From NCBI GenBank assembly GCA_965228895.1, contig OZ245842.1:736001-800000 (forward strand): a stretch of 64,000 nt of DNA, given 5' to 3'. The position numbers and the translations under genes were made by a program. The DNA is from Alphaproteobacteria bacterium (GTDB lineage Bacteria; Pseudomonadota; Alphaproteobacteria; SP197). Below are positions 1 through 64,000 of this stretch, in pieces; position 1 is the stretch's first letter, and each line of letters opens with the position of its first letter. The notes under the pieces are model-generated. The model saw only the letters and a program-made list of their open reading frames with translations, was not told where the DNA came from and did no database searches.

Positions 1-664
1 TGAACTCGAAGGGCTCCCAGATGCCGCGCATGGGCGTGGCGAACCCGCCTTCATCGCCGGTGTTGGTGGCGAGAATGCCGTACTTCTCAATGACGAGATC
101 GCGCAGCGCCTCGTTGATCTCCGTGGTGATCTGAAGCGCGTGAGCGTAGCTCTCCGCGCCCACGGGCATGATGATGAATTCTTGGATCTCCAGGTCGTTG
201 GCGGTCAGCTTGCCGCCGTTCAGACAATTCATCAGCGGTACCGGCAGCACCCGGCAAAGCGGGTTGATATAGCGATAGAGCGGCAGGCCGGAGACCTGTG
301 CGCCGGCGCGCGCGACTGCCAGAGAGACACCCAGGATCGCGTTGGCGCCCAGGCGGTTCTTGTTCGGTGTGCCGTCGAGTTCGCACATCACCTGGTCGAT
401 CCGCCGCTGTTCGGTGACGTCCATGCCCAGGACCGCTTCGGCGATCTCGCCGGTGACATTGGAGACGGCCTGGCGAACGCCCTGGCCGAAGTAGCGGTTA
501 CCGCCATCGTGCAGCACGCGGGCTTCGTGGGTGCCGGTCGAGCGGCCCTGGGGCACATCGGCGCGCCCGGCCATGATGCCGTCGACCCAGACATCGACCT
601 GGACCGTCGGCCAGCCCCGGCAATCGATGATTTCGCGGGCTCGGATGTCTGAGATTTCGTTCAT
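1..664 (-). CDS. eno: Divergent enolase-family protein, N-terminal ~220 aa (runs off the left edge of the window; absent from the ORF track)
   Basis: Manual translation from ATG at 664: MNEISDIRAREIIDCRGWPTVQVDV...VPQGRSTGTHEA...LDGTPNKNRLGANAILGVSLAVARA...LPVPLMNCLNGGKLTANDLEIQEFIIMPVGA...TGDEGGFA. The enolase fold motifs are clear but several conserved residues are substituted, so the symbol is family-level only. Confidence 0.9.
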   Translation of the reverse strand, partial: MNEISDIRAREIIDCRGWPTVQVDVWVDGIMAGRADVPQGRSTGTHEARVLHDGGNRYFGQGVRQAVSNVTGEIAEAVLGMDVTEQRRIDQVMCELDGTPNKNRLGANAILGVSLAVARAGAQVSGLPLYRYINPLCRVLPVPLMNCLNGGKLTANDLEIQEFIIMPVGAESYAHALQITTEINEALRDLVIEKYGILATNTGDEGGFATPMRGIWEPFEF

Positions 665-750
665 GGCGTGTCTTTCCGATCCGGTATGGACAAACCAGCG
701 GTAGCGCAGGTTCTGGGAAACGTTGGCTCGTGGCCAGGACGGTCGTTGAT

Positions 751-1707
751 CTAGCGCCGCTGGTCAAACGATTCGGCGAGCAGGCACAAAACTTCATACA
801 TCATGGTGGCGCCGACCAAGGCTGTATTGCCGCTGGGATCGAACGGCGGCGCGACCTCAACGATGTCGCCGCCGCGCAGATCGAGGCCGCGCAGGCCGCG
901 CAGAAGTTTCTGAGCATCGATCGTCGTCATGCCGCCGACTTCCGGTGTGCCGGTGCCCGGCGCGTAAACGGGATCGAGGCCATCGACGTCGAACGAGATA
1001 TAGGTCGGGCCGTCGCCGACAACACGGCGCGCTTCGGCAATCACCTTGTCGATCCCAATCTCGGCGACTTCCTCCATGAACACGACGCGCATGCCGCTCT
1101 CTATGGAGAAATCCCAGCCTTCATTCGTGTTCTGCGCGCCGCGAATGCCAATCTGCACGGTGCGCTTGGGGTCGAGCAGGCCGTCCTCGACAGCACGGCG
1201 GAAGGGCGCGCCATGGGTGAACTTGCAGCCCAGGAACTCGTCCCATGTATCGGTGTGGGCGTCGATGTGCACCATGCCAAGCGGCTGGTCAGTCGCGATC
1301 GCGCCAAAGATCGGATAGGTGATCGAGTGGTCGCCGCCGGCAGACAGTGGCACGACACCTTGAGCGTGCAAACGGGTGTAGTAGTCCCGGATGTCGTCCA
1401 TCACCGCTTCGATCTCAAAGACGCGGTGAAACAGCACATCGCCCGCATCGACGACCTTGCAGAGTTCGTAGGGATTGACCCGCGTCACGTGATGGATGGC
1501 GCGCATCAGGCTCGACATGTTGCGGATTTCACGCGGGCCGTGCCGTGCGCCCGGCCGGTTGGTCGTGCCGCCGTCAAACGGCACGCCGATCATGGCGATG
1601 TCAACATCGTCAAATTCGGTTGCCAGGGGTGCCCGCATGAAAGTCGGGATTTCGGTATAGCGCGGCGCGGTCATCGGGTCGCGGCGTTGTTCGCTGTTCG
1701 ATGTCAC
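751..1707 (-). CDS. speB: Ureohydrolase (agmatinase / guanidinopropionase-like)
   Basis: GVPFDGG..RPGARHGP, GGDHS, HIDAHTD, THG, SFDVDGLDP..APGTGTPEVGG. From memory it resembles Pseudomonas GpuA/GbuA. GTG start with GAGGGGGG RBS. Symbol is family-level; substrate unknown. Confidence 0.9.
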   Translation of the reverse strand: MTSNSEQRRDPMTAPRYTEIPTFMRAPLATEFDDVDIAMIGVPFDGGTTNRPGARHGPREIRNMSSLMRAIHHVTRVNPYELCKVVDAGDVLFHRVFEIEAVMDDIRDYYTRLHAQGVVPLSAGGDHSITYPIFGAIATDQPLGMVHIDAHTDTWDEFLGCKFTHGAPFRRAVEDGLLDPKRTVQIGIRGAQNTNEGWDFSIESGMRVVFMEEVAEIGIDKVIAEARRVVGDGPTYISFDVDGLDPVYAPGTGTPEVGGMTTIDAQKLLRGLRGLDLRGGDIVEVAPPFDPSGNTALVGATMMYEVLCLLAESFDQRR

Positions 1708-1754
1708 CGGCTTGAACCCCCCTCAATTTCCCGTCTAATGCGGCGGATCGTGGC

Positions 1755-1771
1755 ATCGACAATGTGTTGAT
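1755..1771. promoter_or_regulatory. Candidate LysR operator ATCGAC-N5-GTTGAT in a divergent promoter
   Basis: Near-palindrome atcgacaatgtgttgat in an AT-rich intergenic region between the ureohydrolase and the LysR. A similar 17-mer is at 15064-15080, and a second palindrome ttcgatatccgtcgaa at 1797-1812. Confidence 0.5.
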
Positions 1772-1837
1772 AAAATCTGATTTAACGCATAATTAATTCG
1801 ATATCCGTCGAACTGGGAAACGCTGGGGGTCCATGCC

Positions 1838-2779
1838 ATGCTGCATTCTCTCCACACACCCGATATTCGCCTGCTGCGCGTCTTCATGACCGTCGTCGAA
1901 TGCGGCGGGTTTTCGGCGGCGCAGATCGCGCTCAATGTCGGTCAGTCGACGATCAGCACGCAGATGAGCGATCTGGAAAGCCGGCTTGGGATGCGTCTGT
2001 GCCGGCGTGGGCGCAGCGGTTTCGCGCTGACCGAAGACGGCAAGTTCGTCTATGAGTCCGCGAAATCCCTGTTTCGCTCGATCGATCATTTTACCTCTGC
2101 GGTCAACGGCGCGCGTGGCGGGCTCAGCGGCGAGCTGCGTATCGCGTTTGCCGACGTGCTCTATCGCAACCCGGACTTTCGCCTGGCCCAGGCGATTGCC
2201 GTCTTTCTGGAGCGCGGCGCCGATGTTCGTTTCGATCTCAGCACGGCCAACCCTCTGGACATCGAACATGGCGTTCTCGGCGAACGTTACCACTTGGGCA
2301 TTCATACCTATCCCAGCCATGTCCCCGGCCTGCGTTACTATCCAGCGTTCAAGGAAGAGCAGACCCTCTATTGCGGGCGCAAACACCCGCTGTTCGAGCG
2401 GATCGGCAAGGGCCGGCTCAGCCTCGACGAGGTCCAGCAATTCGATTATGTGCAGCGGTCGTACTATGGCGGTGCCTTGTCGACCGGACCGTTCAAGCCG
2501 GCCAACATTGCGGCGTCGGCCGACAACATGGAAGCACTGCTGGTGCTCCTGATGTCCGGGCATTTTATCGGGCATCTGCCGACCGCCTGGGCCAGCGAGT
2601 ACGTCGCGCAAGGCGAACTGGCGCCGATTCTGCCCAAGAAGTCGCGCTACTACACGCAGTTCGAGATAGCGGTGCGTGTCGGTGGTCCCCAATCCATGCT
2701 GATCGAGACGTTTTTGTCGGACCTCAGGGAGCTGCTTCCAGGCGGCGGTTCTGACAAAAGCCTGGCGAAGGCGAGTTAG
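1838..2779 (+). CDS. LysR-family regulator (GpuR/GbuR/BauR-like)
   Basis: N-terminal HTH DIRLLRVFMTVVECGGFSAAQIALNVGQSTISTQMSDLESRLG; divergent from the ureohydrolase. Confidence 0.92.
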   Translation: MLHSLHTPDIRLLRVFMTVVECGGFSAAQIALNVGQSTISTQMSDLESRLGMRLCRRGRSGFALTEDGKFVYESAKSLFRSIDHFTSAVNGARGGLSGELRIAFADVLYRNPDFRLAQAIAVFLERGADVRFDLSTANPLDIEHGVLGERYHLGIHTYPSHVPGLRYYPAFKEEQTLYCGRKHPLFERIGKGRLSLDEVQQFDYVQRSYYGGALSTGPFKPANIAASADNMEALLVLLMSGHFIGHLPTAWASEYVAQGELAPILPKKSRYYTQFEIAVRVGGPQSMLIETFLSDLRELLPGGGSDKSLAKAS

Positions 2780-2909
2780 GTCAGCGATGACCGATGTATC
2801 GATCGTCAGCCACCTATTCCAGCAGGGGCCGCTGCGCTGGCACGATAACGGTGGGTACGCTCCATCCCGCGTGCCCAACGCCGGCTGACGCCGAATAAAG
2901 GAATCCAGG

Positions 2910-4172
2910 ATGCTGCCCAACGTCGTTCGTGTTCGCCAACCCATCAAGACCGACCCGCTCAGCGATATCAAAGCGGCAGTCCATGGTGGTGTCGCCAAAC
3001 TCGACTTGGCGTCGCGGACACAACCCGGCGACACAGTCGCGGTCGGCTGCAGCAGCCGTGGCATCGCGAACTACGGACATATCGTCGCGCACACGGTCGC
3101 GGCGCTGAAGCAGGCGGGCCTCAAACCCTTCCTGTTTCCGGCCATGGGCAGCCATGGCGCGGCGACCGCCGAGGGCCAGCGCCAGGTCCTGATCGGACAG
3201 GGTATCGAGCCCGCCGAACTCGATGTCACCATCGAGTCATCGCTCGACGTCGATCAGATCGCCGCGCTGGACGACATGGGGATTCCCGTCCTGATCGACC
3301 GCCATGCCAACGGCGCCGACCACATCGTCCTGATCAACCGCGTGAAGTCGCACACGGAGTTCACCCACAGCTTCGAAAGCGGTCTGATGAAGATGATGGC
3401 GATCGGCATGGGCAAGGAGGAGGGCGCCACGCTCTATCACAAGGCGTTCATGGTTCACGGCTACGCGCCGGTCATTCGCGCCATCGCCGATACGATCCTC
3501 GACACCGGCAAGATCCTGTTTGGCGTCGGCATTGTCGAGGACGGGCGCGCGCAAACCGCCGGTGTCGAGATCTTATCCAGCGAAGACCTGATCGCCGGGG
3601 AGGAGGCGCTGCTGCGCCAGTCCAAAGCGTTCGAGCCACGCCTACCGCTCGACGACATCGACGTGTTGCTGATCGACGAGATGGGCAAGGACATCTCCGG
3701 TTCCGGTTTCGACACCAAGGTTGTCGGCCGGATCAACATGCCGCTTGTGACCGCCGACCCCGAAACGCCGCGTATCAAACGCATCGTCGTGTGCGACCTG
3801 ACCGCCGCGTCAGCGGGCAATGCGGACGGCGTCGGCAGTGCCGACTTCATCACCAGACGCCTCTACGACAAAATCGATATCAAGGCACTCTACGTGAATG
3901 CTATCGCCGGTTCGGAACCGGAGCACGCGCGTATTCCCATGGTCATGGAAACGGCGCGCGAGGCGACCGAAGCCGCGGCCGGATCGGTTGGTCTGATCGC
4001 AACGGACGATCTCAAGCTGGTTCGCATTCAAAACACCCTTCGCCTCGAGGCGATCGACGTGTCAACGGCATGCCTGCCGGCTCTGGCTGGCCGCCCGGAC
4101 ATCACGGCGACCGGCGAACCGGCCGAACTGGCTTTCGATGGCGATGGTGAACTCCACCCATTTGATGGCTAG
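2910..4172 (+). CDS. LarA-superfamily (lactate racemase domain, DUF2088-type) NPN-dependent enzyme
   Basis: SSRGIAN, PAMGSHG, INRVKSHTEF, SGLMKMMAIGMG, LYH, MGKDISGSGFD; lies directly upstream of larC-larE-larB; AAGGA RBS. Confidence 0.82.
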   Translation: MLPNVVRVRQPIKTDPLSDIKAAVHGGVAKLDLASRTQPGDTVAVGCSSRGIANYGHIVAHTVAALKQAGLKPFLFPAMGSHGAATAEGQRQVLIGQGIEPAELDVTIESSLDVDQIAALDDMGIPVLIDRHANGADHIVLINRVKSHTEFTHSFESGLMKMMAIGMGKEEGATLYHKAFMVHGYAPVIRAIADTILDTGKILFGVGIVEDGRAQTAGVEILSSEDLIAGEEALLRQSKAFEPRLPLDDIDVLLIDEMGKDISGSGFDTKVVGRINMPLVTADPETPRIKRIVVCDLTAASAGNADGVGSADFITRRLYDKIDIKALYVNAIAGSEPEHARIPMVMETAREATEAAAGSVGLIATDDLKLVRIQNTLRLEAIDVSTACLPALAGRPDITATGEPAELAFDGDGELHPFDG

Positions 4173-4214
4173 ACTCGAACGGTCCTTCGTTGACCTGGGA
4201 GCCACCACAACGGC

Positions 4215-5429
4215 ATGACAGCACCGCGCCATATCCACCTCGACATGCTTGGCGGCATTGCCGGCGATATGTTCGCCGCGGCGATGCTTGATGCGGTCCC
4301 GTCATCGCGTTCCGGCCTGTCCGAGGCGCTTTCGGCCGACGGCTTGGCGTCACTCGCCAAGGTGACATGGTCGGACGCCAGCAATGGCGGCATGGCCGGT
4401 GTCCATTTTTCCGTTAAGCCGCTTCACGCAGGCGGCCGCGATCACGATCACCGGTCCTATCGCGATGTCCTGAACATCCTGGCCGGCCTGCCGTTGGGCG
4501 ATACCGTCCGTGACCGCGCTCAGGCCATCTTCACCCTGCTCGCCGACGCCGAGGCGGCGGTTCACGGTGTCGACCGCGCGGATGTGGTGTTTCACGAGGT
4601 CGGCGCCGTCGACTCGATCATCGATATCGTCGCCGGCGCCTGGCTGATCGAGGCGGTCGCGCCCTGCACCTGGTCGTCGTCGCCGGTTCCGCTGGGATCG
4701 GGGCGTGTCCGGACCGACCACGGACCGCTCCCGGTGCCCGCGCCAGCCACGGCTCTGCTGCTGAAGGATATGCCGACCTTTGTCGACGGGATCGCCGGCG
4801 AACGGGTGACGCCGACCGGCGCGGCGCTGTTGAGGAACCTCAATCCGTCATTCGACGGTCCAGCGGCGGTGATGGCCTTGAACGCCACGGGTCACGGCCT
4901 TGGCACACGCCAGTTGGACGGCGTTGCCAATCTGCTGCGCGTGCTCGTGTTTGAAAGCAGCGTTTCGCAAGGGCAAGACGAGATTCTGTGCTGCACCTTC
5001 GAGATCGACGATCAGACACCGGAGGATCTGGCAGTCGGTCTCGATCGGCTGCGTGCTGTCGACGGTGTCGTCGACGTCTTGCAGATGTCTGCCATCGGCA
5101 AGCACGGGCGCCAGTGTACGCATATTCAGATCCTCGCCACGCCGGGACGCCTCGAACCGGTGGCCGAGGCCATCTTCCAGGAGACGACGACGCTGGGGCT
5201 CAGGTGGCAGCGCATGGCGCGACGTGTTCTCGCGCGTAACACCGTCGGAACCGACGGCGCCGGAACGTCCGTCGCCGTCAAGCTGGCAAAACGGCCGGAC
5301 GGCGTAACAACCGCGAAAGCGGAGATGGGCGATCTTGTCGATACACCTGGTGGTCACGAAGGCCGGCGTGTTGCACGTGCCAAGGCGGAAGGGTTGGCGC
5401 GCAATGGGGAAGGCGGGCGCAATGGCTGA
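4215..5429 (+). CDS. larC: Nickel-pincer cofactor nickel insertase LarC
   Basis: GIAGDMFAAA, short His patch HDHR, FHEVGAVDSIIDIV, HGPLPVPAPAT, GERVTPTGAA, EIDDQTPE, ETTTLGLR. Confidence 0.93.
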   Translation: MTAPRHIHLDMLGGIAGDMFAAAMLDAVPSSRSGLSEALSADGLASLAKVTWSDASNGGMAGVHFSVKPLHAGGRDHDHRSYRDVLNILAGLPLGDTVRDRAQAIFTLLADAEAAVHGVDRADVVFHEVGAVDSIIDIVAGAWLIEAVAPCTWSSSPVPLGSGRVRTDHGPLPVPAPATALLLKDMPTFVDGIAGERVTPTGAALLRNLNPSFDGPAAVMALNATGHGLGTRQLDGVANLLRVLVFESSVSQGQDEILCCTFEIDDQTPEDLAVGLDRLRAVDGVVDVLQMSAIGKHGRQCTHIQILATPGRLEPVAEAIFQETTTLGLRWQRMARRVLARNTVGTDGAGTSVAVKLAKRPDGVTTAKAEMGDLVDTPGGHEGRRVARAKAEGLARNGEGGRNG

Positions 5430-6270
5430 CGTCAAGGCCGGCCTCTTGGCGCTTCTCGCTCAACCCAAGGGCACGGCCCTTCTGGACGTCTTGTCGGGGG
5501 TTGGCGACAAGGCGCTCGCGGTCAGTGGCGGTGTCGACAGCATGACACTCGCCGTTATCGCCCACCGTGCCGATCCCGAGAGCTCGACCATTTGCCATGC
5601 TGTGTCGCCGGCGGTGCCGCCGGAAGCGACGGAACGGGTCAGGCAATACGCCGAGAAGGAGGGTTGGCGCCTCGACCTGATTGACGCCGGTGAGTTTGAC
5701 GATCCGCGTTATCTCGCCAACCCGCTCGACCGCTGTTTCTTCTGCAAGACCGATCTTTACGGCGCCATCGCCGCAGGACGCGCGGGGACGACCTTGATGT
5801 CGGGCACCAATCTCGACGATCTCGGCGATTTCCGGCCGGGCCTGAAGGCTGCGGCGAACCACGATGTCATACATCCGTTCGTTGAAGCGAATTTCACCAA
5901 GGCCGACATTCGCGCGGCGGCCGATGCGCTTGGTCTGAGCGACATTAAGGTACTGCCCGCCATGCCGTGCCTGGCAAGCAGGATCGAGACGGGCCTTGCC
6001 GTTTCCCCGGACCTCGTGCGTAGCGTGCACGCCGCCGAGACGCTGGTTGCCAAGCACGTCGACGTTGCGACCGTGCGCTGCCGGGTCGCGCACAACGGCA
6101 TCCGCATCGAACTTGATGAGGATGCGCTCGCGGGCTTGAGTGGCCCAAGTCGAGACATGCTTGCGGACAAGATCGCTCAACTTTTCAGCCGGACCGATAC
6201 GGTACCTGGCGTTCTGTTTGCCGCCTACAAACAGGGTAGCGCGTTCATCGGCAAACCCGGCGATGACTGA
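5422..6270 (+). CDS. larE: ATP-dependent sulfur transferase LarE (PP-loop)
   Basis: AVSGGVDS PP-loop, NPLDRCFFCK, GTNLDDLGDFRPGLKAA, PCLASRI; ATG at 5422 overlaps the larC stop (ATGGCTGA). Confidence 0.9.
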   Translation: MADVKAGLLALLAQPKGTALLDVLSGVGDKALAVSGGVDSMTLAVIAHRADPESSTICHAVSPAVPPEATERVRQYAEKEGWRLDLIDAGEFDDPRYLANPLDRCFFCKTDLYGAIAAGRAGTTLMSGTNLDDLGDFRPGLKAAANHDVIHPFVEANFTKADIRAAADALGLSDIKVLPAMPCLASRIETGLAVSPDLVRSVHAAETLVAKHVDVATVRCRVAHNGIRIELDEDALAGLSGPSRDMLADKIAQLFSRTDTVPGVLFAAYKQGSAFIGKPGDD

Positions 6271-6934
6271 GACGCCGGCGTTCCGGTTTGACCGTGCGCG
6301 CGAATCGCGGATCGGTTTTGGCGAAGCGGTGTTCTGCGAGAGCAAAACCGCCGAGCAGATTGCGGCGATCCTGCATGAAGTCGGCGAGGATACGCCGATC
6401 CTGCTGACCAGGTTGAGTGTCGAGAAGGCCGACGCGCTGCCGCAGGCCCTGCGCAACCGCCTCGATTTCGATGATTTGTCACGGACCGCCTATCTACGGC
6501 CCCGGCATCCGCTGCGCGATACCGCGCGTGTGGCCGTCTTGAGCGGGGGAACCTCCGATTTGCCGGTCGCGCACGAGGCGGTCAGAACGCTGGGGTTTCA
6601 CGGCGAACCCAGCCAGATCCATCACGATGTCGGCGTCGCCGGCTTGTGGCGGTTGGAGGCGTGCCTGGATGACATCCGCGCCATGCCGTTGGTCATCGTG
6701 ACAGCGGGCATGGAGGGTGCCCTGGTCAGCGTCGTCGCGGGCCTGGTGCCCGGCGTCGTGATCGCCCTGCCGACGTCGGTCGGCTATGGCGCGGCGGAAG
6801 GTGGGCGTACCGCCATGTTTGCCGCGCTCACGTCTTGCGCGCCGGGCATCACGGTCGTCAACATCGACAATGGCTACGGCGCAGCGTGCGCCGCGCTGCG
6901 GCATCTCAACATGCTGGATCGCAGAAGCGGCTGA
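6263..6934 (+). CDS. larB: NPN cofactor carboxylase/hydrolase LarB (PurE-like)
   Basis: RIGFGEAVFCESKT, GTSDLPVAHEA, DVGVAGLWRL, AGMEGAL, PTSVGYG, VVNIDNGYGAA; ATG overlaps the larE stop (ATGACTGA). Confidence 0.94.
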   Translation: MTETPAFRFDRARESRIGFGEAVFCESKTAEQIAAILHEVGEDTPILLTRLSVEKADALPQALRNRLDFDDLSRTAYLRPRHPLRDTARVAVLSGGTSDLPVAHEAVRTLGFHGEPSQIHHDVGVAGLWRLEACLDDIRAMPLVIVTAGMEGALVSVVAGLVPGVVIALPTSVGYGAAEGGRTAMFAALTSCAPGITVVNIDNGYGAACAALRHLNMLDRRSG

Positions 6935-6940
6935 CGGCGC

Positions 6941-7906
6941 TCAGGCGCTCTTGCCCTTTTCGTGGAAGATGAAGCCGAGCACGTTCATTAGGAACTGAGC
7001 AGCCAGGAACGCGGTCGATCCCGTGTGATCGTAGTCCGGTGCGACCTCGACAAAGTCGATGCCCACAATGTCGCCCTTCTTGGAGAGACCCTGAAACAGC
7101 TCCAGCACCTCGTAGTAAAGGAAACCGCCATGACTTGGCGTCCCGGTGCCCGGCGCGATCGACGGGTCGAACCCGTCGACATCGATGGTGGCGTAGTAGC
7201 GCACGCCGTCAGGAATACGCTCGAGCACGCCCTGGGTGCCCAACCGCCGGACATCGCGCACCGAGAGAATATCGGAGCCTGCCTTGCGGGCGGCCGCATA
7301 GTCGTCGCGGTTCGATGACGAGACGTTGCGGATGCCGAGCTGACTGAAACCGGTGACGTGTTTCATTTCGGATGCCCGGCGCAGGGGGTTGCCGTGGCCG
7401 TAGCGCACGCCGTGCCGCTCGTCGACGAAGTCCAGATGCGCGTCGATATGGATGATGTGCACGGGTTCCTGGTCGGCGAAGGCGCGAATGCAGGGAATAT
7501 GCACCGAATGATCGCCGCCCAGGACGACCGGCAGCGCGCCGGCATCAAGGATGGCGCGCACGCCCTTCTCGATATTGTCATGACTCTGGGTCGTGTCGGT
7601 ATGGATCATGTCGGCATCGCCGATATCAACCATGCGTACCTGATCGACCGGCATGTAGCTGATGTCATCCTCGAAGTCGTAGGCGCCGCCGTGGCCGAAC
7701 GAGAACAGCGTGGACGCCTCGCGGATGGCGCGGGGCCCGAAACGGGCGCCGGCGCGGTACTGGGTGCCCATGTCGAATGGCGCGCCCAGCACGGCGACGT
7801 CGGCCTTGATGGCCGACCAATCCAGACACGGCGGCTGCTTGCCGAAGGTGCAGTGGCCGACGAATGGCAGGTCGAGACGTCCTTCTTCGTAAGCGTTCGA
7901 GGTCAC
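6941..7906 (-). CDS. speB: Ureohydrolase (agmatinase family)
   Basis: GAPFD..YRAGARFGP, GGDHS, HIDAHLD, GHG, TIDVDGFDP..GTGTPSHGG. Probable GTG start at 7906 after a GGGGG RBS (ORF track starts at 7924). Symbol is family-level. Confidence 0.88.
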   Translation of the reverse strand: MTSNAYEEGRLDLPFVGHCTFGKQPPCLDWSAIKADVAVLGAPFDMGTQYRAGARFGPRAIREASTLFSFGHGGAYDFEDDISYMPVDQVRMVDIGDADMIHTDTTQSHDNIEKGVRAILDAGALPVVLGGDHSVHIPCIRAFADQEPVHIIHIDAHLDFVDERHGVRYGHGNPLRRASEMKHVTGFSQLGIRNVSSSNRDDYAAARKAGSDILSVRDVRRLGTQGVLERIPDGVRYYATIDVDGFDPSIAPGTGTPSHGGFLYYEVLELFQGLSKKGDIVGIDFVEVAPDYDHTGSTAFLAAQFLMNVLGFIFHEKGKSA

Positions 7907-8018
7907 GAACACCCCCTTTGTCAATTCACTATGCCAAGGCTACGCGGGCAGGTAAGGCCACACGTTTAGGGCCGAAGCACCACCCAGATCAAGCGATCTG
8001 GCGAAGTTCAGCCGGTGT

Positions 8019-10367
8019 TCAAACGCCTCCCAAGGCCCGGACCACACGCTCCGGCGTCATCGGCAGATCGACCCAGACGCCGGTCGCGTTGTAGACCGCC
8101 TGAGCCACCGCCGCGATCGAGGCGGCGATCGGCGATTCGCCCGCGCCGCGCGCGCCAAACGGGCCGACGGGGTCGTAGGACTCGCTGAACATGACCTTGG
8201 CCTGATGCGGGAAGTCGGCCGCGCGCAGCAGTTTGTAGTCCAAGAGGTTGGCGTTCTTGATCGCGCCGGTCTCCTCGTCGAACACCAGGTGCTCGTAGAT
8301 CGCGAAACCGGCACCGCAAATGGCGCCGCCGACAACCTGGTTCTTCAAGACCTGGGGGTTGACCACGGTGCCGCTGTCCTGGGCCGCCAGGAAGTCGAGC
8401 AGCTTGATCTGGCCGGTCTCGATATCGACCTCGACCTCGACGAACTGTGCGGCGAACTGACGGGCGAAGGTGGTCGCCGGTGGCATCGGCACGGACGGGC
8501 GGCCTGTGATCGATGACGTCTGACCGAGCGTATCGGAGCGGATCTCGTGCAACACCTGGGTGATCGGGAAACGCCGGTTGGAGTCCGGCTGGCCCTTGGG
8601 ATGGACGACGCCTTCGGTGATATCGAGATCGCCGGGATCGACGCCATCGAACAACTCGCGCGCGGCGATCTCCAGAAGCTGGCGTCGCGCGTCCATGGTC
8701 GCCGCGCGCGTCGCCCAGCCGACCCGGTACATGGTGTTACTGGCAAGCGAGCCGTGGCTCCAGGGACAGGAATCCGTGTCGCCGGTCTCGATTTCGACCA
8801 TGTCCAAGGACACGCCCATGGCTTCGGCGGCGACCTGGGATTGCGTGGTCTCGCTGCCCTGGCCCTGACGGCCGACGCTGCAATGGACCTTCAGGCTGCC
8901 ATCCGGATTGATGCGCACGACGGCCGACGTGCTGCCCTCGAATTCGACGCCGCAGACATGGGCGCCGGTGCCGACACCGACAGCACGATGCAAGGGGCCG
9001 TCGACGGTGTGGGGTTTGCCCCAGCCTTTCCACCGCTCCTTCCAGCCGAACGCCTCGGCGCCCATGGTCAGGATATCCTCGGTCGAGCCGCTGGAGAGAT
9101 GGAACAGTTCCGGCCAGTCTTCCTTCAGATCGTCGCGAATCCCGTCGATGTACTCTTTGATGTTGCCCTTCATGTTGTGTTTGCTGTGCTGCATGCGCAG
9201 CTCTTCGCCGGGCTTGATCTGGTTCTTGATGCGGAAGTCGACGGGATCCATGCCGACTTTCTCGGCCAGCTGATCGGCAACCCGTTCGACGCTGGCGCCC
9301 AACGTGCAATCGCCGACGCCGCGCATGCAGCCGGCGGTCAGCAGGTTCGTGTTGATGCCGTGGACGGCATAGTGGCCGTGCTGGGCGCGGCCCCACATGT
9401 CGACACAGAAGAAGCCGACATCGTCCTTGAATCCATATCCGCCGTTGTCGATGAGGTGGTCGAACTGGGCGAGCGTGATGGTGCCGTCCTTTGTGCAGCC
9501 CATGCGGCCGCGCGTGCGTTCGAGGTGGCGGCGCTTGACGGTCGCCATGCACTCTTCGTTGGTCAGTTCGATCTTCACCGGGCGGCGGGCCTTTTTGGCC
9601 AGCAACACGGTAAGGATCATGAAGTTGTTGCTCCACCACTGACCGAAGGAACTGCCGCAGGGTAGCGCCATGACGCGGATCTTGCTGAGCGGGATGCCGA
9701 GCGCTTCGTGAACGCCGTCACGCAGTTCAGACGGCGTCTGCGATGACGTCCACAGCGTCACCTTGTCGCCCATCCATTCGGCGATGGCGGCATTGCGGCC
9801 AAGTGGCGCGTATTGCTGGCTTTCGTAGAAGATGTCGCAGTCGACCGTGATGTCGGCGTTCTTCTCACCCTCCGCCACGTCACCCCACTCGACGATATAG
9901 GGTTCGCGTTCGTTGCCTTCGTCACGGATTTGGGGCGCGTCCGCGTTGCGCGCTTTTTCCATGTCCAGGACGTGGGGCAGGACTTCGTACTCGACCTCGA
10001 TCAGGCTCAGCGCGTGTTCGGCGATGTCTTCGGTCTTGGCGGCGACGGCGGCCATGTCGTCGCCGACAAAGCGGCCGATACCATCGAGCACCTTGCCGCG
10101 GTAGTTAAACCAAGCGGCTTCCCAGTCCAGACCGGGCGTGTCGAGGTGGGTCAGCACGCCATAAACACCGGGCAGGGCCTCGGCCTTGCTGGTATCGATG
10201 CGCGTGATCCGGGCGTGCGGGTGCGGGCAGCGCAGGATCTTGCCATAGGCCATGTTCTGGACTTTCAGATCGACCGCGTACTTCAGCGCACCCGTTACCT
10301 TTTCGCTGGCGTCCTTGACGTGGACGCCCTTGCCGACGACGGAAAAGCTCTTGTCTTCGTAACCCAT
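8019..10367 (-). CDS. Xanthine dehydrogenase family molybdopterin-binding large subunit (CoxL/CutL-like)
   Basis: EKVTGALKYAVD, LRCPHPHARI, RFVGDDMAAVAA, GQG, DSGTVVNP, PFGARGAGE; 782 aa. Confidence 0.93.
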   Translation of the reverse strand: MGYEDKSFSVVGKGVHVKDASEKVTGALKYAVDLKVQNMAYGKILRCPHPHARITRIDTSKAEALPGVYGVLTHLDTPGLDWEAAWFNYRGKVLDGIGRFVGDDMAAVAAKTEDIAEHALSLIEVEYEVLPHVLDMEKARNADAPQIRDEGNEREPYIVEWGDVAEGEKNADITVDCDIFYESQQYAPLGRNAAIAEWMGDKVTLWTSSQTPSELRDGVHEALGIPLSKIRVMALPCGSSFGQWWSNNFMILTVLLAKKARRPVKIELTNEECMATVKRRHLERTRGRMGCTKDGTITLAQFDHLIDNGGYGFKDDVGFFCVDMWGRAQHGHYAVHGINTNLLTAGCMRGVGDCTLGASVERVADQLAEKVGMDPVDFRIKNQIKPGEELRMQHSKHNMKGNIKEYIDGIRDDLKEDWPELFHLSSGSTEDILTMGAEAFGWKERWKGWGKPHTVDGPLHRAVGVGTGAHVCGVEFEGSTSAVVRINPDGSLKVHCSVGRQGQGSETTQSQVAAEAMGVSLDMVEIETGDTDSCPWSHGSLASNTMYRVGWATRAATMDARRQLLEIAARELFDGVDPGDLDITEGVVHPKGQPDSNRRFPITQVLHEIRSDTLGQTSSITGRPSVPMPPATTFARQFAAQFVEVEVDIETGQIKLLDFLAAQDSGTVVNPQVLKNQVVGGAICGAGFAIYEHLVFDEETGAIKNANLLDYKLLRAADFPHQAKVMFSESYDPVGPFGARGAGESPIAASIAAVAQAVYNATGVWVDLPMTPERVVRALGGV

Positions 10368-10384
10368 GTCAGGTCCTCCTTCGC

Positions 10385-10876
10385 TCAGTCGGCCGCGCGC
10401 CTGCCGGCGCTATCGCTCGCCCGCATCTTTTCCGCCGCTTTCATCACGGCATCGACGATGTAGGGATAGGCGCCGCAGCGGCAGATGTTGCCGCTCATGG
10501 CGATCGCCGTTTCCTCGCGTGTCGGGTCGGGGTTTGCCGCCAGAAACGCCTTGGCGCTCATGACAAAACCGGGCGTGCAGAAGGCGCACTGAAACCCCTG
10601 TTCTTCGATGAAGGCCTCTTGGATCGGGTGCAGGTCGTCGCCTGTGCCCAGACCTTCGATGGTCTGAAGGTCGTGCTGTTCGGCCTGGTTGACGAGGACC
10701 ATGCATGAGGTGACGGGTTCGCCGTCGACCAGCACCGTGCACGAGCCGCACTCACCTTCCGAACAGGAGACGCGCACGCCAATAAGGCCGAGGTCGTTGC
10801 GCAGGACGTCGGCCAGCGTGCGGTTGGGCGCCACGTCCAACTCATGCGTCTCGCCATTGACCTTGAGTGTCGTCAT
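10385..10876 (-). CDS. Molybdenum hydroxylase [2Fe-2S] small subunit (CoxS-like)
   Basis: CSEGECGSCTV..SC, QCAFCTPG, NICRCG. Confidence 0.95.
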   Translation of the reverse strand: MTTLKVNGETHELDVAPNRTLADVLRNDLGLIGVRVSCSEGECGSCTVLVDGEPVTSCMVLVNQAEQHDLQTIEGLGTGDDLHPIQEAFIEEQGFQCAFCTPGFVMSAKAFLAANPDPTREETAIAMSGNICRCGAYPYIVDAVMKAAEKMRASDSAGRRAAD

Positions 10877-11760
10877 GTGACGTTCCCTCCGAGCTTGATA
10901 ATCGAATCGGTGAGAGCGCGCTTGACCATGACCTTGATCATGGCGCGGCGATAATCAGCGCTGGCGCGTACATCGGAGATCGGCTTGGCATCGGCCGCGG
11001 CCAGTTCGCCGGCCTTGACCAGCAAGCCGCCATCGATGTCGGAGAGGTTCGCACCCTCAAGCACCGCCTCCGCGGCGGCGGAGCGAATGATGATGGGCGC
11101 CACGGCACCGAGGGCGATACGCGTCTTCACGATATCTGATTGCGCGTCGGCCCAAACGGCGGTCGATGCGTTGACCAGCGCAATATCGACGACGGTCCGG
11201 TCGATGCGCCGATAAGATGCCTCGACGCGCTGGTCGGCGGGCAGGGGTATGACGATCTCCGAGAGCAAATCGCCGTTGGCGACGACCGTGTGGTTCACGC
11301 CCTCGAAAAAATCCTCCATGGCGACCCGGCGTTCACCCTCGGATCCAAAAATGACGGCCTCGGCATCCAAAGCGACAAAGGCCGGCGACAGATCGGCTGC
11401 CGGCGATGCGTTGCACAGATTGCCGCCGACCGTCGCGATCGATCGGGTCTGCGGCGTGCACATCAGCTTGGTGATGTCGCTTAATGTCTTGAGGTGAGGG
11501 TGATGGTCAGCGGCGTTTTCGAGCGCTGCGAGCGTCGCCATCGCGCCGACACGAATCGAATTGTCGCCGACCTCGATAAACCGCAGTTCGTCGAGGAAGG
11601 TGAGGTCGATGCAGTGGTCGAGCGACACCTCCTCGCGTTGCCACAGCAGGGTCATGTCGGTGCCACCGGCCCAGTAACGCGCGCCGTCACCCAGACTGGC
11701 GCGCATGGCCACGGCCTCCTGTAGCGAGGACGGGCGCGAATAGTCGAACTGAGAACGCAT
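10873..11760 (-). CDS. Molybdenum hydroxylase FAD-binding medium subunit (CoxM-like)
   Basis: Starts MRSQFDYSRP; AGGTD, ATVGGNLCNASPAAD, DVRASADYR; 4-nt overlap with the small subunit. Confidence 0.93.
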   Translation of the reverse strand: MRSQFDYSRPSSLQEAVAMRASLGDGARYWAGGTDMTLLWQREEVSLDHCIDLTFLDELRFIEVGDNSIRVGAMATLAALENAADHHPHLKTLSDITKLMCTPQTRSIATVGGNLCNASPAADLSPAFVALDAEAVIFGSEGERRVAMEDFFEGVNHTVVANGDLLSEIVIPLPADQRVEASYRRIDRTVVDIALVNASTAVWADAQSDIVKTRIALGAVAPIIIRSAAAEAVLEGANLSDIDGGLLVKAGELAAADAKPISDVRASADYRRAMIKVMVKRALTDSIIKLGGNVT

Positions 11761-11845
11761 TATCTTTCTCCCACACCGTCTCAACAGGAGACGGAAAAAG
11801 GGTGCGGGCAAGGGCTGGGCCCCTTGCCCGCACAGGGTGGTCAAC

Positions 11846-12997
11846 TCAAGGGCCGACGCGGCCGATCCACTTGTTGGAACTATACTCCTGGTCGTATCCC
11901 TCGGAGCCCAGCCATTCGATGATGCTGTTGTCGATACCGTCGGCGGCTGACACACGTTCATCCATAACGCCGGCCTCCGAATAGACATCGGCGAACAGCT
12001 CCCACGTGTCGGCGAGATAGCCGGCCTCGCAGTCAGCCTTGTCACCGACCATCTGCCCCCAGCCGCTGGCGGATGCCGGCGGCGCCGGCGCGCCTTCAGG
12101 AATGCTGGCGCACAGGGGTTCGCCGCCTTCTAGGCCGACGGCGCCCATGTTCTGGTTGATGTTCAGCATGACCGCGCCGTACTGGGTCAGGCGCACGTCC
12201 TCGACGGGCCAATCCAGACCTGCGGCGACGATCTCGTTGCCTTCATCGGGGTTTTCCTTCCACCAGTTGACGGCCTCGAACCAGGCGCGAATGACTTCGC
12301 GGGCGGTGTCCGGGTTCGCCTCGAGCCATTCCTGATTGCAGGCGATCGAGTCGGAGATCAGGCCGCGTTCCCACGTCTTGTCGGTGAAGCTGGATTTCAG
12401 CATGTGCGAATCCTCGCGCTCCAATGATTGGGTCGAGAACGGGATCCACGTGACGTCGACGTCCAGTGCGCCGCTGGCGAACGCCGCCGTCGACTCCTGG
12501 GGCAACATGATCGTGTGATTGACCTCGTCGAACGGAATACCCGCCCGTTTCAGGGTCAACAGCATCCACATGTGGTTCAAGAAGCCGTAATCAGCGGCAA
12601 ACGTGCGGCCGCGCAGGTCCGCTTCGGTCTGGATGTCATTGGAGACAACCATCTGGTCGAGGCCATAGGACATCAGCGGCACGGCGACATGCTTCACCGG
12701 CACGGCCGACGAGGCGGTAACGACCGTGTTGTCCATGGTTGTCATGATGCACTGGATCGAGTTGTTCGAGAGGCCGGCATTGCGCGCGGTCGTATCCTCG
12801 ATGATCTTGACATCGACATTGATGCCGTCGGCCAGACCCTTTTCCTTGACGATGAACCAGGGGCCGTAGACCGAGACGGAAATGATGGAGACGGTGAAGT
12901 CTTCCTCGGCATGAGGTGATGCCGTGGGGATCGTGCTGCCTGCAACGGCGAGGCAGAACGCGAGCGCCGCGGTTGGCAGCGAAAGCAAACTTCTCAT
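11846..12997 (-). CDS. ABC transporter substrate-binding protein (NitT/TauT/SsuA-like)
   Basis: Signal peptide; YGPWFIVKEKGL, SYGLDQMVV, DLRGRTFA, VTWIPF; AAGGAGGAGG RBS; in an operon with ATPase and permease. Confidence 0.85.
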   Translation of the reverse strand: MRSLLSLPTAALAFCLAVAGSTIPTASPHAEEDFTVSIISVSVYGPWFIVKEKGLADGINVDVKIIEDTTARNAGLSNNSIQCIMTTMDNTVVTASSAVPVKHVAVPLMSYGLDQMVVSNDIQTEADLRGRTFAADYGFLNHMWMLLTLKRAGIPFDEVNHTIMLPQESTAAFASGALDVDVTWIPFSTQSLEREDSHMLKSSFTDKTWERGLISDSIACNQEWLEANPDTAREVIRAWFEAVNWWKENPDEGNEIVAAGLDWPVEDVRLTQYGAVMLNINQNMGAVGLEGGEPLCASIPEGAPAPPASASGWGQMVGDKADCEAGYLADTWELFADVYSEAGVMDERVSAADGIDNSIIEWLGSEGYDQEYSSNKWIGRVGP

Positions 12998-13063
12998 GGG
13001 GTCCTCCTCCTTAGGGTCGTTTGTTGTTGGCGGGCACGCGACAACAGCACTGACACGTACCTG

Positions 13064-13873
13064 TCATTGCGCCTGAATCTCTTCGCGCATCCAGGCGAAC
13101 AGCTGGCGTTCGGTTTCGATGTAGCCGGGCTCCGCCAAGAGCTCTTCTTTCTTGGCAAAGCGCCGGCCTTGCTTGAACTCCAGCAGTATGTCCTGCTTGA
13201 TCCGGCCGGGGTTGCGCGTGAAGAAGACGATTCGATCGGCGAGATAGATCGCCTCCTGGATGTCGTGGGTCACCGCGATCACCGTCTTTTTCTCAGCCTC
13301 GATGATCTCGATCATCATTTCCTGCATTTCCCAGCGGACCTGTGCGTCGAGCGCGCCGAACGGCTCATCCATCAACAGCACCGTCGGGTTCTGCGCCAGT
13401 GTGCGGGCGATTGCGACGCGCTGTTTCATGCCGCCGGAGAGTTCGCTGGGATAGGACTTGGCCGCGTGGCCCAGGTGCACTTCCTCGAGCAACTGCTTGG
13501 CCTTTGCCTGTCGTTCTTTCTTCGGCACGCCCAAGATCTTCATGCCGTATTCGATGTTGCCGAGCGCGGTGAGCCATGGAAACGACGTATAGGCCTGGAA
13601 CACCATGCCGCGGTCGGGGCCGGGCCCGATAATCGGCTGGTCGTAGACCGTGATAGCGCCTTCCGTCGGCAGCTCGAGGCCGGCGATCATGCGCAGCATA
13701 GTCGTCTTGCCGCAGCCCGAAGGCCCGATAAAGGCGGTCACTTGGCCTTCCGGCAGGTCGAGCGTGATGTCGTCGACCGCGGTGAAGCTGCCGCCCAGAT
13801 AGCGCCGGGTGACGCCGGTAGCGCGAATGGCGACATTGTCGGTTGTTGACGTGGTGCTTGCGGGCTGCGCCAT
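13064..13873 (-). CDS. ABC transporter ATP-binding protein (TauB/SsuB-like)
   Basis: GPSGCGKTT, PGPDRGMVFQ, LSGGMKQR, LLMDEPFGALD. Confidence 0.95.
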   Translation of the reverse strand: MAQPASTTSTTDNVAIRATGVTRRYLGGSFTAVDDITLDLPEGQVTAFIGPSGCGKTTMLRMIAGLELPTEGAITVYDQPIIGPGPDRGMVFQAYTSFPWLTALGNIEYGMKILGVPKKERQAKAKQLLEEVHLGHAAKSYPSELSGGMKQRVAIARTLAQNPTVLLMDEPFGALDAQVRWEMQEMMIEIIEAEKKTVIAVTHDIQEAIYLADRIVFFTRNPGRIKQDILLEFKQGRRFAKKEELLAEPGYIETERQLFAWMREEIQAQ

Positions 13874-13876
13874 GAC

Positions 13877-14755
13877 TCAACCCCGTCGCTTGCGGTTCCA
13901 GGGAAAGAAGTAGTGGGCGGCGATGCGGAAGCTGATATCGGTCAGCACGCCCAATATGCCAATCGTCAGAATGCCCGCCATGATGATGTCGACTTTCAAG
14001 AACCGCCCCGCGCGCATCATCACCGCGCCGATGCCGTCCTGGGCCGCGACAATCTCCGCGATCACAAGATAGGTCCAGCTCACCGCGATCATGTTGCGCA
14101 TGGAATCGACAATCGCCGGCGAGGCCGCGCGTACGACGACGCCCATGACGATCTGGCGCCGTGTTGCGCCCATGGTGAGCGCCGCCTCGACCAGCGCTTT
14201 CTCGACCGCCTCGGTGTTGTCCAGAATGAGGGCGACCAGAAAGAAGATGACGCCCAGAAACAGCAGCGCGAGCTTTTGCGTATCGGTCGGTCCGAACCAG
14301 ACCAGCAGCAGCGGGATGAACGAGGCCGCCGGCAAGTAGCGTGCGCCGGAAAAGATCGGGTTTATCAGCGCGCGCATGTTCGAAAAGCAGCCCATGAAGA
14401 CGCCAAGCGGAATGGCGAGCAGACAGGCGGCAAAGAAGCTTGCGAAAACGCGCGCGACCGAGATGCCGACATCGGCCATGTAGTCTTTCTCGGTGATCAG
14501 CATGACGAGCGTCGAGATGACGTGCTGCGGTGACGGCAGGAAGCGCCGGCTTTCTTCCGGTGTCAGGTAATGACCGGCTTCCCACAGCAGGAAGAACGCG
14601 GCGCCGCCGATCAGCCCGTAGATGGCCGTCTGGCGGGAGTTGACGGGGGTCAGAAGTCTAAGCGCCTGACGTCGTCTGCCGCCGGCAGGCCCATCCTTGC
14701 GCTGCGTGCCCGTGGGAACGGTGCCCGCTCTAGCGTTCTTTGCCGCGTCCACCAT
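13877..14755 (-). CDS. ABC transporter permease (TauC/SsuC-like)
   Basis: FLPSP, hydrophobic helices, EAALTMGA (EAA motif), WTYLVIAE; probable ATG at 14755. Confidence 0.92.
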   Translation of the reverse strand: MVDAAKNARAGTVPTGTQRKDGPAGGRRRQALRLLTPVNSRQTAIYGLIGGAAFFLLWEAGHYLTPEESRRFLPSPQHVISTLVMLITEKDYMADVGISVARVFASFFAACLLAIPLGVFMGCFSNMRALINPIFSGARYLPAASFIPLLLVWFGPTDTQKLALLFLGVIFFLVALILDNTEAVEKALVEAALTMGATRRQIVMGVVVRAASPAIVDSMRNMIAVSWTYLVIAEIVAAQDGIGAVMMRAGRFLKVDIIMAGILTIGILGVLTDISFRIAAHYFFPWNRKRRG

Positions 14756-14762
14756 GCGCCCC

Positions 14763-14809
14763 TTGCCCCGCGTCGTCGTTGGCATCGTCTTCACGACGCC
14801 TTGGGGCAA
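14763..14809 (-). promoter_or_regulatory. Leader stem-loop abutting the RBS of the ABC permease
   Basis: On the minus strand: ttgcccc-aag-gcgtcgt-(16 nt)-acgacgc-ggggcaa, followed immediately by ggggcgcATG. Confidence 0.4.
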
Positions 14810-15034
14810 AGACTGAACCTGCAATAACGTTCGACGAATCGCTGATTCGCTACCTATTCATTCAGCTTGGGAAATGTATTGGCTGCCCGCCAGGAATTGA
14901 AGTTACGGCCTTTGCGTGGCTTTGGCCGCCGGTTATGGCATTGCTGGACGTTCCGTAATGTACCTGGACAGCGCTCAACTCTGTCACCCGCTGTGTTGGG
15001 CTTGAGCGCTTCAGAACCAATTGACCTGTTCACT

Positions 15035-15059
15035 TCAATGTAAACCAGGTTAACATTGA
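15035..15059. promoter_or_regulatory. 25-bp near-perfect palindromic operator
   Basis: TCAATGTAAACCAGGTTAACATTGA; 11 of 12 arm positions are complementary; AT-rich divergent promoter between the ABC operon and the LysR. Confidence 0.6.
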
Positions 15060-15063
15060 TCTA

Positions 15064-15080
15064 ATCGGGCATATTGCGAT
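15064..15080. promoter_or_regulatory. Candidate LysR operator ATCG-N9-CGAT
   Basis: atcgggcatattgcgat; same length and ends as 1755-1771. Confidence 0.45.
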
Positions 15081-15128
15081 GCAACATCCACACGACTTTG
15101 CGGCCCGATTCGATAGCGGGGAGATGTC

Positions 15129-16058
15129 ATGGCCTTTCGCATCAGCGATGTCGATATTCGCCAACTTCATGTTTTTCGAGCTGTTGTCGAATGCCGCGGT
15201 TTCACGAGCGCGCAGTCGGTGCTGAACATCGGTCAATCGACCATCAGCAATCAAATGGCGCAGCTCGAGACGCGTCTGGGTGTTCGCCTTTGCGAACGCG
15301 GTCGGACCGGATTCGAGCTCACGCCGAAAGGCCGGCGTGTTTACGAGGAAACGCTGAAGCTGTTCCGGGCGCACGAGGATTTCCAGAACATCACGTCAGA
15401 ACTGAAAGGACGCTTGAGCGGCTATCTCAACATCGCGCTGATCGACAACGTGGCGACCGATCCGGAATGCCCGATCGTGCGAGCCCTCAACCTCTTCAAC
15501 AGCCGGGACCATGAGGTCAGCGTGCGCATGGAGATCATGCCGCCCGGCGATATCGAACGCGCGGTGCTGGATCTCGACATCGATGTTGCGATCGGGACCT
15601 TTCACCACCGGGTACCCGGACTCGACTATCGCGACATCTATATCGAAGAGAACGCACTTTTGTGCGGATATCAAAACCCGATCTTTTCGATGACCGACGA
15701 TGCCGAGATTCACGAGGCCGTGCGCACGGCGCGCAAGGTCACGCGCTCCTATCTCGATAAACACGACATCGCATCACTGGGTGAAGACGAGGGCGCGCCG
15801 TTCGCGGTCGTGCAGCATCTGGAAGCCGCAGCGATCCTCATTCTGGGCGGCGGTCATATCGGCTTTTTGCCGCGCCATCTCGCCCAGCTATGGGTGTCGC
15901 GCAACGAGATGAAACCGGTCTTGCCCTTGGAGTACGTCTACAAGTCCGTCTTCTCGATCGTGACCCGCAAGGCGCCCAGGAAGTCGATGATCCTGAAATC
16001 CTTTTTGGCCGACCTCACCGAAGCCTCGCAACTCGGTGACCAGCTTCGGGTTGCTTAG
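15129..16058 (+). CDS. LysR-family regulator, paralog of 1838..2779
   Basis: DIRQLHVFRAVVECRGFTSAQSVLNIGQSTISNQMAQLETRLGVRLCERGR. Confidence 0.92.
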   Translation: MAFRISDVDIRQLHVFRAVVECRGFTSAQSVLNIGQSTISNQMAQLETRLGVRLCERGRTGFELTPKGRRVYEETLKLFRAHEDFQNITSELKGRLSGYLNIALIDNVATDPECPIVRALNLFNSRDHEVSVRMEIMPPGDIERAVLDLDIDVAIGTFHHRVPGLDYRDIYIEENALLCGYQNPIFSMTDDAEIHEAVRTARKVTRSYLDKHDIASLGEDEGAPFAVVQHLEAAAILILGGGHIGFLPRHLAQLWVSRNEMKPVLPLEYVYKSVFSIVTRKAPRKSMILKSFLADLTEASQLGDQLRVA

Positions 16059-16104
16059 TCCGAGGGCGTAGCGTCACAACAAGACCAGCAAGGTGGGGGT
16101 ACGC

Positions 16105-16956
16105 ATGGCCGAGCAAGGCGGATTCAAGGCGGGGTTGTCCTATTACGACTTCGGGCGCACGACGTTCCATGCGTCGCAGTTCGACCAACGATTTTCGTAT
16201 TGTCTCTACGTACCGCTCGACTATGAGGAGAACGGCTGCAAGACCTATCGCCTGGCGGTGACGATTCATGGAACCGGGCGCAATGCGGCGGGCTACCGCG
16301 ACAGCTTGTCGGACTTTGCCGACGCCAACGACTGCATCATCCTGGCGCCGCTTTTCCCTGCCGGTATCGCCAAACCAGGTGATCTCTCGGGTTACAAACT
16401 GATTGGCTCTCACGGCATTCGCTACGATCACGTGCTGCTCGCTATGATCGACGAAATCGCTGGCAAGTACCGTGTCGATGCCGAGCGCTTCTTGCTCTAC
16501 GGCTTTTCCGGCGGCGGTCATTTCAACCATCGGTTTTTCTATCTCCACCCCGAGCGGCTGCTCGGGGCCTCGATCGGTGCGCCCGGCGTTGTGACCCTGC
16601 TCGATCAAACCCGTGATTGGTGGGTCGGCGTCAGAAATCTCGAGGCGGTGTTCGGCAAGGCCCTGGACATAGACCGCATGCGCGAGGTCGCGGTCCAGAT
16701 GGTGATCGGCGATGAAGACACCGACACCTGGGAGATCACGATTCGACCCGGAAGCTCGTGGTGGATGGAGGAGGCCAACATCGCAGGCTCGACCCGGATC
16801 GACCGCATCAACGCACTGCGCGAAAGCTACGAGGACGAAGGGATCGCCGTCAGGCTGGATACCGTTCCTGGTACCGCCCACGAGCCCGATGCGGTGATTG
16901 AGCCGGTGAAACAGTTCTTTGCCGACGTGCTGCTCGGCCGCTCGGTGCGGCTCTGA
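16105..16956 (+). CDS. Alpha/beta hydrolase (poly(aspartate) hydrolase-like)
   Basis: IHGTGR oxyanion region, GFSGGG nucleophile elbow, GDED, GTAH. Confidence 0.8.
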   Translation: MAEQGGFKAGLSYYDFGRTTFHASQFDQRFSYCLYVPLDYEENGCKTYRLAVTIHGTGRNAAGYRDSLSDFADANDCIILAPLFPAGIAKPGDLSGYKLIGSHGIRYDHVLLAMIDEIAGKYRVDAERFLLYGFSGGGHFNHRFFYLHPERLLGASIGAPGVVTLLDQTRDWWVGVRNLEAVFGKALDIDRMREVAVQMVIGDEDTDTWEITIRPGSSWWMEEANIAGSTRIDRINALRESYEDEGIAVRLDTVPGTAHEPDAVIEPVKQFFADVLLGRSVRL

Positions 16957-16979
16957 CGTCTGGCCACAGGCGTGTTGCG

Positions 16980-17882
16980 TTACTCGGCCGCCCGTTCGAC
17001 CACGACGGGTCCGTCGTAATAGGGCAGGCGCTCGACGCGAGGTGTGTAGCGGCCCGACCCGATTTCGCTCCTGACATGGGCGGCAATATCATCCATGCGC
17101 GCGAACCAAACGTCGCCCTTGTCCTGCATATAAGTGATCAGACCTTCGACCGCGCGCAGCCGCGCCAGGCGCCCGGAAACGAACGGATGCCAGACGGCGA
17201 TCCACAGGCCCCCATAGTCCCACGCGGCGTCGAACTCCTCACGGAACCCGGCTATCGCCTCGGACGGTGAGCGAATCGACATCATGTAGTCGAGATCGCT
17301 CATGTGGACGTAGGGCGGCCAGTCGTCGAGCCCCCAATGGGTCGGCAGTTCGACGAGATCACCGCGATCGGACTGGATGAGATAAGGGATATCGTCGCCC
17401 ATCAAAGAGGCGTCGTAGGTGAAGCCTTCCTCCAGGAGCAGATCGAGCGTGTGGTCGGAGAAGTTATAGAGCGGCGCCCGGAAACCGCGCGGTCGCTCAC
17501 CCGTATGACGTTCGATGATCTCGATACCGCGGCGCAACCAATGCTGCTCTTCGGCGCGCGACAACTCGTTGGGGTGTTCGTGGATGTAACCGTGATGGGC
17601 GACTTCGTGGCCATCCTTGACCATCGCCGCGACGGCGTCGGGGTAACGTTCGATGCACCAAGCGGGTACATAGAACGTCTGCTTCAACTCATGACGCCGG
17701 TAAAGGTCAAGGATGCGCGGCATGGCGACGGAAGGGCCGTATCGCAGTTGGGAAAGCGCGGAGATCCTGCGATGCGCATCGCTCGGATGGGCCAGGTGCA
17801 GGATGCTGTCGGCATCCATGTCGAAGGTGAATGCGACCGCGCAACGCGCGCCGTTCGGCCATGAAACTCCGTTTTCAATCAT
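16980..17882 (-). CDS. Polysaccharide deacetylase family protein (PuuE/PgdA-like)
   Basis: WPNGARCAVAFTFDMD, HEVAHHGYIHE, GFRAP, YDASLMGDDIPY, WHPFVSGR. Confidence 0.88.
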   Translation of the reverse strand: MIENGVSWPNGARCAVAFTFDMDADSILHLAHPSDAHRRISALSQLRYGPSVAMPRILDLYRRHELKQTFYVPAWCIERYPDAVAAMVKDGHEVAHHGYIHEHPNELSRAEEQHWLRRGIEIIERHTGERPRGFRAPLYNFSDHTLDLLLEEGFTYDASLMGDDIPYLIQSDRGDLVELPTHWGLDDWPPYVHMSDLDYMMSIRSPSEAIAGFREEFDAAWDYGGLWIAVWHPFVSGRLARLRAVEGLITYMQDKGDVWFARMDDIAAHVRSEIGSGRYTPRVERLPYYDGPVVVERAAE

Positions 17883-18068
17883 CGCGTCCTCTCGGCAACC
17901 GTCTTTGATACAACCTTATCGTCATGCCGTCTGAAATGCCTGACAGCACATCCACGTGGGGCAGACGACCTTAGCCGAATGCGTCCGCGTTGAAACAGGC
18001 ACTTCTTTGGATTGGCCATCTGTGTCTCGGCTATCTTGCCGCTAACGCCTGCCGACGATGGCCCACAA

Positions 18069-18953
18069 TCACAGGTCGGACGATGTGGTCAGGTCGACTT
18101 GAACGCCGTCGCGTACAAAACTGTACGTACCGTCTTTCGCATAGACGGAAAAACAGGCGTGCCGCATTCCCAACGTACCGGATAGGCAAACCCGATTGTC
18201 GTCGAAGCGATACCAGCCGTACTCCACGTCATTGAGCTGATCGGTGCTGTCCCCGCGCTTGGTATAGACAGCATGGTTGTTCTCGAAGAACACGATCTGA
18301 AAGCTCGCCCCGTCGCCGGTGTCGGTGAGCTGACCGTCATGTGTCACCCCGTCGATAGCAGTGCGTAGCTCCTCATCCAACAGCCGTGTCGCCGTCGGAT
18401 CGAGCTCGGCAGTCGGTTCCGACAGCGTGAACCAGGACGTGACCCGGTTGTCGGCATCGAGATAGCTATAGGTATCGCCGTTCTGGTAGACATCGGAACA
18501 ATCGAAATCGGCATCGTACCTGGTGCAGATCTGACCGTTCTCGAACTTCCATTCTCCGGAGTAAGACCAGGTTTCCGGGTTGTTTTCCGGCCCTGATTTG
18601 CCACGGATTCCGCCACTGACCAGGTAGTTTTCCTTGTAGTGAAGCCAGGTGTTTGAGCCGTCGTCGTAGTATTGGCCGGCGTGGACCTGACCGTCGAACA
18701 GGGCCAACAACGCATCCTCGGGCACCTTCTGCGCATCGACACTAAGCTCCGAGACGCTTGGATCGCCAAACAACTCGATCATCAGTCCCGGACCGGCAAA
18801 CGAGCCGAGGAAGTAGAGATAGAACGCCGACGGCACCAGCATCGCCAGACCAGGCGCCCAGTTCTTTCGACGCAAAATCCAATTCAGGCCTGTGAGCGCG
18901 GTGGCGATACCCGCGCCGAAGAAGACCAAAGCGATCGCCATTCCAAGCCACAT
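18069..18953 (-). CDS. Hypothetical membrane-anchored protein with a duplicated beta-rich domain
   Basis: Two N-terminal hydrophobic helices; two copies of G-x-[WY]..F..N..C-x(6-10)-C..VY..TYS; AGAGGGGG RBS. Confidence 0.7.
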   Translation of the reverse strand: MWLGMAIALVFFGAGIATALTGLNWILRRKNWAPGLAMLVPSAFYLYFLGSFAGPGLMIELFGDPSVSELSVDAQKVPEDALLALFDGQVHAGQYYDDGSNTWLHYKENYLVSGGIRGKSGPENNPETWSYSGEWKFENGQICTRYDADFDCSDVYQNGDTYSYLDADNRVTSWFTLSEPTAELDPTATRLLDEELRTAIDGVTHDGQLTDTGDGASFQIVFFENNHAVYTKRGDSTDQLNDVEYGWYRFDDNRVCLSGTLGMRHACFSVYAKDGTYSFVRDGVQVDLTTSSDL

Positions 18954-19076
18954 GCGAAACCCCCTCTATAACGCACGGAATCGCGTTCATGTTCTGATGT
19001 GACAGACGCCGGAACGCTCTTACCTGATGAGGCAAAGACTGACCGTCTTCCTCGAAGCTGCTAGACTAACGCTGTT

Positions 19077-19436
19077 ATGGCAGACGACAACAGCGCTGAA
19101 GCTCGTTTTGAGGCCCGCCGGCGAGAGGCCGAACGGTTACGCGTGGCGGCCCGTTCGACGACACCGAACGCTTACAAACAGACCGAGCGTCCGGCCATTC
19201 CGGATACGGAAGTCGTCGACACGGGTGTTAATGCCCAAGAGACCTATTCGTCGTTGTTCGGCTCTTTTTCCGGCACCCGGACCCTGCGCGAGCATATTGC
19301 GAGCGCCATGATGCTGGGCGCTCAGGGATTGGCTTATCTTGGCTTGGTAGCCGTTCTCAGTCTGGCCCAATGTTCTTGGTGGTACGAACGGGGCATGTAC
19401 TCTGATCCCGATCGTATCGATTCTGTCGGCCGCTGA
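19077..19436 (+). CDS. Hypothetical protein with a C-terminal hydrophobic segment
   Basis: 119-aa ATG ORF filling the gap between two genes; no recognisable motif. Confidence 0.45.
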   Translation: MADDNSAEARFEARRREAERLRVAARSTTPNAYKQTERPAIPDTEVVDTGVNAQETYSSLFGSFSGTRTLREHIASAMMLGAQGLAYLGLVAVLSLAQCSWWYERGMYSDPDRIDSVGR

Positions 19437-19462
19437 CCCGCCGGTTCGCCGGCTCAAGGTGG

Positions 19463-20674
19463 CTAGGCGACGGCGCCGGCCTTGCGCAACGCTTCGACTT
19501 CCTTGTCGGAGAAACCCGACTCTTTCAAGACCGCATTGGTATGTTCGCCTGCCCGTGGCGCGGGGCCCGTTACGCCGCCCTGGGTGCGCGTCATGCGGAT
19601 CGGCGTGTTGGCGATACGTGCGGTGTGCGCTGACCCGGCATGGGGCACGTCGGCCAGCATGGAGCGGGCCGCCAGATGGGGATCTTCAAACAGATCCTCG
19701 ACGGTGTTGACGGGGCCGAACGGCACGCGGCCGCCGATCGCCTCGGCAATCTCCGCCTTGGTCTGCGTCTGGGTCCACGCGGTGACCAGGGCGACCACCT
19801 CATCGCGGCGCGCCGTGCGCCCGGCATTGTCGCGATAGCGCGGATCCGTGCCCAGTTCGGGCTGTCCCATGGCGCTGCTCAGAAGCTCCCAGAAATGATC
19901 GCGCGGACAGCCGATGGCGACCCAACCGTCCTTGCACGGGAAGGTGCCGAACGGCGCGAACAGCGGGTGGTGATTGCCGTCGCGCCCAGACACCTCGCCA
20001 CGGTAGCTGTAGACCATGGCGGCACGTTCACAGACGGCAAAAATGCCGTCGACCATGGCGACGTCCAGGAACTGGCCTTCGCCGGTCTGGCGTGCATGAA
20101 GCACGGCTGAGACGATGCCGAACGCCGTCATCATGGCCGGAATGGTGTCGCCGACACCCGGTCCGATCTTGGTCGGCGCGCCATCGGGTTCGCCGGTCAC
20201 CTGCATGATGCCGCCCATGGCCTGGGCGACGATGTCATAGGCCGGCCAGTCCTGATAAGGGCTCTCGCCCGTGCGTGGATCGCCGAACCCGCGGATGGCG
20301 GCATAGACCAGCTTCGGATTGATGGCTGCCAGACTTTCGTAGCCGAGCTCCAGGCGGTCCATGACGCCGGCGCGAAAGTTTTCGATCACGACGTCGGCGC
20401 TCTCGACCAGGCGTCGAAATGCGGCCTTGCCGGCATCGTTCTTCAGATCGATGCGGATCGAGCGCTTGTTGCGGTTGATGCTCTTGAAGTAGCCGCCGTA
20501 TTCGCGCGTTTCGTCATCATCAAAGTGCGGCCCGAACACGCGCGTCGCCTCGCCTTGCGGCGGTTCGATCTTGATGACATCCGCCCCCTGGTCGGCCAGC
20601 ATCATCGTGCAGAAGGGCCCGGCCATCATCTGGCTGAGATCGAGCACACGCAGGCCGGTGAGCGCGCCGGTCAT
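19463..20674 (-). CDS. Family III CoA-transferase (CaiB/BaiF)
   Basis: LTGLRVLDLS..AGP, GADVIKIEPP, NRNKRS, ENFRAG, PAYDIVAQAMGG; probable ATG at 20674. Confidence 0.93.
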   Translation of the reverse strand: MTGALTGLRVLDLSQMMAGPFCTMMLADQGADVIKIEPPQGEATRVFGPHFDDDETREYGGYFKSINRNKRSIRIDLKNDAGKAAFRRLVESADVVIENFRAGVMDRLELGYESLAAINPKLVYAAIRGFGDPRTGESPYQDWPAYDIVAQAMGGIMQVTGEPDGAPTKIGPGVGDTIPAMMTAFGIVSAVLHARQTGEGQFLDVAMVDGIFAVCERAAMVYSYRGEVSGRDGNHHPLFAPFGTFPCKDGWVAIGCPRDHFWELLSSAMGQPELGTDPRYRDNAGRTARRDEVVALVTAWTQTQTKAEIAEAIGGRVPFGPVNTVEDLFEDPHLAARSMLADVPHAGSAHTARIANTPIRMTRTQGGVTGPAPRAGEHTNAVLKESGFSDKEVEALRKAGAVA

Positions 20675-20936
20675 AGCGCTGCCAGGCGTGGTATGCCGGC
20701 GTTGGTCGTCATCGGATCGGTGGTCCTTTCTAGGATTCGGGGCGGAACGGATGGCATTGGGTCGCCGCAGACCGTTGTTGCACGTGTTCTCCAACATGGT
20801 TGCCGTTCTGTCAAAACAACGGCCTGCCTTGAGTTGTGGCCAACCGCCTGGGCGTTGAAACGTGCCAAGCAAGGACCCGGCCGTGGTTCCTGCACCCTAC
20901 AGTCGTAGGGACGTAGCTACGCAAAACTGCCGGTAT

Positions 20937-20951
20937 GTTCTTGTTATGTTC
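20937..20951 (+). promoter_or_regulatory. Alphaproteobacterial LexA (SOS) box GTTC-N7-GTTC
   Basis: GTTCTTGTTATGTTC, ending 27 nt upstream of the ATG of a DNA glycosylase gene. Confidence 0.8.
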
Positions 20952-20978
20952 TGTTGCGCATGGCATGGTGTCGGAGTC

Positions 20979-21812
20979 ATGCAACTCGCGCTTTTCATAG
21001 ATGAACGCCATCAGACGCTACCTGAGGTCGATGATCGGCTACGGCGGCGATTTGGTAGTCCGGGACCATGGCTGCGGCTCGATCCGGTTAGCCAGTTGAT
21101 GGCCGGTATGATTGGCGGCAAGACACCCGGTGCCGTCTCTCAGCAGGCTTTTGAGGCTATGCTCCGCCGCTTCGATGCCTGGGAGGAGGTTCGCGATGCG
21201 TCGGTCGATCAGATTTACCAGCCAATTCGGGCGGTGACCTTCGCGGACGTCAAAGCCGGGCGACTGAAACAGGCATTGCAGATTGTTTCTGCGGAGCGTG
21301 GCCGGCTGGAGCTGGACTTTCTGACAACGATGACTGTCGATCGCGCGTTAGCGTGGCTCGAGCGATTGCCGGGGGTCGGCCGCAAGACGTCGGCGGTCAC
21401 CCTTAACTTCAGTGCATTGCGACAGAAATCGTTGGTCATCGATACCCATCATCTGCGGGTATTGCGGCGTTTGGGGCTTGTCGGGCCACGCGCGGTCACA
21501 ACCGAGGCCTACGAACGTGTTGTGGCTTGGCTTCCACAGGCGTGGCGGGCTGACGATTTCACCGACCACCACCATCTCATGAAAACCTTGGGCCAGACGA
21601 TTTGCCGTCATGCGGTGAGGGACTGTCCACGATGTCCGCTGCAGGCGCTGTGTCCGGCCGCGTTGTTTCGTTCGCGCCACGACGGTTCCGAGGTTCCCGC
21701 AAGACGTCAGCGCGACAATGTCGTCGCCCGGCAACGCCGTTCGACTGAGGTTTTGCGGTTCGGATCTGTTGACCGGTGCTCGCGCCGTGCAGGCAGGCAA
21801 GACCGCCGGTGA
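20979..21812 (+). CDS. HhH-GPD DNA glycosylase (endonuclease III-like) with a [4Fe-4S] motif
   Basis: LPGVGRKTS (HhH with Lys), IDTHHLRV, C-x6-C-x2-C-x5-C; GGAG RBS before ATG at 20979. Confidence 0.88.
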   Translation: MQLALFIDERHQTLPEVDDRLRRRFGSPGPWLRLDPVSQLMAGMIGGKTPGAVSQQAFEAMLRRFDAWEEVRDASVDQIYQPIRAVTFADVKAGRLKQALQIVSAERGRLELDFLTTMTVDRALAWLERLPGVGRKTSAVTLNFSALRQKSLVIDTHHLRVLRRLGLVGPRAVTTEAYERVVAWLPQAWRADDFTDHHHLMKTLGQTICRHAVRDCPRCPLQALCPAALFRSRHDGSEVPARRQRDNVVARQRRSTEVLRFGSVDRCSRRAGRQDRR

Positions 21813-21823
21813 TATGGAGGTGT

Positions 21824-23380
21824 TCAGCGCTGGCGTAAGCCGACGGAGTGTTCCACGGTTTGCGGGTTCGGCTGTTCGGCATGCGTGCGCATCCACAAGT
21901 CGAGCTGCTGCGCTTCAACCTCGTCAAGGCGCAGGCCGAGTTTGGATCGGCGCCAAAGCACATCATCGGCCGAGCGCGCCCATTCCTTTTGCATAAGCCA
22001 ACGGACTTCTGTTTCCGTCAGGTCGCCGCCGAAACAGCGGCCGAGGTCTGCTGCGCATCGGGCATCGCCAAGTATGTCCGCGGTCTCGGAACCGTAGGTT
22101 CGTATCAAACGCCGCGCCCAAGCCTTATCCAAGAACGGATAATTCGTGCACAGTTTGGCCTCGGCCTCCAGGTGAGCATCGACCGGCATGGCGCCGCCGG
22201 GCAACGCGACACCGGCCGTCCATGGTTCGTCCATCGCTGGCAGGTAAGGTTTCAATTTTGCCAGAGCGGCTTCGGCAAGCCGGCGATAGGTCGTGATCTT
22301 GCCGCCGAACACATTGAGCAGAGGCGCGCTGCCATCGGACGCGTCGACCTTCAGAACGTAATCGCGCGTTGCCTTGGTGCTGCTGCGCGCACCGTCGTCG
22401 TAAAGCGGCCGTACACCGGAATAGGTCCAGACGATGTCTTTCTGCCCGATCGGTTCTGCGAAGTAGGCGCTGGCCGCATCCAGCAGATAGGCTCGTTCTT
22501 TCGCCGTGCAGGAAGCCGCTTCAGGTGAACCGTCATGGTCCAATTCGGTCGTGCCGATCAGCGTAAAATCGTCTTCGTAAGGAATGGCGAAGACGATGCG
22601 GTCGTCGTTCATCTGGAAGATGTAGGCCCGGTTATGTTCGAACTGCCGCGCCACGACAATATGACTGCCGCGCACGAGGCGAGTGCGCGCGGGTGCGTTG
22701 CGATGCAGTTTGTAGCGGATGATGTCATCGACCCAGGGGCCGCCGGCATTGACCAGGCATCGCGCCTGAATCTGCCGAGTCGCGCCGGTTTGACCGTCCT
22801 CCAACGTGACCTGCCATCGCCCTCCCTGGCGTTGGGCCAGGACGCAGGTCGTGCCGACGGCAATGGTGGCGCCTTGGTCGGCGGCGGCGCGCGCGTTCAG
22901 GACGACAAGCCGGGCGTCGTCGATCCAGCAATCGGAGTACTCGAAGGCGCGTTTGTACGTTGGCTTCAGCGGTTGCCCTGCCTCGTCCTGCCGCAGGTCG
23001 AGCGTCCGTGTTGGCGGCAACAGACGGCGGCCGCCCAGGTGATCGTAAAGGAAGAGGCCAAGGCGGATCAGCCATGCCGGGCGCAGGCCCGGATGATGTG
23101 GCAGGACAAAGCGCATGGGCCAGGCAATGTGGGGCATGGCCCGCAACAGAATTTCACGTTCCACCAGCGCCTCGCGAACCAGCCGGAACTTGAAATGTTC
23201 GAGATAACGCAGCCCGCCGTGGATCAGTTTTGTCGACGCCGACGACGTTCCCTGGGCGAGATCGCCTTGTTCGCACAGAAAGACGCTGAGGCCGCGGCCC
23301 GCCGCGTCGCGGGCGATGCCGCAGCCGTTGATACCGCCGCCAATGATTGCGATGTCATAGGTGTCGGCGTTGTCAGTCAT
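21824..23380 (-). CDS. glpD: Aerobic glycerol-3-phosphate dehydrogenase
   Basis: GGGINGCGIARDAAGRG, TSSASTKLIHGGLRYLE, YSGVRPLYDDG, GGKITTYR. Confidence 0.96.
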   Translation of the reverse strand: MTDNADTYDIAIIGGGINGCGIARDAAGRGLSVFLCEQGDLAQGTSSASTKLIHGGLRYLEHFKFRLVREALVEREILLRAMPHIAWPMRFVLPHHPGLRPAWLIRLGLFLYDHLGGRRLLPPTRTLDLRQDEAGQPLKPTYKRAFEYSDCWIDDARLVVLNARAAADQGATIAVGTTCVLAQRQGGRWQVTLEDGQTGATRQIQARCLVNAGGPWVDDIIRYKLHRNAPARTRLVRGSHIVVARQFEHNRAYIFQMNDDRIVFAIPYEDDFTLIGTTELDHDGSPEAASCTAKERAYLLDAASAYFAEPIGQKDIVWTYSGVRPLYDDGARSSTKATRDYVLKVDASDGSAPLLNVFGGKITTYRRLAEAALAKLKPYLPAMDEPWTAGVALPGGAMPVDAHLEAEAKLCTNYPFLDKAWARRLIRTYGSETADILGDARCAADLGRCFGGDLTETEVRWLMQKEWARSADDVLWRRSKLGLRLDEVEAQQLDLWMRTHAEQPNPQTVEHSVGLRQR

Positions 23381-24164
23381 GGCCGTTTGTCATATCGGGT
23401 ATGCCGCTGGCGACGGTGATGCCGACGCCTTCGCGTTCGCAGGCGCTGCAAAACGCCTGGGGCGGTCGACGATCGCTGACAAAGTGATCGATATCGGAGA
23501 GGTCACAGATACGCACCGGCGCGCTTCGCTCGAACTTCGTGTGGTCGCAGACCAGGATCGTGCGCCGGGCGTTGGCGGTAATGGCGCGCGCGACGGCGAC
23601 CTCGCGAACGTCGAAATCCATGATCGAACCGTCTTCGTCCAGCGCGGATGCGCCGATCACGGCGTAGTCGACTCGGAACTTGCGAATGAACTCCACCGCG
23701 TCATTGCCGACAATGGCGCCGTCTGATTGGCGCACGGCGCCGCCGGCCAGAATGATCTCCTTGGTGGTCGTGCCGGACAGAATGTTCACCACGTTGATGT
23801 TGTTGGTGACGACGAAGAGGTCGTGGCGATCACGCAGGGCCAGGGCGACCTGTTCGGTCGTCGTGCCGATATTGATGATCATCGAGCAACCGTTGGGGAT
23901 CATCGCAGCGGCGTGTTGCCCGATCGCGCGCTTTTCTTCCAAGGCAAGCGCGCGGCGCTCGGCATAGTCCAGGTTGGTCACGCTGGTTGCCGGCACGGCA
24001 CCGCCATGGACGCGGGTCAGCAAGCCACCCCGGCTCATCAGGTTGAGATCGCGGCGAATCGTCTGGGTCGTCACGCCAAAATCGGCCGCAAGGCCGTCGA
24101 CCGAAACGCGGCCTTCGACACGTGCCCGCGCCATGATTTCCGTTTGGCGATCGCTCAGAACCAT
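23373..24164 (-). CDS. glpR: DeoR-family glycerol repressor
   Basis: FGVTTQTIRRDL, RVHGGA, NIGTTTEQVA, DHTKFERSAP; adjacent to glpD. Confidence 0.92.
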   Translation of the reverse strand: MVLSDRQTEIMARARVEGRVSVDGLAADFGVTTQTIRRDLNLMSRGGLLTRVHGGAVPATSVTNLDYAERRALALEEKRAIGQHAAAMIPNGCSMIINIGTTTEQVALALRDRHDLFVVTNNINVVNILSGTTTKEIILAGGAVRQSDGAIVGNDAVEFIRKFRVDYAVIGASALDEDGSIMDFDVREVAVARAITANARRTILVCDHTKFERSAPVRICDLSDIDHFVSDRRPPQAFCSACEREGVGITVASGIPDMTNGHD

Positions 24165-24228
24165 AGGGACCAGCTTTTCTGCACTCTTTCAGATGATACA
24201 TGTTTTCTTTTCGGATGAAATACACCGG

Positions 24229-24250
24229 TTTCACTTGACGGTAAGTGAAA
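24229..24250. promoter_or_regulatory. Inverted repeat overlapping a TTGACG -35-like element (candidate GlpR operator)
   Basis: TTTCACTT-gacggt-AAGTGAAA in the AT-rich glpR/glpV divergent region. Confidence 0.55.
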
Positions 24251-24321
24251 AAATAAATGAACATTCTGTGCATCGGACCGGGTGCGTTACCGGGATGCAG
24301 GAGGAACAGGGGAGACGAGCC

Positions 24322-26067
24322 ATGCGCACAGGATTTAGAGCGGCGGCCGTGGCGATCAGTTTGATCGTCGCGACGCCGGCTGCTTACGCCGACATAGAGG
24401 CGGCAGAACAATGGGTTAACGACGAATTTCAGCCCTCGGCCCTGACGGTCGAGGAGCAGATGGCGGAGATGCAGTGGTTCATCGACGCTGCCAAGCCGTT
24501 CGCCGGCATGGAGATCAACGTGTTGTCGGAAACCATTCCGACGCACACCTACGAGTCGCAGGTGCTGACCCAGGCGTTCGAGGACATCACCGGCATCAAG
24601 GTCAACCATCAGCTTCTGGGTGAAGGCGAGGTGGTCCAGGCCGTCCAGACCCAGATGCAGACAGGGCGTAACCTCTACGATGCCTATATCAACGACAGCG
24701 ATCTGATCGGTACCCATTCGCGCCTGCAGCTTGCCGTCAACCTGACCGAGTGGATGGCCGGCGAAGGCGCCGATGTCACCAATCCCGGTCTCGACATCGA
24801 AGACTTCATCGGCATCTCGTTCACGACCGGCCCTGACGGCAATATTTATCAGTTGCCCGACCAGCAGTTCGCGAACCTCTATTGGTTCCGCAAGGACTGG
24901 TTCGACCGCGAGGATCTGCAGGAGCAGTTCAAGGAAATCTACGGCTACGATCTCGGCGTTCCCGTCAACTGGTCGGCCTATGAGGACATCGCCGAGTTCT
25001 TCACCGTCCATGTCGGCGAGATCGACGGCGTCACCGTCTATGGCCACATGGACTACGGCAAGCGCGCGCCCGATCTGGGCTGGCGCATGACCGACGCATG
25101 GCTCTCCATGGCCGGTGCCGGCGACACGGGCCTGCCGAACGGCGTGCCGGTCGACGAGTGGGGCATTCGCATGGAAGCCGGCACGTGTAATCCGGTCGGC
25201 GCCAGTGTCAGCCGCGGTGGTGCTGCCAACGGTCCGGCTGCCGTCTACGCCATCCGCAAATGGGATGAATGGCTGCGCGAATATGCGCCGCCGGCGGCTG
25301 CCAGCTATGACTTCTATCAATCGCTGCCGGCATTGGCGCAGGGCAACGTGGCCCAGCAGATCTTCTGGTACACGGCGTTCACGGCCTCCATGGTCGCGCC
25401 CAAGGAAGACGGCAACAACACGGTCGACGATGCGGGAACGCCGCTGTGGCGCATGGCGCCGAGCCCGCACGGCCCCTATTGGGAAGAAGGCCAGAAGCTC
25501 GGTTATCAGGATGCCGGTTCGTGGACAATCCTGAAGTCGACGCCGACCGATCGCGCGAAGGCGGCTTGGCTTTATGCCCAGTTCGTCGTCTCCAAAACGG
25601 TCGACGTGAAGAAGAGCCAGGTTGGCTTGACGTTTATTCGTGACAGCACCGTGCGTCACGAAAGCTTTACGGAACGGGCGCCCCAGCTTGGCGGTCTCGT
25701 TGAGTTCTACCGGTCTCCCGATCGTGTCCTGTGGACACCGACGGGCATCAACGTCCCCGATTATCCCAAGCTTGCCCAGATCTGGTGGCAGCAGATCGGT
25801 GACGTGAACTCCGGCGCGTTCACGCCGCAGGAGGCCATGGACCGGCTGGCCAGCGAGATGGATCAGGTGATGGCGCGGATGCAGGCAGCCGACGAGCAAG
25901 CGGACGTTTACGGGGGGTGCGGACCGCGGCTCAACGAAGAGAGTGATCCCGAGTACTGGTTGTCGCAACCGGGATCGCCGAAGCCGATGTTGGAGAACGA
26001 GAAGCCGATGGGTGAAACCATCAGCTACGAAGAGTTGGTCCAGCGCTGGGCTGCTTCGGACGAGTGA
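24322..26067 (+). CDS. glpV: Glycerol ABC transporter substrate-binding protein
   Basis: Signal peptide; EFQPSAL, SETIPTHTYES, GHMDYGKR, WRMAPSPHGPYW, NVPDYPKLAQ; rhizobial glp operon context. Confidence 0.88.
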   Translation: MRTGFRAAAVAISLIVATPAAYADIEAAEQWVNDEFQPSALTVEEQMAEMQWFIDAAKPFAGMEINVLSETIPTHTYESQVLTQAFEDITGIKVNHQLLGEGEVVQAVQTQMQTGRNLYDAYINDSDLIGTHSRLQLAVNLTEWMAGEGADVTNPGLDIEDFIGISFTTGPDGNIYQLPDQQFANLYWFRKDWFDREDLQEQFKEIYGYDLGVPVNWSAYEDIAEFFTVHVGEIDGVTVYGHMDYGKRAPDLGWRMTDAWLSMAGAGDTGLPNGVPVDEWGIRMEAGTCNPVGASVSRGGAANGPAAVYAIRKWDEWLREYAPPAAASYDFYQSLPALAQGNVAQQIFWYTAFTASMVAPKEDGNNTVDDAGTPLWRMAPSPHGPYWEEGQKLGYQDAGSWTILKSTPTDRAKAAWLYAQFVVSKTVDVKKSQVGLTFIRDSTVRHESFTERAPQLGGLVEFYRSPDRVLWTPTGINVPDYPKLAQIWWQQIGDVNSGAFTPQEAMDRLASEMDQVMARMQAADEQADVYGGCGPRLNEESDPEYWLSQPGSPKPMLENEKPMGETISYEELVQRWAASDE

Positions 26068-26076
26068 GGCTGCCTT

Positions 26077-26128
26077 GGGAACTACGGCCGCCATGCTGGG
26101 TACATGGCGGCCGTAGTTTCCGCTTTTT
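26077..26128 (+). terminator. Intercistronic stem-loop / intrinsic terminator after glpV
   Basis: 16-bp perfect stem aactacggccgccatg / catggcggccgtagtt, 7-nt loop, followed by tccgcttttt. Confidence 0.7.
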
Positions 26129-26197
26129 CTCCCGCTCCCCCACGACGCGCGGGCGTCGCCTGATACGGGTGTATTTTGCACAGGCGGATTGCGTCAC

Positions 26198-27265
26198 ATG
26201 ACCCTGGAGTTCCGGAACGTCGCAAAACGCAGCGGCGGCGAGACGTTGATCCACGCGTGCTCGTTCACGTTCGAGGCGCCGGGATTCAACATCCTTCTGG
26301 GCGCCACCAATGCCGGCAAGACGACACTGATCAAGCTGATGGCGAACCTGGAACGGCCATCGGAAGGTGAGATCTGGTTCGACGGCAAGAACGTGACCCA
26401 CGCGGCGACGCAAAAGCGCAATGTCAGCCTGGTGCACCAGTTCTTCGTCAACTATCCCCACATGTCGGTCTACGAGAACATCGCCTCGCCGCTGAAAATC
26501 GAGCGCGTGCCGTCGGCTGAGATCAAGCGGCGCGTTAGCGAGACAGCGGAACTTCTCAAGCTCGGGCCGTTTCTGCAGCGCCGCCCCGCGGAATTGTCCG
26601 GTGGTCAGCAGCAACGCACCGCGCTCGCCCGTGCGCTGGTCAAGGAAAGCAGCCTCGTGCTGCTCGACGAACCGCTGGTCAATCTTGACTACAAGCTGCG
26701 CGAGGAATTGCGAGATGAATTGCCGCGCTTGTTTTCGGGCCGCAGCGCCATCGTTGTCTACGCGACGTCGGAGCCGACCGAGGCGCTGATGCTGGGTGGG
26801 CGCACCGCGACGATCTGGCAGGGCAGGGTGACCCAGGTCGGCGATACGGCGGATGTCTATCGCCGGCCCAACACGGTGGAGACCGCCCAGGTCTTCTCCG
26901 ATCCGCCGATCAACACCGCGCCGGTGGTCAAGGCTGATGGCGAGATCAGACTTGGCGAAACCGTGCGCTGGCCGGCCGAAGGTGACGTCGCGGCCATGCC
27001 GGATGGCGTCTACACTGTCGCCGTCAGGCCGCATTTTGTTTCGCCGATCGCAGACGGGCCGGGAAGTGTCGCGGTTACCGGCCGAGTCTTGATCACCGAG
27101 TTGTCGGGTTCCGAGAGTACGGCGCATTTCGAGTTCGAGGGTCTGACTTGGGTTTCGCAAAGCCATGGTGTGCACAGCTATCAGATCGGCGAGATCCATG
27201 GCTTCAACATCGATACCAAAGGCTGCCTTTACTTCCGCGACGACGGCACGCGGGTAACCGGGTAG
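26198..27265 (+). CDS. glpS: Glycerol ABC transporter ATP-binding subunit
   Basis: GATNAGKTT, LSGGQQQRTALARA, LDEPLVNLDYKLRE. Confidence 0.88.
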   Translation: MTLEFRNVAKRSGGETLIHACSFTFEAPGFNILLGATNAGKTTLIKLMANLERPSEGEIWFDGKNVTHAATQKRNVSLVHQFFVNYPHMSVYENIASPLKIERVPSAEIKRRVSETAELLKLGPFLQRRPAELSGGQQQRTALARALVKESSLVLLDEPLVNLDYKLREELRDELPRLFSGRSAIVVYATSEPTEALMLGGRTATIWQGRVTQVGDTADVYRRPNTVETAQVFSDPPINTAPVVKADGEIRLGETVRWPAEGDVAAMPDGVYTVAVRPHFVSPIADGPGSVAVTGRVLITELSGSESTAHFEFEGLTWVSQSHGVHSYQIGEIHGFNIDTKGCLYFRDDGTRVTG

Positions 27266-27277
27266 GGATCGGACGTC

Positions 27278-28360
27278 ATGGCGAGAATTGAGCTGAAAGA
27301 TCTCAGGCACAGCTATGTCGCGGAACCGAAAGGTCCCGACGACTATGCGCTGAAAGGTCTCGATCTGGCTTGGGATGACGGTGGCGCCTATGCCCTGCTG
27401 GGGCCGTCCGGCTGCGGCAAGACGACCTTGCTCAACATCATTTCAGGCCTGATTGCCCCGTCCGAAGGTCAGATCTTGTTCGACGGCCACGATGTCACCG
27501 ACCTGCCGCCATCGCAGCGCAACATCGCCCAGGTTTTCCAGTTCCCGGTCATCTATGACACCATGACCGTGTTCGATAACCTGGCCTTTCCGCTGCGCAA
27601 CCGTGGCGTCGACCACGGCCGTATCGCGACCCGCGTCAACGATATCGCCGAGCTGCTCGAGCTCAGTGACATCCTGGGGCATCGCGCGTCCGGTCTAACG
27701 CCAGACGTTAAGCAAAAGCTCTCCATGGGGCGCGGCCTGGTGCGCGAAGACGTCAACGTCATCATGTTTGACGAACCGCTGACCGTGATCGATCCGCATC
27801 TGAAGTGGAAGCTGCGCTCCAAACTGAAGGAACTGCATCAAACGGTCGGTGCGACGATGATTTATGTCACTCACGACCAGACGGAAGCGCTGACCTTCGC
27901 TGACCAGGTCGTTGTCATGCGTGAGGGCGAAGTCGTCCAGGTCGGTACGCCGGTCGACCTCTTTGAAACGCCGGCCCACACCTTCGTCGGGCACTTCATC
28001 GGCTCGCCGGGCATGAACGTCATGCCGTGCGAGGTGCGCGACGGCGCGGTGTTCGTGCAGGGTGTTCATATTCCCATGGCCGCGCAGGTTGAGGTGGCGC
28101 CGGGCTCGGGTCCGCTCGAAGTTGGCGTGCGTCCGGAATACATTGATGTCGCCGATGACGGCTTGCCAGTCGAGGTCACACGGGTTGCCGATTCCGGACG
28201 CTTCCGCATCGTCGAGGCTCATGCCGGGGCCGAGCGTATCAACGTCCTGACCCGCGAAGATCAAGTGACGCCCTTGGGGCCGGCAAAGCTGCGCTTCGAT
28301 CCTGCCCGGACACGGGTCTATGCGGACGGCCGGCTCGTGACCGGCGCGGCGGGGGGCTAG
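27278..28360 (+). CDS. glpT: Glycerol ABC transporter ATP-binding subunit (rhizobial GlpT)
   Basis: GPSGCGKTT, degenerate signature LTPDVKQK, FDEPLTVIDPHLKW. Confidence 0.86.
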   Translation: MARIELKDLRHSYVAEPKGPDDYALKGLDLAWDDGGAYALLGPSGCGKTTLLNIISGLIAPSEGQILFDGHDVTDLPPSQRNIAQVFQFPVIYDTMTVFDNLAFPLRNRGVDHGRIATRVNDIAELLELSDILGHRASGLTPDVKQKLSMGRGLVREDVNVIMFDEPLTVIDPHLKWKLRSKLKELHQTVGATMIYVTHDQTEALTFADQVVVMREGEVVQVGTPVDLFETPAHTFVGHFIGSPGMNVMPCEVRDGAVFVQGVHIPMAAQVEVAPGSGPLEVGVRPEYIDVADDGLPVEVTRVADSGRFRIVEAHAGAERINVLTREDQVTPLGPAKLRFDPARTRVYADGRLVTGAAGG

Positions 28361-28363
28361 GCC

Positions 28364-29230
28364 ATGCTCTCCAAGGTACAGACGCAGAGAGCCTGGATCT
28401 TCGTCATCCCGGTCGTGCTGCTGGTCGCCTTCAACGCGCTGGTGCCGTTGATGACGGTGGTCAACTATTCGGTTCAGGAGACGTTCGGCGACAATCTCTT
28501 CTTCTGGCACGGCGTCGGCTGGTTTGAGGATGTGCTGCATTCCGAACGCTTTCATGCGGCGCTCGGGCGACAGCTCCTGTTCACCTTCACCATCCTGTTC
28601 ATCGAGATTCCGCTTGGCGTCATCATTGCGCTCGCCATGCCCAAGCGCGGCATCTGGGTGCCCGTGTGCCTGGTGCTGATGGCCCTGCCGCTCTTGATCC
28701 CCTGGAACGTTGTGGGGTCGATGTGGAACATCTTCACGCTGCCGGACATCGGCATGATGGGCTACACGATCAATTCCCTGGGCATCGACTACAACATGAC
28801 CCAGCAGCCGTTCGCGGCGTGGTTCACCATCATCTTGATGGACGTCTGGCACTGGACGTCGCTGGTTGTGTTGCTGACCTACGCCGGTCTGATTTCGATC
28901 CCCGACGCCTATTACCAGGCCGCCGCGATCGACGGCGCCAAGCCATGGGCCGTGTTCCGCCATATCCAGCTGCCCAAGCTCAAGCGCGTGCTGACTATCG
29001 CCATTCTGCTGCGCTTCATGGACAGTTTCATGATCTATACGGAACCGTTCGTCATGACCGGCGGCGGGCCCGGTAACACAACGACGCTGCTGTCGATTGA
29101 TCTCGTCAAGATGGCGCTCGGCCAGTTCGACCTGGGCCCGGCGGCCGCGATGTCGCTGATCTATTTCCTCATCACGCTTTTGCTGTCATGGGTGTTCTAT
29201 ACCGTCATGACGCGTCACGACGCGAAGTGA
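28364..29230 (+). CDS. glpP: Glycerol ABC transporter permease
   Basis: PLMTVVNYSVQ, MDVWHWTSLV, YQAAAIDGA. Confidence 0.87.
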   Translation: MLSKVQTQRAWIFVIPVVLLVAFNALVPLMTVVNYSVQETFGDNLFFWHGVGWFEDVLHSERFHAALGRQLLFTFTILFIEIPLGVIIALAMPKRGIWVPVCLVLMALPLLIPWNVVGSMWNIFTLPDIGMMGYTINSLGIDYNMTQQPFAAWFTIILMDVWHWTSLVVLLTYAGLISIPDAYYQAAAIDGAKPWAVFRHIQLPKLKRVLTIAILLRFMDSFMIYTEPFVMTGGGPGNTTTLLSIDLVKMALGQFDLGPAAAMSLIYFLITLLLSWVFYTVMTRHDAK

Positions 29231-29243
29231 GGGGGCGGGTGTC

Positions 29244-30041
29244 ATGAAACCACGTTCGCTCATCGTCATCGTCTACATCGTCTTCCTGATGCTGCCGATC
29301 TATTGGCTGCTCAGCATGTCGTTCAAGACAACCAACGAGATCCTCGGCGGATTCACGCTGCTGCCCCAGGACTTCACGCTCGAGAACTACATGACGATCT
29401 TTACCGATCCGACGTGGTACTGGGGCTACATCAACTCGTTGATCTACGTCACGATGAACACGGTGATCTCTGTCGCGGCTGCCCTGCCGGCGGCCTACGC
29501 GTTCTCGCGCTTTACGTTCATCGGCGACAAACACCTTTTCTTCTGGCTGCTGACGAACCGCATGGCGCCGCCGGCGGTGTTCGCGCTGCCGTTCTTCCAG
29601 CTCTATTCCGCCGTCGGCCTGTTCGATACCCATATCGCGGTGGCATTGGCGCACTGCTTGTTCAACATCCCGCTGGCGGTGTGGATCCTGGAAGGTTTCA
29701 TGTCGTCGGTGCCCAAGGAGCTCGATGAGACTGCCTATGTGGACGGCTATTCGTTCCCGCGCTTCTTCTTCCAGATCTTTATCCCGAACATCAAATCCGG
29801 CATCGGCGTCGCGGCCTTCTTCTGTTTCATGTTCTCCTGGGTCGAGATGTTGCTCGCCAAGACCCTGACGGCGGTCGATGCCAAGCCGATCGCCGCGACC
29901 ATGACGAAGACCGCGTCGAGCGCAGGATACGAGCTCGGGTTGTTGGCGGCCGCGGGCGTTCTCACCATCATCCCGGGCGCGTTTGTGATCTATTTCGTGC
30001 GCAACTACATCGCCAAGGGTTTTGCCCTTGGTCGGGTCTAG
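29244..30041 (+). CDS. glpQ: Glycerol ABC transporter permease
   Basis: GDKHLFFWLLTNRMAP, DETAYVDG, YIAKGFALGRV. Confidence 0.87.
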   Translation: MKPRSLIVIVYIVFLMLPIYWLLSMSFKTTNEILGGFTLLPQDFTLENYMTIFTDPTWYWGYINSLIYVTMNTVISVAAALPAAYAFSRFTFIGDKHLFFWLLTNRMAPPAVFALPFFQLYSAVGLFDTHIAVALAHCLFNIPLAVWILEGFMSSVPKELDETAYVDGYSFPRFFFQIFIPNIKSGIGVAAFFCFMFSWVEMLLAKTLTAVDAKPIAATMTKTASSAGYELGLLAAAGVLTIIPGAFVIYFVRNYIAKGFALGRV

Positions 30042-30053
30042 AGGAGGCGGACC

Positions 30054-30335
30054 ATGGGATTGGAATGGATGGCCTGGACCTGGTCGACCGCCGGATTCTT
30101 TATCGGCGTGTTTGCCGCCATCGCCTTGATGGGCGTGCTCGAATGGCGCTTTCCAGGCGGCGCCGGCCGCCGTGGTATCCTGGGACTCGACACCACGCGC
30201 GGCGACCGGCTTTTCATCACGCTGCTTGGCTCCGCCTTCATCCTCTTGGCGTGGCTCGGCCTGATGGGCACGCCCATGTGGGGCGGTCTCGCCATTGCCA
30301 TCGTCTGGATGGTGCTGGTGTTCTGGCTCGTCTGA
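30054..30335 (+). CDS. glpU: Small integral membrane protein (DUF2160, GlpU)
   Basis: WMAWT, TTRGDRLFITLLGSA; GAGGAGG RBS. Confidence 0.85.
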   Translation: MGLEWMAWTWSTAGFFIGVFAAIALMGVLEWRFPGGAGRRGILGLDTTRGDRLFITLLGSAFILLAWLGLMGTPMWGGLAIAIVWMVLVFWLV

Positions 30336-30428
30336 CCTTCGTCGGGCCGCTGGTCGGCCATCGCTTGACCGGCCTTCGGGTGTTGCTATCGTTGGTTCCC
30401 GTCACGCTTAAGTCGATGGAGAGTTGAG

Positions 30429-31319
30429 GTGTCCAAACCTGCGATAGAGCATGTCTCCGCCACGACCGATGCCGGCGAGATCGTCGGTATTCTGGAGCGC
30501 GACGGCTGCGTCATCATCGACCGGCTTCTGGATGAGGATTTCTGCGAGCGCATTCTGTGCGATCTCGAACGTTGGATGAACCGTGTGCCGGATGGCGGCG
30601 GCGAGTGGGTCGGCTACAAGACGCGCCGCGTTCACGGTCTGGTCGCCAAGTCGAAAGCGGTCCGCGACAACATCTGCAATCCGCTGGTGCTGGAAATCAT
30701 GGACGGCGTGCTCGGCCCCTGGTGCGACACCTTTCAGCTCAGCGCCTGTTCGACCGCGTCGATCGGTCCGGGCGAAACCTCGCAAGAACTGCACCGCGAC
30801 GATCTGATGTTCCCGTTCGTCCATCCCAGCGAGCGGGTCGTCTACTGCACGACATTCTGTGCGCTCAGTGATTTCACGGCCGAGAATGGCGCCACCTGTG
30901 TCGTGCCAGGCAGTCATCTATGGGATGACGAACGCCAGCCGCGCGAAGACGAGGTCGTCCAGGCGGTCATGCCCAAGGGGTCGATGCTGCTCTTCACCTG
31001 TGCCGTCTATCACGGTGGCGGCGCGAACGTGACGGCCGATCAATGGCGCCACGCCCTCTTCACGTCTTATGTCGTCGGCTGGCTGCGCCAGGAAGAAAAC
31101 CAGTATCTCGTTAGTCCGCCGGAGATCGCGCGGCTCTATACGGAACAGATGCAACGGTTGATCGGCTACCAGGTGCATCGGCCATTCCTCGGCTGGTACG
31201 ACCTGCAGGAACCGCTGCTGTTGTTGGATGGTTATGACGAGCTGTCGTCGGCCAATCTCGACCTCTACGCCGACGGCGAAGACCATGGCGTCTTGAGCAA
31301 GCGTGTCCGGCGCGCCTGA
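30429..31319 (+). CDS. Phytanoyl-CoA dioxygenase family Fe(II)/2-OG dioxygenase
   Basis: IGPGETSQELHRDD (HxD), DFTAENGAT..PGSH, YHGGGAN, WLRQEEN. Confidence 0.9.
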   Translation: MSKPAIEHVSATTDAGEIVGILERDGCVIIDRLLDEDFCERILCDLERWMNRVPDGGGEWVGYKTRRVHGLVAKSKAVRDNICNPLVLEIMDGVLGPWCDTFQLSACSTASIGPGETSQELHRDDLMFPFVHPSERVVYCTTFCALSDFTAENGATCVVPGSHLWDDERQPREDEVVQAVMPKGSMLLFTCAVYHGGGANVTADQWRHALFTSYVVGWLRQEENQYLVSPPEIARLYTEQMQRLIGYQVHRPFLGWYDLQEPLLLLDGYDELSSANLDLYADGEDHGVLSKRVRRA

Positions 31320-31328
31320 CGGCGAGCG

Positions 31329-32294
31329 TCACCGATCGTCGTCGATCGAGATCGGCCCCATGGAACGCGCCATGGCGGTCGGTTGACGCCAGCGCCTGTG
31401 CATCCACAGCCACTGATCCGGATGTTCGCGCACCCACGAGTCGACAACCGCTGTCATCGCGGCGGTTGCGCCTTCGACATTGACGCGGCCATCGGGGTCG
31501 CGCGGTAGGTCGAGCGGCGGCGTCAGTTCCAGGAAGAAACGGTGGCCGGGCAGGCGGACGGCGCGTGCGCCGTGGACCGGGCAATCGTATTGGCGCGCCA
31601 GCATGCCGAGGACCGGGTTGGTCAGCGCGGGACGGCCCAGGAACGGCACGGTAAGGCCGCGTGAGAAGTGCTGATCGATCAACATGCCGATATGGCCGCC
31701 TTCATCGAGCACCTTGCGTAACGCGAAGATGGCGCCGCGCCGCGAAGCCTCGAGCCCGCCCATGGTTTCGCGTCTGATCTCCTCGACGATCTGCCGCGAC
31801 ACCGGATCGTTGGGCGGTCGGTAGACGGCCGTGACGTCAAGCCCGTGCCGGGCGCCGCAAATGGCCGTCAACTCCCAGTTCGCGAGATGGGCGGAAAAGA
31901 TGATGCCCGGCTTGCCGTCATCGCGCAGGTCGGCAAAGTAATCGACACCGGACACCTCGACTCTCCCGTTGGGAACGGGATCGTCGTGGTTGTAATCCAT
32001 CAGCTTGCTGATGTGGGGATACTCCATCATCGTGCGGCCCAGGCTGTCCCAGGCGCCGCGCGCGATCCCTTGAAGCTCAGGCTCGGCCTTCTCCGGATAG
32101 GCGGCCCGTAGATTGGTCATCGCCGTTCGATGGGGTTTGAGACGCGGCCCGAAGGTGCGTGTGATGAACCCGCCCAGGTTGGCCGCGGTATCGGGCCCGA
32201 TCAGCCGAACGAACGCAAAGAGAGTACGCGCCACACCCAACATGGCGGCTGCGCGAAGGCGTGCGCCGATTCCGTCTCGGCGTGACCGCGCCAT
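31329..32294 (-). CDS. lpxXL: Lipid A VLCFA acyltransferase LpxXL (HtrB/MsbB family)
   Basis: SAHLANWE, YRPPN, MLIDQHF, PDQWLWMHRRW; last gene of the acpXL cluster. Confidence 0.88.
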   Translation of the reverse strand: MARSRRDGIGARLRAAAMLGVARTLFAFVRLIGPDTAANLGGFITRTFGPRLKPHRTAMTNLRAAYPEKAEPELQGIARGAWDSLGRTMMEYPHISKLMDYNHDDPVPNGRVEVSGVDYFADLRDDGKPGIIFSAHLANWELTAICGARHGLDVTAVYRPPNDPVSRQIVEEIRRETMGGLEASRRGAIFALRKVLDEGGHIGMLIDQHFSRGLTVPFLGRPALTNPVLGMLARQYDCPVHGARAVRLPGHRFFLELTPPLDLPRDPDGRVNVEGATAAMTAVVDSWVREHPDQWLWMHRRWRQPTAMARSMGPISIDDDR

Positions 32295-32310
32295 TACCGG
32301 TGCCGCCGGA

Positions 32311-33333
32311 TCAGAGAAGCACCACGACCTTGCCGAACACCTTGCGTCCCTCAAGACGGGCGAGACCCTCCTCGAAGCGATCGATCGGCAAGACGGTATC
32401 AATCACCGGCGTCAAACCGCCGGCGATGCGGGCAAGCGACTGTTCGATGTTGCGGATCGAACAGCCGAACGAGCCGAAGATGCGGTACTGCTGCTGGAAC
32501 AGTTGCATAAGGTTCAAGGTCGTCGAAATGCCGCTGGTGGCGCCGCAGGTGACGAGGCGGCCGCCGCGTTTCAGGCATAGCAGCGACCCGTTCCAGGTAT
32601 CCGCACCGACATGCTCGAAGACGACATCGACGCCCTTGCGCTTGGTCAGCTTGCGCACGACGCCTTCGAACCGGTCGTCGCGGTAGTTGATGACGTGGTC
32701 GGCGCCGAGCGCCCTAGCCTTTTCGGCCTTTTCCTCCGACCCGACGGTCGTATAGACCGTGCAACCCAGATCCTTGGCCATCTTGATTGCCGTGCTGCCG
32801 ATGCCGGAACCGCCGGCGTGAACCAAGATGGACTCACCCGGCTCGAGCTTCGCGTTGTCGAACAGCATGTGCTGGACCGTGCCGACACCGATCGGTGCGC
32901 ACGCCGCATCTTCCAGGCTGACGCCGTCGGGCACGGGAACCACCAGCCGCTCCAGCCGGTTGACCACATCGCGGGCGAAACCATCGATGTGGAAGCCCAT
33001 GATGCCGGCAACGTCCTCGCACAGGTTGTCGCGGCCTTCCTTGCAGGCGCGGCAGACACCGCAGGTGTTGGCGCCGTACATAGTGACCATCTGACCGGGC
33101 TTGAAGCGTGTTGTCGCCTCGCCACAGGCAATGACTTCGCCGGCGGCTTCAACACCAATAATCAGCGGCAACTTGCGTTTGGCAAACGCCATGCCGCGAT
33201 AGCCCCACACATCCAGATAGTTCAGCGCGATGGCGCGTACCTGAACCTGAATCTCGTCCGGCCCTGGTTCGCTGGGCGGGTCTATCTCTTCCAGGCGAAC
33301 ATCGCGGTCGCCATGCAATACCAGTGCGCGCAT
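32311..33333 (-). CDS. Zinc-binding dehydrogenase of the VLCFA cluster (AdhA2XL)
   Basis: CGVCRAC..DNLC, HAGGSGIG, RLVTCGATSG, GRKVFGKVV. Confidence 0.9.
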   Translation of the reverse strand: MRALVLHGDRDVRLEEIDPPSEPGPDEIQVQVRAIALNYLDVWGYRGMAFAKRKLPLIIGVEAAGEVIACGEATTRFKPGQMVTMYGANTCGVCRACKEGRDNLCEDVAGIMGFHIDGFARDVVNRLERLVVPVPDGVSLEDAACAPIGVGTVQHMLFDNAKLEPGESILVHAGGSGIGSTAIKMAKDLGCTVYTTVGSEEKAEKARALGADHVINYRDDRFEGVVRKLTKRKGVDVVFEHVGADTWNGSLLCLKRGGRLVTCGATSGISTTLNLMQLFQQQYRIFGSFGCSIRNIEQSLARIAGGLTPVIDTVLPIDRFEEGLARLEGRKVFGKVVVLL

Positions 33334-33396
33334 CGTGGCGTTTGAATCCTTTCCGGTACGGCGTGCCGGCGCAAGACCGGATGCCGTCAGATCGCG

Positions 33397-34155
33397 TTAG
33401 CGGTGAATGCCCAGATGCGCCGTCAGGCCGCCATCAATCGGCAGCACGGCGCCGGTGATGTAGGCCGCTTGTTCGCCCATCAGAAACGCGGCGAGCGCCG
33501 CGACTTCATGGGCCTGGGCAAACCGGCCGACCGGGATCTGTTCTTCCATCCGCTCCCGGTAGTCCGCATAGGGGGCCAGCATGGCGGTGTCAATGAAACC
33601 GGGCGCCACCACGTTCACCGTCACCCCACGCTTGGCCGCCTCGACGGCCAGCACCCGGCAATAGGACGTGAGCGCGCCCTTCGACGCGGCATAGGCGGCG
33701 TTGCCGGCGCTACCGCGAAGCGCGGCGACGGAACTGATGGCGACGATCCGACCGTTTCTGGCGCGCATCATGCCGCGGCTGACGCCCTTGGCGAGGCGGG
33801 TGAAGGACCAGAAGTTGACCTGCATGACCGCCTCGGCCTTATCCTGCGCCATCATGGCTGTCAGCGCGTCATAGGACTGGCCGGCATTGTGGACGAGGCC
33901 ATAGGGCGGGTCTTCCGCAAGGCTGTCGGCAAACGTCTCGACCGCCGCTTGATCGGAGAGATCAACCTGGATCGACGTGATCTGGCGGTCCGGATGGTCC
34001 GCCTTCATGGCCTTGATGTGTTCGGCTGCTTCGTCAGCGGACGAACGGTACGTAAAGTCGATGTCGAAACCTTGCGCGGCAAGCGCGGAGACAATCTCCG
34101 CGCCGAGCCCTTTGCCACCGCCGGTGACGAGGACGCGTTTGGCTTCCGCTGTCAT
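33397..34155 (-). CDS. 3-oxoacyl-ACP reductase (SDR, FabG-like)
   Basis: TGGGKGLG, HNAG, YAASK, NVVAPGFIDT. Confidence 0.9.
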   Translation of the reverse strand: MTAEAKRVLVTGGGKGLGAEIVSALAAQGFDIDFTYRSSADEAAEHIKAMKADHPDRQITSIQVDLSDQAAVETFADSLAEDPPYGLVHNAGQSYDALTAMMAQDKAEAVMQVNFWSFTRLAKGVSRGMMRARNGRIVAISSVAALRGSAGNAAYAASKGALTSYCRVLAVEAAKRGVTVNVVAPGFIDTAMLAPYADYRERMEEQIPVGRFAQAHEVAALAAFLMGEQAAYITGAVLPIDGGLTAHLGIHR

Positions 34156-35435
34156 TGAGGCTCCGCCGCGAACACCAGACAGGTGTTCTGGCCGCCAAAG
34201 CCGAATGAGTTGGACAGCACACGTTCGACCTTCGCATCGCGAGCGGTGTTCGGCACGACGTCGAGTTCAATGGCCGGATCCGGTGTCACATAGTTGATCG
34301 TCGGCGGCAGCCGCTGCTCCAAAATGGTCATCAACGAGAACACGCCCTCGACCGCGCCGGCCGCGGTCAGCGTATGGCCGACCATCGACTTGTTCGACGA
34401 GATCGGCAGCTGCTTCATGCGGTCGCCGAAGACCTCCATGCAGCTCATGCACTCCATCTTGTCGTTTTCCGGCGTCGAGGTGCCGTGCGCGTTGATGTAG
34501 TCGATATCGTCCGGCGACAAACCGGCGTCGTCGATCGCCTCCTGCATGGCGCGCATGGCGGGACGCCCGTCCGGGCTGGAGCGGGTGCGGTGGAAACCGT
34601 CGCCCTTTTCGCCGCAGCCGCTGACAACCGCCAGGATCTTGGCGCCGCGTGCACGGGCGTGATCATAGTCTTCCAGTACCAACGCGCCGGCGCCTTCGCC
34701 CATGACGAAACCGTCCCGGTCCTTGGAGAACGGTCGGGCGGCTTCTTCCGGCGGATCGTTGCGGACCGTCAGCGCCGACAACAGCGAAAAGCGGACAAGC
34801 GCCTCGACCTGGACGGAACCGTCGGTACCGATGGCCAGCGCCGCCTGGGTCTCGCCGCGCCGGATTTCCTCGACGGCGATCTGGATGGCGGTCGCGCCTG
34901 ATGAGCAGGCGGTCGATAGCGAAATCGGCGAACCTTTGGTGCCGAACCTGTCGGCCGTGCGCGCGGCAACGCCGGCAAACAGAAACAGCTCGTGATAGTC
35001 CTTGTGTTCGTGTTTCGCCGCGGTCGCCAGCAGATCGTCGTAGACAACGGTCTCCAGGCCTGATTCCTCGGCCAACCCAATCCGCTGCGGCCATTCCAGT
35101 TCCAGCGGCGGCACCGCCATGACCAGAGGACCGGGAAAATCGCCCGTCGTGCCAATGCCGCTCTGCGCGATCGCCTCTTCTGCGGCGATGGCCGCCAGGC
35201 GTTCGGAGAGTTCCGGCGACGTGAACGGCGCGTCGACCGCGTAGTCGACGGTGCCGCCGATCGTGGTCTTGAGGCCCTCGGTCGGAAAACGCGTGATGGC
35301 ATGCACGCCCGACTTGCCGGCGGTGAGGGCTTGCCAGTTATCGTCCTTGCCTTGGCCGAGGGACGTGATGATGCCGAAACCGGTTACGGCGACCACGGGG
35401 CGTCCGAGATGATCGCGCGTGCTGCTGCTCGTCAT
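34152..35435 (-). CDS. fabF: Beta-ketoacyl-ACP synthase FabF1XL (catalytic)
   Basis: STACSSG, INAHGTST, KSMVGHTL, SNSFGFGGQN. Confidence 0.92.
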   Translation of the reverse strand: MTSSSTRDHLGRPVVAVTGFGIITSLGQGKDDNWQALTAGKSGVHAITRFPTEGLKTTIGGTVDYAVDAPFTSPELSERLAAIAAEEAIAQSGIGTTGDFPGPLVMAVPPLELEWPQRIGLAEESGLETVVYDDLLATAAKHEHKDYHELFLFAGVAARTADRFGTKGSPISLSTACSSGATAIQIAVEEIRRGETQAALAIGTDGSVQVEALVRFSLLSALTVRNDPPEEAARPFSKDRDGFVMGEGAGALVLEDYDHARARGAKILAVVSGCGEKGDGFHRTRSSPDGRPAMRAMQEAIDDAGLSPDDIDYINAHGTSTPENDKMECMSCMEVFGDRMKQLPISSNKSMVGHTLTAAGAVEGVFSLMTILEQRLPPTINYVTPDPAIELDVVPNTARDAKVERVLSNSFGFGGQNTCLVFAAEPQ

Positions 35436-36586
35436 GTCGTGTCTCCTTTGCCGGGTGACAGGATGCGCGCTGCACCTTCGCCACGCCAGTGGGATGCACC
35501 AGTGATCAGCACGTCGGCGCTCTTGCCTGCGCCAACGAATGCTGCCGCGAACGCAACCGCCGCCGGAAAAGCCGCCTCCAGACTGTGGCCGACCAGGTCG
35601 CCGACTGCGGTGACGTTGGCGTCCGGCACGGCGGTCGTTGCCGCCGCCCGTTCTTCTTCGGTCCAGGGCGCGACACCGCTTGCCGCCGAGATCACCTGAG
35701 TCTCATCGCTGTAGGGCCCGAGTTTAGCAATCAGGTCATCCATCGTGGCCTTTACCTCGCCGGGCTCGCGCCGCGCCCAGCCGGAGGCCACGCCGGCAAT
35801 TTCGGCCATGACATTCGCCCCGCGCGCCGTTGCGGTATCGCCCGCTTCGAGCACCACAAAGGCGCCGACGCTACCCATGATCATGCCTTCGCGCGCGTTG
35901 GAGAACACCGGTTCGAAGTCGCCCTTGTGGACATAGCCGGCGAATTCCAGCAACAGCAGCATGTCGCGGCGGCTGGCGTTATAGGCGCCGCCGACCAGGA
36001 TGGCGTCGCATTGGCCAAAGGCGATACGGTCGACCGCGTCACGCATGGCATCGACGCCGGCCTGTTCTTCGCCCATGAACGTCCGCGATCCGCCGGTCAC
36101 GCCATGCACGATGGAGATGTTGCCGGCCAAGAGGTTGGAGAGTTGCGCCAGGAACATGGTCGGGCGCAGGTCGTTCATCAGATGTTCGTTCAGATAGGCG
36201 GCCTTGTCCTCGACGGTGCGAATCTCCGTTGCGATCGCCGCATCGACCTCATGATCGCGCTCGCCGCCGCCGGCGGCGACCAACACCTCAAGCACGTCCT
36301 TGGCTGCCTCGTCGTCTTTCAGGCCCGCCGAGTCCAAGGCCAGACCGGCGGCATAGACGCCGAGCCGTTGCCAAGCTTCCATCTGACGCTGGTCGCTGCG
36401 CTTGGGGATCTGTAGCGAAAGATCCAGCTCCACGAGGGGGTGGATGGGGTAGGGCGCAAAACCTTCCGTATCGACATGGGGCGCGACATCGCCGTCAAGA
36501 GCCGCCAGGTGTGGTTCAAGCCCTTCACCCAGGCTCGACACCAGGCCGATGCCCGTGATCGCGACCTTTCGTCTCGTCTCCGTCAC
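35432..36586 (-). CDS. Beta-ketoacyl-ACP synthase-like FabF2XL (no catalytic Cys)
   Basis: ITGIGLVSSLG, LRPTMFLAQLSNL, RTFMGEEQAG in place of TAC. Confidence 0.88.
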   Translation of the reverse strand: MTETRRKVAITGIGLVSSLGEGLEPHLAALDGDVAPHVDTEGFAPYPIHPLVELDLSLQIPKRSDQRQMEAWQRLGVYAAGLALDSAGLKDDEAAKDVLEVLVAAGGGERDHEVDAAIATEIRTVEDKAAYLNEHLMNDLRPTMFLAQLSNLLAGNISIVHGVTGGSRTFMGEEQAGVDAMRDAVDRIAFGQCDAILVGGAYNASRRDMLLLLEFAGYVHKGDFEPVFSNAREGMIMGSVGAFVVLEAGDTATARGANVMAEIAGVASGWARREPGEVKATMDDLIAKLGPYSDETQVISAASGVAPWTEEERAAATTAVPDANVTAVGDLVGHSLEAAFPAAVAFAAAFVGAGKSADVLITGASHWRGEGAARILSPGKGDTT

Positions 36587-37056
36587 GCATGGCCTCCATC
36601 GGTAAGGACATCCAGCCCGATCGCCTGGGACCGCGCATTCATCAGATCGGCCAGCTCGGCCGGAAACGGCATCAGGCGAAACCGCAGCTCGCCGTTACAG
36701 ATCGCCTTGCCGTCGCTTCTGATGTTGGCGCGGGTAGAGGCATAGCCGGACCCCTCGATGTCAAACTCGGCCTCTGTCTCGAGCGTCGCGCCGGGCTCGA
36801 CGAAGGTCCGGAACCGCGCGCTGTCGACCGCCATCAGGAACGGCATCTTTGTGAACCCGTTGAGTGCCAGTACCAGATACCCCGATGCCTGCGCCATGGT
36901 TTCGGTCAGAAGCACGCCGGGAACAAGCGGATAGCCGGGAAAGTGCCCCTCGAACACCGGACTCTCCATCGGTACCGTGGATGTCGCCGCCAACGTCTTC
37001 GACCCCGCATCATAGGCCGTGACGCGATCGATCATGTCGAAATATTCGAGCCGCAT
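36583..37056 (-). CDS. fabZ: 3-hydroxyacyl-ACP dehydratase FabZXL
   Basis: MIDRV, FEGHFPGYPLVPGVLLTETMAQ. Confidence 0.9.
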   Translation of the reverse strand: MRLEYFDMIDRVTAYDAGSKTLAATSTVPMESPVFEGHFPGYPLVPGVLLTETMAQASGYLVLALNGFTKMPFLMAVDSARFRTFVEPGATLETEAEFDIEGSGYASTRANIRSDGKAICNGELRFRLMPFPAELADLMNARSQAIGLDVLTDGGHA

Positions 37057-37114
37057 GGCGCCTTTCGCTCTTCACCGCCCGGGCGGTGCAGCCCGCCAAG
37101 GGAAATCGGCGGCC

Positions 37115-37396
37115 TCAGGCCGGTTTTGCCGCAACGAACTCGTCGATATGACGGCACAGATTGCCGAGGACGAAGTACTCCTCGGCGGGGGTGTTCCCTT
37201 CGTTGACCTCCTCGGTCCACTGTTCAAGCGGCAGCTTGATGCCGAAGGCCTTATCAATGGCGAAGGCCACGTCGAGAAAATCGAGTGAATCAATTTCCAG
37301 GTCGTCGATCGCATGGCTGTCGGGCGTAATGTCCTCAAGCGGCAGATCGCAGGTCTCGGAAATGATTTGGGCAACGGTGTCGAACGTTGACGACAA
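37115..37396 (-). CDS. acpXL: Specialised acyl carrier protein AcpXL
   Basis: [41 protein letters not shown], the AcpXL signature; TTG start after GGAG. Confidence 0.93.
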
Positions 37397-37764
37397 GGCT
37401 GGGCTCCATCGTGCTCAAAGGAGGCGACCCGTAGAGCCGCACGCGCACTTAACCATGAGAATACAAAGGGTTTGTACACGCCCGCTCAGGCAGGATCAAT
37501 CGGCGATCACGCGCTTGTGGGTGGTGAAAGGAATGCCAGTCTTTTGAGGTAGTTAGGGCTAGACAGGGCGCGTCATGGGCAAATGGCCGAGCGGACGGGG
37601 TACCGGTGAATCAAACGCTCAATGACAACGTTCTGACTTGATCAGCGTTTGGGGCAAAGAACATTCACCTGTGCAACCTATGGGCGATTTTGAATATCTG
37701 CCTTGCGCCGTTGCTGCCCAGACCGTTTCCTGGCTCCGACAGGGCATAGGAGAGAAGGTGCGAC

Positions 37765-39390
37765 ATGGGCTTAACGACAAGACCGGCATCGTGCGGTTCA
37801 TTGGCAAGTCGGATCCTCACGAACGTCTACGAAAGCGCCAGCAACGACCAGGAGGTCGTGCAGGTCTGGGGCTACACTGACCGTCTGAGTTACCAGCCGG
37901 GTGACCGGCTTGGCCTGCATCTCAACACGTCCGCGTCCGAACTGAAGCTCGAGATCTTGCGTGACGGTGCAACACTGGTTCCCGTTCATGGCGCGACCGT
38001 TGAGGGCCGTTTCCACGAGACGCCGGACGATTGTTCCGTAAAGGGCTGTGATTGGCCGGTCGGTTATGACTTCGTGGTCCCCGATGACTGGCCGTCAGGT
38101 GGTTACCGCATTCGGATGACCGCCAGCGGCAGCGGCAAGACGGTGTCGAGCGACCATTGGTTCGCGTTGCGCGCCGGGCCGCAGCAGACCCAAGGCGACA
38201 TTCTGCAGATCGCGGCGACCAGCACCTGGCTTGCCTATAACGACTGGGGTGGCTCGAACCACTATGATGGCATTGTCGGTCCCAACGGTGACCAGTTCGC
38301 GACCGAGGTCAGTACCCAGCGGCCGTGGAGCAGGGGGTTCTGCTGGTTGCCCCAAGGCGCGCCGCGCACAACCCACCGCGCCCCGCCCGCGGTCAACACG
38401 GTGCCACGCTATCCGCACCTGGAGTGGGCCTATGCAAACGGCTACAGCAAGAAGTATGCGTCGGCCGGTTGGGCAAGTTATGACCGGCACTTCTGTGGCT
38501 GGGCCGAGCGTCAGGGGTTCACGGTCGACATGGCAACCCAGGCCGATCTGCACTATCGCCCGGAAATCCTCGACGGGTATGCCTGCGTCGTCATCGTCGG
38601 CCATGACGAATACTGGAGCTGGCGAATGCGCGATGCCATCGATGCCTATGTCGAGTCCGGCGGTCATTTCGTTCGGTTCGGCGGCAACTTCCTGTGGCAG
38701 GTCCGGCTCGAAGACGAAGGCCGCAGACAGGTTTGCTATAAGTACCGCGCGCGTGATGAGGATCCGATCCGCGAGACAGCCGACGCGCATCTATTGACCG
38801 GCGCGTGGGAAGATCCGTTGGTCGGCCGTCCCGGCGCAACGACGGTCGGCCTGAACGGGCTACGTGGCATCTACGCGCGTTTCGGCAACTGTGTGCCGCG
38901 CGGTCCCGGCGGTTTTGTCGTCTATCGTCCCGATCACTGGGCCTTCGATGACGCCGACGTCTATTACGGCGACGTGTTGGGCGGGGCGTCCCACGTTTTC
39001 GGCTATGAGGTCGACGGGCTCGATTACACCATGCGCGAAGGCTTGGTGTTTCCCACCGGCCTGGACGGCGCGCCGGACAGCGTCGAGGTGCTCGCGATGT
39101 CGCTCGCAACATGCGTCGAGGACGATCACGGCCATGAGGGATCGGTCTTCTATATCGGCGACATGGACGGTGTGTTCGCCGCCGACATCCTCCATGGCGG
39201 AACGTCGCCGGAGATGGTCGAGCGCACACGGCGTGGATCGGGTATGATTGCCACCATGACCAAGGGCAAAGGCGAGGTCTTCAACGCCGGCACCTGCGAA
39301 TGGGTCAACGGTCTGATCGAACGCGACCCCCAGGTCGAAGCGGTGACACGCAATGTTCTGTCTCGTGCTCTTGGTCAGCGTGCGCCATGA
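37765..39390 (+). CDS. N,N-dimethylformamidase large (beta) subunit family protein
   Basis: WGYTDRLSY, WPSGGY, TWLAYNDWGG, VGHDEYWS, GGNFLWQV, GYEVDG, VFNAGTCEW; AGGAGAGAAGG RBS. Confidence 0.85.
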   Translation: MGLTTRPASCGSLASRILTNVYESASNDQEVVQVWGYTDRLSYQPGDRLGLHLNTSASELKLEILRDGATLVPVHGATVEGRFHETPDDCSVKGCDWPVGYDFVVPDDWPSGGYRIRMTASGSGKTVSSDHWFALRAGPQQTQGDILQIAATSTWLAYNDWGGSNHYDGIVGPNGDQFATEVSTQRPWSRGFCWLPQGAPRTTHRAPPAVNTVPRYPHLEWAYANGYSKKYASAGWASYDRHFCGWAERQGFTVDMATQADLHYRPEILDGYACVVIVGHDEYWSWRMRDAIDAYVESGGHFVRFGGNFLWQVRLEDEGRRQVCYKYRARDEDPIRETADAHLLTGAWEDPLVGRPGATTVGLNGLRGIYARFGNCVPRGPGGFVVYRPDHWAFDDADVYYGDVLGGASHVFGYEVDGLDYTMREGLVFPTGLDGAPDSVEVLAMSLATCVEDDHGHEGSVFYIGDMDGVFAADILHGGTSPEMVERTRRGSGMIATMTKGKGEVFNAGTCEWVNGLIERDPQVEAVTRNVLSRALGQRAP

Positions 39391-39477
39391 CGGATTGAAT
39401 GTGGCCGAGAGGCCGCAGGACATGGCAGGCTACACTGGTCTTGGAGAGGCCGATTACGGAGGGTGACCTCAGGCAAC

Positions 39478-39924
39478 ATGGGCGCCCAACAAACACCGAT
39501 CGATGTGCCTCTGACAGGCGGCTGCCAGTGTGGGGCCATCCGCTATGCGATCGCCGCGCCGCCTGAGAGAGTGCATTTGTGCCACTGCACGAAGTGTCAA
39601 CGGGCCGTCGGCGGCCCGTTCGCAGCGCTTGCTCCGGTCAAGGCCGAGTCGTTGACTTGGACAAAGGGCAAACCTGCGGAGTTCAAGAGCTCCCATGTGG
39701 CGGCGCGCGGCTTTTGTTCGGCGTGCGGCACGCCGCTGTCGTTCCGTTATCTCAATAGCGATTGGATCGATGTGACGATCGGTAGTCTGGACGAACCTGC
39801 CGCCGTTCGGCCGACGCTCAACTATGGCGCCGAAAGTATGCTCCCTTGGTTCGGCGAGCTTCATGCGATGCCATGCCAAGAAACCGAGACCGGTGGTTTG
39901 ACCGGTAAGGAGAAGGTGCCCTGA
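39478..39924 (+). CDS. GFA family (glutathione-dependent formaldehyde-activating) Zn protein
   Basis: GGCQCGAIRY, CHCTKCQR, RGFCSACGTPL; start at 39463 or 39478 is uncertain. Confidence 0.9.
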   Translation: MGAQQTPIDVPLTGGCQCGAIRYAIAAPPERVHLCHCTKCQRAVGGPFAALAPVKAESLTWTKGKPAEFKSSHVAARGFCSACGTPLSFRYLNSDWIDVTIGSLDEPAAVRPTLNYGAESMLPWFGELHAMPCQETETGGLTGKEKVP

Positions 39925-39968
39925 AGAGCCGGCTCTCAGGCGGACACCGCGCTGGCCCGAAAGCGGCC

Positions 39969-41042
39969 ATGCTGGTCGTTCACGTTGTTCTCGCTTCCCT
40001 CCTGCTTTCGGATGCGCGCGCGGAACCTTACACCTGGGACTTGCCGGATTGGCTCGACCCGCCGCCGGTGCCGGCCGCCAACCCGATGTCCGCCGAAAAG
40101 GTCGAGCTTGGGCGCCGGCTCTTTTACGAACTCAATCTGGCCGGTCCAAGCTACATGTCGTGTGCGACATGCCATGATCCGCTGAAGGCGTTCACCGATG
40201 GCCGGCCGGTCGCCATCGGCGTGACCGGCCAGTTTCATCCGCGCTCTACCTTGGCGCTGCAGAACGTCGCCTATTTCACAGTTTTCACCTGGGCGGACCC
40301 GACAACCACGTCGCTGGAAGAACAGATGGTGACGCCGATGTTCGGCCGGCATCCCGAAGAGATGGCGATCAGCGGTTTCGAGGAACGCGTGTTGGACTTT
40401 CTCCAGAACGACCCGGTCTATCCGGGCCTGTTCGATGCGGCGTTCCCTGAAGCGCCGGAGCCCGTTGGCTTCGACTCGATCAGGATGGCCATTGCCGCTT
40501 TCGAGCGCACGCTTGTCTCCGCCGATGCACCGTATGACCGCTATCGCTATGCGAATGACGAGGCGGCCCTGTCAGAGGCGGCCCAGCGCGGCGAAAAGCT
40601 GTTCAACAGCGAGAGAATGGCATGCGGCACCTGCCATACCGGTGTCCATCTGACAGACGCAATACCGGAAGCAAAATTCCACAACACCGGCCTCTACAAT
40701 CTGGATGGGTCCGGCGCGTTGCCGGAGGGCAACCACGGGCTGATCGAACACACCGGCGTGGCTGAGGACATGGGCAAGTTTCGCACGCCGTCACTGCGCA
40801 ATGTCGCGTTGACAGCGCCTTACATGCACGATGGCTCATTGGCGACACTTGATGCGGTGATCGATCATTACGCGGCCGGCGGCGAAGCGGCGCGGACCGG
40901 CGAACGATCGCCGCTGGGGTCGCCCCTGGTGATGGGGTTTTCCATTACGTCTGAAGAAAAGGCCGATTTGATCGCCTTTCTGGAAAGCCTGACCGACCAT
41001 TCCTTCGTCAACAACACGGATCATCACAATCCATTCCGTTGA
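39969..41042 (+). CDS. Di-haem cytochrome c peroxidase/MauG superfamily enzyme, MbnH-like
   Basis: Signal peptide; PPVPAANPMSAEKVELGRRLFY, CATCH, CGTCH, FHNTGLYN, FRTPSLRNVALTAPYMHDGS. Confidence 0.88.
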   Translation: MLVVHVVLASLLLSDARAEPYTWDLPDWLDPPPVPAANPMSAEKVELGRRLFYELNLAGPSYMSCATCHDPLKAFTDGRPVAIGVTGQFHPRSTLALQNVAYFTVFTWADPTTTSLEEQMVTPMFGRHPEEMAISGFEERVLDFLQNDPVYPGLFDAAFPEAPEPVGFDSIRMAIAAFERTLVSADAPYDRYRYANDEAALSEAAQRGEKLFNSERMACGTCHTGVHLTDAIPEAKFHNTGLYNLDGSGALPEGNHGLIEHTGVAEDMGKFRTPSLRNVALTAPYMHDGSLATLDAVIDHYAAGGEAARTGERSPLGSPLVMGFSITSEEKADLIAFLESLTDHSFVNNTDHHNPFR

Positions 41043-41167
41043 GCTGGCGGCGGCTCCGGTCGCATGACCTTTGTTCAGACATTTATAGCAATGTACTGCG
41101 GACCCGGGTTGCACCAATGACCAGGATGACGTTGTCTTGCTGCCCGGTTGCCGGAGGATCGTTGAGA

Positions 41168-42382
41168 ATGACCAATCCCGTGAACTACAGCGCCGATGAC
41201 GCCGCGGCCTTTCATCGGCGCATGACCTTGCAGAATTGGTCGGACGATCCGGACATGATGTCTTATTCCTTCCTGCATATGCCGGAGTTTTTTCCGCACG
41301 CGATCGTCCACCGAAGTGGTCCTGTATCAACCCTTAACGATGCGTCGCGTACTGATATAGCGCGTTTTGAAGTTAAGAGCGCGCTGGGTGACATGCCGCT
41401 CGAAGACTATGTCAACACTGCGCCGGTCAATGGCGTGGTGATCGCACAGGGTGGTGACATAATATTCGAGCGTTACCCCGGCATGCGTTCGTTCGACAAA
41501 CATCTCTTGATGTCGGTGACCAAGATCATGGTCTCGGCGTTGGTGGCGATACTCGAAGATCGCGGCCTGGTCGATGTGCGACAGGGAATCGACCACTACC
41601 TGCCGGTGCTCAAAGGCTCGGCCTGGGAAGGCACCAGCGTGCTGGATGTGCTGGATATGGCGTCGGGCATCGACTGTCCGGAGGAGGGGGGCGAGGATGC
41701 CTATTCGAACCCCGAACAACCTTACTATCACTACGAAGCGAGCCTGGGCTGGCTGGCGCCGACCGAGCAAACCTGTGACACGCCCTATGCCTACATGCCG
41801 ACCCTGGGCCGCCGGATCGCGCCTGGACAAGCCTTTGAATACACCTCGGTCAACACCTTCGTTCTTAGCTGGCTTGTCGAACAGATTGCAGGTCGGCCGT
41901 TTAACGACATTCTGAGCGCTGAAATCTGGTCGAAGATTGGCGCTGAATCCGATGCGCTGATCTCGGTCTCCAGAAGCGCCAATGCGCCTGCGACCCATGG
42001 CGGGATGTCGGCGGTTTTGCGCGACGTGCTTCGCGTCGGTCTGCTCTTCACGCCGAGCGGACGGGCCGGGGTGTCGGATCCGGTTGTCAGCGACAGCGCC
42101 CTTGAGAAGATCCTGCACGGCGGACGGCCTGAGATCTTCATGCGCGGCTCGCTTGGGCCGGAGCTGACCAAGCAGCTCGGCGAACAGCCGCGCCACAACA
42201 CCTATCAGTGGGATTTCGTGATGGCCGATGGCGACTTTTTCAAAGGCGGCTATGGCGGTCAGGGACTTTTTGTCTCGCCCGAACGGGACATGGTGATCGC
42301 TTTCTTTGGCACGCCTGGAGCGGACAAAAAGGAAAATGAAATGACCGCCATTGCGCGGCAGCTCAGCGTCTCCGGCTTCTAG
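41168..42382 (+). CDS. Serine hydrolase (class C beta-lactamase / NylB-like)
   Basis: MSVTK (SxxK), LDMASG, FEYTSVNT, GYGGQ; probable ATG at 41168. Confidence 0.87.
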   Translation: MTNPVNYSADDAAAFHRRMTLQNWSDDPDMMSYSFLHMPEFFPHAIVHRSGPVSTLNDASRTDIARFEVKSALGDMPLEDYVNTAPVNGVVIAQGGDIIFERYPGMRSFDKHLLMSVTKIMVSALVAILEDRGLVDVRQGIDHYLPVLKGSAWEGTSVLDVLDMASGIDCPEEGGEDAYSNPEQPYYHYEASLGWLAPTEQTCDTPYAYMPTLGRRIAPGQAFEYTSVNTFVLSWLVEQIAGRPFNDILSAEIWSKIGAESDALISVSRSANAPATHGGMSAVLRDVLRVGLLFTPSGRAGVSDPVVSDSALEKILHGGRPEIFMRGSLGPELTKQLGEQPRHNTYQWDFVMADGDFFKGGYGGQGLFVSPERDMVIAFFGTPGADKKENEMTAIARQLSVSGF

Positions 42383-42496
42383 TCTAAGGCATGATGAAGA
42401 CTACGCGGCGGCCTTGTCGGGTCCGCCGCCAGTCAGGCGATTTCCATTGCAGGGCGGACGCTCTAACCTGTTGCCGAAACTGAGAGGGAGGGCAGG

Positions 42497-43471
42497 ATGC
42501 AGATCAACATGCAAGGCGGGCCAAGGCGGCAGAACCAGCCGTTTGTCGGCATTCCAACCTTTCTGCGATGTGACTACTGCGACGACATCGCGACATTGGA
42601 TGCCGATATCGCGGTGCTCGGCGTGCCGACTGACGAGGGTTCGCCCTTCATGGCGGGTTCCAGATTTGCACCACGATCGATCCGCGAGCATTCCCTGCGT
42701 TTCGATGCGGGCGGTTACTACGACGTCAACACGGACAAACACTATCTGACATGGGAACTGCAGAACCGGCGTATTGTCGATGTCGGCGATGTCGATGTCT
42801 TGCCGACCAATGTCGAGAAGACGTTCGACTTCATCACCTCCGATGTCCAGGCGATCCTCGATCGTGGCGCCGTGCCCGTTATCATCGGCGGCGATCACGC
42901 GATCACCTACCCGGTCGTACGCGCGTTCAGCGAGCCCATGCACGTCCTGCACTTCGACGCGCATATGGACTACGCGCCCTTTATCCATGACCTTCGTTTC
43001 ACCAACGGCCATGCGTTCCGCCACATCAAGCCGATGCCACATGTGTTGAGCCTGACGCAGATCGGCATCCGCAGCCTCAGAAGCTCTGCCGAGCAGTTTT
43101 CCGATGCCAAGGCTGACGGCAGCCGGATTGTCACCATGGGCGAGATCTACAAGCGCGGGCCCCAGGGGTTCGTCGAAACCCTGCCGAAGGGCGAGAAGGT
43201 CTACGTCTCGATCGATGTCGACGTGTTCGACATGCCGCTGATCCCCGGCTGCGTCTCCGCCGAACCCAACGGCATGACCTATGCGGAGCTGCGCGACATC
43301 CTGCGCGCCGTCGCCGCGCACATGCAGGTCGTCGGTTTCGACTTCGTTGAGGTCAATCCGCAGCTCGATGTCGGCACCGGTATCACGTCCTACCTGGGCG
43401 CACACACCATGCTGGAATTCCTCGGCGCTATCTGCGATCAGCCGGGCTGGGCCGCGCGGGTCGGGCGCTAG
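42497..43471 (+). CDS. Ureohydrolase (agmatinase/arginase family)
   Basis: GIPTFLR, GSRFAP, GGDHA, HFDAHMD, SIDVDVFD, VEVNPQLD. Confidence 0.9.
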   Translation: MQINMQGGPRRQNQPFVGIPTFLRCDYCDDIATLDADIAVLGVPTDEGSPFMAGSRFAPRSIREHSLRFDAGGYYDVNTDKHYLTWELQNRRIVDVGDVDVLPTNVEKTFDFITSDVQAILDRGAVPVIIGGDHAITYPVVRAFSEPMHVLHFDAHMDYAPFIHDLRFTNGHAFRHIKPMPHVLSLTQIGIRSLRSSAEQFSDAKADGSRIVTMGEIYKRGPQGFVETLPKGEKVYVSIDVDVFDMPLIPGCVSAEPNGMTYAELRDILRAVAAHMQVVGFDFVEVNPQLDVGTGITSYLGAHTMLEFLGAICDQPGWAARVGR

Positions 43472-43493
43472 GCGACAAACAGGTCAAAGCAGC

Positions 43494-45071
43494 GTGGCCT
43501 ATGACATTGTGATCGTCGGTGCTGGGACGGCGGGATGTGTTCTGGCGGCGCGGCTCAGTGAAGACGACGCCATCTCCGTCTGCCTTCTGGAGGCGGGCGG
43601 TCCGGCGCTCGATCCCCGGATTGCCGATCCCGCCCGGTGGCCGGCCCTGCAGAGCAGCGAAATCGACTGGCAGTTTGAGACCGAGCCTCAAGCCCACAGC
43701 GCCGACCGGCGCCATGCCTGGCCGCGCGGCCGGGTGATCGGCGGGTCCAGCGCGCTTCATGCCATGGCCCATGTGCGCGGCCACGCAAGCGACTTCGATG
43801 TGTGGGCGGCGGACGGCTGTGAAGGCTGGGGTTACGCCGATCTCATGCCCTATTTCATCCGCTCGGAGACGTCGGATCGTCCGGCTTCGCCCTATCACGG
43901 CACCAGCGGGCCGATCGGACTGATGACGCCAGATGAACCGCACCCGCTGACGACCTGTTACATGGCGGCGGGCGAGAGCCTTGGTCTTGCGCCGACCGAT
44001 GATCACAACGGTCCCCGCATGGTCGGCCCGACCCTCAACACGCTGAACATTGTTGATGGCAAGAGGCAAAGTGTCGCTGATGCCTATCTCACTCCCGTTC
44101 TCGATCGGCCGAACCTCGCCGTATGCACGATGTGTCTAGTCGACCGTGCCGTCTTCGATGGCGGCAGCCGCTGCACCGGCGTCGAGATCATCGAGGCTGG
44201 CGAGCGCCGCTTGATCGAGGCGGACAGAGCGGTTGTCTTGTGTGGCGGCGCGATCGGCTCACCGGTCATCTTGACGCGCTCAGGAATGGGTTCTGCATCG
44301 GAGTTGCGGTCACTCGGAATCGATGTGGTGGCAGACCTACCGGAAGTCGGCGAGAACTTGCACGACCACCTCTTGTCGGGCGGCAATCTCTATCGTGCCA
44401 AGCGAAGCGTGCCGCCGAGCCGCTACCAGCATTCCGAATCGCTGATGTACATCGACAGCAACGACAGTGGTGTGCCGGAGGTCGCGCTTGCCTGTGTCGT
44501 CCTGCCGGTGGTGACCGAGTGTTTCGAGGCGCCGGCTCCCGGCGAGGCCTACACCATCATGTCCGGCTTCACCCATCCGAAGAGCCGGGGGCGGCTAAGT
44601 GTTTTGTCGGCGGATCCACGCGTCGCGCCACGGATCGACCCCAACTATCTGGCCGAGCAGGCGGACCGCGACGCCTACCTGCACGCGCTGGAGATGGCCC
44701 GGGCGGTGGGTTCGGCGGTGCCGCTGAACGACTGGCGCGACAGCGAGCTTCTGCCTGATCCGTCCGTCCGCAGTCAGAACGATCGGCTGGCGTTCCTGGC
44801 GCGTGCCGCCTTCACCCACCATCACCCGGTCGGCACCTGTCGCATGGGCAGCGATGAGCGGGCGGTCGTCGGACCGGATCTGGCGGTGCGCGGTGTCGAC
44901 GGTCTCTACGTCGTCGACGCATCGGTCATACCGTCGATTACCGCCGGTCCTGTCAACGCCGCCATTGTGGCGATCGCGGAACGTGCGGGCGATCTGCTGC
45001 GCGGGTTGGCACCGCTGCCGCCATTCGATCCGCGTGACATCGAGGCCAAGGCGGAGCAAGGTCTGTCGTAA
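43494..45071 (+). CDS. GMC oxidoreductase, pyridoxine 4-oxidase-like
   Basis: GAGTAG, GGSSALHAM, DHLLSGGNLY, PPSRYQHSES, THHHPVGTCRMG, AGP; these match the motifs I recall for Mesorhizobium pyridoxine 4-oxidase. GTG start at 43494. Confidence 0.8.
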   Translation: MAYDIVIVGAGTAGCVLAARLSEDDAISVCLLEAGGPALDPRIADPARWPALQSSEIDWQFETEPQAHSADRRHAWPRGRVIGGSSALHAMAHVRGHASDFDVWAADGCEGWGYADLMPYFIRSETSDRPASPYHGTSGPIGLMTPDEPHPLTTCYMAAGESLGLAPTDDHNGPRMVGPTLNTLNIVDGKRQSVADAYLTPVLDRPNLAVCTMCLVDRAVFDGGSRCTGVEIIEAGERRLIEADRAVVLCGGAIGSPVILTRSGMGSASELRSLGIDVVADLPEVGENLHDHLLSGGNLYRAKRSVPPSRYQHSESLMYIDSNDSGVPEVALACVVLPVVTECFEAPAPGEAYTIMSGFTHPKSRGRLSVLSADPRVAPRIDPNYLAEQADRDAYLHALEMARAVGSAVPLNDWRDSELLPDPSVRSQNDRLAFLARAAFTHHHPVGTCRMGSDERAVVGPDLAVRGVDGLYVVDASVIPSITAGPVNAAIVAIAERAGDLLRGLAPLPPFDPRDIEAKAEQGLS

Positions 45072-45099
45072 CGTTTCTTCAAGATGGTGGAACAAGGCC

Positions 45100-45828
45100 A
45101 TGCAGAACAGCCGTGAGCTAGAGGTACGCCGCGATCTCGCCGCCGCCCATCGCCTGGCGGTTCGCGACGGTTTGAACGAAGGCACCTGGAACCACCTCAG
45201 CGTCATGTCGCCGGACGATCCCGGGATCATGCTGATCTCCCCGGGCTACACCCACTGGTCCCAAGTCACGGCCAGCAACCTGGCCGCTGTCGGGCCGGAC
45301 GGCGAACCGGTGTCGGGCGAAAGCCGGCCGACGGTCGCGGGCTGGATCATTCACTACCCGGCTCACCAGGCTTTGCCCGAGGCCAAATGCCTGATGCATG
45401 TGCATTCGCCCTATGTCACCGCCTTGTCGATGAAGAAGGACGTGCGTCTCGACACCTGCTCGTCGCAGCAGGCGGCTCAGTTTCACGACGATGTCGCGTA
45501 TTTCGAGGTCTATGACGGTCTGTTGAACTCCGAGGACGAAGGCCGGCGCATGGCCGATGCCATGGGTGACAAGCGCGTCCTGATGATGCGCAATCACGGC
45601 GCCATGGTCGCTGGCCGTGATGTCGCCAACACCTATGTCGACCTCTATCAGCTCGAACGCGCCTGCATGTATCAGGTTCTCGCGATGAACGGCGGCGGCG
45701 ACCTCGCGCAGATCCCGGATGACATCGCCAAAGCGATGGCGACCCAGGCACGTGACGGCCATAGCGAGCGGCACTTTGGTGCCATGCGCCGCCTGATCGA
45801 CGCGAAGGAACCGGACTACATCAATTGA
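45100..45828 (+). CDS. Class II aldolase/adducin family protein
   Basis: RDLAAAHR, EGTWNHLS, IHYPAH, MHVHSP, MRNHG. Confidence 0.9.
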   Translation: MQNSRELEVRRDLAAAHRLAVRDGLNEGTWNHLSVMSPDDPGIMLISPGYTHWSQVTASNLAAVGPDGEPVSGESRPTVAGWIIHYPAHQALPEAKCLMHVHSPYVTALSMKKDVRLDTCSSQQAAQFHDDVAYFEVYDGLLNSEDEGRRMADAMGDKRVLMMRNHGAMVAGRDVANTYVDLYQLERACMYQVLAMNGGGDLAQIPDDIAKAMATQARDGHSERHFGAMRRLIDAKEPDYIN

Positions 45829-45868
45829 TCAGAACCCGTGCGCGCGACGACGGGGAGGGGGTAGCACC

Positions 45869-46951
45869 ATGCTCAACACCACCAGCCGTCCAGTAAAGAT
45901 CGACACGCTGCGCGGCTTCATGGAAGGCATTCTGGGCGCCGTCGGTTTCGACAAAGAGACTGCGGCAATCCTTGCCGACATTCATCTGGAGTCCGATCTG
46001 CGCGGCGTCCATGTGCAGGGCTTCAATCACCTGATCAACACCCACGTGCAGAAGTACATCGCCGGCAAGGCCGACCCGAAGGCAAAACCGGTCGTCGCCA
46101 AAGAGGGACCGAGCTACGCGCTGATCGACGGCAGGATGGGGCCCGGACCTATCGCGGTCCTCAAGGCGTGCGACGTCGCTATCGAGAAAGCGAAAGAGAC
46201 CGGCACGGCGATTGTCGGCGTCAACCACAGCCACGATGCCTTTCAGGCGGGGCTCTATGTCGACCGCATCGCGCGCCACGATCTCGTCGCGATGATCTTC
46301 TCCGACGACAACGTCCCCGTGGTTCACCCGCTCGGCGGCACCCAGCCGATCATCGGCAGCAATCCCTTGGCGTGCGCCGTGCCGTCGTCCGGTGATCCGT
46401 TCCTGACCGATTTCACGCCCTGCGTCACGCTGCCGACCTATGTGCGGTACTCCCAGCGTTATGACACGCCGATGGACGAGGGCTTGGTGACTGACGCCGA
46501 CGGCAATCCGACGACCGACCCGAGTAAGGTATGCACGGGAATCGGCCATACGCTCGATATCGGCGCCATCAACCCCGGTGGCAACAAGGGTTTCGGCTTG
46601 TTGCTGATGATCGACTTTTTGTCCGGCGCGCTGGTCGGCGCCGATATGGGGATGGATCACATCACCAAGAAGGACGCGCACAAGGGCCATCTGCTGATTG
46701 CCATCGATCCCGGCATCTTCGGTGATGCCGAGACGTTCAAGGCTGCCGTGACGGCGCGCATGAACGCCATTCGGGAGTCCAAGAAAGCGCCGGACGTCGA
46801 CGCGATCCGCATGCCGGGCGAAGGCAGCTATGCGCGGCGGAAGAAGGCCCTGGAGACCGGCGTGGTCCAGATCGACCGCTTGTGCTGGGACGACAGCCTG
46901 AAGCTTGCCGACGAACTTGGTGTTACGGCACCGGACCTCGACCCCGGCTGA
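45869..46951 (+). CDS. Ldh_2 family oxidoreductase (malate/L-lactate/ureidoglycolate/sulfolactate dehydrogenase-like)
   Basis: SDLRGVHVQG, IDGRMGPG, GSNPLACAVP, DADGNPTTDP, KGFGL, IRMPGE. Confidence 0.88.
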   Translation: MLNTTSRPVKIDTLRGFMEGILGAVGFDKETAAILADIHLESDLRGVHVQGFNHLINTHVQKYIAGKADPKAKPVVAKEGPSYALIDGRMGPGPIAVLKACDVAIEKAKETGTAIVGVNHSHDAFQAGLYVDRIARHDLVAMIFSDDNVPVVHPLGGTQPIIGSNPLACAVPSSGDPFLTDFTPCVTLPTYVRYSQRYDTPMDEGLVTDADGNPTTDPSKVCTGIGHTLDIGAINPGGNKGFGLLLMIDFLSGALVGADMGMDHITKKDAHKGHLLIAIDPGIFGDAETFKAAVTARMNAIRESKKAPDVDAIRMPGEGSYARRKKALETGVVQIDRLCWDDSLKLADELGVTAPDLDPG

Positions 46952-47048
46952 CGTCAGCGGTTACCAAATAGAAACACGAAAGCGCTTGCGGCGGTCACCC
47001 CTCAACAACAGATTGAGTGACGGAACCACGTCAAAAGGGGGAATTCGC

Positions 47049-47573
47049 ATGGCCGCGGTCGATCAGATTAAGCGCGCGCGTGAGCGAGCCACTAAAGCCG
47101 TGTCACTGCGCCCGGCCGTCGGCCAGGCCACATCGGTGACCCGGGCTCAAATCACGGATGGCTATCACTGTGAGGTCAGCGAGGGATCGTGGACCATTGC
47201 AGCGGATATGCCGAAGAGCGAAGGCGGTTCGGAACGCGCGCCGACTCCGGGCGTCCTCGGCCGAGGCGCGCTCGCAAGCTGTTTTGCGATCGGCCTTGTC
47301 GGTCTGGCGGCCCAACGTGACATCCCTCTTGACGACCTGTCGGTCGAGGTCCATGCGGATTGGGATGCGCGCGGTGAGTTAGGCGTTGGCACCGATGTTG
47401 TTCCCGGTTATTCGCAGGTCAGAATTGTGGTGGAGATCGCAAGCCCGGCATCCGAAGCGGCGATCAAAAGCCTGTTGGAGGATGCCGAACGTCACAGTCC
47501 CTATATCGATGTGTTTCGTCGCGACAACACCGTTCTGGTGGAGCACACGATTACACAGCCTGTCGGCGCGTAG
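47049..47573 (+). CDS. OsmC/Ohr family protein
   Basis: DMPKSEGG, PTPG, ALASC, D-ARG, AERHSP. Confidence 0.85.
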   Translation: MAAVDQIKRARERATKAVSLRPAVGQATSVTRAQITDGYHCEVSEGSWTIAADMPKSEGGSERAPTPGVLGRGALASCFAIGLVGLAAQRDIPLDDLSVEVHADWDARGELGVGTDVVPGYSQVRIVVEIASPASEAAIKSLLEDAERHSPYIDVFRRDNTVLVEHTITQPVGA

Positions 47574-47584
47574 GCGTCGCAGCC

Positions 47585-48406
47585 ATGGACGCCAGACTGC
47601 AACGCCGTGTGCAGCGCTACGGATGGGATGCTGCGGCAAGGGTTTATGAGTCGACGTGGCGCGACAATCTGCAGCCGGCCCATGATCTCATGTTCGAGTT
47701 AAGCGCCTTGAAGCCGGGCGATGCGGTCGTTGATGTGGCCTGTGGTTCCGGCTTGGCTACCTTTCGGGCGGCGACGTGCGTTGGCGATCAAGGAAGTGTT
47801 GTCGCGACCGACATCTCCGCGGAAATGACCGCTCTCGTACAGCGAGAGGCCGATCGGCTGGCCATCGATACCGTCACAGCTCACAGGATGGATGCCGAGG
47901 CGCTCGACCTGGAAAACGAGCAGTTCGACGTAGCGTTGTGCGCCTTGGGACTGATGTATGTTCCCGATCCCACGGCTGCCTTACGGGAAATGCGGCGGGT
48001 GTTGCGGCCGGGTGGCCAGGCTGTCGTGTCCGTCTGGGGCGCGCGAAAGAACTGCGGATGGGCTGACTTGTTCCCCATCGTCGATAGCGTGGTCGAGTCC
48101 GAAGTCTGCCCACTGTTCTTTGGATTGGGCGCCGGTGACGGCTTGAAGACCACAGTGGAGACAGCGGGCTTTGAAGACGTCGACGCACGCCGCCTTCAAT
48201 TCAGCATTCGTTACGATTCGGTCAAGGCAGCGCTAGAGGCCATGATTGACGGCGGCGCTGTCGCGTTGGCGGCCAAGCGGTTTGATAAGGCGACGCGAGA
48301 CAAGGTCGACAAGGCATTCCTCGCTTCGATCGAGCCCTACCGTGATCAAGACGGCCGGTATGATATCCCCGGCGAGTTCGTCGTCGCGTCGGCGACAAGA
48401 CCTTGA
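47585..48406 (+). CDS. Class I SAM-dependent methyltransferase (UbiE-like)
   Basis: VDVACGSG, TDIS, MDAEAL, RVLRPGG. Confidence 0.9.
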   Translation: MDARLQRRVQRYGWDAAARVYESTWRDNLQPAHDLMFELSALKPGDAVVDVACGSGLATFRAATCVGDQGSVVATDISAEMTALVQREADRLAIDTVTAHRMDAEALDLENEQFDVALCALGLMYVPDPTAALREMRRVLRPGGQAVVSVWGARKNCGWADLFPIVDSVVESEVCPLFFGLGAGDGLKTTVETAGFEDVDARRLQFSIRYDSVKAALEAMIDGGAVALAAKRFDKATRDKVDKAFLASIEPYRDQDGRYDIPGEFVVASATRP

Positions 48407-48419
48407 ATACTTTGTTTCG

Positions 48420-49388
48420 TCAGCCTGACCTCTCCTTGTCGTAGTAGCCCGCGCGTATCGTCGCGCCGATGAAGTTGCAGATCAGGCGTTCGGCGTAGAC
48501 CAGCGTCAGGTCACGCACGTCGTAGCTTGGTGCGATCTCGACGATGTCCATGCCCATGACGCGGCCCTTTTTGACCAGGCCGTGTATCAGCTTGTGCATT
48601 TGCGGCCAGGTCACACCGCCCGGCGTCGGCGCCATGACCGCAGGCATGATGGTCGGGTCCAGACCGTCGGCGTCGATGGTGAGGTAATAGGGGCCGCCGT
48701 CGGGGATCCGGTCGAGAACCGCCTGCATGCCCATGTCGTGCAACTCATAGGCATCAATGATGTCGCAACCATAGGCGCGGGCATCGTCGACCTCGCCCTG
48801 GCGCGCGCTGCCGATACCGCGCATGCCGATCTGCACGATATCGCCGAACCATGCCATTTCCGACGCCCGCCTGATCGGGCTCGAATAACCGTCGGTCACC
48901 CCGTTCACGTCGTGGCGCCAATCCAGGTGAGCGTCGACATGGACCAGCGTCACCGGACCATGGTTTTCCAGCGCGCGCATCACGGGGATCGGCACACCGT
49001 GATCGCCACCGATCGTAACCAGCACCGCGCCGGCGTCGAAGATCTGGCGCGCGGCCGCTTCGGCCCGTGTGTAGTGGAGCGCTGAATCAAAGGCGTCGGC
49101 GGTCACGTTGCCGCAGTCGATGACCTTGATGTCGCGGTTATCCAGCAAGGGTCCGCCGAGATCCCAGTCGTAGTGGTTAAGCGTGTAGCTCACGTCGGCT
49201 GCTATTTGGCGCAGGGCGTCGGGTGCCCGGCTTTGATCGTTGGCCTGTTCCGGTGGCGAATACGGCTGGCCATAGGGAATGCCCAGGATCGCGATGTCGG
49301 CGTCAAGCTTGTCGAGGTCGAGGGCAAGCGGGAAGTCGAGAAAGGTCGCGCACGGTGTGCCGGGCGCCTCGGTCAGGGTATCGGTCAT
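48420..49388 (-). CDS. Ureohydrolase (agmatinase/arginase family)
   Basis: LGIPYG, GGDHG, HVDAHLDWR, QIGMRGIGS, TIDADGLDP, VEIAPSYD. Confidence 0.9.
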   Translation of the reverse strand: MTDTLTEAPGTPCATFLDFPLALDLDKLDADIAILGIPYGQPYSPPEQANDQSRAPDALRQIAADVSYTLNHYDWDLGGPLLDNRDIKVIDCGNVTADAFDSALHYTRAEAAARQIFDAGAVLVTIGGDHGVPIPVMRALENHGPVTLVHVDAHLDWRHDVNGVTDGYSSPIRRASEMAWFGDIVQIGMRGIGSARQGEVDDARAYGCDIIDAYELHDMGMQAVLDRIPDGGPYYLTIDADGLDPTIMPAVMAPTPGGVTWPQMHKLIHGLVKKGRVMGMDIVEIAPSYDVRDLTLVYAERLICNFIGATIRAGYYDKERSG

Positions 49389-49493
49389 GGTGTCTCATCT
49401 GATGGTTGGGACGTGAGATGGCACAGCATGACCGCCTGGCGCCGCGATGGCGACTCAGTTTACCTAACGGGCAATTGCGGGCATCGTTAGGCC

Positions 49494-50570
49494 ATGGCGG
49501 CTCCCAGCAAACTCGGCGGCCCGGCGGCATGGCATGGCCGGGATCTCTTGCGGCAGCGCGACTGGATACGCCCGTTGTCGCCACCAGCGCTCCGGGAACT
49601 GGACGCCGCGGTAACTGCGCTACGAGGCCGTTCCGACGACATGGAAGACCTGACGCGCAGTGAATTCTCCTTTGATCATCTCGCCGCCGAACTGGCCGAG
49701 GCCGCCGATGAACTGGAGAACGGCCGTGGCGTCGTCAAGCTGACGGGCGTGCCGGTCGAACGTTACGACGATACCGACTTGCGCCGTTTATTCTGGGGTG
49801 TCGGCCTGAACCTCGGTACGCCCGTTTATCAGAACGCCCATGGTGAGTTGATGGGGTTGATTTGCGACGAGGGCGCGGGTGTCGGCGCCAGGCGTGGTCA
49901 GATGGTCGACAAGGACGGCGCGGCGTTTCTGTCGTCGCGGGCCCGGGCGCAATCAACCCAATTGCTGCGTTGGCATACCGACCGCACCGATGTGGTCGGT
50001 CTGCTGTGCGCAGGCCAGGCGGCCGAGGGCGGCACAAGCCGCGTCGCCAGCGCCGTTGCCATCCACGACGAAATGGTGCGCCGCCGCCCCGATCTCGCCG
50101 CCGTGCTTTATGACGATATCGTGCGCAGTCGGTTGGGCGAGGAGGCGGGCGGTGTCGACGCGACCTATGCCCTGCCGGTGTTCGGCGTCCATCACGGCCG
50201 GTTCTCCAGCCACTACTCCAGGACCTATGTCGAGGCAGCCCAAAATTTGGACGGTGTCCCGGCCATGCGTGACGACCAATGGGCGGCGCTCGATCTGCTG
50301 GCGGACTTGGGCGAGGAGTTGTGTTTCGAGATGGAGCTCAACAAGGGCGACATCCAGTTTCTCAACAACCACGTCATCTATCATGCACGCGGCGCGTTCC
50401 GTGACGATCCGGCGACCGGGCGGATCCGCCGGCTCTATCGCCTGTGGCTTGCCATGCCAAACAGTCGCGAGTTACCGCCGGGCTACGACATCCTGTTCGG
50501 CAGCCGCGACGCCGGTGCGATCCGCGGCGGTATTCTTCAGGCGGAAAACGGTCGGCGCACGCCGGTCTGA
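49494..50570 (+). CDS. TauD/TfdA (clavaminate synthase-like) Fe(II)/2-OG dioxygenase
   Basis: GPAAWHG, WHTDRTDVVGLLC, GDIQFLNNHVIYHAR, RLYRLWL. Confidence 0.88.
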   Translation: MAAPSKLGGPAAWHGRDLLRQRDWIRPLSPPALRELDAAVTALRGRSDDMEDLTRSEFSFDHLAAELAEAADELENGRGVVKLTGVPVERYDDTDLRRLFWGVGLNLGTPVYQNAHGELMGLICDEGAGVGARRGQMVDKDGAAFLSSRARAQSTQLLRWHTDRTDVVGLLCAGQAAEGGTSRVASAVAIHDEMVRRRPDLAAVLYDDIVRSRLGEEAGGVDATYALPVFGVHHGRFSSHYSRTYVEAAQNLDGVPAMRDDQWAALDLLADLGEELCFEMELNKGDIQFLNNHVIYHARGAFRDDPATGRIRRLYRLWLAMPNSRELPPGYDILFGSRDAGAIRGGILQAENGRRTPV

Positions 50571-50587
50571 CTTAAGCTTGGCCTTTG

Positions 50588-50656
50588 CCGGCCCACTCCC
50601 CCGCCCGACCACCCTGAGGATGCTGCCATGGGTGGTCGGGCGGGGGAGCGGGCTGG
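50588..50656. terminator. Long inverted repeat between convergent genes
   Basis: ccggcccactcccccgcccgaccaccc ... gggtggtcgggcgggggagcgggctgg (about 27-bp arms, few mismatches); no U-tract. Confidence 0.55.
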
Positions 50657-50685
50657 TGCCGCCGTCGCATTGGCGGCACAACCCC

Positions 50686-51567
50686 TCAGACTGCGCTTGC
50701 CCAGTCGTGGCGGTTGGCGAGGCGGGTGAACGTCTCTACCGCCGGCGTATAGCGCCGCCCGGCGACGGTCAGTAGATGCACGGTGCGCGTCACCTCCGGC
50801 TCGACCAACAGGCGGGTGGTCAGGTCGGGCATCATCGGCATGGATTCCGGCATGATAGAGCAGCCCATGCCGGCCTTGACCAGGGACTGAATCCAGTCTT
50901 CGCGCTCACTGCTATAGCGGATCTTCGGGCTGCCGCCCCAATCGCCCTCCAGGGCGTCAAAGAAACTGTCGAACTCGCAGTTCAGGCGTTCCAGGTAAGG
51001 CTCGCCAACCAGATCGGCGACAGGCACAGCGTTCATGCGGGCGAAGCGGTGATCCTTTGGCACGGCAATGACATAACGTTCCGAGAACAGGGGTGTAGCG
51101 TCGATCCGTTCGGGATACTCGGCCAGGCCCGCCACTGCGATATCGATCTCGCCGTCCATCAAGCTTGCCACGACGTCTTCGCCGGAGGCCTCGTGCAGCT
51201 TGAGATCGAGACCCGGCAGCTCGTCTTCCAACTGGCGCAAGATCGGGATCAGCCGGCGCGGGCCGATCGTGCACATGACGCCCAGCTTCAAGGGTGCCTT
51301 CTTGCGGGTGCGGAAGGCCACGGCGTCCTGGTTCGCGCGCTGTGCCGATTCAACGACCTGCTCGAGGTGCGGCTTCATCATGCGGCCGAGGTCGGTCAGG
51401 TGGGTGCGCGCGCGTTCGCGTCGGAACAGCTCGCCGCCCAGCTCGTCTTCCAGCTTCTTGATCGCTTTGGTCAGCGACGGTTGGGCGACGTGGCACTGCT
51501 CGGCCGCGCGCGTGAAGTTGAGCGTCTCGCACACCGCCAGAAAGTAGCGGGCCTGGTGCATTTCCAT
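50686..51567 (-). CDS. LysR-family regulator
   Basis: MEMHQARYFLAVCETLNFTRAAEQCHVAQPSLTKAIKKLE; GVMCTIGP, RLNCEF. Confidence 0.93.
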   Translation of the reverse strand: MEMHQARYFLAVCETLNFTRAAEQCHVAQPSLTKAIKKLEDELGGELFRRERARTHLTDLGRMMKPHLEQVVESAQRANQDAVAFRTRKKAPLKLGVMCTIGPRRLIPILRQLEDELPGLDLKLHEASGEDVVASLMDGEIDIAVAGLAEYPERIDATPLFSERYVIAVPKDHRFARMNAVPVADLVGEPYLERLNCEFDSFFDALEGDWGGSPKIRYSSEREDWIQSLVKAGMGCSIMPESMPMMPDLTTRLLVEPEVTRTVHLLTVAGRRYTPAVETFTRLANRHDWASAV

Positions 51568-51676
51568 GGGTGTTCTACTCCGTTGCCACCGTCCTGTCCG
51601 TTTCCCCTAGATGGCGATTTGCCGCCCCGATCGCATCACCGATAACGGCGCGATCAAGCCCACGTTATGACCTTTG

Positions 51677-51691
51677 ATAGCCCCAGGCTAT
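51677..51691. promoter_or_regulatory. LysR box ATAG-N7-CTAT
   Basis: ATAGCCCCAGGCTAT in the divergent promoter between the LysR and the cupredoxin-like gene. Confidence 0.6.
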
Positions 51692-51774
51692 TGAATTGAG
51701 ACCGACCCGATATTTCATCTTCCGCGGGGCCACACCGATATCCCGACCCACACACGAAGCCACTGGAGCTACCC

Positions 51775-52254
51775 ATGTCCCTGCTTTCCCGCGCCGCCCA
51801 CACGACCGCCTTTTCTGCTGGCCTGCTGCTTGCCGCCAGCGCCGGAACGGCCCAAGCCGCTGAAGATGTCACCATCATCGAACTGACCCAGACGGGCTGC
51901 CAGTTCATTGAATCCGAAGGTGGCGTCGACCACGGCTACATGCCGAACGCCAAAGCCGACTGCGAAGAGATCAACGCTCAGACCGAGGGCCAACGCATCG
52001 GTGACGACAACACGCTGCACCTGAAGCCCGGCAAGTACGTCTTCCGCATCACCAACACGGACGTTCCCTACATGCTCGGTTTCTATCTGCGCTCCGAGAG
52101 TGTCATCGATCGCCCGTTCTTGCCGTCGGTTTCCGGTGGTGGTCTGCACCAGGGCGTCACCCAAGACTATGAGATCGAGCTGGAAGAGGGCGAGTACGTC
52201 TATTCCTGCCCGCTCAACATCACGCCCGACTACAAGCTGGTCGTCGAAGGTTAA
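51775..52254 (+). CDS. Periplasmic cupredoxin-like protein
   Basis: Signal peptide (AQA); LTQTGCQF, LKPGKYVFRITN, GEYVYSCPLN. Confidence 0.7.
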   Translation: MSLLSRAAHTTAFSAGLLLAASAGTAQAAEDVTIIELTQTGCQFIESEGGVDHGYMPNAKADCEEINAQTEGQRIGDDNTLHLKPGKYVFRITNTDVPYMLGFYLRSESVIDRPFLPSVSGGGLHQGVTQDYEIELEEGEYVYSCPLNITPDYKLVVEG

Positions 52255-52297
52255 GCATCGGCCTCGGCAAACTCTCAACCTTGGGATCACGATAACC

Positions 52298-53725
52298 ATG
52301 TCACAGACCATTACGACGGACATCTGCGTCATCGGTGCCGGGTCAGGCGGCCTTTCGGTCGCCGCCGGTGCCAGCCAGATGGGCGCCGATGTCGTGCTGA
52401 TCGAAAAGCACAAAATGGGTGGCGACTGCCTGAACTACGGCTGCGTTCCCTCGAAATCCCTGCTGGCCGCCGGCAAGGCGGCCCAGGCAGTGCGCAAGAG
52501 CGGCCGCTTCGGCGTCAACGGTCATGAGCCCGAGGTCGACTTTGCCGCCGTGCACGACCACGTCCATGGCGTCATCAAGGCCATCGAACCGAACGATTCC
52601 GTCGACCGGTTCGAGAGCCTGGGCGTCAAGGTCATCCAGGGCGCCGGCCGGTTTACCGGTCCGCGCGAGGTCACCGTCGGCGATCAGGTGATCCGCGCCA
52701 AACGGTTTGTTATCTCGACGGGCTCGCGGGCGGTCGCGCCACCGATCCCCGGCCTTGATGATGTCCCTTACCTAACGAACGAGACGATCTTCGATCAGAC
52801 CAGCTGTCCCGAGCATCTGATCGTCATCGGCGGCGGTCCGATCGGCTGCGAGATGGCCCAAGCACATCGCCGGCTTGGCGCGCGTGTGACGGTCCTCGAG
52901 CGCAACGGCATCCTGCCGAAGGACGATCCCGATGCGGTCGACGTCGTGCGCAAGCGCCTGATCGACGAAGGCATTGACCTACGCGAAGGCGTCGGCATCG
53001 CTCGGGTCGACAAGGACGGCAACGGTATCGCCGTGACGCTGACCGATGGCGAACATGAGGAGCGCGTTACCGGCAGTCACCTGCTGGTCGCCGCCGGCCG
53101 CCAGCCCAATCTGGACGGTCTGGGTCTGGAAAAGGCCGGTGTCGACTACGAGCGTCGCGACATCAAGGTCGACGACCGTCTGCGCTCCACCAACAAACGT
53201 GTCTATGCCATCGGCGACGCGGCCGGCGGCTATCAGTTTACGCACATGGCGAGCTATCACGCCGGTATCGTCATCCGGAACATCCTGTTCCGCCTGCCGG
53301 CCAAGGTCGACACCAAGGCCGTACCCTGGGTCACCTATACCGACCCCGAACTCGCCCATGTCGGTCAGAACGAGGCAGTCGCGCGCGATCGTTTTGGCGA
53401 CAAGGTGCGTGTTGTGACCTGGGCGTTTGACGAGAACGACCGTGCCCAGGCGGAGCGCGCCACCGATGGGTTCATCAAGGTCGTGACCGACGCCAAAGGC
53501 AAAGTACTGGGCGCCACCATCGTCGGCGTGAACGCCGGCGAGCTGATTCAGCCATGGGTCCTGGCCGTCGGCCAGGGCATGAAGATCGGCGCCATGGCGT
53601 CGATGATCGCGCCCTATCCGACACTGTCGGAAGTCTCCAAACGCGCGGCGGGTGCCTGGTACACACCGCAGCTCTTTTCCGAGCGGACCCGCAAGGTCGT
53701 TCGCCTGCTACAGCGCCTGGGCTGA
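52298..53725 (+). CDS. Flavoprotein disulfide reductase (mercuric reductase / dihydrolipoamide dehydrogenase-like)
   Basis: GAGSGG, GGDCLNYGCVPSK, GGGPIGCE, YAIGD, YTDPELA, PYPT; no C-terminal Cys-Cys; ATG at 52298. Confidence 0.9.
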   Translation: MSQTITTDICVIGAGSGGLSVAAGASQMGADVVLIEKHKMGGDCLNYGCVPSKSLLAAGKAAQAVRKSGRFGVNGHEPEVDFAAVHDHVHGVIKAIEPNDSVDRFESLGVKVIQGAGRFTGPREVTVGDQVIRAKRFVISTGSRAVAPPIPGLDDVPYLTNETIFDQTSCPEHLIVIGGGPIGCEMAQAHRRLGARVTVLERNGILPKDDPDAVDVVRKRLIDEGIDLREGVGIARVDKDGNGIAVTLTDGEHEERVTGSHLLVAAGRQPNLDGLGLEKAGVDYERRDIKVDDRLRSTNKRVYAIGDAAGGYQFTHMASYHAGIVIRNILFRLPAKVDTKAVPWVTYTDPELAHVGQNEAVARDRFGDKVRVVTWAFDENDRAQAERATDGFIKVVTDAKGKVLGATIVGVNAGELIQPWVLAVGQGMKIGAMASMIAPYPTLSEVSKRAAGAWYTPQLFSERTRKVVRLLQRLG

Positions 53726-53751
53726 GGCCCTGGCCAGCGGAGGAAACTGCC

Positions 53752-54501
53752 ATGACCACGTCCCATGAAACCGTCAGTCCGGTGTCTCCGGCCGCCAAGA
53801 TCGGCGGACAGGTGAAGCGCTGGTTGCCGGCCATTGTTTTGGTCGGCGCCATCGGGACCGCCTTTGCCCTGGGTCTCGACAAGTACCTGACCCTCGAAGC
53901 GTTGCGCGAGCATCGCTTTGAATTGCAGTCCTTTGTCGCCCAGAACCAGGTGGCCGCCATTGCTCTCTTTATCGCCATCTACGCGGTATCGACGGCACTC
54001 TCGCTGCCCGGCGCGACGATCCTGACCATCGCCGGCGGGTTCCTGTTCGGTATCTGGTTCGGCACCGTCTATGCCGTCATCGGTGCGACCATCGGCGCTA
54101 CCGGTGTCTTCCTCGTCGCGCGTACGGCGATCGGCCAGTCTCTGCGCGAGCGGGCGGGGCCATGGTTCTCGAAAATGGAGGATGGCTTCCGCGACAACGC
54201 TCTCAGCTACATGCTGGTCTTAAGGCTGGTGCCGCTGTTTCCGTTCTTCGTCGTCAACCTGGTGCCGGCGTTCATGGGTGTGTCGCTGCGCATCTATGTC
54301 CTCGCGACGTTGATCGGCATCATCCCGGGTGCCTGGGTCTACGCATCGGTTGGCGCCGGACTGGGCAGCATCTTTGACAGCGCCGAGGAGGTTTCCTTGG
54401 GCAGTGTCCTGACGCCTGAGCTGATCGCGGCCTTGGTTGGTCTGGCGCTTCTGTCACTCGCGCCAGTTGTCTACAAAAAGATCAAACGCAGACGCGGCTG
54501 A
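53752..54501 (+). CDS. TVP38/TMEM64 (VTT/DedA) family membrane protein
   Basis: SLPGATILTIAGGFLFG, LRLVPLFPFFVVN, GIIPG; GGAGG RBS. Confidence 0.92.
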   Translation: MTTSHETVSPVSPAAKIGGQVKRWLPAIVLVGAIGTAFALGLDKYLTLEALREHRFELQSFVAQNQVAAIALFIAIYAVSTALSLPGATILTIAGGFLFGIWFGTVYAVIGATIGATGVFLVARTAIGQSLRERAGPWFSKMEDGFRDNALSYMLVLRLVPLFPFFVVNLVPAFMGVSLRIYVLATLIGIIPGAWVYASVGAGLGSIFDSAEEVSLGSVLTPELIAALVGLALLSLAPVVYKKIKRRRG

Positions 54502-54658
54502 CTTTATTCACGATTTTCTGAGGCGGGACGGCGAATTAGCGCTGTCCCGCCTTTGATTCTGCCTTCCCTTTGTCATTATTGTTACGTACCAAGGTATCGT
54601 GACTTGGTGCCGATTTGCGCCGGTCACGATCCGTAACTCCGAGCGAAGGCGCTGTGAC

Positions 54659-55711
54659 GTGGGCAATGCGTCGAAACAGGACGTCACCCGCCGCCGGACC
54701 CTAGGCCTTTTGGCCGCTGGCGCCGGTGCTGTCCTTGCGCCGTGGTCGGGGACGGTTCTTGCCCAAGACACCACCTTCTTCCGTATCGGGACTGGCAGCA
54801 CAGGCGGCACCTACTACCCCGTCGGCTCGGTCATCGCGAACGTCATTTCCAAACCACCGGGATCGCGGGAATGCGGCAAGGGCGGCAGTTGCGGAGTGCC
54901 CGGTCTGGTCGCGGTCGCGCAGGCAACTGACGGCTCAATTTCGAACGTCGAGGCGATCAACGCCGGCACGCTCGAATCCGGCTTCTCTCAGTCCGACATC
55001 TTGTTCTGGGCCTACAACGGCAACGGCATCTTTGCCGATCAGGAGCCGCTCGCGAACTTGCGCCTGATCGCCAACCTCTATCCAGAAGTCGTGCAGATCG
55101 TCGTCAGAAAAGACGCGGGGATCTCCTCGGTTGAAGAGCTGGCCGGCAAGCGTGTGTCACTCGACGCACCGGGCTCCGGCACGTTGGCCGATGCCCGCAT
55201 CATCCTCGGTGCGTACGGGCTGTCCGAGAACGATTTCGACGCGATCTACATGCAGTCGCCGCAGGCCATGAGCCTGATGCGCGACGGCGAACTCGATGCT
55301 TTCTTTATTGTCGCGGGTGCGCCGACCGTTTCGGTGTCGCGTTTGATTGCTGACGATGTCGCGTCGTTGTTGCCGATCATCGATCAGCGCGCGATTGAGA
55401 TCGTCATCGCCTATCCGTTCTTTTCGCTGTCCGCGGTCGCCTATCCCAACACCGACATTATCCCGACCTTGAGCGTTGGCGCCCAATGGGCGGTCTCGTC
55501 GACCGTTGACGAAGAACTGGTCTATGGCATCACGAGCGCGCTGTGGAACGAACACAGCCGCGACGTGCTGGATACCGGTCACCCCGTCACCTCGGAAATC
55601 CTGTTGCGCAACGCCCTGAAAGGCGCCGGTATCCCCCTGCACCCGGGCGCGCGCCGATACTACGAGGAAATCGGCCTCGACCTCTCCCAGGTGCCCGTCA
55701 TCGCCGCCTGA
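54659..55711 (+). CDS. TAXI family TRAP transporter solute-binding protein
   Basis: Tat-like TRRRTL; FFRIGTGSTGGTYYPVG, GSISNV, LYPEVVQIV, GSGT, PLHPGA. Confidence 0.9.
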   Translation: MGNASKQDVTRRRTLGLLAAGAGAVLAPWSGTVLAQDTTFFRIGTGSTGGTYYPVGSVIANVISKPPGSRECGKGGSCGVPGLVAVAQATDGSISNVEAINAGTLESGFSQSDILFWAYNGNGIFADQEPLANLRLIANLYPEVVQIVVRKDAGISSVEELAGKRVSLDAPGSGTLADARIILGAYGLSENDFDAIYMQSPQAMSLMRDGELDAFFIVAGAPTVSVSRLIADDVASLLPIIDQRAIEIVIAYPFFSLSAVAYPNTDIIPTLSVGAQWAVSSTVDEELVYGITSALWNEHSRDVLDTGHPVTSEILLRNALKGAGIPLHPGARRYYEEIGLDLSQVPVIAA

Positions 55712-55722
55712 GACACCGCGAT

Positions 55723-56655
55723 CTAATAGCCGCGATCCATATCGACCAGATTGAGCAGAGGCCGGCCGTCCTGCATGCGCAGGTAGTTCTCGGCGATCTG
55801 CGGCGCACAGGTTTCGGCAATGGTGAGCGCCGCGACGTGGGGAAAGGTCAGGATCCGCGGATGGAACCAGAATGGATGGTCGGACGCCATCGGTTCTTGA
55901 ATCTGGACATCCAAGGTCGCGCCGGTGATTTGGCCGCTGTCGATCGCCGCGATCAGGTCGGGCTCGACGATATGGGCGCCGCGCGCACCGTTGACGATGA
56001 AAGCGCCGGGCTTCATCTGGGCGAAAGTCTCGGCGTTTAGAATGCCCCGGGTTTCGTCGGTCAGCGGCAGCAGGCAAACCACGATGTCGCAGTCGGCCAG
56101 GAACGCCGGTAACTGCGCCGTTCCGTGAAGACACCGAACACCCTCGATCTCCTTCGGTGACCGGCTCCAGCCGGCGACCTGATAGCCCATGGGCAGCAGG
56201 GCGCGGGCGACGCTGCCGCCCAGTTCGCCCAGGCCGAGCACGCCGACTGTGACGCCGGCCGGCGGCGCGACATCGATCTCTTCGTAGCGGCGTTCGCGGT
56301 GCAGCGCCCGATAGTCATCCCAGCGGCGATGGTGATTGAGGACGGCCATGACACACCATGCCGTCATCTGGCTGGTCATCGACGGGTCGACCAGGCGCGT
56401 CAGCGGCACACCGTCAGGCAGATGGTGGCGTTCGCCGACCAGGTGATCGACGCCGGCGCCGAGGGAGGAGATCAGCTTGAGGTTCGGAAAGGTCTTCAAC
56501 TGATCAAGCGCCACGTGCCAGATCAGCGCCATTTCGATGTCAGCGGGATCGCCGATCTCCGGGTAGAGGCGAAAGTCGACATCGGGCAGGTGCTGGCGCA
56601 TCAGGGTCTGCCAGTGCTCACCGTTTGCCCACCCGCTCATGTAGAGCATCGCCAT
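55723..56655 (-). CDS. ghrA: Glyoxylate/hydroxypyruvate reductase A (D-2-hydroxyacid dehydrogenase)
   Basis: SLGAGVDH, GLGELG, GWSRS, LLPLT, NGARG, PHVAA. Confidence 0.85.
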   Translation of the reverse strand: MAMLYMSGWANGEHWQTLMRQHLPDVDFRLYPEIGDPADIEMALIWHVALDQLKTFPNLKLISSLGAGVDHLVGERHHLPDGVPLTRLVDPSMTSQMTAWCVMAVLNHHRRWDDYRALHRERRYEEIDVAPPAGVTVGVLGLGELGGSVARALLPMGYQVAGWSRSPKEIEGVRCLHGTAQLPAFLADCDIVVCLLPLTDETRGILNAETFAQMKPGAFIVNGARGAHIVEPDLIAAIDSGQITGATLDVQIQEPMASDHPFWFHPRILTFPHVAALTIAETCAPQIAENYLRMQDGRPLLNLVDMDRGY

Positions 56656-56728
56656 AACCGCCACTCCCGCGTTTTCTTGGGATGCGGACTATAGCCGCCC
56701 GGAAAGAGGCGTACAGACGATTCAGCGA

Positions 56729-58351
56729 CTAGGTCGCGACGACCCCGGTTTCGGTCGCCTGCAGCTCAAAGGCGGCGGCCATCAGCGCTTTCGTGTATGC
56801 GGTTTCCGGCGCATCGAAAATGGTGTCGGCGGCGCCTTGCTCGACCACATTGCCGTCTTTGAGGACCACGACCTTGTGACTCATGGCCCGCACGACCTTG
56901 AGGTCGTGGCTGATGAAGAGATAGGCGAGCTTGTGGTCGCGCTGCAGCTTGCGCAGCAGTTCGACGATCTGGGCCTGGACCGACATGTCGAGGGCGCTGG
57001 TTGGTTCGTCCAGGACAACAAAGCGTGGCTTCAGCACCATGGCGCGGGCAATCGCGATGCGCTGGCGCTGGCCGCCGGAAAACTCGTGGGGGTAGCGGTC
57101 CATCATGGCCGGTTCCAGACCGACTTCCTCGAGCGCTTCGGCGACCAGTTGACGCCGTTCCTTTTCGTTATGGCCGAGTCCGTGAACCTTCAGACCTTCG
57201 GCGACAATGTCCTTGATCGACATGCGCGGGCTCAACGAGCCATAGGGGTCCTGAAAGACAATCTGCATCTCGCGGCGAAGGGGCCGCAACGCCCTGAAGT
57301 CGAGGCCCTGGATCTCGTCGCCGCCGAAACGGATATCGCCCTGGCTGGCAATCAGCCGCAGGATCGCCATGCCCAAGGTCGTCTTGCCCGAGCCGGACTC
57401 GCCGACCACGCCGATGGTTTCGCTTTCCTTCAGATTGATCGTGACGCCATCGACGGCCTTGATGTTGCCGACCGTGCGCCGCAGCACGCCACCCTTGATC
57501 GGGAAATAGACCTTCACGTCGTCAGCCTCGACCACCTCAGGCGACCCCTCCGGCACCGGATCGGGTCTGCCCCTTGGTTCGGATGCCAGCAGATGGCGCG
57601 TGTACTCGTGCTGGGGGTTGTTGAAAACGTCAGCCACCGGCCCGGCTTCGACGATCTGGCCTTCGTTCATGACGCAGACCCGATCGGCGAAGTGGCGCAC
57701 GATGTTGAGATCGTGGGTGATGAACAGCATCGCCATGCCGAGGCGATGCTGCAGGTCCTTCAGGAGCTTCAGGATCTGCGCCTGGATGGTGACATCAAGC
57801 GCGGTTGTCGGCTCATCGGCGATCAAGACATCGGGATCGTTGGCCAGCGCCATGGCGATCATCACGCGTTGGCGCTGGCCGCCGGAGAGCGTGTGCGGGT
57901 AGTCGCCCAGACGGTCTTTGAGGTTGGAGAGGCCGACGAGGTCGAGCAGTTCCAGGATGCGCTTGCGGGCGTCGGGCCGGTTCATGCCCTTGTGCAGCAG
58001 AAGCGCCTCGCCGATCTGCTTTTCGATCGTATGCAGCGGGTTCAGCGAGGTCATCGGCTCCTGGAAAATCATCGAGATCTGGTTGCCCCGGATCTCGCGC
58101 AATTCGCGGTCGCTGGCGCCGACCATCTGCTCGCCGTTATAGGTGATGCTGCCTTCGGGATGGCTGGCGGTCGGGTAGGGCAGAAGCTGCAGGATCGAGA
58201 GCGCCGTCACCGACTTGCCGGAGCCGGATTCGCCGACCAGCGCGACGGTCTCGCCCTTGTCGAGATCGAAGGAGACGTTGCGCACGGCGTCGATCTCGCG
58301 CTTTTCGACGCGGAAACGGGTCGTGAGATCGCGCACTTGCAAAAGGCTCAT
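56729..58351 (-). CDS. yejF: Peptide ABC transporter duplicated ATPase YejF
   Basis: Two GESGSGK Walker A motifs and two SGGQRQR signatures. Confidence 0.92.
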
Positions 58352-59382
58352 TGCGGCATTTTCCTTGGATCGAAGGCGTCGCGCACGGCTTCCCCGATGA
58401 AGATCAGCAGGCTCAGCATGATGGCGATAACGAAGAACGCGCTCAAGCCGAGCCACGGCGCCTGCAGGTTAGCACGGCCCTGGTTCAAGAGTTCACCCAG
58501 CGATGGCGAGCCCGGCGGCAGGCCGAGCCCGAGGAAGTCGAGAGAGGTCAAGGTGACGACCGAACCGTTCAGGATGAAGGGCAGGAAGGTGAGGGTCGAG
58601 ACCATCGCATTGGGCAGGGCGTGGCGAAACATGATGACGCCATCGCGCACGCCCAGCGCTCGGGCGGCACGGACATAGTCGAGGTTGCGGACGCGCAGGA
58701 ACTCCGCGCGCACCAGACCGACCAGCGCGGTCCAACTGAACAGCATCATGATCAACAGCAGCGTCCAGAACCCGGGCACGATGACGCTGGCCAGGATGAT
58801 CAGAATGTAGAGCACGGGAATGCCGGACCAGACCTCAAGCGCGCGCTGGCCCAGCAGATCGACCCAGCCGCCGCGATAGCCCTGGATCGCGCCGGCGGCG
58901 ACGCCGATGACCGACGACACCAATGTCAGTGTCAGGCCAAACAGCACCGAAATGCGGAAGCCGTAGATCAGGCGGGCGACGACATCGCGCCCCTGGTCGT
59001 CGGTGCCCAGCCAGTTCTCTGCCGTCGGCGGGCTGGGTGCAGGCGAGGGAAGGTCGTAGTTGATGGTGTTGTAGCTGTAGGGCACCAGTGGCCAGACCAT
59101 CCAGCCCTTCTCGTTGATCAGGTCTTCGACAAAGGGATCGCGGTAGTCGGCTTCGGTCTCAAAATCGCCGTCGAACGTCGTCTCGGGATAGGCGTTGATG
59201 ATCGGCAGATAGATGCCGCCATCATACCAGATCAGGAGCGGCTTATCGTTGGCGACAAACTCGGCCGGCAACGCAATGAAAAACAGCACCAGGAAGATCC
59301 AGAATGACCAGTAGCCGCGCTTGTTGGCGCGGAATTGCTGCATGCGCCGCTGGTTGAGGGGATCGAGTTTGACCAGCGCCAT
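58348..59382 (-). CDS. yejE: Peptide ABC transporter permease YejE
   Basis: NKRGYWSFWIF, LGTDDQGRDV, GLPPGSPSLGELL. Confidence 0.92.
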   Translation of the reverse strand: MALVKLDPLNQRRMQQFRANKRGYWSFWIFLVLFFIALPAEFVANDKPLLIWYDGGIYLPIINAYPETTFDGDFETEADYRDPFVEDLINEKGWMVWPLVPYSYNTINYDLPSPAPSPPTAENWLGTDDQGRDVVARLIYGFRISVLFGLTLTLVSSVIGVAAGAIQGYRGGWVDLLGQRALEVWSGIPVLYILIILASVIVPGFWTLLLIMMLFSWTALVGLVRAEFLRVRNLDYVRAARALGVRDGVIMFRHALPNAMVSTLTFLPFILNGSVVTLTSLDFLGLGLPPGSPSLGELLNQGRANLQAPWLGLSAFFVIAIMLSLLIFIGEAVRDAFDPRKMPQ

Positions 59383-59383
59383 G

Positions 59384-60490
59384 TCAGCCGACATCCCGGC
59401 TTTCGAAGTCGATGCGTGGATCGATGACGACATACATCAAGTCGCCGACAAGGTTCATGACCAGCCCCAGAAGCGTGAACATGTAGAGCGTGGCGAACAT
59501 GACGGGGTAGTCGCGGTTGATCGCGGCCTCGTAACCGAGCAGGCCGAGGCCATCGAGCGAGAAAATGATCTCGATCAGCAGCGCACCGGTGAAGAGGATG
59601 CCGATGATGGCGCCGGGAAAACCGGCGATGACAATCAGCATGCCGTTGCGGAAGACATGGCGGTAGAGCACCTGGCGTTCGGTCAGACCCTTCGCGCGCG
59701 CCGTCACCACGTACTGACTCTTGATCTGATCCAGGAACGAGTTCTTGGTCAGCATGGTCAGCGTCGCGAAGCTGCCGATAATGAGCGCTGTCAAGGGCAG
59801 CACGAGATGCCAGAAGTAGTCGAGGATCTGGTTGATCAGCGACATATCCTCCCATCCGGGCGACGTCAGGCCGCGCAACGGGAACCACTTGAAATAGGAG
59901 CCGCCGGCAAAGACGACGATCAGCAGAATGGCGAACAGGAAGCTGGGGATCGCGTAACCCAGGATGATTGCGCCGCTGGACCACACATCGAACTTGCTGC
60001 CGTCGCGCACGGCTTTTGTTATGCCAAGCGGGATCGAGACGAGGTAGACGATGATGGTGGTCCACAGCCCCAGCGAGATCGATACCGGGAGCTTGTCGAT
60101 CAAGAGGTCGATGACGCTGCGGTCACGAAAGGCGCTGTTGCCGAATTCGAACGTCAGGTAGTTCCCCATCATCAGGAAGAACCGTTCGACCGGCGGTTTG
60201 TCGAGACCGTACTGCTTTTCCAGTTCGGCGACGAAAGCGGGGTCGAGACCCTGGGCACCGCGATAGACGTTGTCGCCGCCGGCCCCTGTCGACGATCCGG
60301 TGTTGCTGGCGACTTCACCGCCGGCGCCGGAGAAGCGCGCCGTCGCATCGACGCCGGTTCCCTGCAGCTCGGCGATCAATCGCTCGACCGGACCGCCAGG
60401 CACGAACTGCACGATAACAAAGTTCACCACCATGATGGCGAACAGCGTCGGTATGATCAGCAGCAGGCGCCGAACGATGTAGGCCAGCAT
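59384..60490 (-). CDS. yejB: Peptide ABC transporter permease YejB
   Basis: [40 protein letters not shown]. Confidence 0.93.
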
Positions 60491-60515
60491 GGCGGTGCCC
60501 CGGTCTCCTGACCGC

Positions 60516-62351
60516 CTATTCCTTCAGCGCCTCTTCGGCTTCCTCAAGTTCGGTGGCGAGCCCGGGATCAATCCACCAGGTGTTGAAACCCAGGCCGAAG
60601 CGCGGCGGGATTTCCGGGCTCATGAACTTGTCCCAATAGGCTACCCGGTAAATTTGCACATGCCAGTTCGGGATGACGTAGTGGTTCCATAACAGCACGC
60701 GGTCGAGCGCGCGTGTGGCGGTCACCAGCGATTGCCTGTCTTCGGCAAAGATGACCTCATCGATCAGGGCGTCGACAACGGGGTTCTTGATGCCGATCAG
60801 GTTGCGGCTGCCGTCGATATCGGCGGAGTCCGAACCCCAGAAGTCCCGTTGTTCATTGCCCGGCGACTGGGATTGGCCGAACACCGCGACGGTCATGTCG
60901 AAGTCGAAACTGTCCATGCGGTTCTGGTATTGCGCGGCGTCGACCGTACGCAGGCTGGTCTTGACACCAAGTCGTTCGAGATTGCGCGAAAACGGCTGGA
61001 CGATGCGCTCGAATGCCGGGTTCACCAGCAGGATTTCAATCTCCATCGGCCCGCCGTTGGGGCCGGTCAGAACGCCGTCCTGAATCGTCCACCCCGCCTC
61101 TTCCAGCAGACCTCTGGCGGCCCTCAAGCCCTCGCGAATGTTGCCTGACCCGTCGCTTGTCGGAGGATCATAAACTTCGGTGAAGACTTCCGGCGGCAGC
61201 TGATCTCGATAGGGCTCGAGTAGCGCCAGTTCCGCCTCGCTCGGCAAATCGGTTGCCGCGAGTTCGGAGTTTGAAAAGTAGCTCTTGGTCCGCGTGTACT
61301 GGCCATAGAACAGGTTCTGGTTCGACCATTCGAAGTCGAACGCATAGGCCAGCGCTTGGCGCACCCTCGGGTCGGCAAACTTGTCGCGGCGCAGGTTGAA
61401 GATGAATGCCTGCATGCCGGTCGGATTCTCGTGGACGATTTCCTCCAGAATGATCAGGCCCTGATCGACCGCCGGGCTCGCATAGGCGGTCGCCCATGTC
61501 TTCGAAACGTTCTCCTGGCGGAAGTCATACTCGTGCGCCTTGAACGCCTCGACCGCGACGGAGTCGTCACGGTAATAGTCGTATCGCATGGTGCCAAAGT
61601 TGTACCGGCCGACATTGACGGGCAGATCCTTGCCCCAATAGTCGTCGACCCGCTCGTAGGTGATGGAGCGCCCGGCATCGACCGAGGCGATACGGTAGGG
61701 GCCACTGCCCAAGGGCGGCTCCAGAGTCGTCTCAGCGAAGGTCTGGTCGGCATAGTAGTGTTTCGGCAACACGACCATCTGACCCATGATCAAGGGCAGC
61801 TCACGGTTGCCTTCCTGATCAAAGGTGAACTTCACCTTGCCGCCGCCCATGTCTTCGGCGCTGACAACGTTGGCGTAGTAGGCACTATAAAACGGATGGC
61901 CCTCGTTCTTCAGGGTTTCGAACGTCCAGATCACGTCGTCCACCGTCAGCGGCGTGCCGTCGTGCCAACGCGCCTCAGGCCTCAGCGTGAACGCGACCCA
62001 CGAGCGGTCGGCCGGGATTTCAACCGTTTCGGCAAGCAGGCCATACTCAGAGAACGCTTCATCTTCGGAATTCACCATCAGCGTATCGAAGACGTTACCG
62101 ATGCCGGCGGCGGGTGTGCCGCGCAGGATGAATGCGTTTAGGCTGTCATAGGTGCCGCGTGCCGACAGCCTGACCTCACCGCCCTTGACGGCGTTCGGAT
62201 CGGTGTACTCGAAATGGGTGAAGTCGGGTCCGTACTTGAGGTCGTCGTACATCGAGATGCCGTGGCCGACATAGACGTCGCCGTCGTCCTGGGCGGAAGC
62301 CGGAAAGGCGATCAAAAGGGCCAGGCTGGCAAGTACGGCAAATCGGCGCAT
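60516..62351 (-). CDS. yejA: Peptide ABC transporter substrate-binding protein YejA
   Basis: Signal peptide; [43 protein letters not shown]. Confidence 0.92.
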
Positions 62352-62474
62352 GAAGATCTCCTGCGTCTTGGCGGCGGTTACGCCGGTTGTTCGTCGAAGG
62401 TGCGGCGGTTGTATGGCCGGGACCGGACCAAGGGGCGCCAATCTAGCCCCGAAGGCGCGTTCATCACGGCTATT

Positions 62475-63251
62475 TTACCCATCGATGAGCGCCAGGCACT
62501 GCTCGTGGAGCGCGGGGTCGCCGACAGCCAGAATCCGGCCGTCGGAAGAAGGACGCATGGGTCGGCCTTGCCAATCGCTGACCACGCCGCCGGCATTGCG
62601 GATCAGGGCCGTCGGGGCGGCGAAATCGTGCTGGTGCAAATCGGCGTCGATCATCACATCGTGAAAACCCATGGCGAGCAGGCCGTAATCATAACACTCG
62701 CCGCCATACATCACCCATTTGCCGGCCCTGTGCACCGGGCGCATGGCGTCATAAGCGTAGTATGCGTAGTCGTCGGGCCCGGACGTGGTGACCACCGCAT
62801 CGGCCAGTCGGGGGCAGGCCCGGGTCCGGATTGCCTCTCCGTTCATGGTGGCGCCGTGGCCGTCGGCGCCGATCCAGCGTTCGCGTAGGACTGGCTGGTC
62901 GACCAAGCCGAGTACATAATCGTCGCCGTGGCGCAGCGCAATCAGCGTGCCGAACATCGGAATGCCGCAGACAAAGGACTTGGTGCCGTCGATCGGGTCG
63001 ACGATCCAGACGAACTCCGCATCCGGGCGGGTCGGCTCATACTCCTCGCCGATCACGCCGTGATCGGGCGCGTGCTTGTCGACGAGGTCGCGCACCATCT
63101 GTTCGACCGCCTTGTCGATCTCGGTCACCGGTGTCTTGTCTGCTTTGGTCTCGGTATCGAAGTCGCGCCGAAACTTGGCGCGGACGATGTCGCCGCTGGC
63201 GTCCGCCATCTGGTGCGCCAGAGCGATAAAAGCGTCGGGAACGAGGATCAT
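62475..63251 (-). CDS. hisN: Inositol monophosphatase family protein (histidinol-phosphatase HisN-like)
   Basis: KADKTPVTEID, GEE, WIVDPIDGTKSF, GTLIAL. Confidence 0.8.
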   Translation of the reverse strand: MILVPDAFIALAHQMADASGDIVRAKFRRDFDTETKADKTPVTEIDKAVEQMVRDLVDKHAPDHGVIGEEYEPTRPDAEFVWIVDPIDGTKSFVCGIPMFGTLIALRHGDDYVLGLVDQPVLRERWIGADGHGATMNGEAIRTRACPRLADAVVTTSGPDDYAYYAYDAMRPVHRAGKWVMYGGECYDYGLLAMGFHDVMIDADLHQHDFAAPTALIRNAGGVVSDWQGRPMRPSSDGRILAVGDPALHEQCLALIDG

Positions 63252-63293
63252 GAGGCGAATGTGCCCGGCTGGGGGGCCGCGATCAAGGTCATG

Positions 63294-64000
63294 TCAGAAG
63301 TCGAGCAACCGGATCGCCTGTTCATGTAACCGGGGATCGCCGGAGGCCAGGGTTCGCCCGGCATAGGTGATGTCGACCGGGCCGCCCTTCAGATCGGACA
63401 GGATACCGCCGGCATTACGCACGACCGGTTCCAGGGCGGCGATGTCGTCGATGCCCAGCTCGGCCTCGATCGCCAGATCCAGCGCGCCGTTGGCCATGGC
63501 GCCATAGGCAAAACACTCCAGGCCGTACATCAGCCAGCGGATGCTTTGGCGCAGCGGTGCGACCTTCGGCTCGTCGGCCTCGGTCTGGGCATCGGCGCCG
63601 ACGGCGGCCATGACCGCCTGGTCCAGCGTCGGACAGGCGCGCGTCTTCACCGGATGGCCGTTGTGCGTCGTGCCGTGGCCATCCGCGCCCATCCAGCGGT
63701 CGCCGGTAATCGGCTGATCGATGATGCCCAGCACATAACGGCCGTGGTGGGCCAGGCCGATCAGGCAACCGAAGGTCGGTTTTCCTTTCAAGAAGCTCTT
63801 GGTGCCATCCAGCGGGTCGACCAGCCAGACCCACTCGGCATCGCCGCGGACGGTGGAAAACTCTTCGCCGTGGATGCCGTGGTCGGGGTAGTGCGCCTCG
63901 ATCAGCGTGCGCACCGCCGTCTCGGCTTCGCGGTCGGCCTTGGTTACGGGGCTTTCGTCCTGTTTGGCTTCCGAAGTGATGCCGCTCCTGAAGTACTGGC
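63294..64000 (-). CDS. Second inositol monophosphatase / HisN-like paralog (5' end outside the window)
   Basis: The frame continues upstream of the ORF-track start: ..KQDESPVTKADREAE..GEEF..WLVDPLDGTKSF. Confidence 0.85.
   Translation of the reverse strand, partial: QYFRSGITSEAKQDESPVTKADREAETAVRTLIEAHYPDHGIHGEEFSTVRGDAEWVWLVDPLDGTKSFLKGKPTFGCLIGLAHHGRYVLGIIDQPITGDRWMGADGHGTTHNGHPVKTRACPTLDQAVMAAVGADAQTEADEPKVAPLRQSIRWLMYGLECFAYGAMANGALDLAIEAELGIDDIAALEPVVRNAGGILSDLKGGPVDITYAGRTLASGDPRLHEQAIRLLDF

What the first reader, a model, noticed from the sequence alone, without database searches (positions are those of the whole stretch)
1..17882. Candidate undescribed catabolic island coupling a nickel-pincer enzyme to ureohydrolases, an atypical enolase and a Mo-hydroxylase
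Seen: a complete larA-like/larC/larE/larB cassette sits between a ureohydrolase-enolase operon and an ABC transporter-coxMSL-ureohydrolase operon. It is bracketed by two paralogous LysRs that share an operator-like 17-mer, with an alpha/beta hydrolase and a PuuE-like deacetylase alongside. Established: LarB/E/C make the NPN cofactor; characterised LarA homologs racemise or epimerise 2-hydroxy acids; GpuR/GbuR-type LysRs control guanidino-acid ureohydrolases; XDH-family enzymes hydroxylate N-heterocycles or oxidise aldehydes. Inference: one pathway running uptake -> oxidation -> ring/amide opening -> urea release -> racemisation of a hydroxy acid -> dehydration, acting on a guanidino or N-heterocyclic compound. 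I know of no described pathway combining these families.
Basis: partly seen in the sequence, partly recalled or inferred. Interest (0 to 1): 0.85.

Follow-up and report, generated by a model that had tools for sequence, protein, structure and literature searches.

The report
Nickel-racemase, kinase and odd enolase cluster
The region holds two separately inherited gene clusters for breaking down nitrogen-rich compounds, and one of them pairs a nickel-cofactor racemase with a dedicated kinase and an enolase whose active site is altered, a combination with no described function.

Summary
The genes are there as described, but they are not one island. Module 1 runs 5.7 kb past the left edge of the window. 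It comprises an SsuA-like ABC transporter and an SDR; a MOFRL kinase, enolase and GpuA-like ureohydrolase; and LysR1, LarA homolog (NCBIfam group 22) and LarC/E/B. This block is syntenic in Arenicellales and Kiloniellaceae. Module 2 comprises an ABC transporter, coxMSL, ureohydrolase B, LysR2 and a PuuE-like hydrolase. It recurs in 30 loci without a LarA homolog, MOFRL kinase or enolase (a LarB match in one). The two modules adjoin only in this genus.

The enolase is a second copy. Two substrate-contacting histidines are replaced (Glu and Leu). In 27 of 28 loci carrying this variant, a MOFRL kinase lies beside it, and one natural kinase-enolase fusion exists. The LarA homolog accompanies the pair only in some loci. 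The "shared 17-mer" lies inside the two LysR coding regions, so it is not an operator.

Best reading: a 3-guanidino C3 hydroxy acid gives urea plus a 2-hydroxy acid, which is racemised, phosphorylated at O2, then converted to PEP by an enolase-type elimination. Whether the leaving group is hydroxide or an amine is open. No substrate was shown.

The parts
1..664 (-). Module 1: N-terminal 221 codons of the variant enolase (eno*). The full gene spans window -619..664 (427 aa). Downstream on the same strand, outside the window, lies a MOFRL/DUF4147 kinase (-2014..-653). Further left lie the SDR (-2814..-2029 +), ATPase, permease and SsuA-like binding protein (-5688..-2815 +).
   Evidence: TIGR01060 504 bits. 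'SERSG' and 'GGKLTAN' in place of the canonical His motifs; the kinase carries DUF4147 + MOFRL.
751..1707 (-). Module 1: ureohydrolase A, a member of the GpuA (3-guanidinopropionase) subfamily but not the GpuA ortholog.
   Evidence: Pfam Arginase, 298 bits; best solved relative is 3NIP, 409 bits; a paralog elsewhere in the genome scores 531 bits against 3NIP and is followed by a LysR gene.
1838..2779 (+). Module 1: LysR1, divergent from the ureohydrolase A-enolase-kinase operon and upstream of the LarA homolog.
   Evidence: Conserved in the same position in L002-L005 at 50-96% identity.
2910..4172 (+). Module 1: LarA homolog of group 22, a predicted nickel-pincer-nucleotide (NPN) dependent 2-hydroxy-acid racemase or epimerase.
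   Evidence: NF052515 452 bits, above the 400 cut-off. AF2 model at pLDDT 83; every Foldseek hit listed through rank 19 is a LarA-family structure. R50, H82, H148, K161 and H177 are invariant in 13 sequences.
4215..5429 (+). LarC (LarC1 and LarC2 fused), the nickel insertase for the NPN cofactor.
   Evidence: TIGR00299 182 bits and NF052512 96 bits, both above cut-off.
5422..6270 (+). LarE sulfur transferase. The longest ORF starts at 5335. The ATG at 5422 overlaps the LarC stop and is the likelier start.
   Evidence: TIGR00268 225 bits; start codons.
6263..6934 (+). LarB, the NaAD carboxylase/hydrolase. The longest ORF starts at 6140. The ATG at 6263 overlaps the LarE stop.
   Evidence: NF033503 244 bits..
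6941..7924 (-). Module 2: ureohydrolase B, the last gene of the cox operon.
   Evidence: best solved relative 1WOG, 195 bits. Orthologs at 69-95% identity in 9 of 30 coxL loci.
8019..10367 (-). Module 2: Mo-binding large subunit (coxL type) of an XDH/CODH-family hydroxylase of unknown substrate.
   Evidence: no NCBIfam equivalog cut-off reached; best solved relative is 4-hydroxybenzoyl-CoA reductase alpha, 261 bits, over half the protein.
10385..10876 (-). Module 2: [2Fe-2S] small subunit.
10873..11760 (-). Module 2: FAD subunit. The longest ORF runs to 12045, but the domain begins at residue 99. The ATG at 11760 fits the 292-aa orthologs.
11846..14824 (-). Module 2: NMT1/SsuA-like binding protein (11846-12997), ATPase (13064-13873) and permease (13877-14824).
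   Evidence: Co-conserved with coxMSL in 14-15 of the 18 coxL loci clustered.
15129..16058 (+). Module 2: LysR2, divergent from the ABC-cox operon.
   Evidence: Orthologs at 53-62% identity in 19 of 30 coxL loci.
16093..16956 (+). Alpha/beta hydrolase. It is not conserved with either module.
   Evidence: Found in 0 of 80 and 0 of 30 loci.
16980..17882 (-). PuuE-like polysaccharide-deacetylase-family hydrolase. In other genomes it belongs to module 2. A homolog also sits inside module 1 in three genomes.
   Evidence: Present in 18 of 30 coxL loci at 34-65% identity. Found inside module 1 in L005 (63%), L119 (54%) and as a fragment in L003.

Best explanation
The region holds two independent catabolic modules that happen to adjoin in this genus.

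Module 1 consists of three parts:
- an SsuA-like ABC transporter with an SDR;
- a MOFRL kinase, variant enolase and GpuA-like ureohydrolase A;
- LysR1, the group-22 LarA homolog and LarCEB.

Module 1 most likely takes up a C3 guanidino acid carrying a 2-hydroxyl, such as 3-guanidino-2-hydroxypropanoate, or a cyclic precursor opened by a PuuE-like hydrolase. The proposed steps are:
1. Ureohydrolase A removes the guanidino group as urea.
2. The remaining amino-hydroxy acid (isoserine-like) is converted to glycerate by a transaminase encoded elsewhere together with the SDR.
3. The NPN-dependent LarA homolog inverts C2, so that the enantiomer the kinase does not accept can also be used.
4. The MOFRL kinase phosphorylates the 2-hydroxyl.
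5. The dedicated enolase eliminates the C3 substituent to give phosphoenolpyruvate.

Shown here:
- the gene families;
- synteny of the whole block across two classes;
- near-obligate pairing of the kinase with the variant enolase;
- the altered enolase active site;
- the LarA fold, and the LarC/LarE/LarB genes encoded beside the LarA homolog.

Inferred: every substrate, the order of steps, and the role of the SDR.

Module 2 consists of the ABC transporter, coxMSL and ureohydrolase B, with LysR2 and the PuuE-like hydrolase. It is a separate, widespread cluster. It probably hydroxylates an N-heterocycle carrying an amidine or guanidine moiety, opens the ring and releases urea. Its substrate is unknown.
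For: Independence of the two modules:
- Of 80 loci encoding LarA-homolog relatives, 0 carry coxL, coxS or coxM.
- Of 30 coxL loci, 0 carry the LarA homolog, kinase or enolase. By contrast, 19 carry LysR2, 18 a PuuE-like gene and 9 ureohydrolase B. Gene order is conserved.
- At genome level, 0 of 3 Arenicellales genomes with module 1 have a coxL ortholog.
- 4 of 5 module-2 genomes have no LarA homolog.
- Among 18 relatives in the same family, the LarA homolog is found in 2 and coxL in 6. They adjoin only in the same genus.

Module 1 as a unit:
- The order SBP-permease-ATPase-SDR / kinase-enolase-ureohydrolase A / LysR-LarA homolog is identical in L002-L005 and L119.
- Kinase and enolase both lie beside the LarA homolog in 14 of the 23 loci where that homolog is at least 50% identical. 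They lie beside it in 0 of the 57 more distant loci.
- In Desulfobacterales the three genes are contiguous and co-directional.

The kinase-enolase pair:
- 28 loci carry the 'SERSG' enolase variant, and 27 of them have the MOFRL kinase within 6 kb. 0 of 3 canonical 'SHRSG' loci do.
- P0074 is a natural fusion of DUF4147-MOFRL with an enolase.
- The genome already has a canonical enolase in a pyrG-kdsA-eno-pdhA context (638 bits). It also has a second MOFRL kinase, beside pyruvate kinase and glcEF-type glycolate oxidase subunit genes.

Family assignments:
- Ureohydrolase A's closest solved relative is 3-guanidinopropionase.
- LarA-family enzymes racemise glycerate and other small 2-hydroxy acids (PMC11770544: abstract, section 6 and passages read).
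- Kinase-enolase neighbourhoods elsewhere hold 2-oxo-acid reductases (GhrA-like, ApbA, Ldh_2, SDR), alanine dehydrogenase, aminotransferases and SHMT. These fit a route from amino acid to 2-oxo acid to 2-hydroxy acid to 2-phospho acid.
Against: - No substrate was tested.
- The conserved block has no transaminase or other deaminating enzyme to turn the amine left by a GpuA-type reaction into glycerate.
- The enolase lacks both conserved substrate-contacting histidines. Ordinary 2-phosphoglycerate may therefore not be its substrate.
- The kinase scores far below the glycerate-2-kinase equivalog cut-offs (213 bits against 550).
- Nine of the 23 closest LarA-homolog loci show no kinase or enolase, although several of these have short flanks.
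- A PuuE-like gene occurs in both modules, so some chemical kinship between their substrates is not excluded.
- 3-Guanidino-2-hydroxypropanoate is my construct. I know of no report of it as a natural product.
Confidence: 0.45

Rival explanations
1. Amine-lyase reading of module 1. The kinase phosphorylates a 3-amino-2-hydroxy acid (isoserine or an N-methylated form) rather than glycerate. The variant enolase then eliminates the amine (ammonia, methylamine or trimethylamine) instead of water and yields PEP directly. Ureohydrolase A supplies isoserine from the guanidino acid, and the LarA homolog racemises it.
For: - The position of yeast His373, which sits by the C3 substituent, is Glu in all 12 enolases of the close clade and Gly in 3 of a sister clade. 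The sister clade has also lost the general acid Glu211 ('ASSYGF' / 'ARSYGY'). That loss is tolerable only with a leaving group better than hydroxide.
- The conserved module has no deaminating enzyme, and under this reading none is needed.
- In Desulfobacterales the operon lies beside MttB genes with a single in-frame TAG at codon 328, the pyrrolysine type. These score above the trimethylamine methyltransferase cut-off, and corrinoid and MtbA-like proteins are also nearby.
- In L133 the order is corrinoid protein, MtmB, enolase, kinase on one strand. This is as if the released methylamine were consumed on the spot.
- Canonical copies of the kinase and the enolase already exist in the genome.
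Against: - The close clade keeps Glu211, Lys345 and all metal ligands, and it passes the enolase equivalog cut-off.
- The conserved SDR has no role in this scheme.
- Many neighbourhoods contain 2-oxo-acid reductases, alanine dehydrogenase and SHMT, which fit serine to hydroxypyruvate to glycerate at least as well.
- Residue roles are recalled from the yeast enzyme and were not modelled here.
- No such enzyme activity is known.
Confidence: 0.3
2. One reading: all genes from 1 to 17882 form one pathway, running uptake, Mo-dependent oxidation, ring opening, urea release, racemisation, dehydration.
For: - The halves adjoin in this genome and in a same-genus relative with identical spacing.
- L110 shows larB next to ureohydrolase B.
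- One Kiloniellaceae MAG carries both halves, on different contigs.
- Both halves contain the same accessory set: an SsuA/NMT1-like ABC transporter, an SDR, a PuuE-like hydrolase, a ureohydrolase and a LysR.
Against: - 0 of 80 and 0 of 30 loci show cross-occurrence.
- Genomes carrying one half lack the other.
- In one genus of the same family, 4 of 9 genomes have coxL and none has the LarA homolog.
- In L005, 3.7 kb of sequence follows larB with no cox genes.
Confidence: 0.1
3. The enolase and kinase are ordinary spare glycolytic or glycerate enzymes, and the LarA homolog acts on an unrelated acid. Under this reading module 1 is a mosaic without a common substrate.
For: - The enolase passes TIGR01060 (504 bits).
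- Dedicated lower-glycolysis genes do occur in catabolic operons. An example is the tartrate operon of Agrobacterium vitis, which has a MOFRL protein and a pyruvate kinase (recalled, not checked).
Against: - Block synteny is conserved across Alpha- and Gammaproteobacteria at 50-96% identity.
- The three core genes are contiguous in Desulfobacterales, Holophagae and Kribbella.
- The kinase accompanies the enolase variant in 27 of 28 loci.
- The active-site substitutions are conserved across phyla.
Confidence: 0.07

Closest known systems
[quoted passage not shown]
   Same: - LarA fold: the top Foldseek hits are all LarA-family structures.
- An NCBIfam group-22 model is matched above cut-off, and LarC, LarE and LarB lie directly downstream.
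- Candidate catalytic and cofactor residues are invariant.
   Different: - No sequence-level match to any solved LarA, even with a profile.
- Only 29.6 bits to Pfam Lar_N.
- Group 22 has no assigned substrate in the main texts I read (PMC7583248 passages; PMC11770544 section 6 and passages).
- The genomic partner here is a kinase-enolase pair, which those texts do not mention.
Glycerate branch of serine and glyoxylate metabolism: hydroxypyruvate or tartronate-semialdehyde reductase, MOFRL glycerate 2-kinase, enolase
   Same: - The kinase has the DUF4147 + MOFRL architecture.
- The enolase keeps its metal ligands and acid/base residues.
- The predicted product is PEP.
- Reductases, SHMT and aminotransferases occur in related loci.
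   Different: - Both proteins are second copies beside canonical ones.
- The kinase scores below the equivalog cut-offs.
- The enolase lacks the His159 and His373 equivalents.
- The module is coupled to a ureohydrolase and an NPN racemase.
Pseudomonas aeruginosa GpuA/GpuR 3-guanidinopropionate system
   Same: Ureohydrolase A's best solved relative is GpuA (3NIP, 409 bits). A LysR gene is divergent from it.
   Different: - The genome's true GpuA-like ortholog is another gene (531 bits, followed by its own LysR).
- LysR1 was not tested against GpuR.
- The operon partners here are an enolase and a kinase, which are not part of the P. aeruginosa system (recalled).
Purine and oxidative pyrimidine catabolism: an XDH-family hydroxylase followed by a ring-opening amidohydrolase such as PuuE allantoinase
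   Same: Module 2 combines a three-subunit XDH-family enzyme, a PuuE-like hydrolase, a transporter and a LysR.
   Different: - No subunit reaches any named equivalog cut-off.
- The PuuE-like protein scores 100 bits against a cut-off of 425.
- An arginase-family enzyme, not part of the known purine or pyrimidine routes (recalled), accompanies the cluster in 9 of 30 loci.

Membership tests
LarA (NPN-dependent racemase/epimerase) superfamily | Two-domain LarA fold | tested here: met
   AF2 model at pLDDT 83, pTM 0.82. Every Foldseek PDB hit listed through rank 19 is a LarA-family structure, with E from 2e-11 to 3e-6.
LarA (NPN-dependent racemase/epimerase) superfamily | Two catalytic histidines, the cofactor-tethering lysine and the nickel-binding histidine (His108, His174, Lys184, His200 of L. 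plantarum LarA) | tested here: inconclusive
   H82, H148, K161 and H177 are invariant in 13 homologs. H82 to H148 is 66 residues, as is His108 to His174. K161 to H177 is 16 residues, as is Lys184 to His200. The equivalence rests on spacing and on the residue numbers given in PMC11770544. No residue-level superposition was available.
LarA (NPN-dependent racemase/epimerase) superfamily | NPN biosynthesis genes present | tested here: met
   LarC, LarE and LarB all score above NCBIfam cut-offs and lie directly downstream. Each is a single copy in the genome.
LarA (NPN-dependent racemase/epimerase) superfamily | Racemase or epimerase activity on a 2-hydroxy acid | not testable with these tools
   This needs NPN-loaded protein and chiral analysis.
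Canonical enolase (phosphopyruvate hydratase) | Family model, metal ligands and acid/base pair (yeast Asp246, Glu295, Asp320, Lys345, Glu211, Lys396; numbering recalled) | tested here: met
   TIGR01060 scores 504 bits against a cut-off of 300. The motifs GDEGGF, LD, EDP, GDDL, KVNQIG and QIKTG are kept.
Canonical enolase (phosphopyruvate hydratase) | Substrate-contacting His159 and His373 (yeast numbering, recalled) | tested here: not met
   The sequence has 'GGKLTAN' and 'SERSG' where the genome's own housekeeping enolase has 'GGAHADN' and 'SHRSG'. Glu occupies the His373 position in 12 of the 15 cluster-associated enolases and Gly in the other 3.
Canonical enolase (phosphopyruvate hydratase) | Sole or housekeeping copy | tested here: not met
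   A second enolase, 51% identical and scoring 638 bits against TIGR01060, lies in a pyrG-kdsA-eno-pdhA context.
Glycerate 2-kinase (MOFRL family) | DUF4147 + MOFRL architecture | tested here: met
Glycerate 2-kinase (MOFRL family) | Equivalog-level match to characterised glycerate 2-kinases | tested here: not met
   NF041176 scores 213 bits against a cut-off of 550, and NF040791 scores 159 against 670. The genome's other MOFRL copy is also below cut-off (235 bits), so this test discriminates weakly.
3-Guanidinopropionase GpuA | Orthology to P. aeruginosa GpuA | tested here: not met
   Ureohydrolase A scores 409 bits against 3NIP. A paralog scores 531 bits and is followed by a LysR. Ureohydrolase A is therefore a diverged member of the same subfamily.
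PuuE allantoinase | Equivalog-level match | tested here: not met
   TIGR03212 scores 100 bits against a cut-off of 424.6.
Xanthine dehydrogenase / CO dehydrogenase family | Three subunits with Mo-cofactor, 2Fe-2S and FAD domains | tested here: met
   No named equivalog cut-off is reached, so the substrate is unassigned.
GpuR/GbuR-type LysR regulators | Orthology to GpuR or GbuR, and a shared operator | tested here: not met
   No shared intergenic 17-mer exists. The LysR beside the GpuA ortholog is not among LysR1's six listed paralogs. No direct comparison with P. aeruginosa proteins was made.

The most novel reading that the evidence does not exclude
The variant enolase is not a hydratase. 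It would be a 2-phospho-3-aminopropanoate amine-lyase. Together with the MOFRL kinase it would form a 'phosphorylate, then eliminate' route that turns isoserine-type beta-amino-alpha-hydroxy acids directly into PEP plus ammonia, methylamine or trimethylamine. The group-22 NPN racemase would make both enantiomers usable. Upstream enzymes would feed this one core: ureohydrolase here, and pyrrolysine-type methylamine methyltransferase systems in Desulfobacterales. This would be a new reaction for the enolase family, a first physiological role for LarA group 22, and a new anaerobic source of methylamines.
Probability: 0.3. Interest if true: 0.9.

Novelty: new variant of a known kind. Interest (0 to 1): 0.7.

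Why it matters
- LarA group 22 has no assigned function. A conserved genomic partner gives a short list of candidate substrates to test: glycerate, isoserine and their N-substituted forms.
- The enolase family proper is usually treated as having one function. Here a clade spread across at least seven phyla has lost two conserved active-site histidines and almost always travels with its own kinase.
- 48 of the 150 nearest cluster representatives lack the S-H-R-S-G motif. These proteins pass the standard enolase model and would be annotated as glycolytic enolase.
- If the leaving group is an amine, this is a new route from amino-hydroxy acids to PEP and a new source of methylamines in sediments.
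- Module 2 is a widespread marine cluster for an unidentified N-heterocycle, and it would be worth a ligand screen.

Tried and rejected
- **Shared LysR operator.** Rejected. The only 15 of 17 match is homologous HTH-coding sequence.
- **Sequence search of solved structures with the LarA homolog.** No LarA hit, either alone or as a 13-sequence profile. Only the fold search worked.
- **Literature.** Six searches found no paper on an enolase / MOFRL / LarA cluster, on isoserine catabolism by such enzymes, or on a Mo-hydroxylase / PuuE-like / ureohydrolase cluster. The library excludes most subscription journals.
- **Supplements.** Table S1 and Fig. S1 of PMC7583248 list genomic contexts for each LarA group. 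Supplements are closed, so I could not see them, and they may already note neighbours of group 22.
- **Fused forms.** A search restricted to longer proteins returned mostly enolase fusions with other glycolytic enzymes, many from eukaryotic sources. None of the 120 listed carries MOFRL. The single MOFRL-enolase fusion came from the representative search.
- **Expression.** No RNA holder is listed for the stretch, and no reads were laid.
- **Guanidine hydrolase reading of the ureohydrolases.** Both score only about 146-154 bits against the Synechocystis 'agmatinase 2' structures, so I did not pursue it.
- **Sulfolactate / sulfite-elimination reading of the kinase-enolase pair.** I considered it because of the SsuA-like binding protein and an Ldh_2 protein with weak likeness to sulfolactate dehydrogenase in L133. 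I set it aside for two reasons. No Pfam family suggestive of sulfite export or oxidation was reported among the neighbours scanned. A Glu at the His373 position also suits an anionic leaving group poorly.

Full report
**What is in the sequence.**
- An enolase N-terminus lies at 1-664 (-).
- An arginase-family gene lies at 751-1707 (-).
- LysR1 lies at 1838-2779 (+).
- A LarA homolog lies at 2910-4172 (+). It matches NCBIfam NF052515, 'nickel pincer cofactor-dependent isomerase, group 22', at 452 bits against a cut-off of 400. It scores only 29.6 bits against Pfam Lar_N.
- LarC, LarE and LarB follow. All are above cut-off, and their likely starts overlap the preceding stop codons.
- A second arginase-family gene lies at 6941-7924 (-).
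- Three XDH/CODH-family subunits follow, then an NMT1/SsuA-like ABC transporter, both on the minus strand.
- LysR2 is on the plus strand. An alpha/beta hydrolase follows (Atlas 0.99).
- A PuuE-like deacetylase-family gene closes the region. It scores 100 bits against an allantoinase cut-off of 425.

**The left edge was cut.** The window is G000:C1:736001-800000. Reading upstream shows that the enolase is a full 427-aa gene. On the same strand it is followed by a 453-aa DUF4147 + MOFRL protein, the glycerate-2-kinase fold. That protein scores 213 bits against an equivalog cut-off of 550. Beyond it, on the other strand, lie a second SsuA-like binding protein, a permease, an ATPase and an SDR.

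**The 17-mer.** No 17-mer is shared between the two LysR-flanking intergenic regions beyond 12 of 17. Shuffles of one region reach 13 or more in 99 of 300 trials. The only 15 of 17 match (1938-1958 and 15229-15249) lies inside both LysR genes, 100 nt from each start. It is therefore homologous HTH-coding sequence. The two LysRs are 37-38% identical, no closer than LysR1 is to another LysR elsewhere in the genome.

**Two modules, not one island.** I fetched 80 loci encoding relatives of the LarA homolog and searched them with every protein of the region.
- The block SBP-permease-ATPase-SDR / kinase-enolase-ureohydrolase A / LysR1-LarA homolog is present in the same order in L002 (an alphaproteobacterial MAG, 85-96% identity), two Arenicellales genomes and a Kiloniellaceae MAG. 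A third Arenicellales genome, L119, appeared later.
- Kinase and enolase together occur in 14 loci. All 14 are among the 23 whose LarA homolog is at least 50% identical.
- None of the 57 more distant loci has kinase and enolase.
- coxL, coxS, coxM and the alpha/beta hydrolase occur in 0 of 80.

I then ran the converse test. Thirty loci with coxL relatives (61-100% identity in the best aligned segment) were searched the same way.
- They carry coxS and coxM, the transporter, and LysR2 (19 loci).
- 18 carry a PuuE-like gene and 9 carry ureohydrolase B.
- Many also carry an SDR. Gene order is conserved.
- They carry the LarA homolog, kinase or enolase in 0 of 30.

The genome-level picture agrees.
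- The three Arenicellales genomes with module 1 have no coxL ortholog at E of 1e-50 or better.
- Four of five module-2 genomes have no LarA homolog. The fifth has a 39% relative.
- Among 18 family relatives, the LarA homolog occurs only in the two of the same genus. coxL occurs in those two plus 4 of 9 genomes of another genus.
- In the same-genus genome G011 the two genes lie 5.1 kb apart, as here.

The adjacency is therefore specific to this genus.

**The enolase is a distinct kind.** The genome has a canonical enolase, 51% identical and scoring 638 bits against TIGR01060, in a pyrG-kdsA-eno-pdhA context. It also has another MOFRL protein, beside pyruvate kinase and genes for glycolate oxidase subunits GlcE and GlcF.

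The closest solved relative of the cluster enolase is the Methanocaldococcus jannaschii enzyme 2PA6. The differences emerge from aligning it with that enzyme, with the housekeeping copy and with 14 cluster-associated enolases.
- The metal ligands, Lys345, Glu211 and Lys396 are kept (yeast numbering, recalled).
- The His373 position is Glu in 12 cluster enzymes and Gly in 3.
- The His159 position is Leu in the close clade.
- Loop 1 reads 'QGRSTG' in this genome's enzyme, where the canonical sequence is 'SGASTG'. The first two positions vary among the cluster enzymes.
- The three Holophagae and Kribbella enzymes have also lost Glu211.

**The kinase is its constant partner.** I fetched loci by the enolase itself. 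28 carry the 'SERSG' form, and 27 of them have the MOFRL kinase within 6 kb. The LarA homolog is present in only 7 of the 28, and 6 of those 7 lie on contigs already fetched. Three canonical 'SHRSG' loci have no kinase.

In a search of 1.84 billion cluster representatives, one hit (P0074, 908 aa) is a DUF4147-MOFRL-enolase fusion with a non-canonical enolase part. Two others fuse an APH-type kinase to non-canonical enolases. 48 of the best 150 lack S-H-R-S-G. The basic unit is therefore kinase plus variant enolase, and the LarA homolog is an optional front end. That is what one expects of a racemase feeding a stereospecific kinase.

**The LarA homolog.** No solved LarA is found by sequence or by profile. 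An AlphaFold model built from 13 homologs reaches pLDDT 83. It retrieves only LarA-family structures through rank 19, with E down to 2e-11. R50, H82, H148, K161 and H177 are invariant. Their spacings (66 and 16 residues) equal those of His108-His174 and Lys184-His200 in the L. plantarum enzyme, whose residue numbers are given in PMC11770544. This suggests that both catalytic histidines are present. Group 22 is not assigned a substrate in the texts I could read.

**Ureohydrolase A.** Its best solved relative is P. aeruginosa 3-guanidinopropionase (409 bits). Another paralog in the genome scores 531 bits and is followed by its own LysR. Ureohydrolase A is therefore a diverged member of that subfamily, which suggests a modified C3 guanidino acid as substrate. 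The genome is rich in arginase-family genes: at least seven further hits for each query, and two more within this window.

**What the neighbourhoods say.** Around the kinase-enolase pair in other phyla lie several classes of gene.
- Ring-opening or N-deprotecting hydrolases: creatininase-like, hydantoinase A/B, CN-hydrolase, an OTCase-like protein, and an 8-oxoguanine-deaminase-like amidohydrolase.
- Amino-acid deaminating enzymes: alanine dehydrogenase, OCD/mu-crystallin, DAO, and class I and class III aminotransferases.
- 2-Oxo-acid reductases: GhrA-like, ApbA, Ldh_2 and SDR.
- SHMT and GntR/IclR regulators.
- In Desulfobacterales and an Anaerolineae MAG, methylamine methyltransferases with corrinoid proteins.

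Three of the MttB genes carry a single in-frame TAG at codon 328. That is the pyrrolysine hallmark of true trimethylamine methyltransferases. The uninterrupted copies score above the TIGR02369 cut-off.

**Mechanism.** All contexts point to a nitrogen-substituted C3 acid that ends as a 2-hydroxy acid. That acid is phosphorylated and then undergoes an enolase-type elimination to PEP.

My preferred version (0.45) runs as follows:
1. A guanidino-hydroxy acid is cleaved to urea and an isoserine-like amine.
2. A transaminase encoded elsewhere converts the amine to tartronate semialdehyde.
3. The SDR reduces that to glycerate.
4. The LarA homolog supplies the D form.
5. The kinase makes 2-phosphoglycerate.
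6. The enolase makes PEP.

Weak points of this version are the missing transaminase, the redundancy with the canonical kinase and enolase, and the altered enolase pocket.

The bolder version (0.3) keeps the nitrogen until the last step. The kinase acts on the amino-hydroxy acid and the enolase eliminates the amine. This version explains four observations:
- the Glu at the C3 pocket;
- the loss of the general acid in the sister clade;
- the absence of a deaminase;
- the methylamine methyltransferases next door.

It leaves the SDR without a role, and it rests on residue roles that I recall rather than tested.

**Module 2.** The Mo subunit has no close characterised relative. The best is 4-hydroxybenzoyl-CoA reductase alpha at 261 bits over half its length. 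The conserved set is an NMT1/SsuA-like transporter, a Mo-hydroxylase, a PuuE-like hydrolase, often an SDR and a ureohydrolase, and a LysR. The substrate is unknown. A PuuE-like gene also sits inside module 1 in L005, L119 and, as a fragment, L003. The two modules may therefore act on chemically related compounds without being one pathway.

**Verdict.**
- The single-pathway interpretation is not supported.
- The region still contains something new: a conserved module that gives LarA group 22 its first functional context, and a widespread non-canonical enolase clade tied to its own kinase.
- I found nothing in print on either. The caveats are the limits of the library and the closed supplements.

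Noticed in passing
window 42497-43471 (+) and 48420-49388 (-): Two further arginase-family genes lie in the same window. The first is followed by a GMC oxidoreductase, a class II aldolase and an Ldh_2 dehydrogenase. The second lies beside a TauD-family dioxygenase (49494-50570) and a LysR (50686-51567). The genome holds at least seven further arginase-family loci per query. A dioxygenase next to a ureohydrolase could produce hydroxylated guanidino acids.
   Followed up: partly
L022:2698-4164 (-), L024:3108-4592 (-), L009:17027-18499 (-): MttB genes with one in-frame TAG at codon 328, the pyrrolysine type, lie next to the enolase-kinase-LarA operons of Desulfobacterales MAGs. Uninterrupted MttB paralogs lie beside them.
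   Followed up: partly
P0074, P0059, P0132 (protein representatives): Natural fusions of a kinase with a non-canonical enolase. P0074 is DUF4147-MOFRL-enolase with Leu at the His373 position. P0059 and P0132 are APH-family kinase-enolase fusions with Ala and Gly at that position.
   Followed up: partly
Best 150 enolase-family cluster representatives: 48 of 150 lack the S-H-R-S-G motif. Ala occupies the His position in 15, Glu in 3, and others carry Leu, Val, Ile, Gly or Arg. This was a regular-expression count, not an alignment.
   Followed up: partly
L136:980-2464 (+) and L137:978-2498 (+): In L136 an amidohydrolase scoring above the 8-oxoguanine deaminase cut-off (554 bits against 532) lies upstream of a creatininase-like gene, the variant enolase and the kinase. 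L137, another Acidimicrobiales MAG, has the same arrangement with a Pfam Amidohydro_1 protein that was not scored against the NCBIfam model.
   Followed up: no
window 5422-6270 (+): LarE carries a CFFC pair and a third cysteine in a 'PCLASR' motif. Three cysteines are said to mark the [4Fe-4S]-dependent LarE type rather than the sacrificial type. This is recalled from the abstract of PMC9283937 and was not checked residue by residue.
   Followed up: no
L003:12282-15511: A DDE transposase and a reverse transcriptase gene lie directly downstream of the LarA homolog in one Arenicellales genome, which has no larBCE at that place.
   Followed up: no
L153:2330-6262: The genome's likely true GpuA ortholog (531 bits against 3NIP) lies between a Rieske oxygenase / TauD-family pair and its own LysR.
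   Followed up: partly
window 18069-23380 and 37765-39390: Other genes near the region: an ORF of 294 aa with no family (18069-18953); a family III CoA-transferase (19463-20872; nearest model is succinyl-CoA:mesaconate CoA-transferase, below cut-off); glycerol-3-phosphate dehydrogenase (21824-23380); and an N,N-dimethylformamidase-beta-like protein (37765-39390).
   Followed up: no
G026 (same family): One relative carries two coxL copies, at 71% and 62% identity.
   Followed up: no
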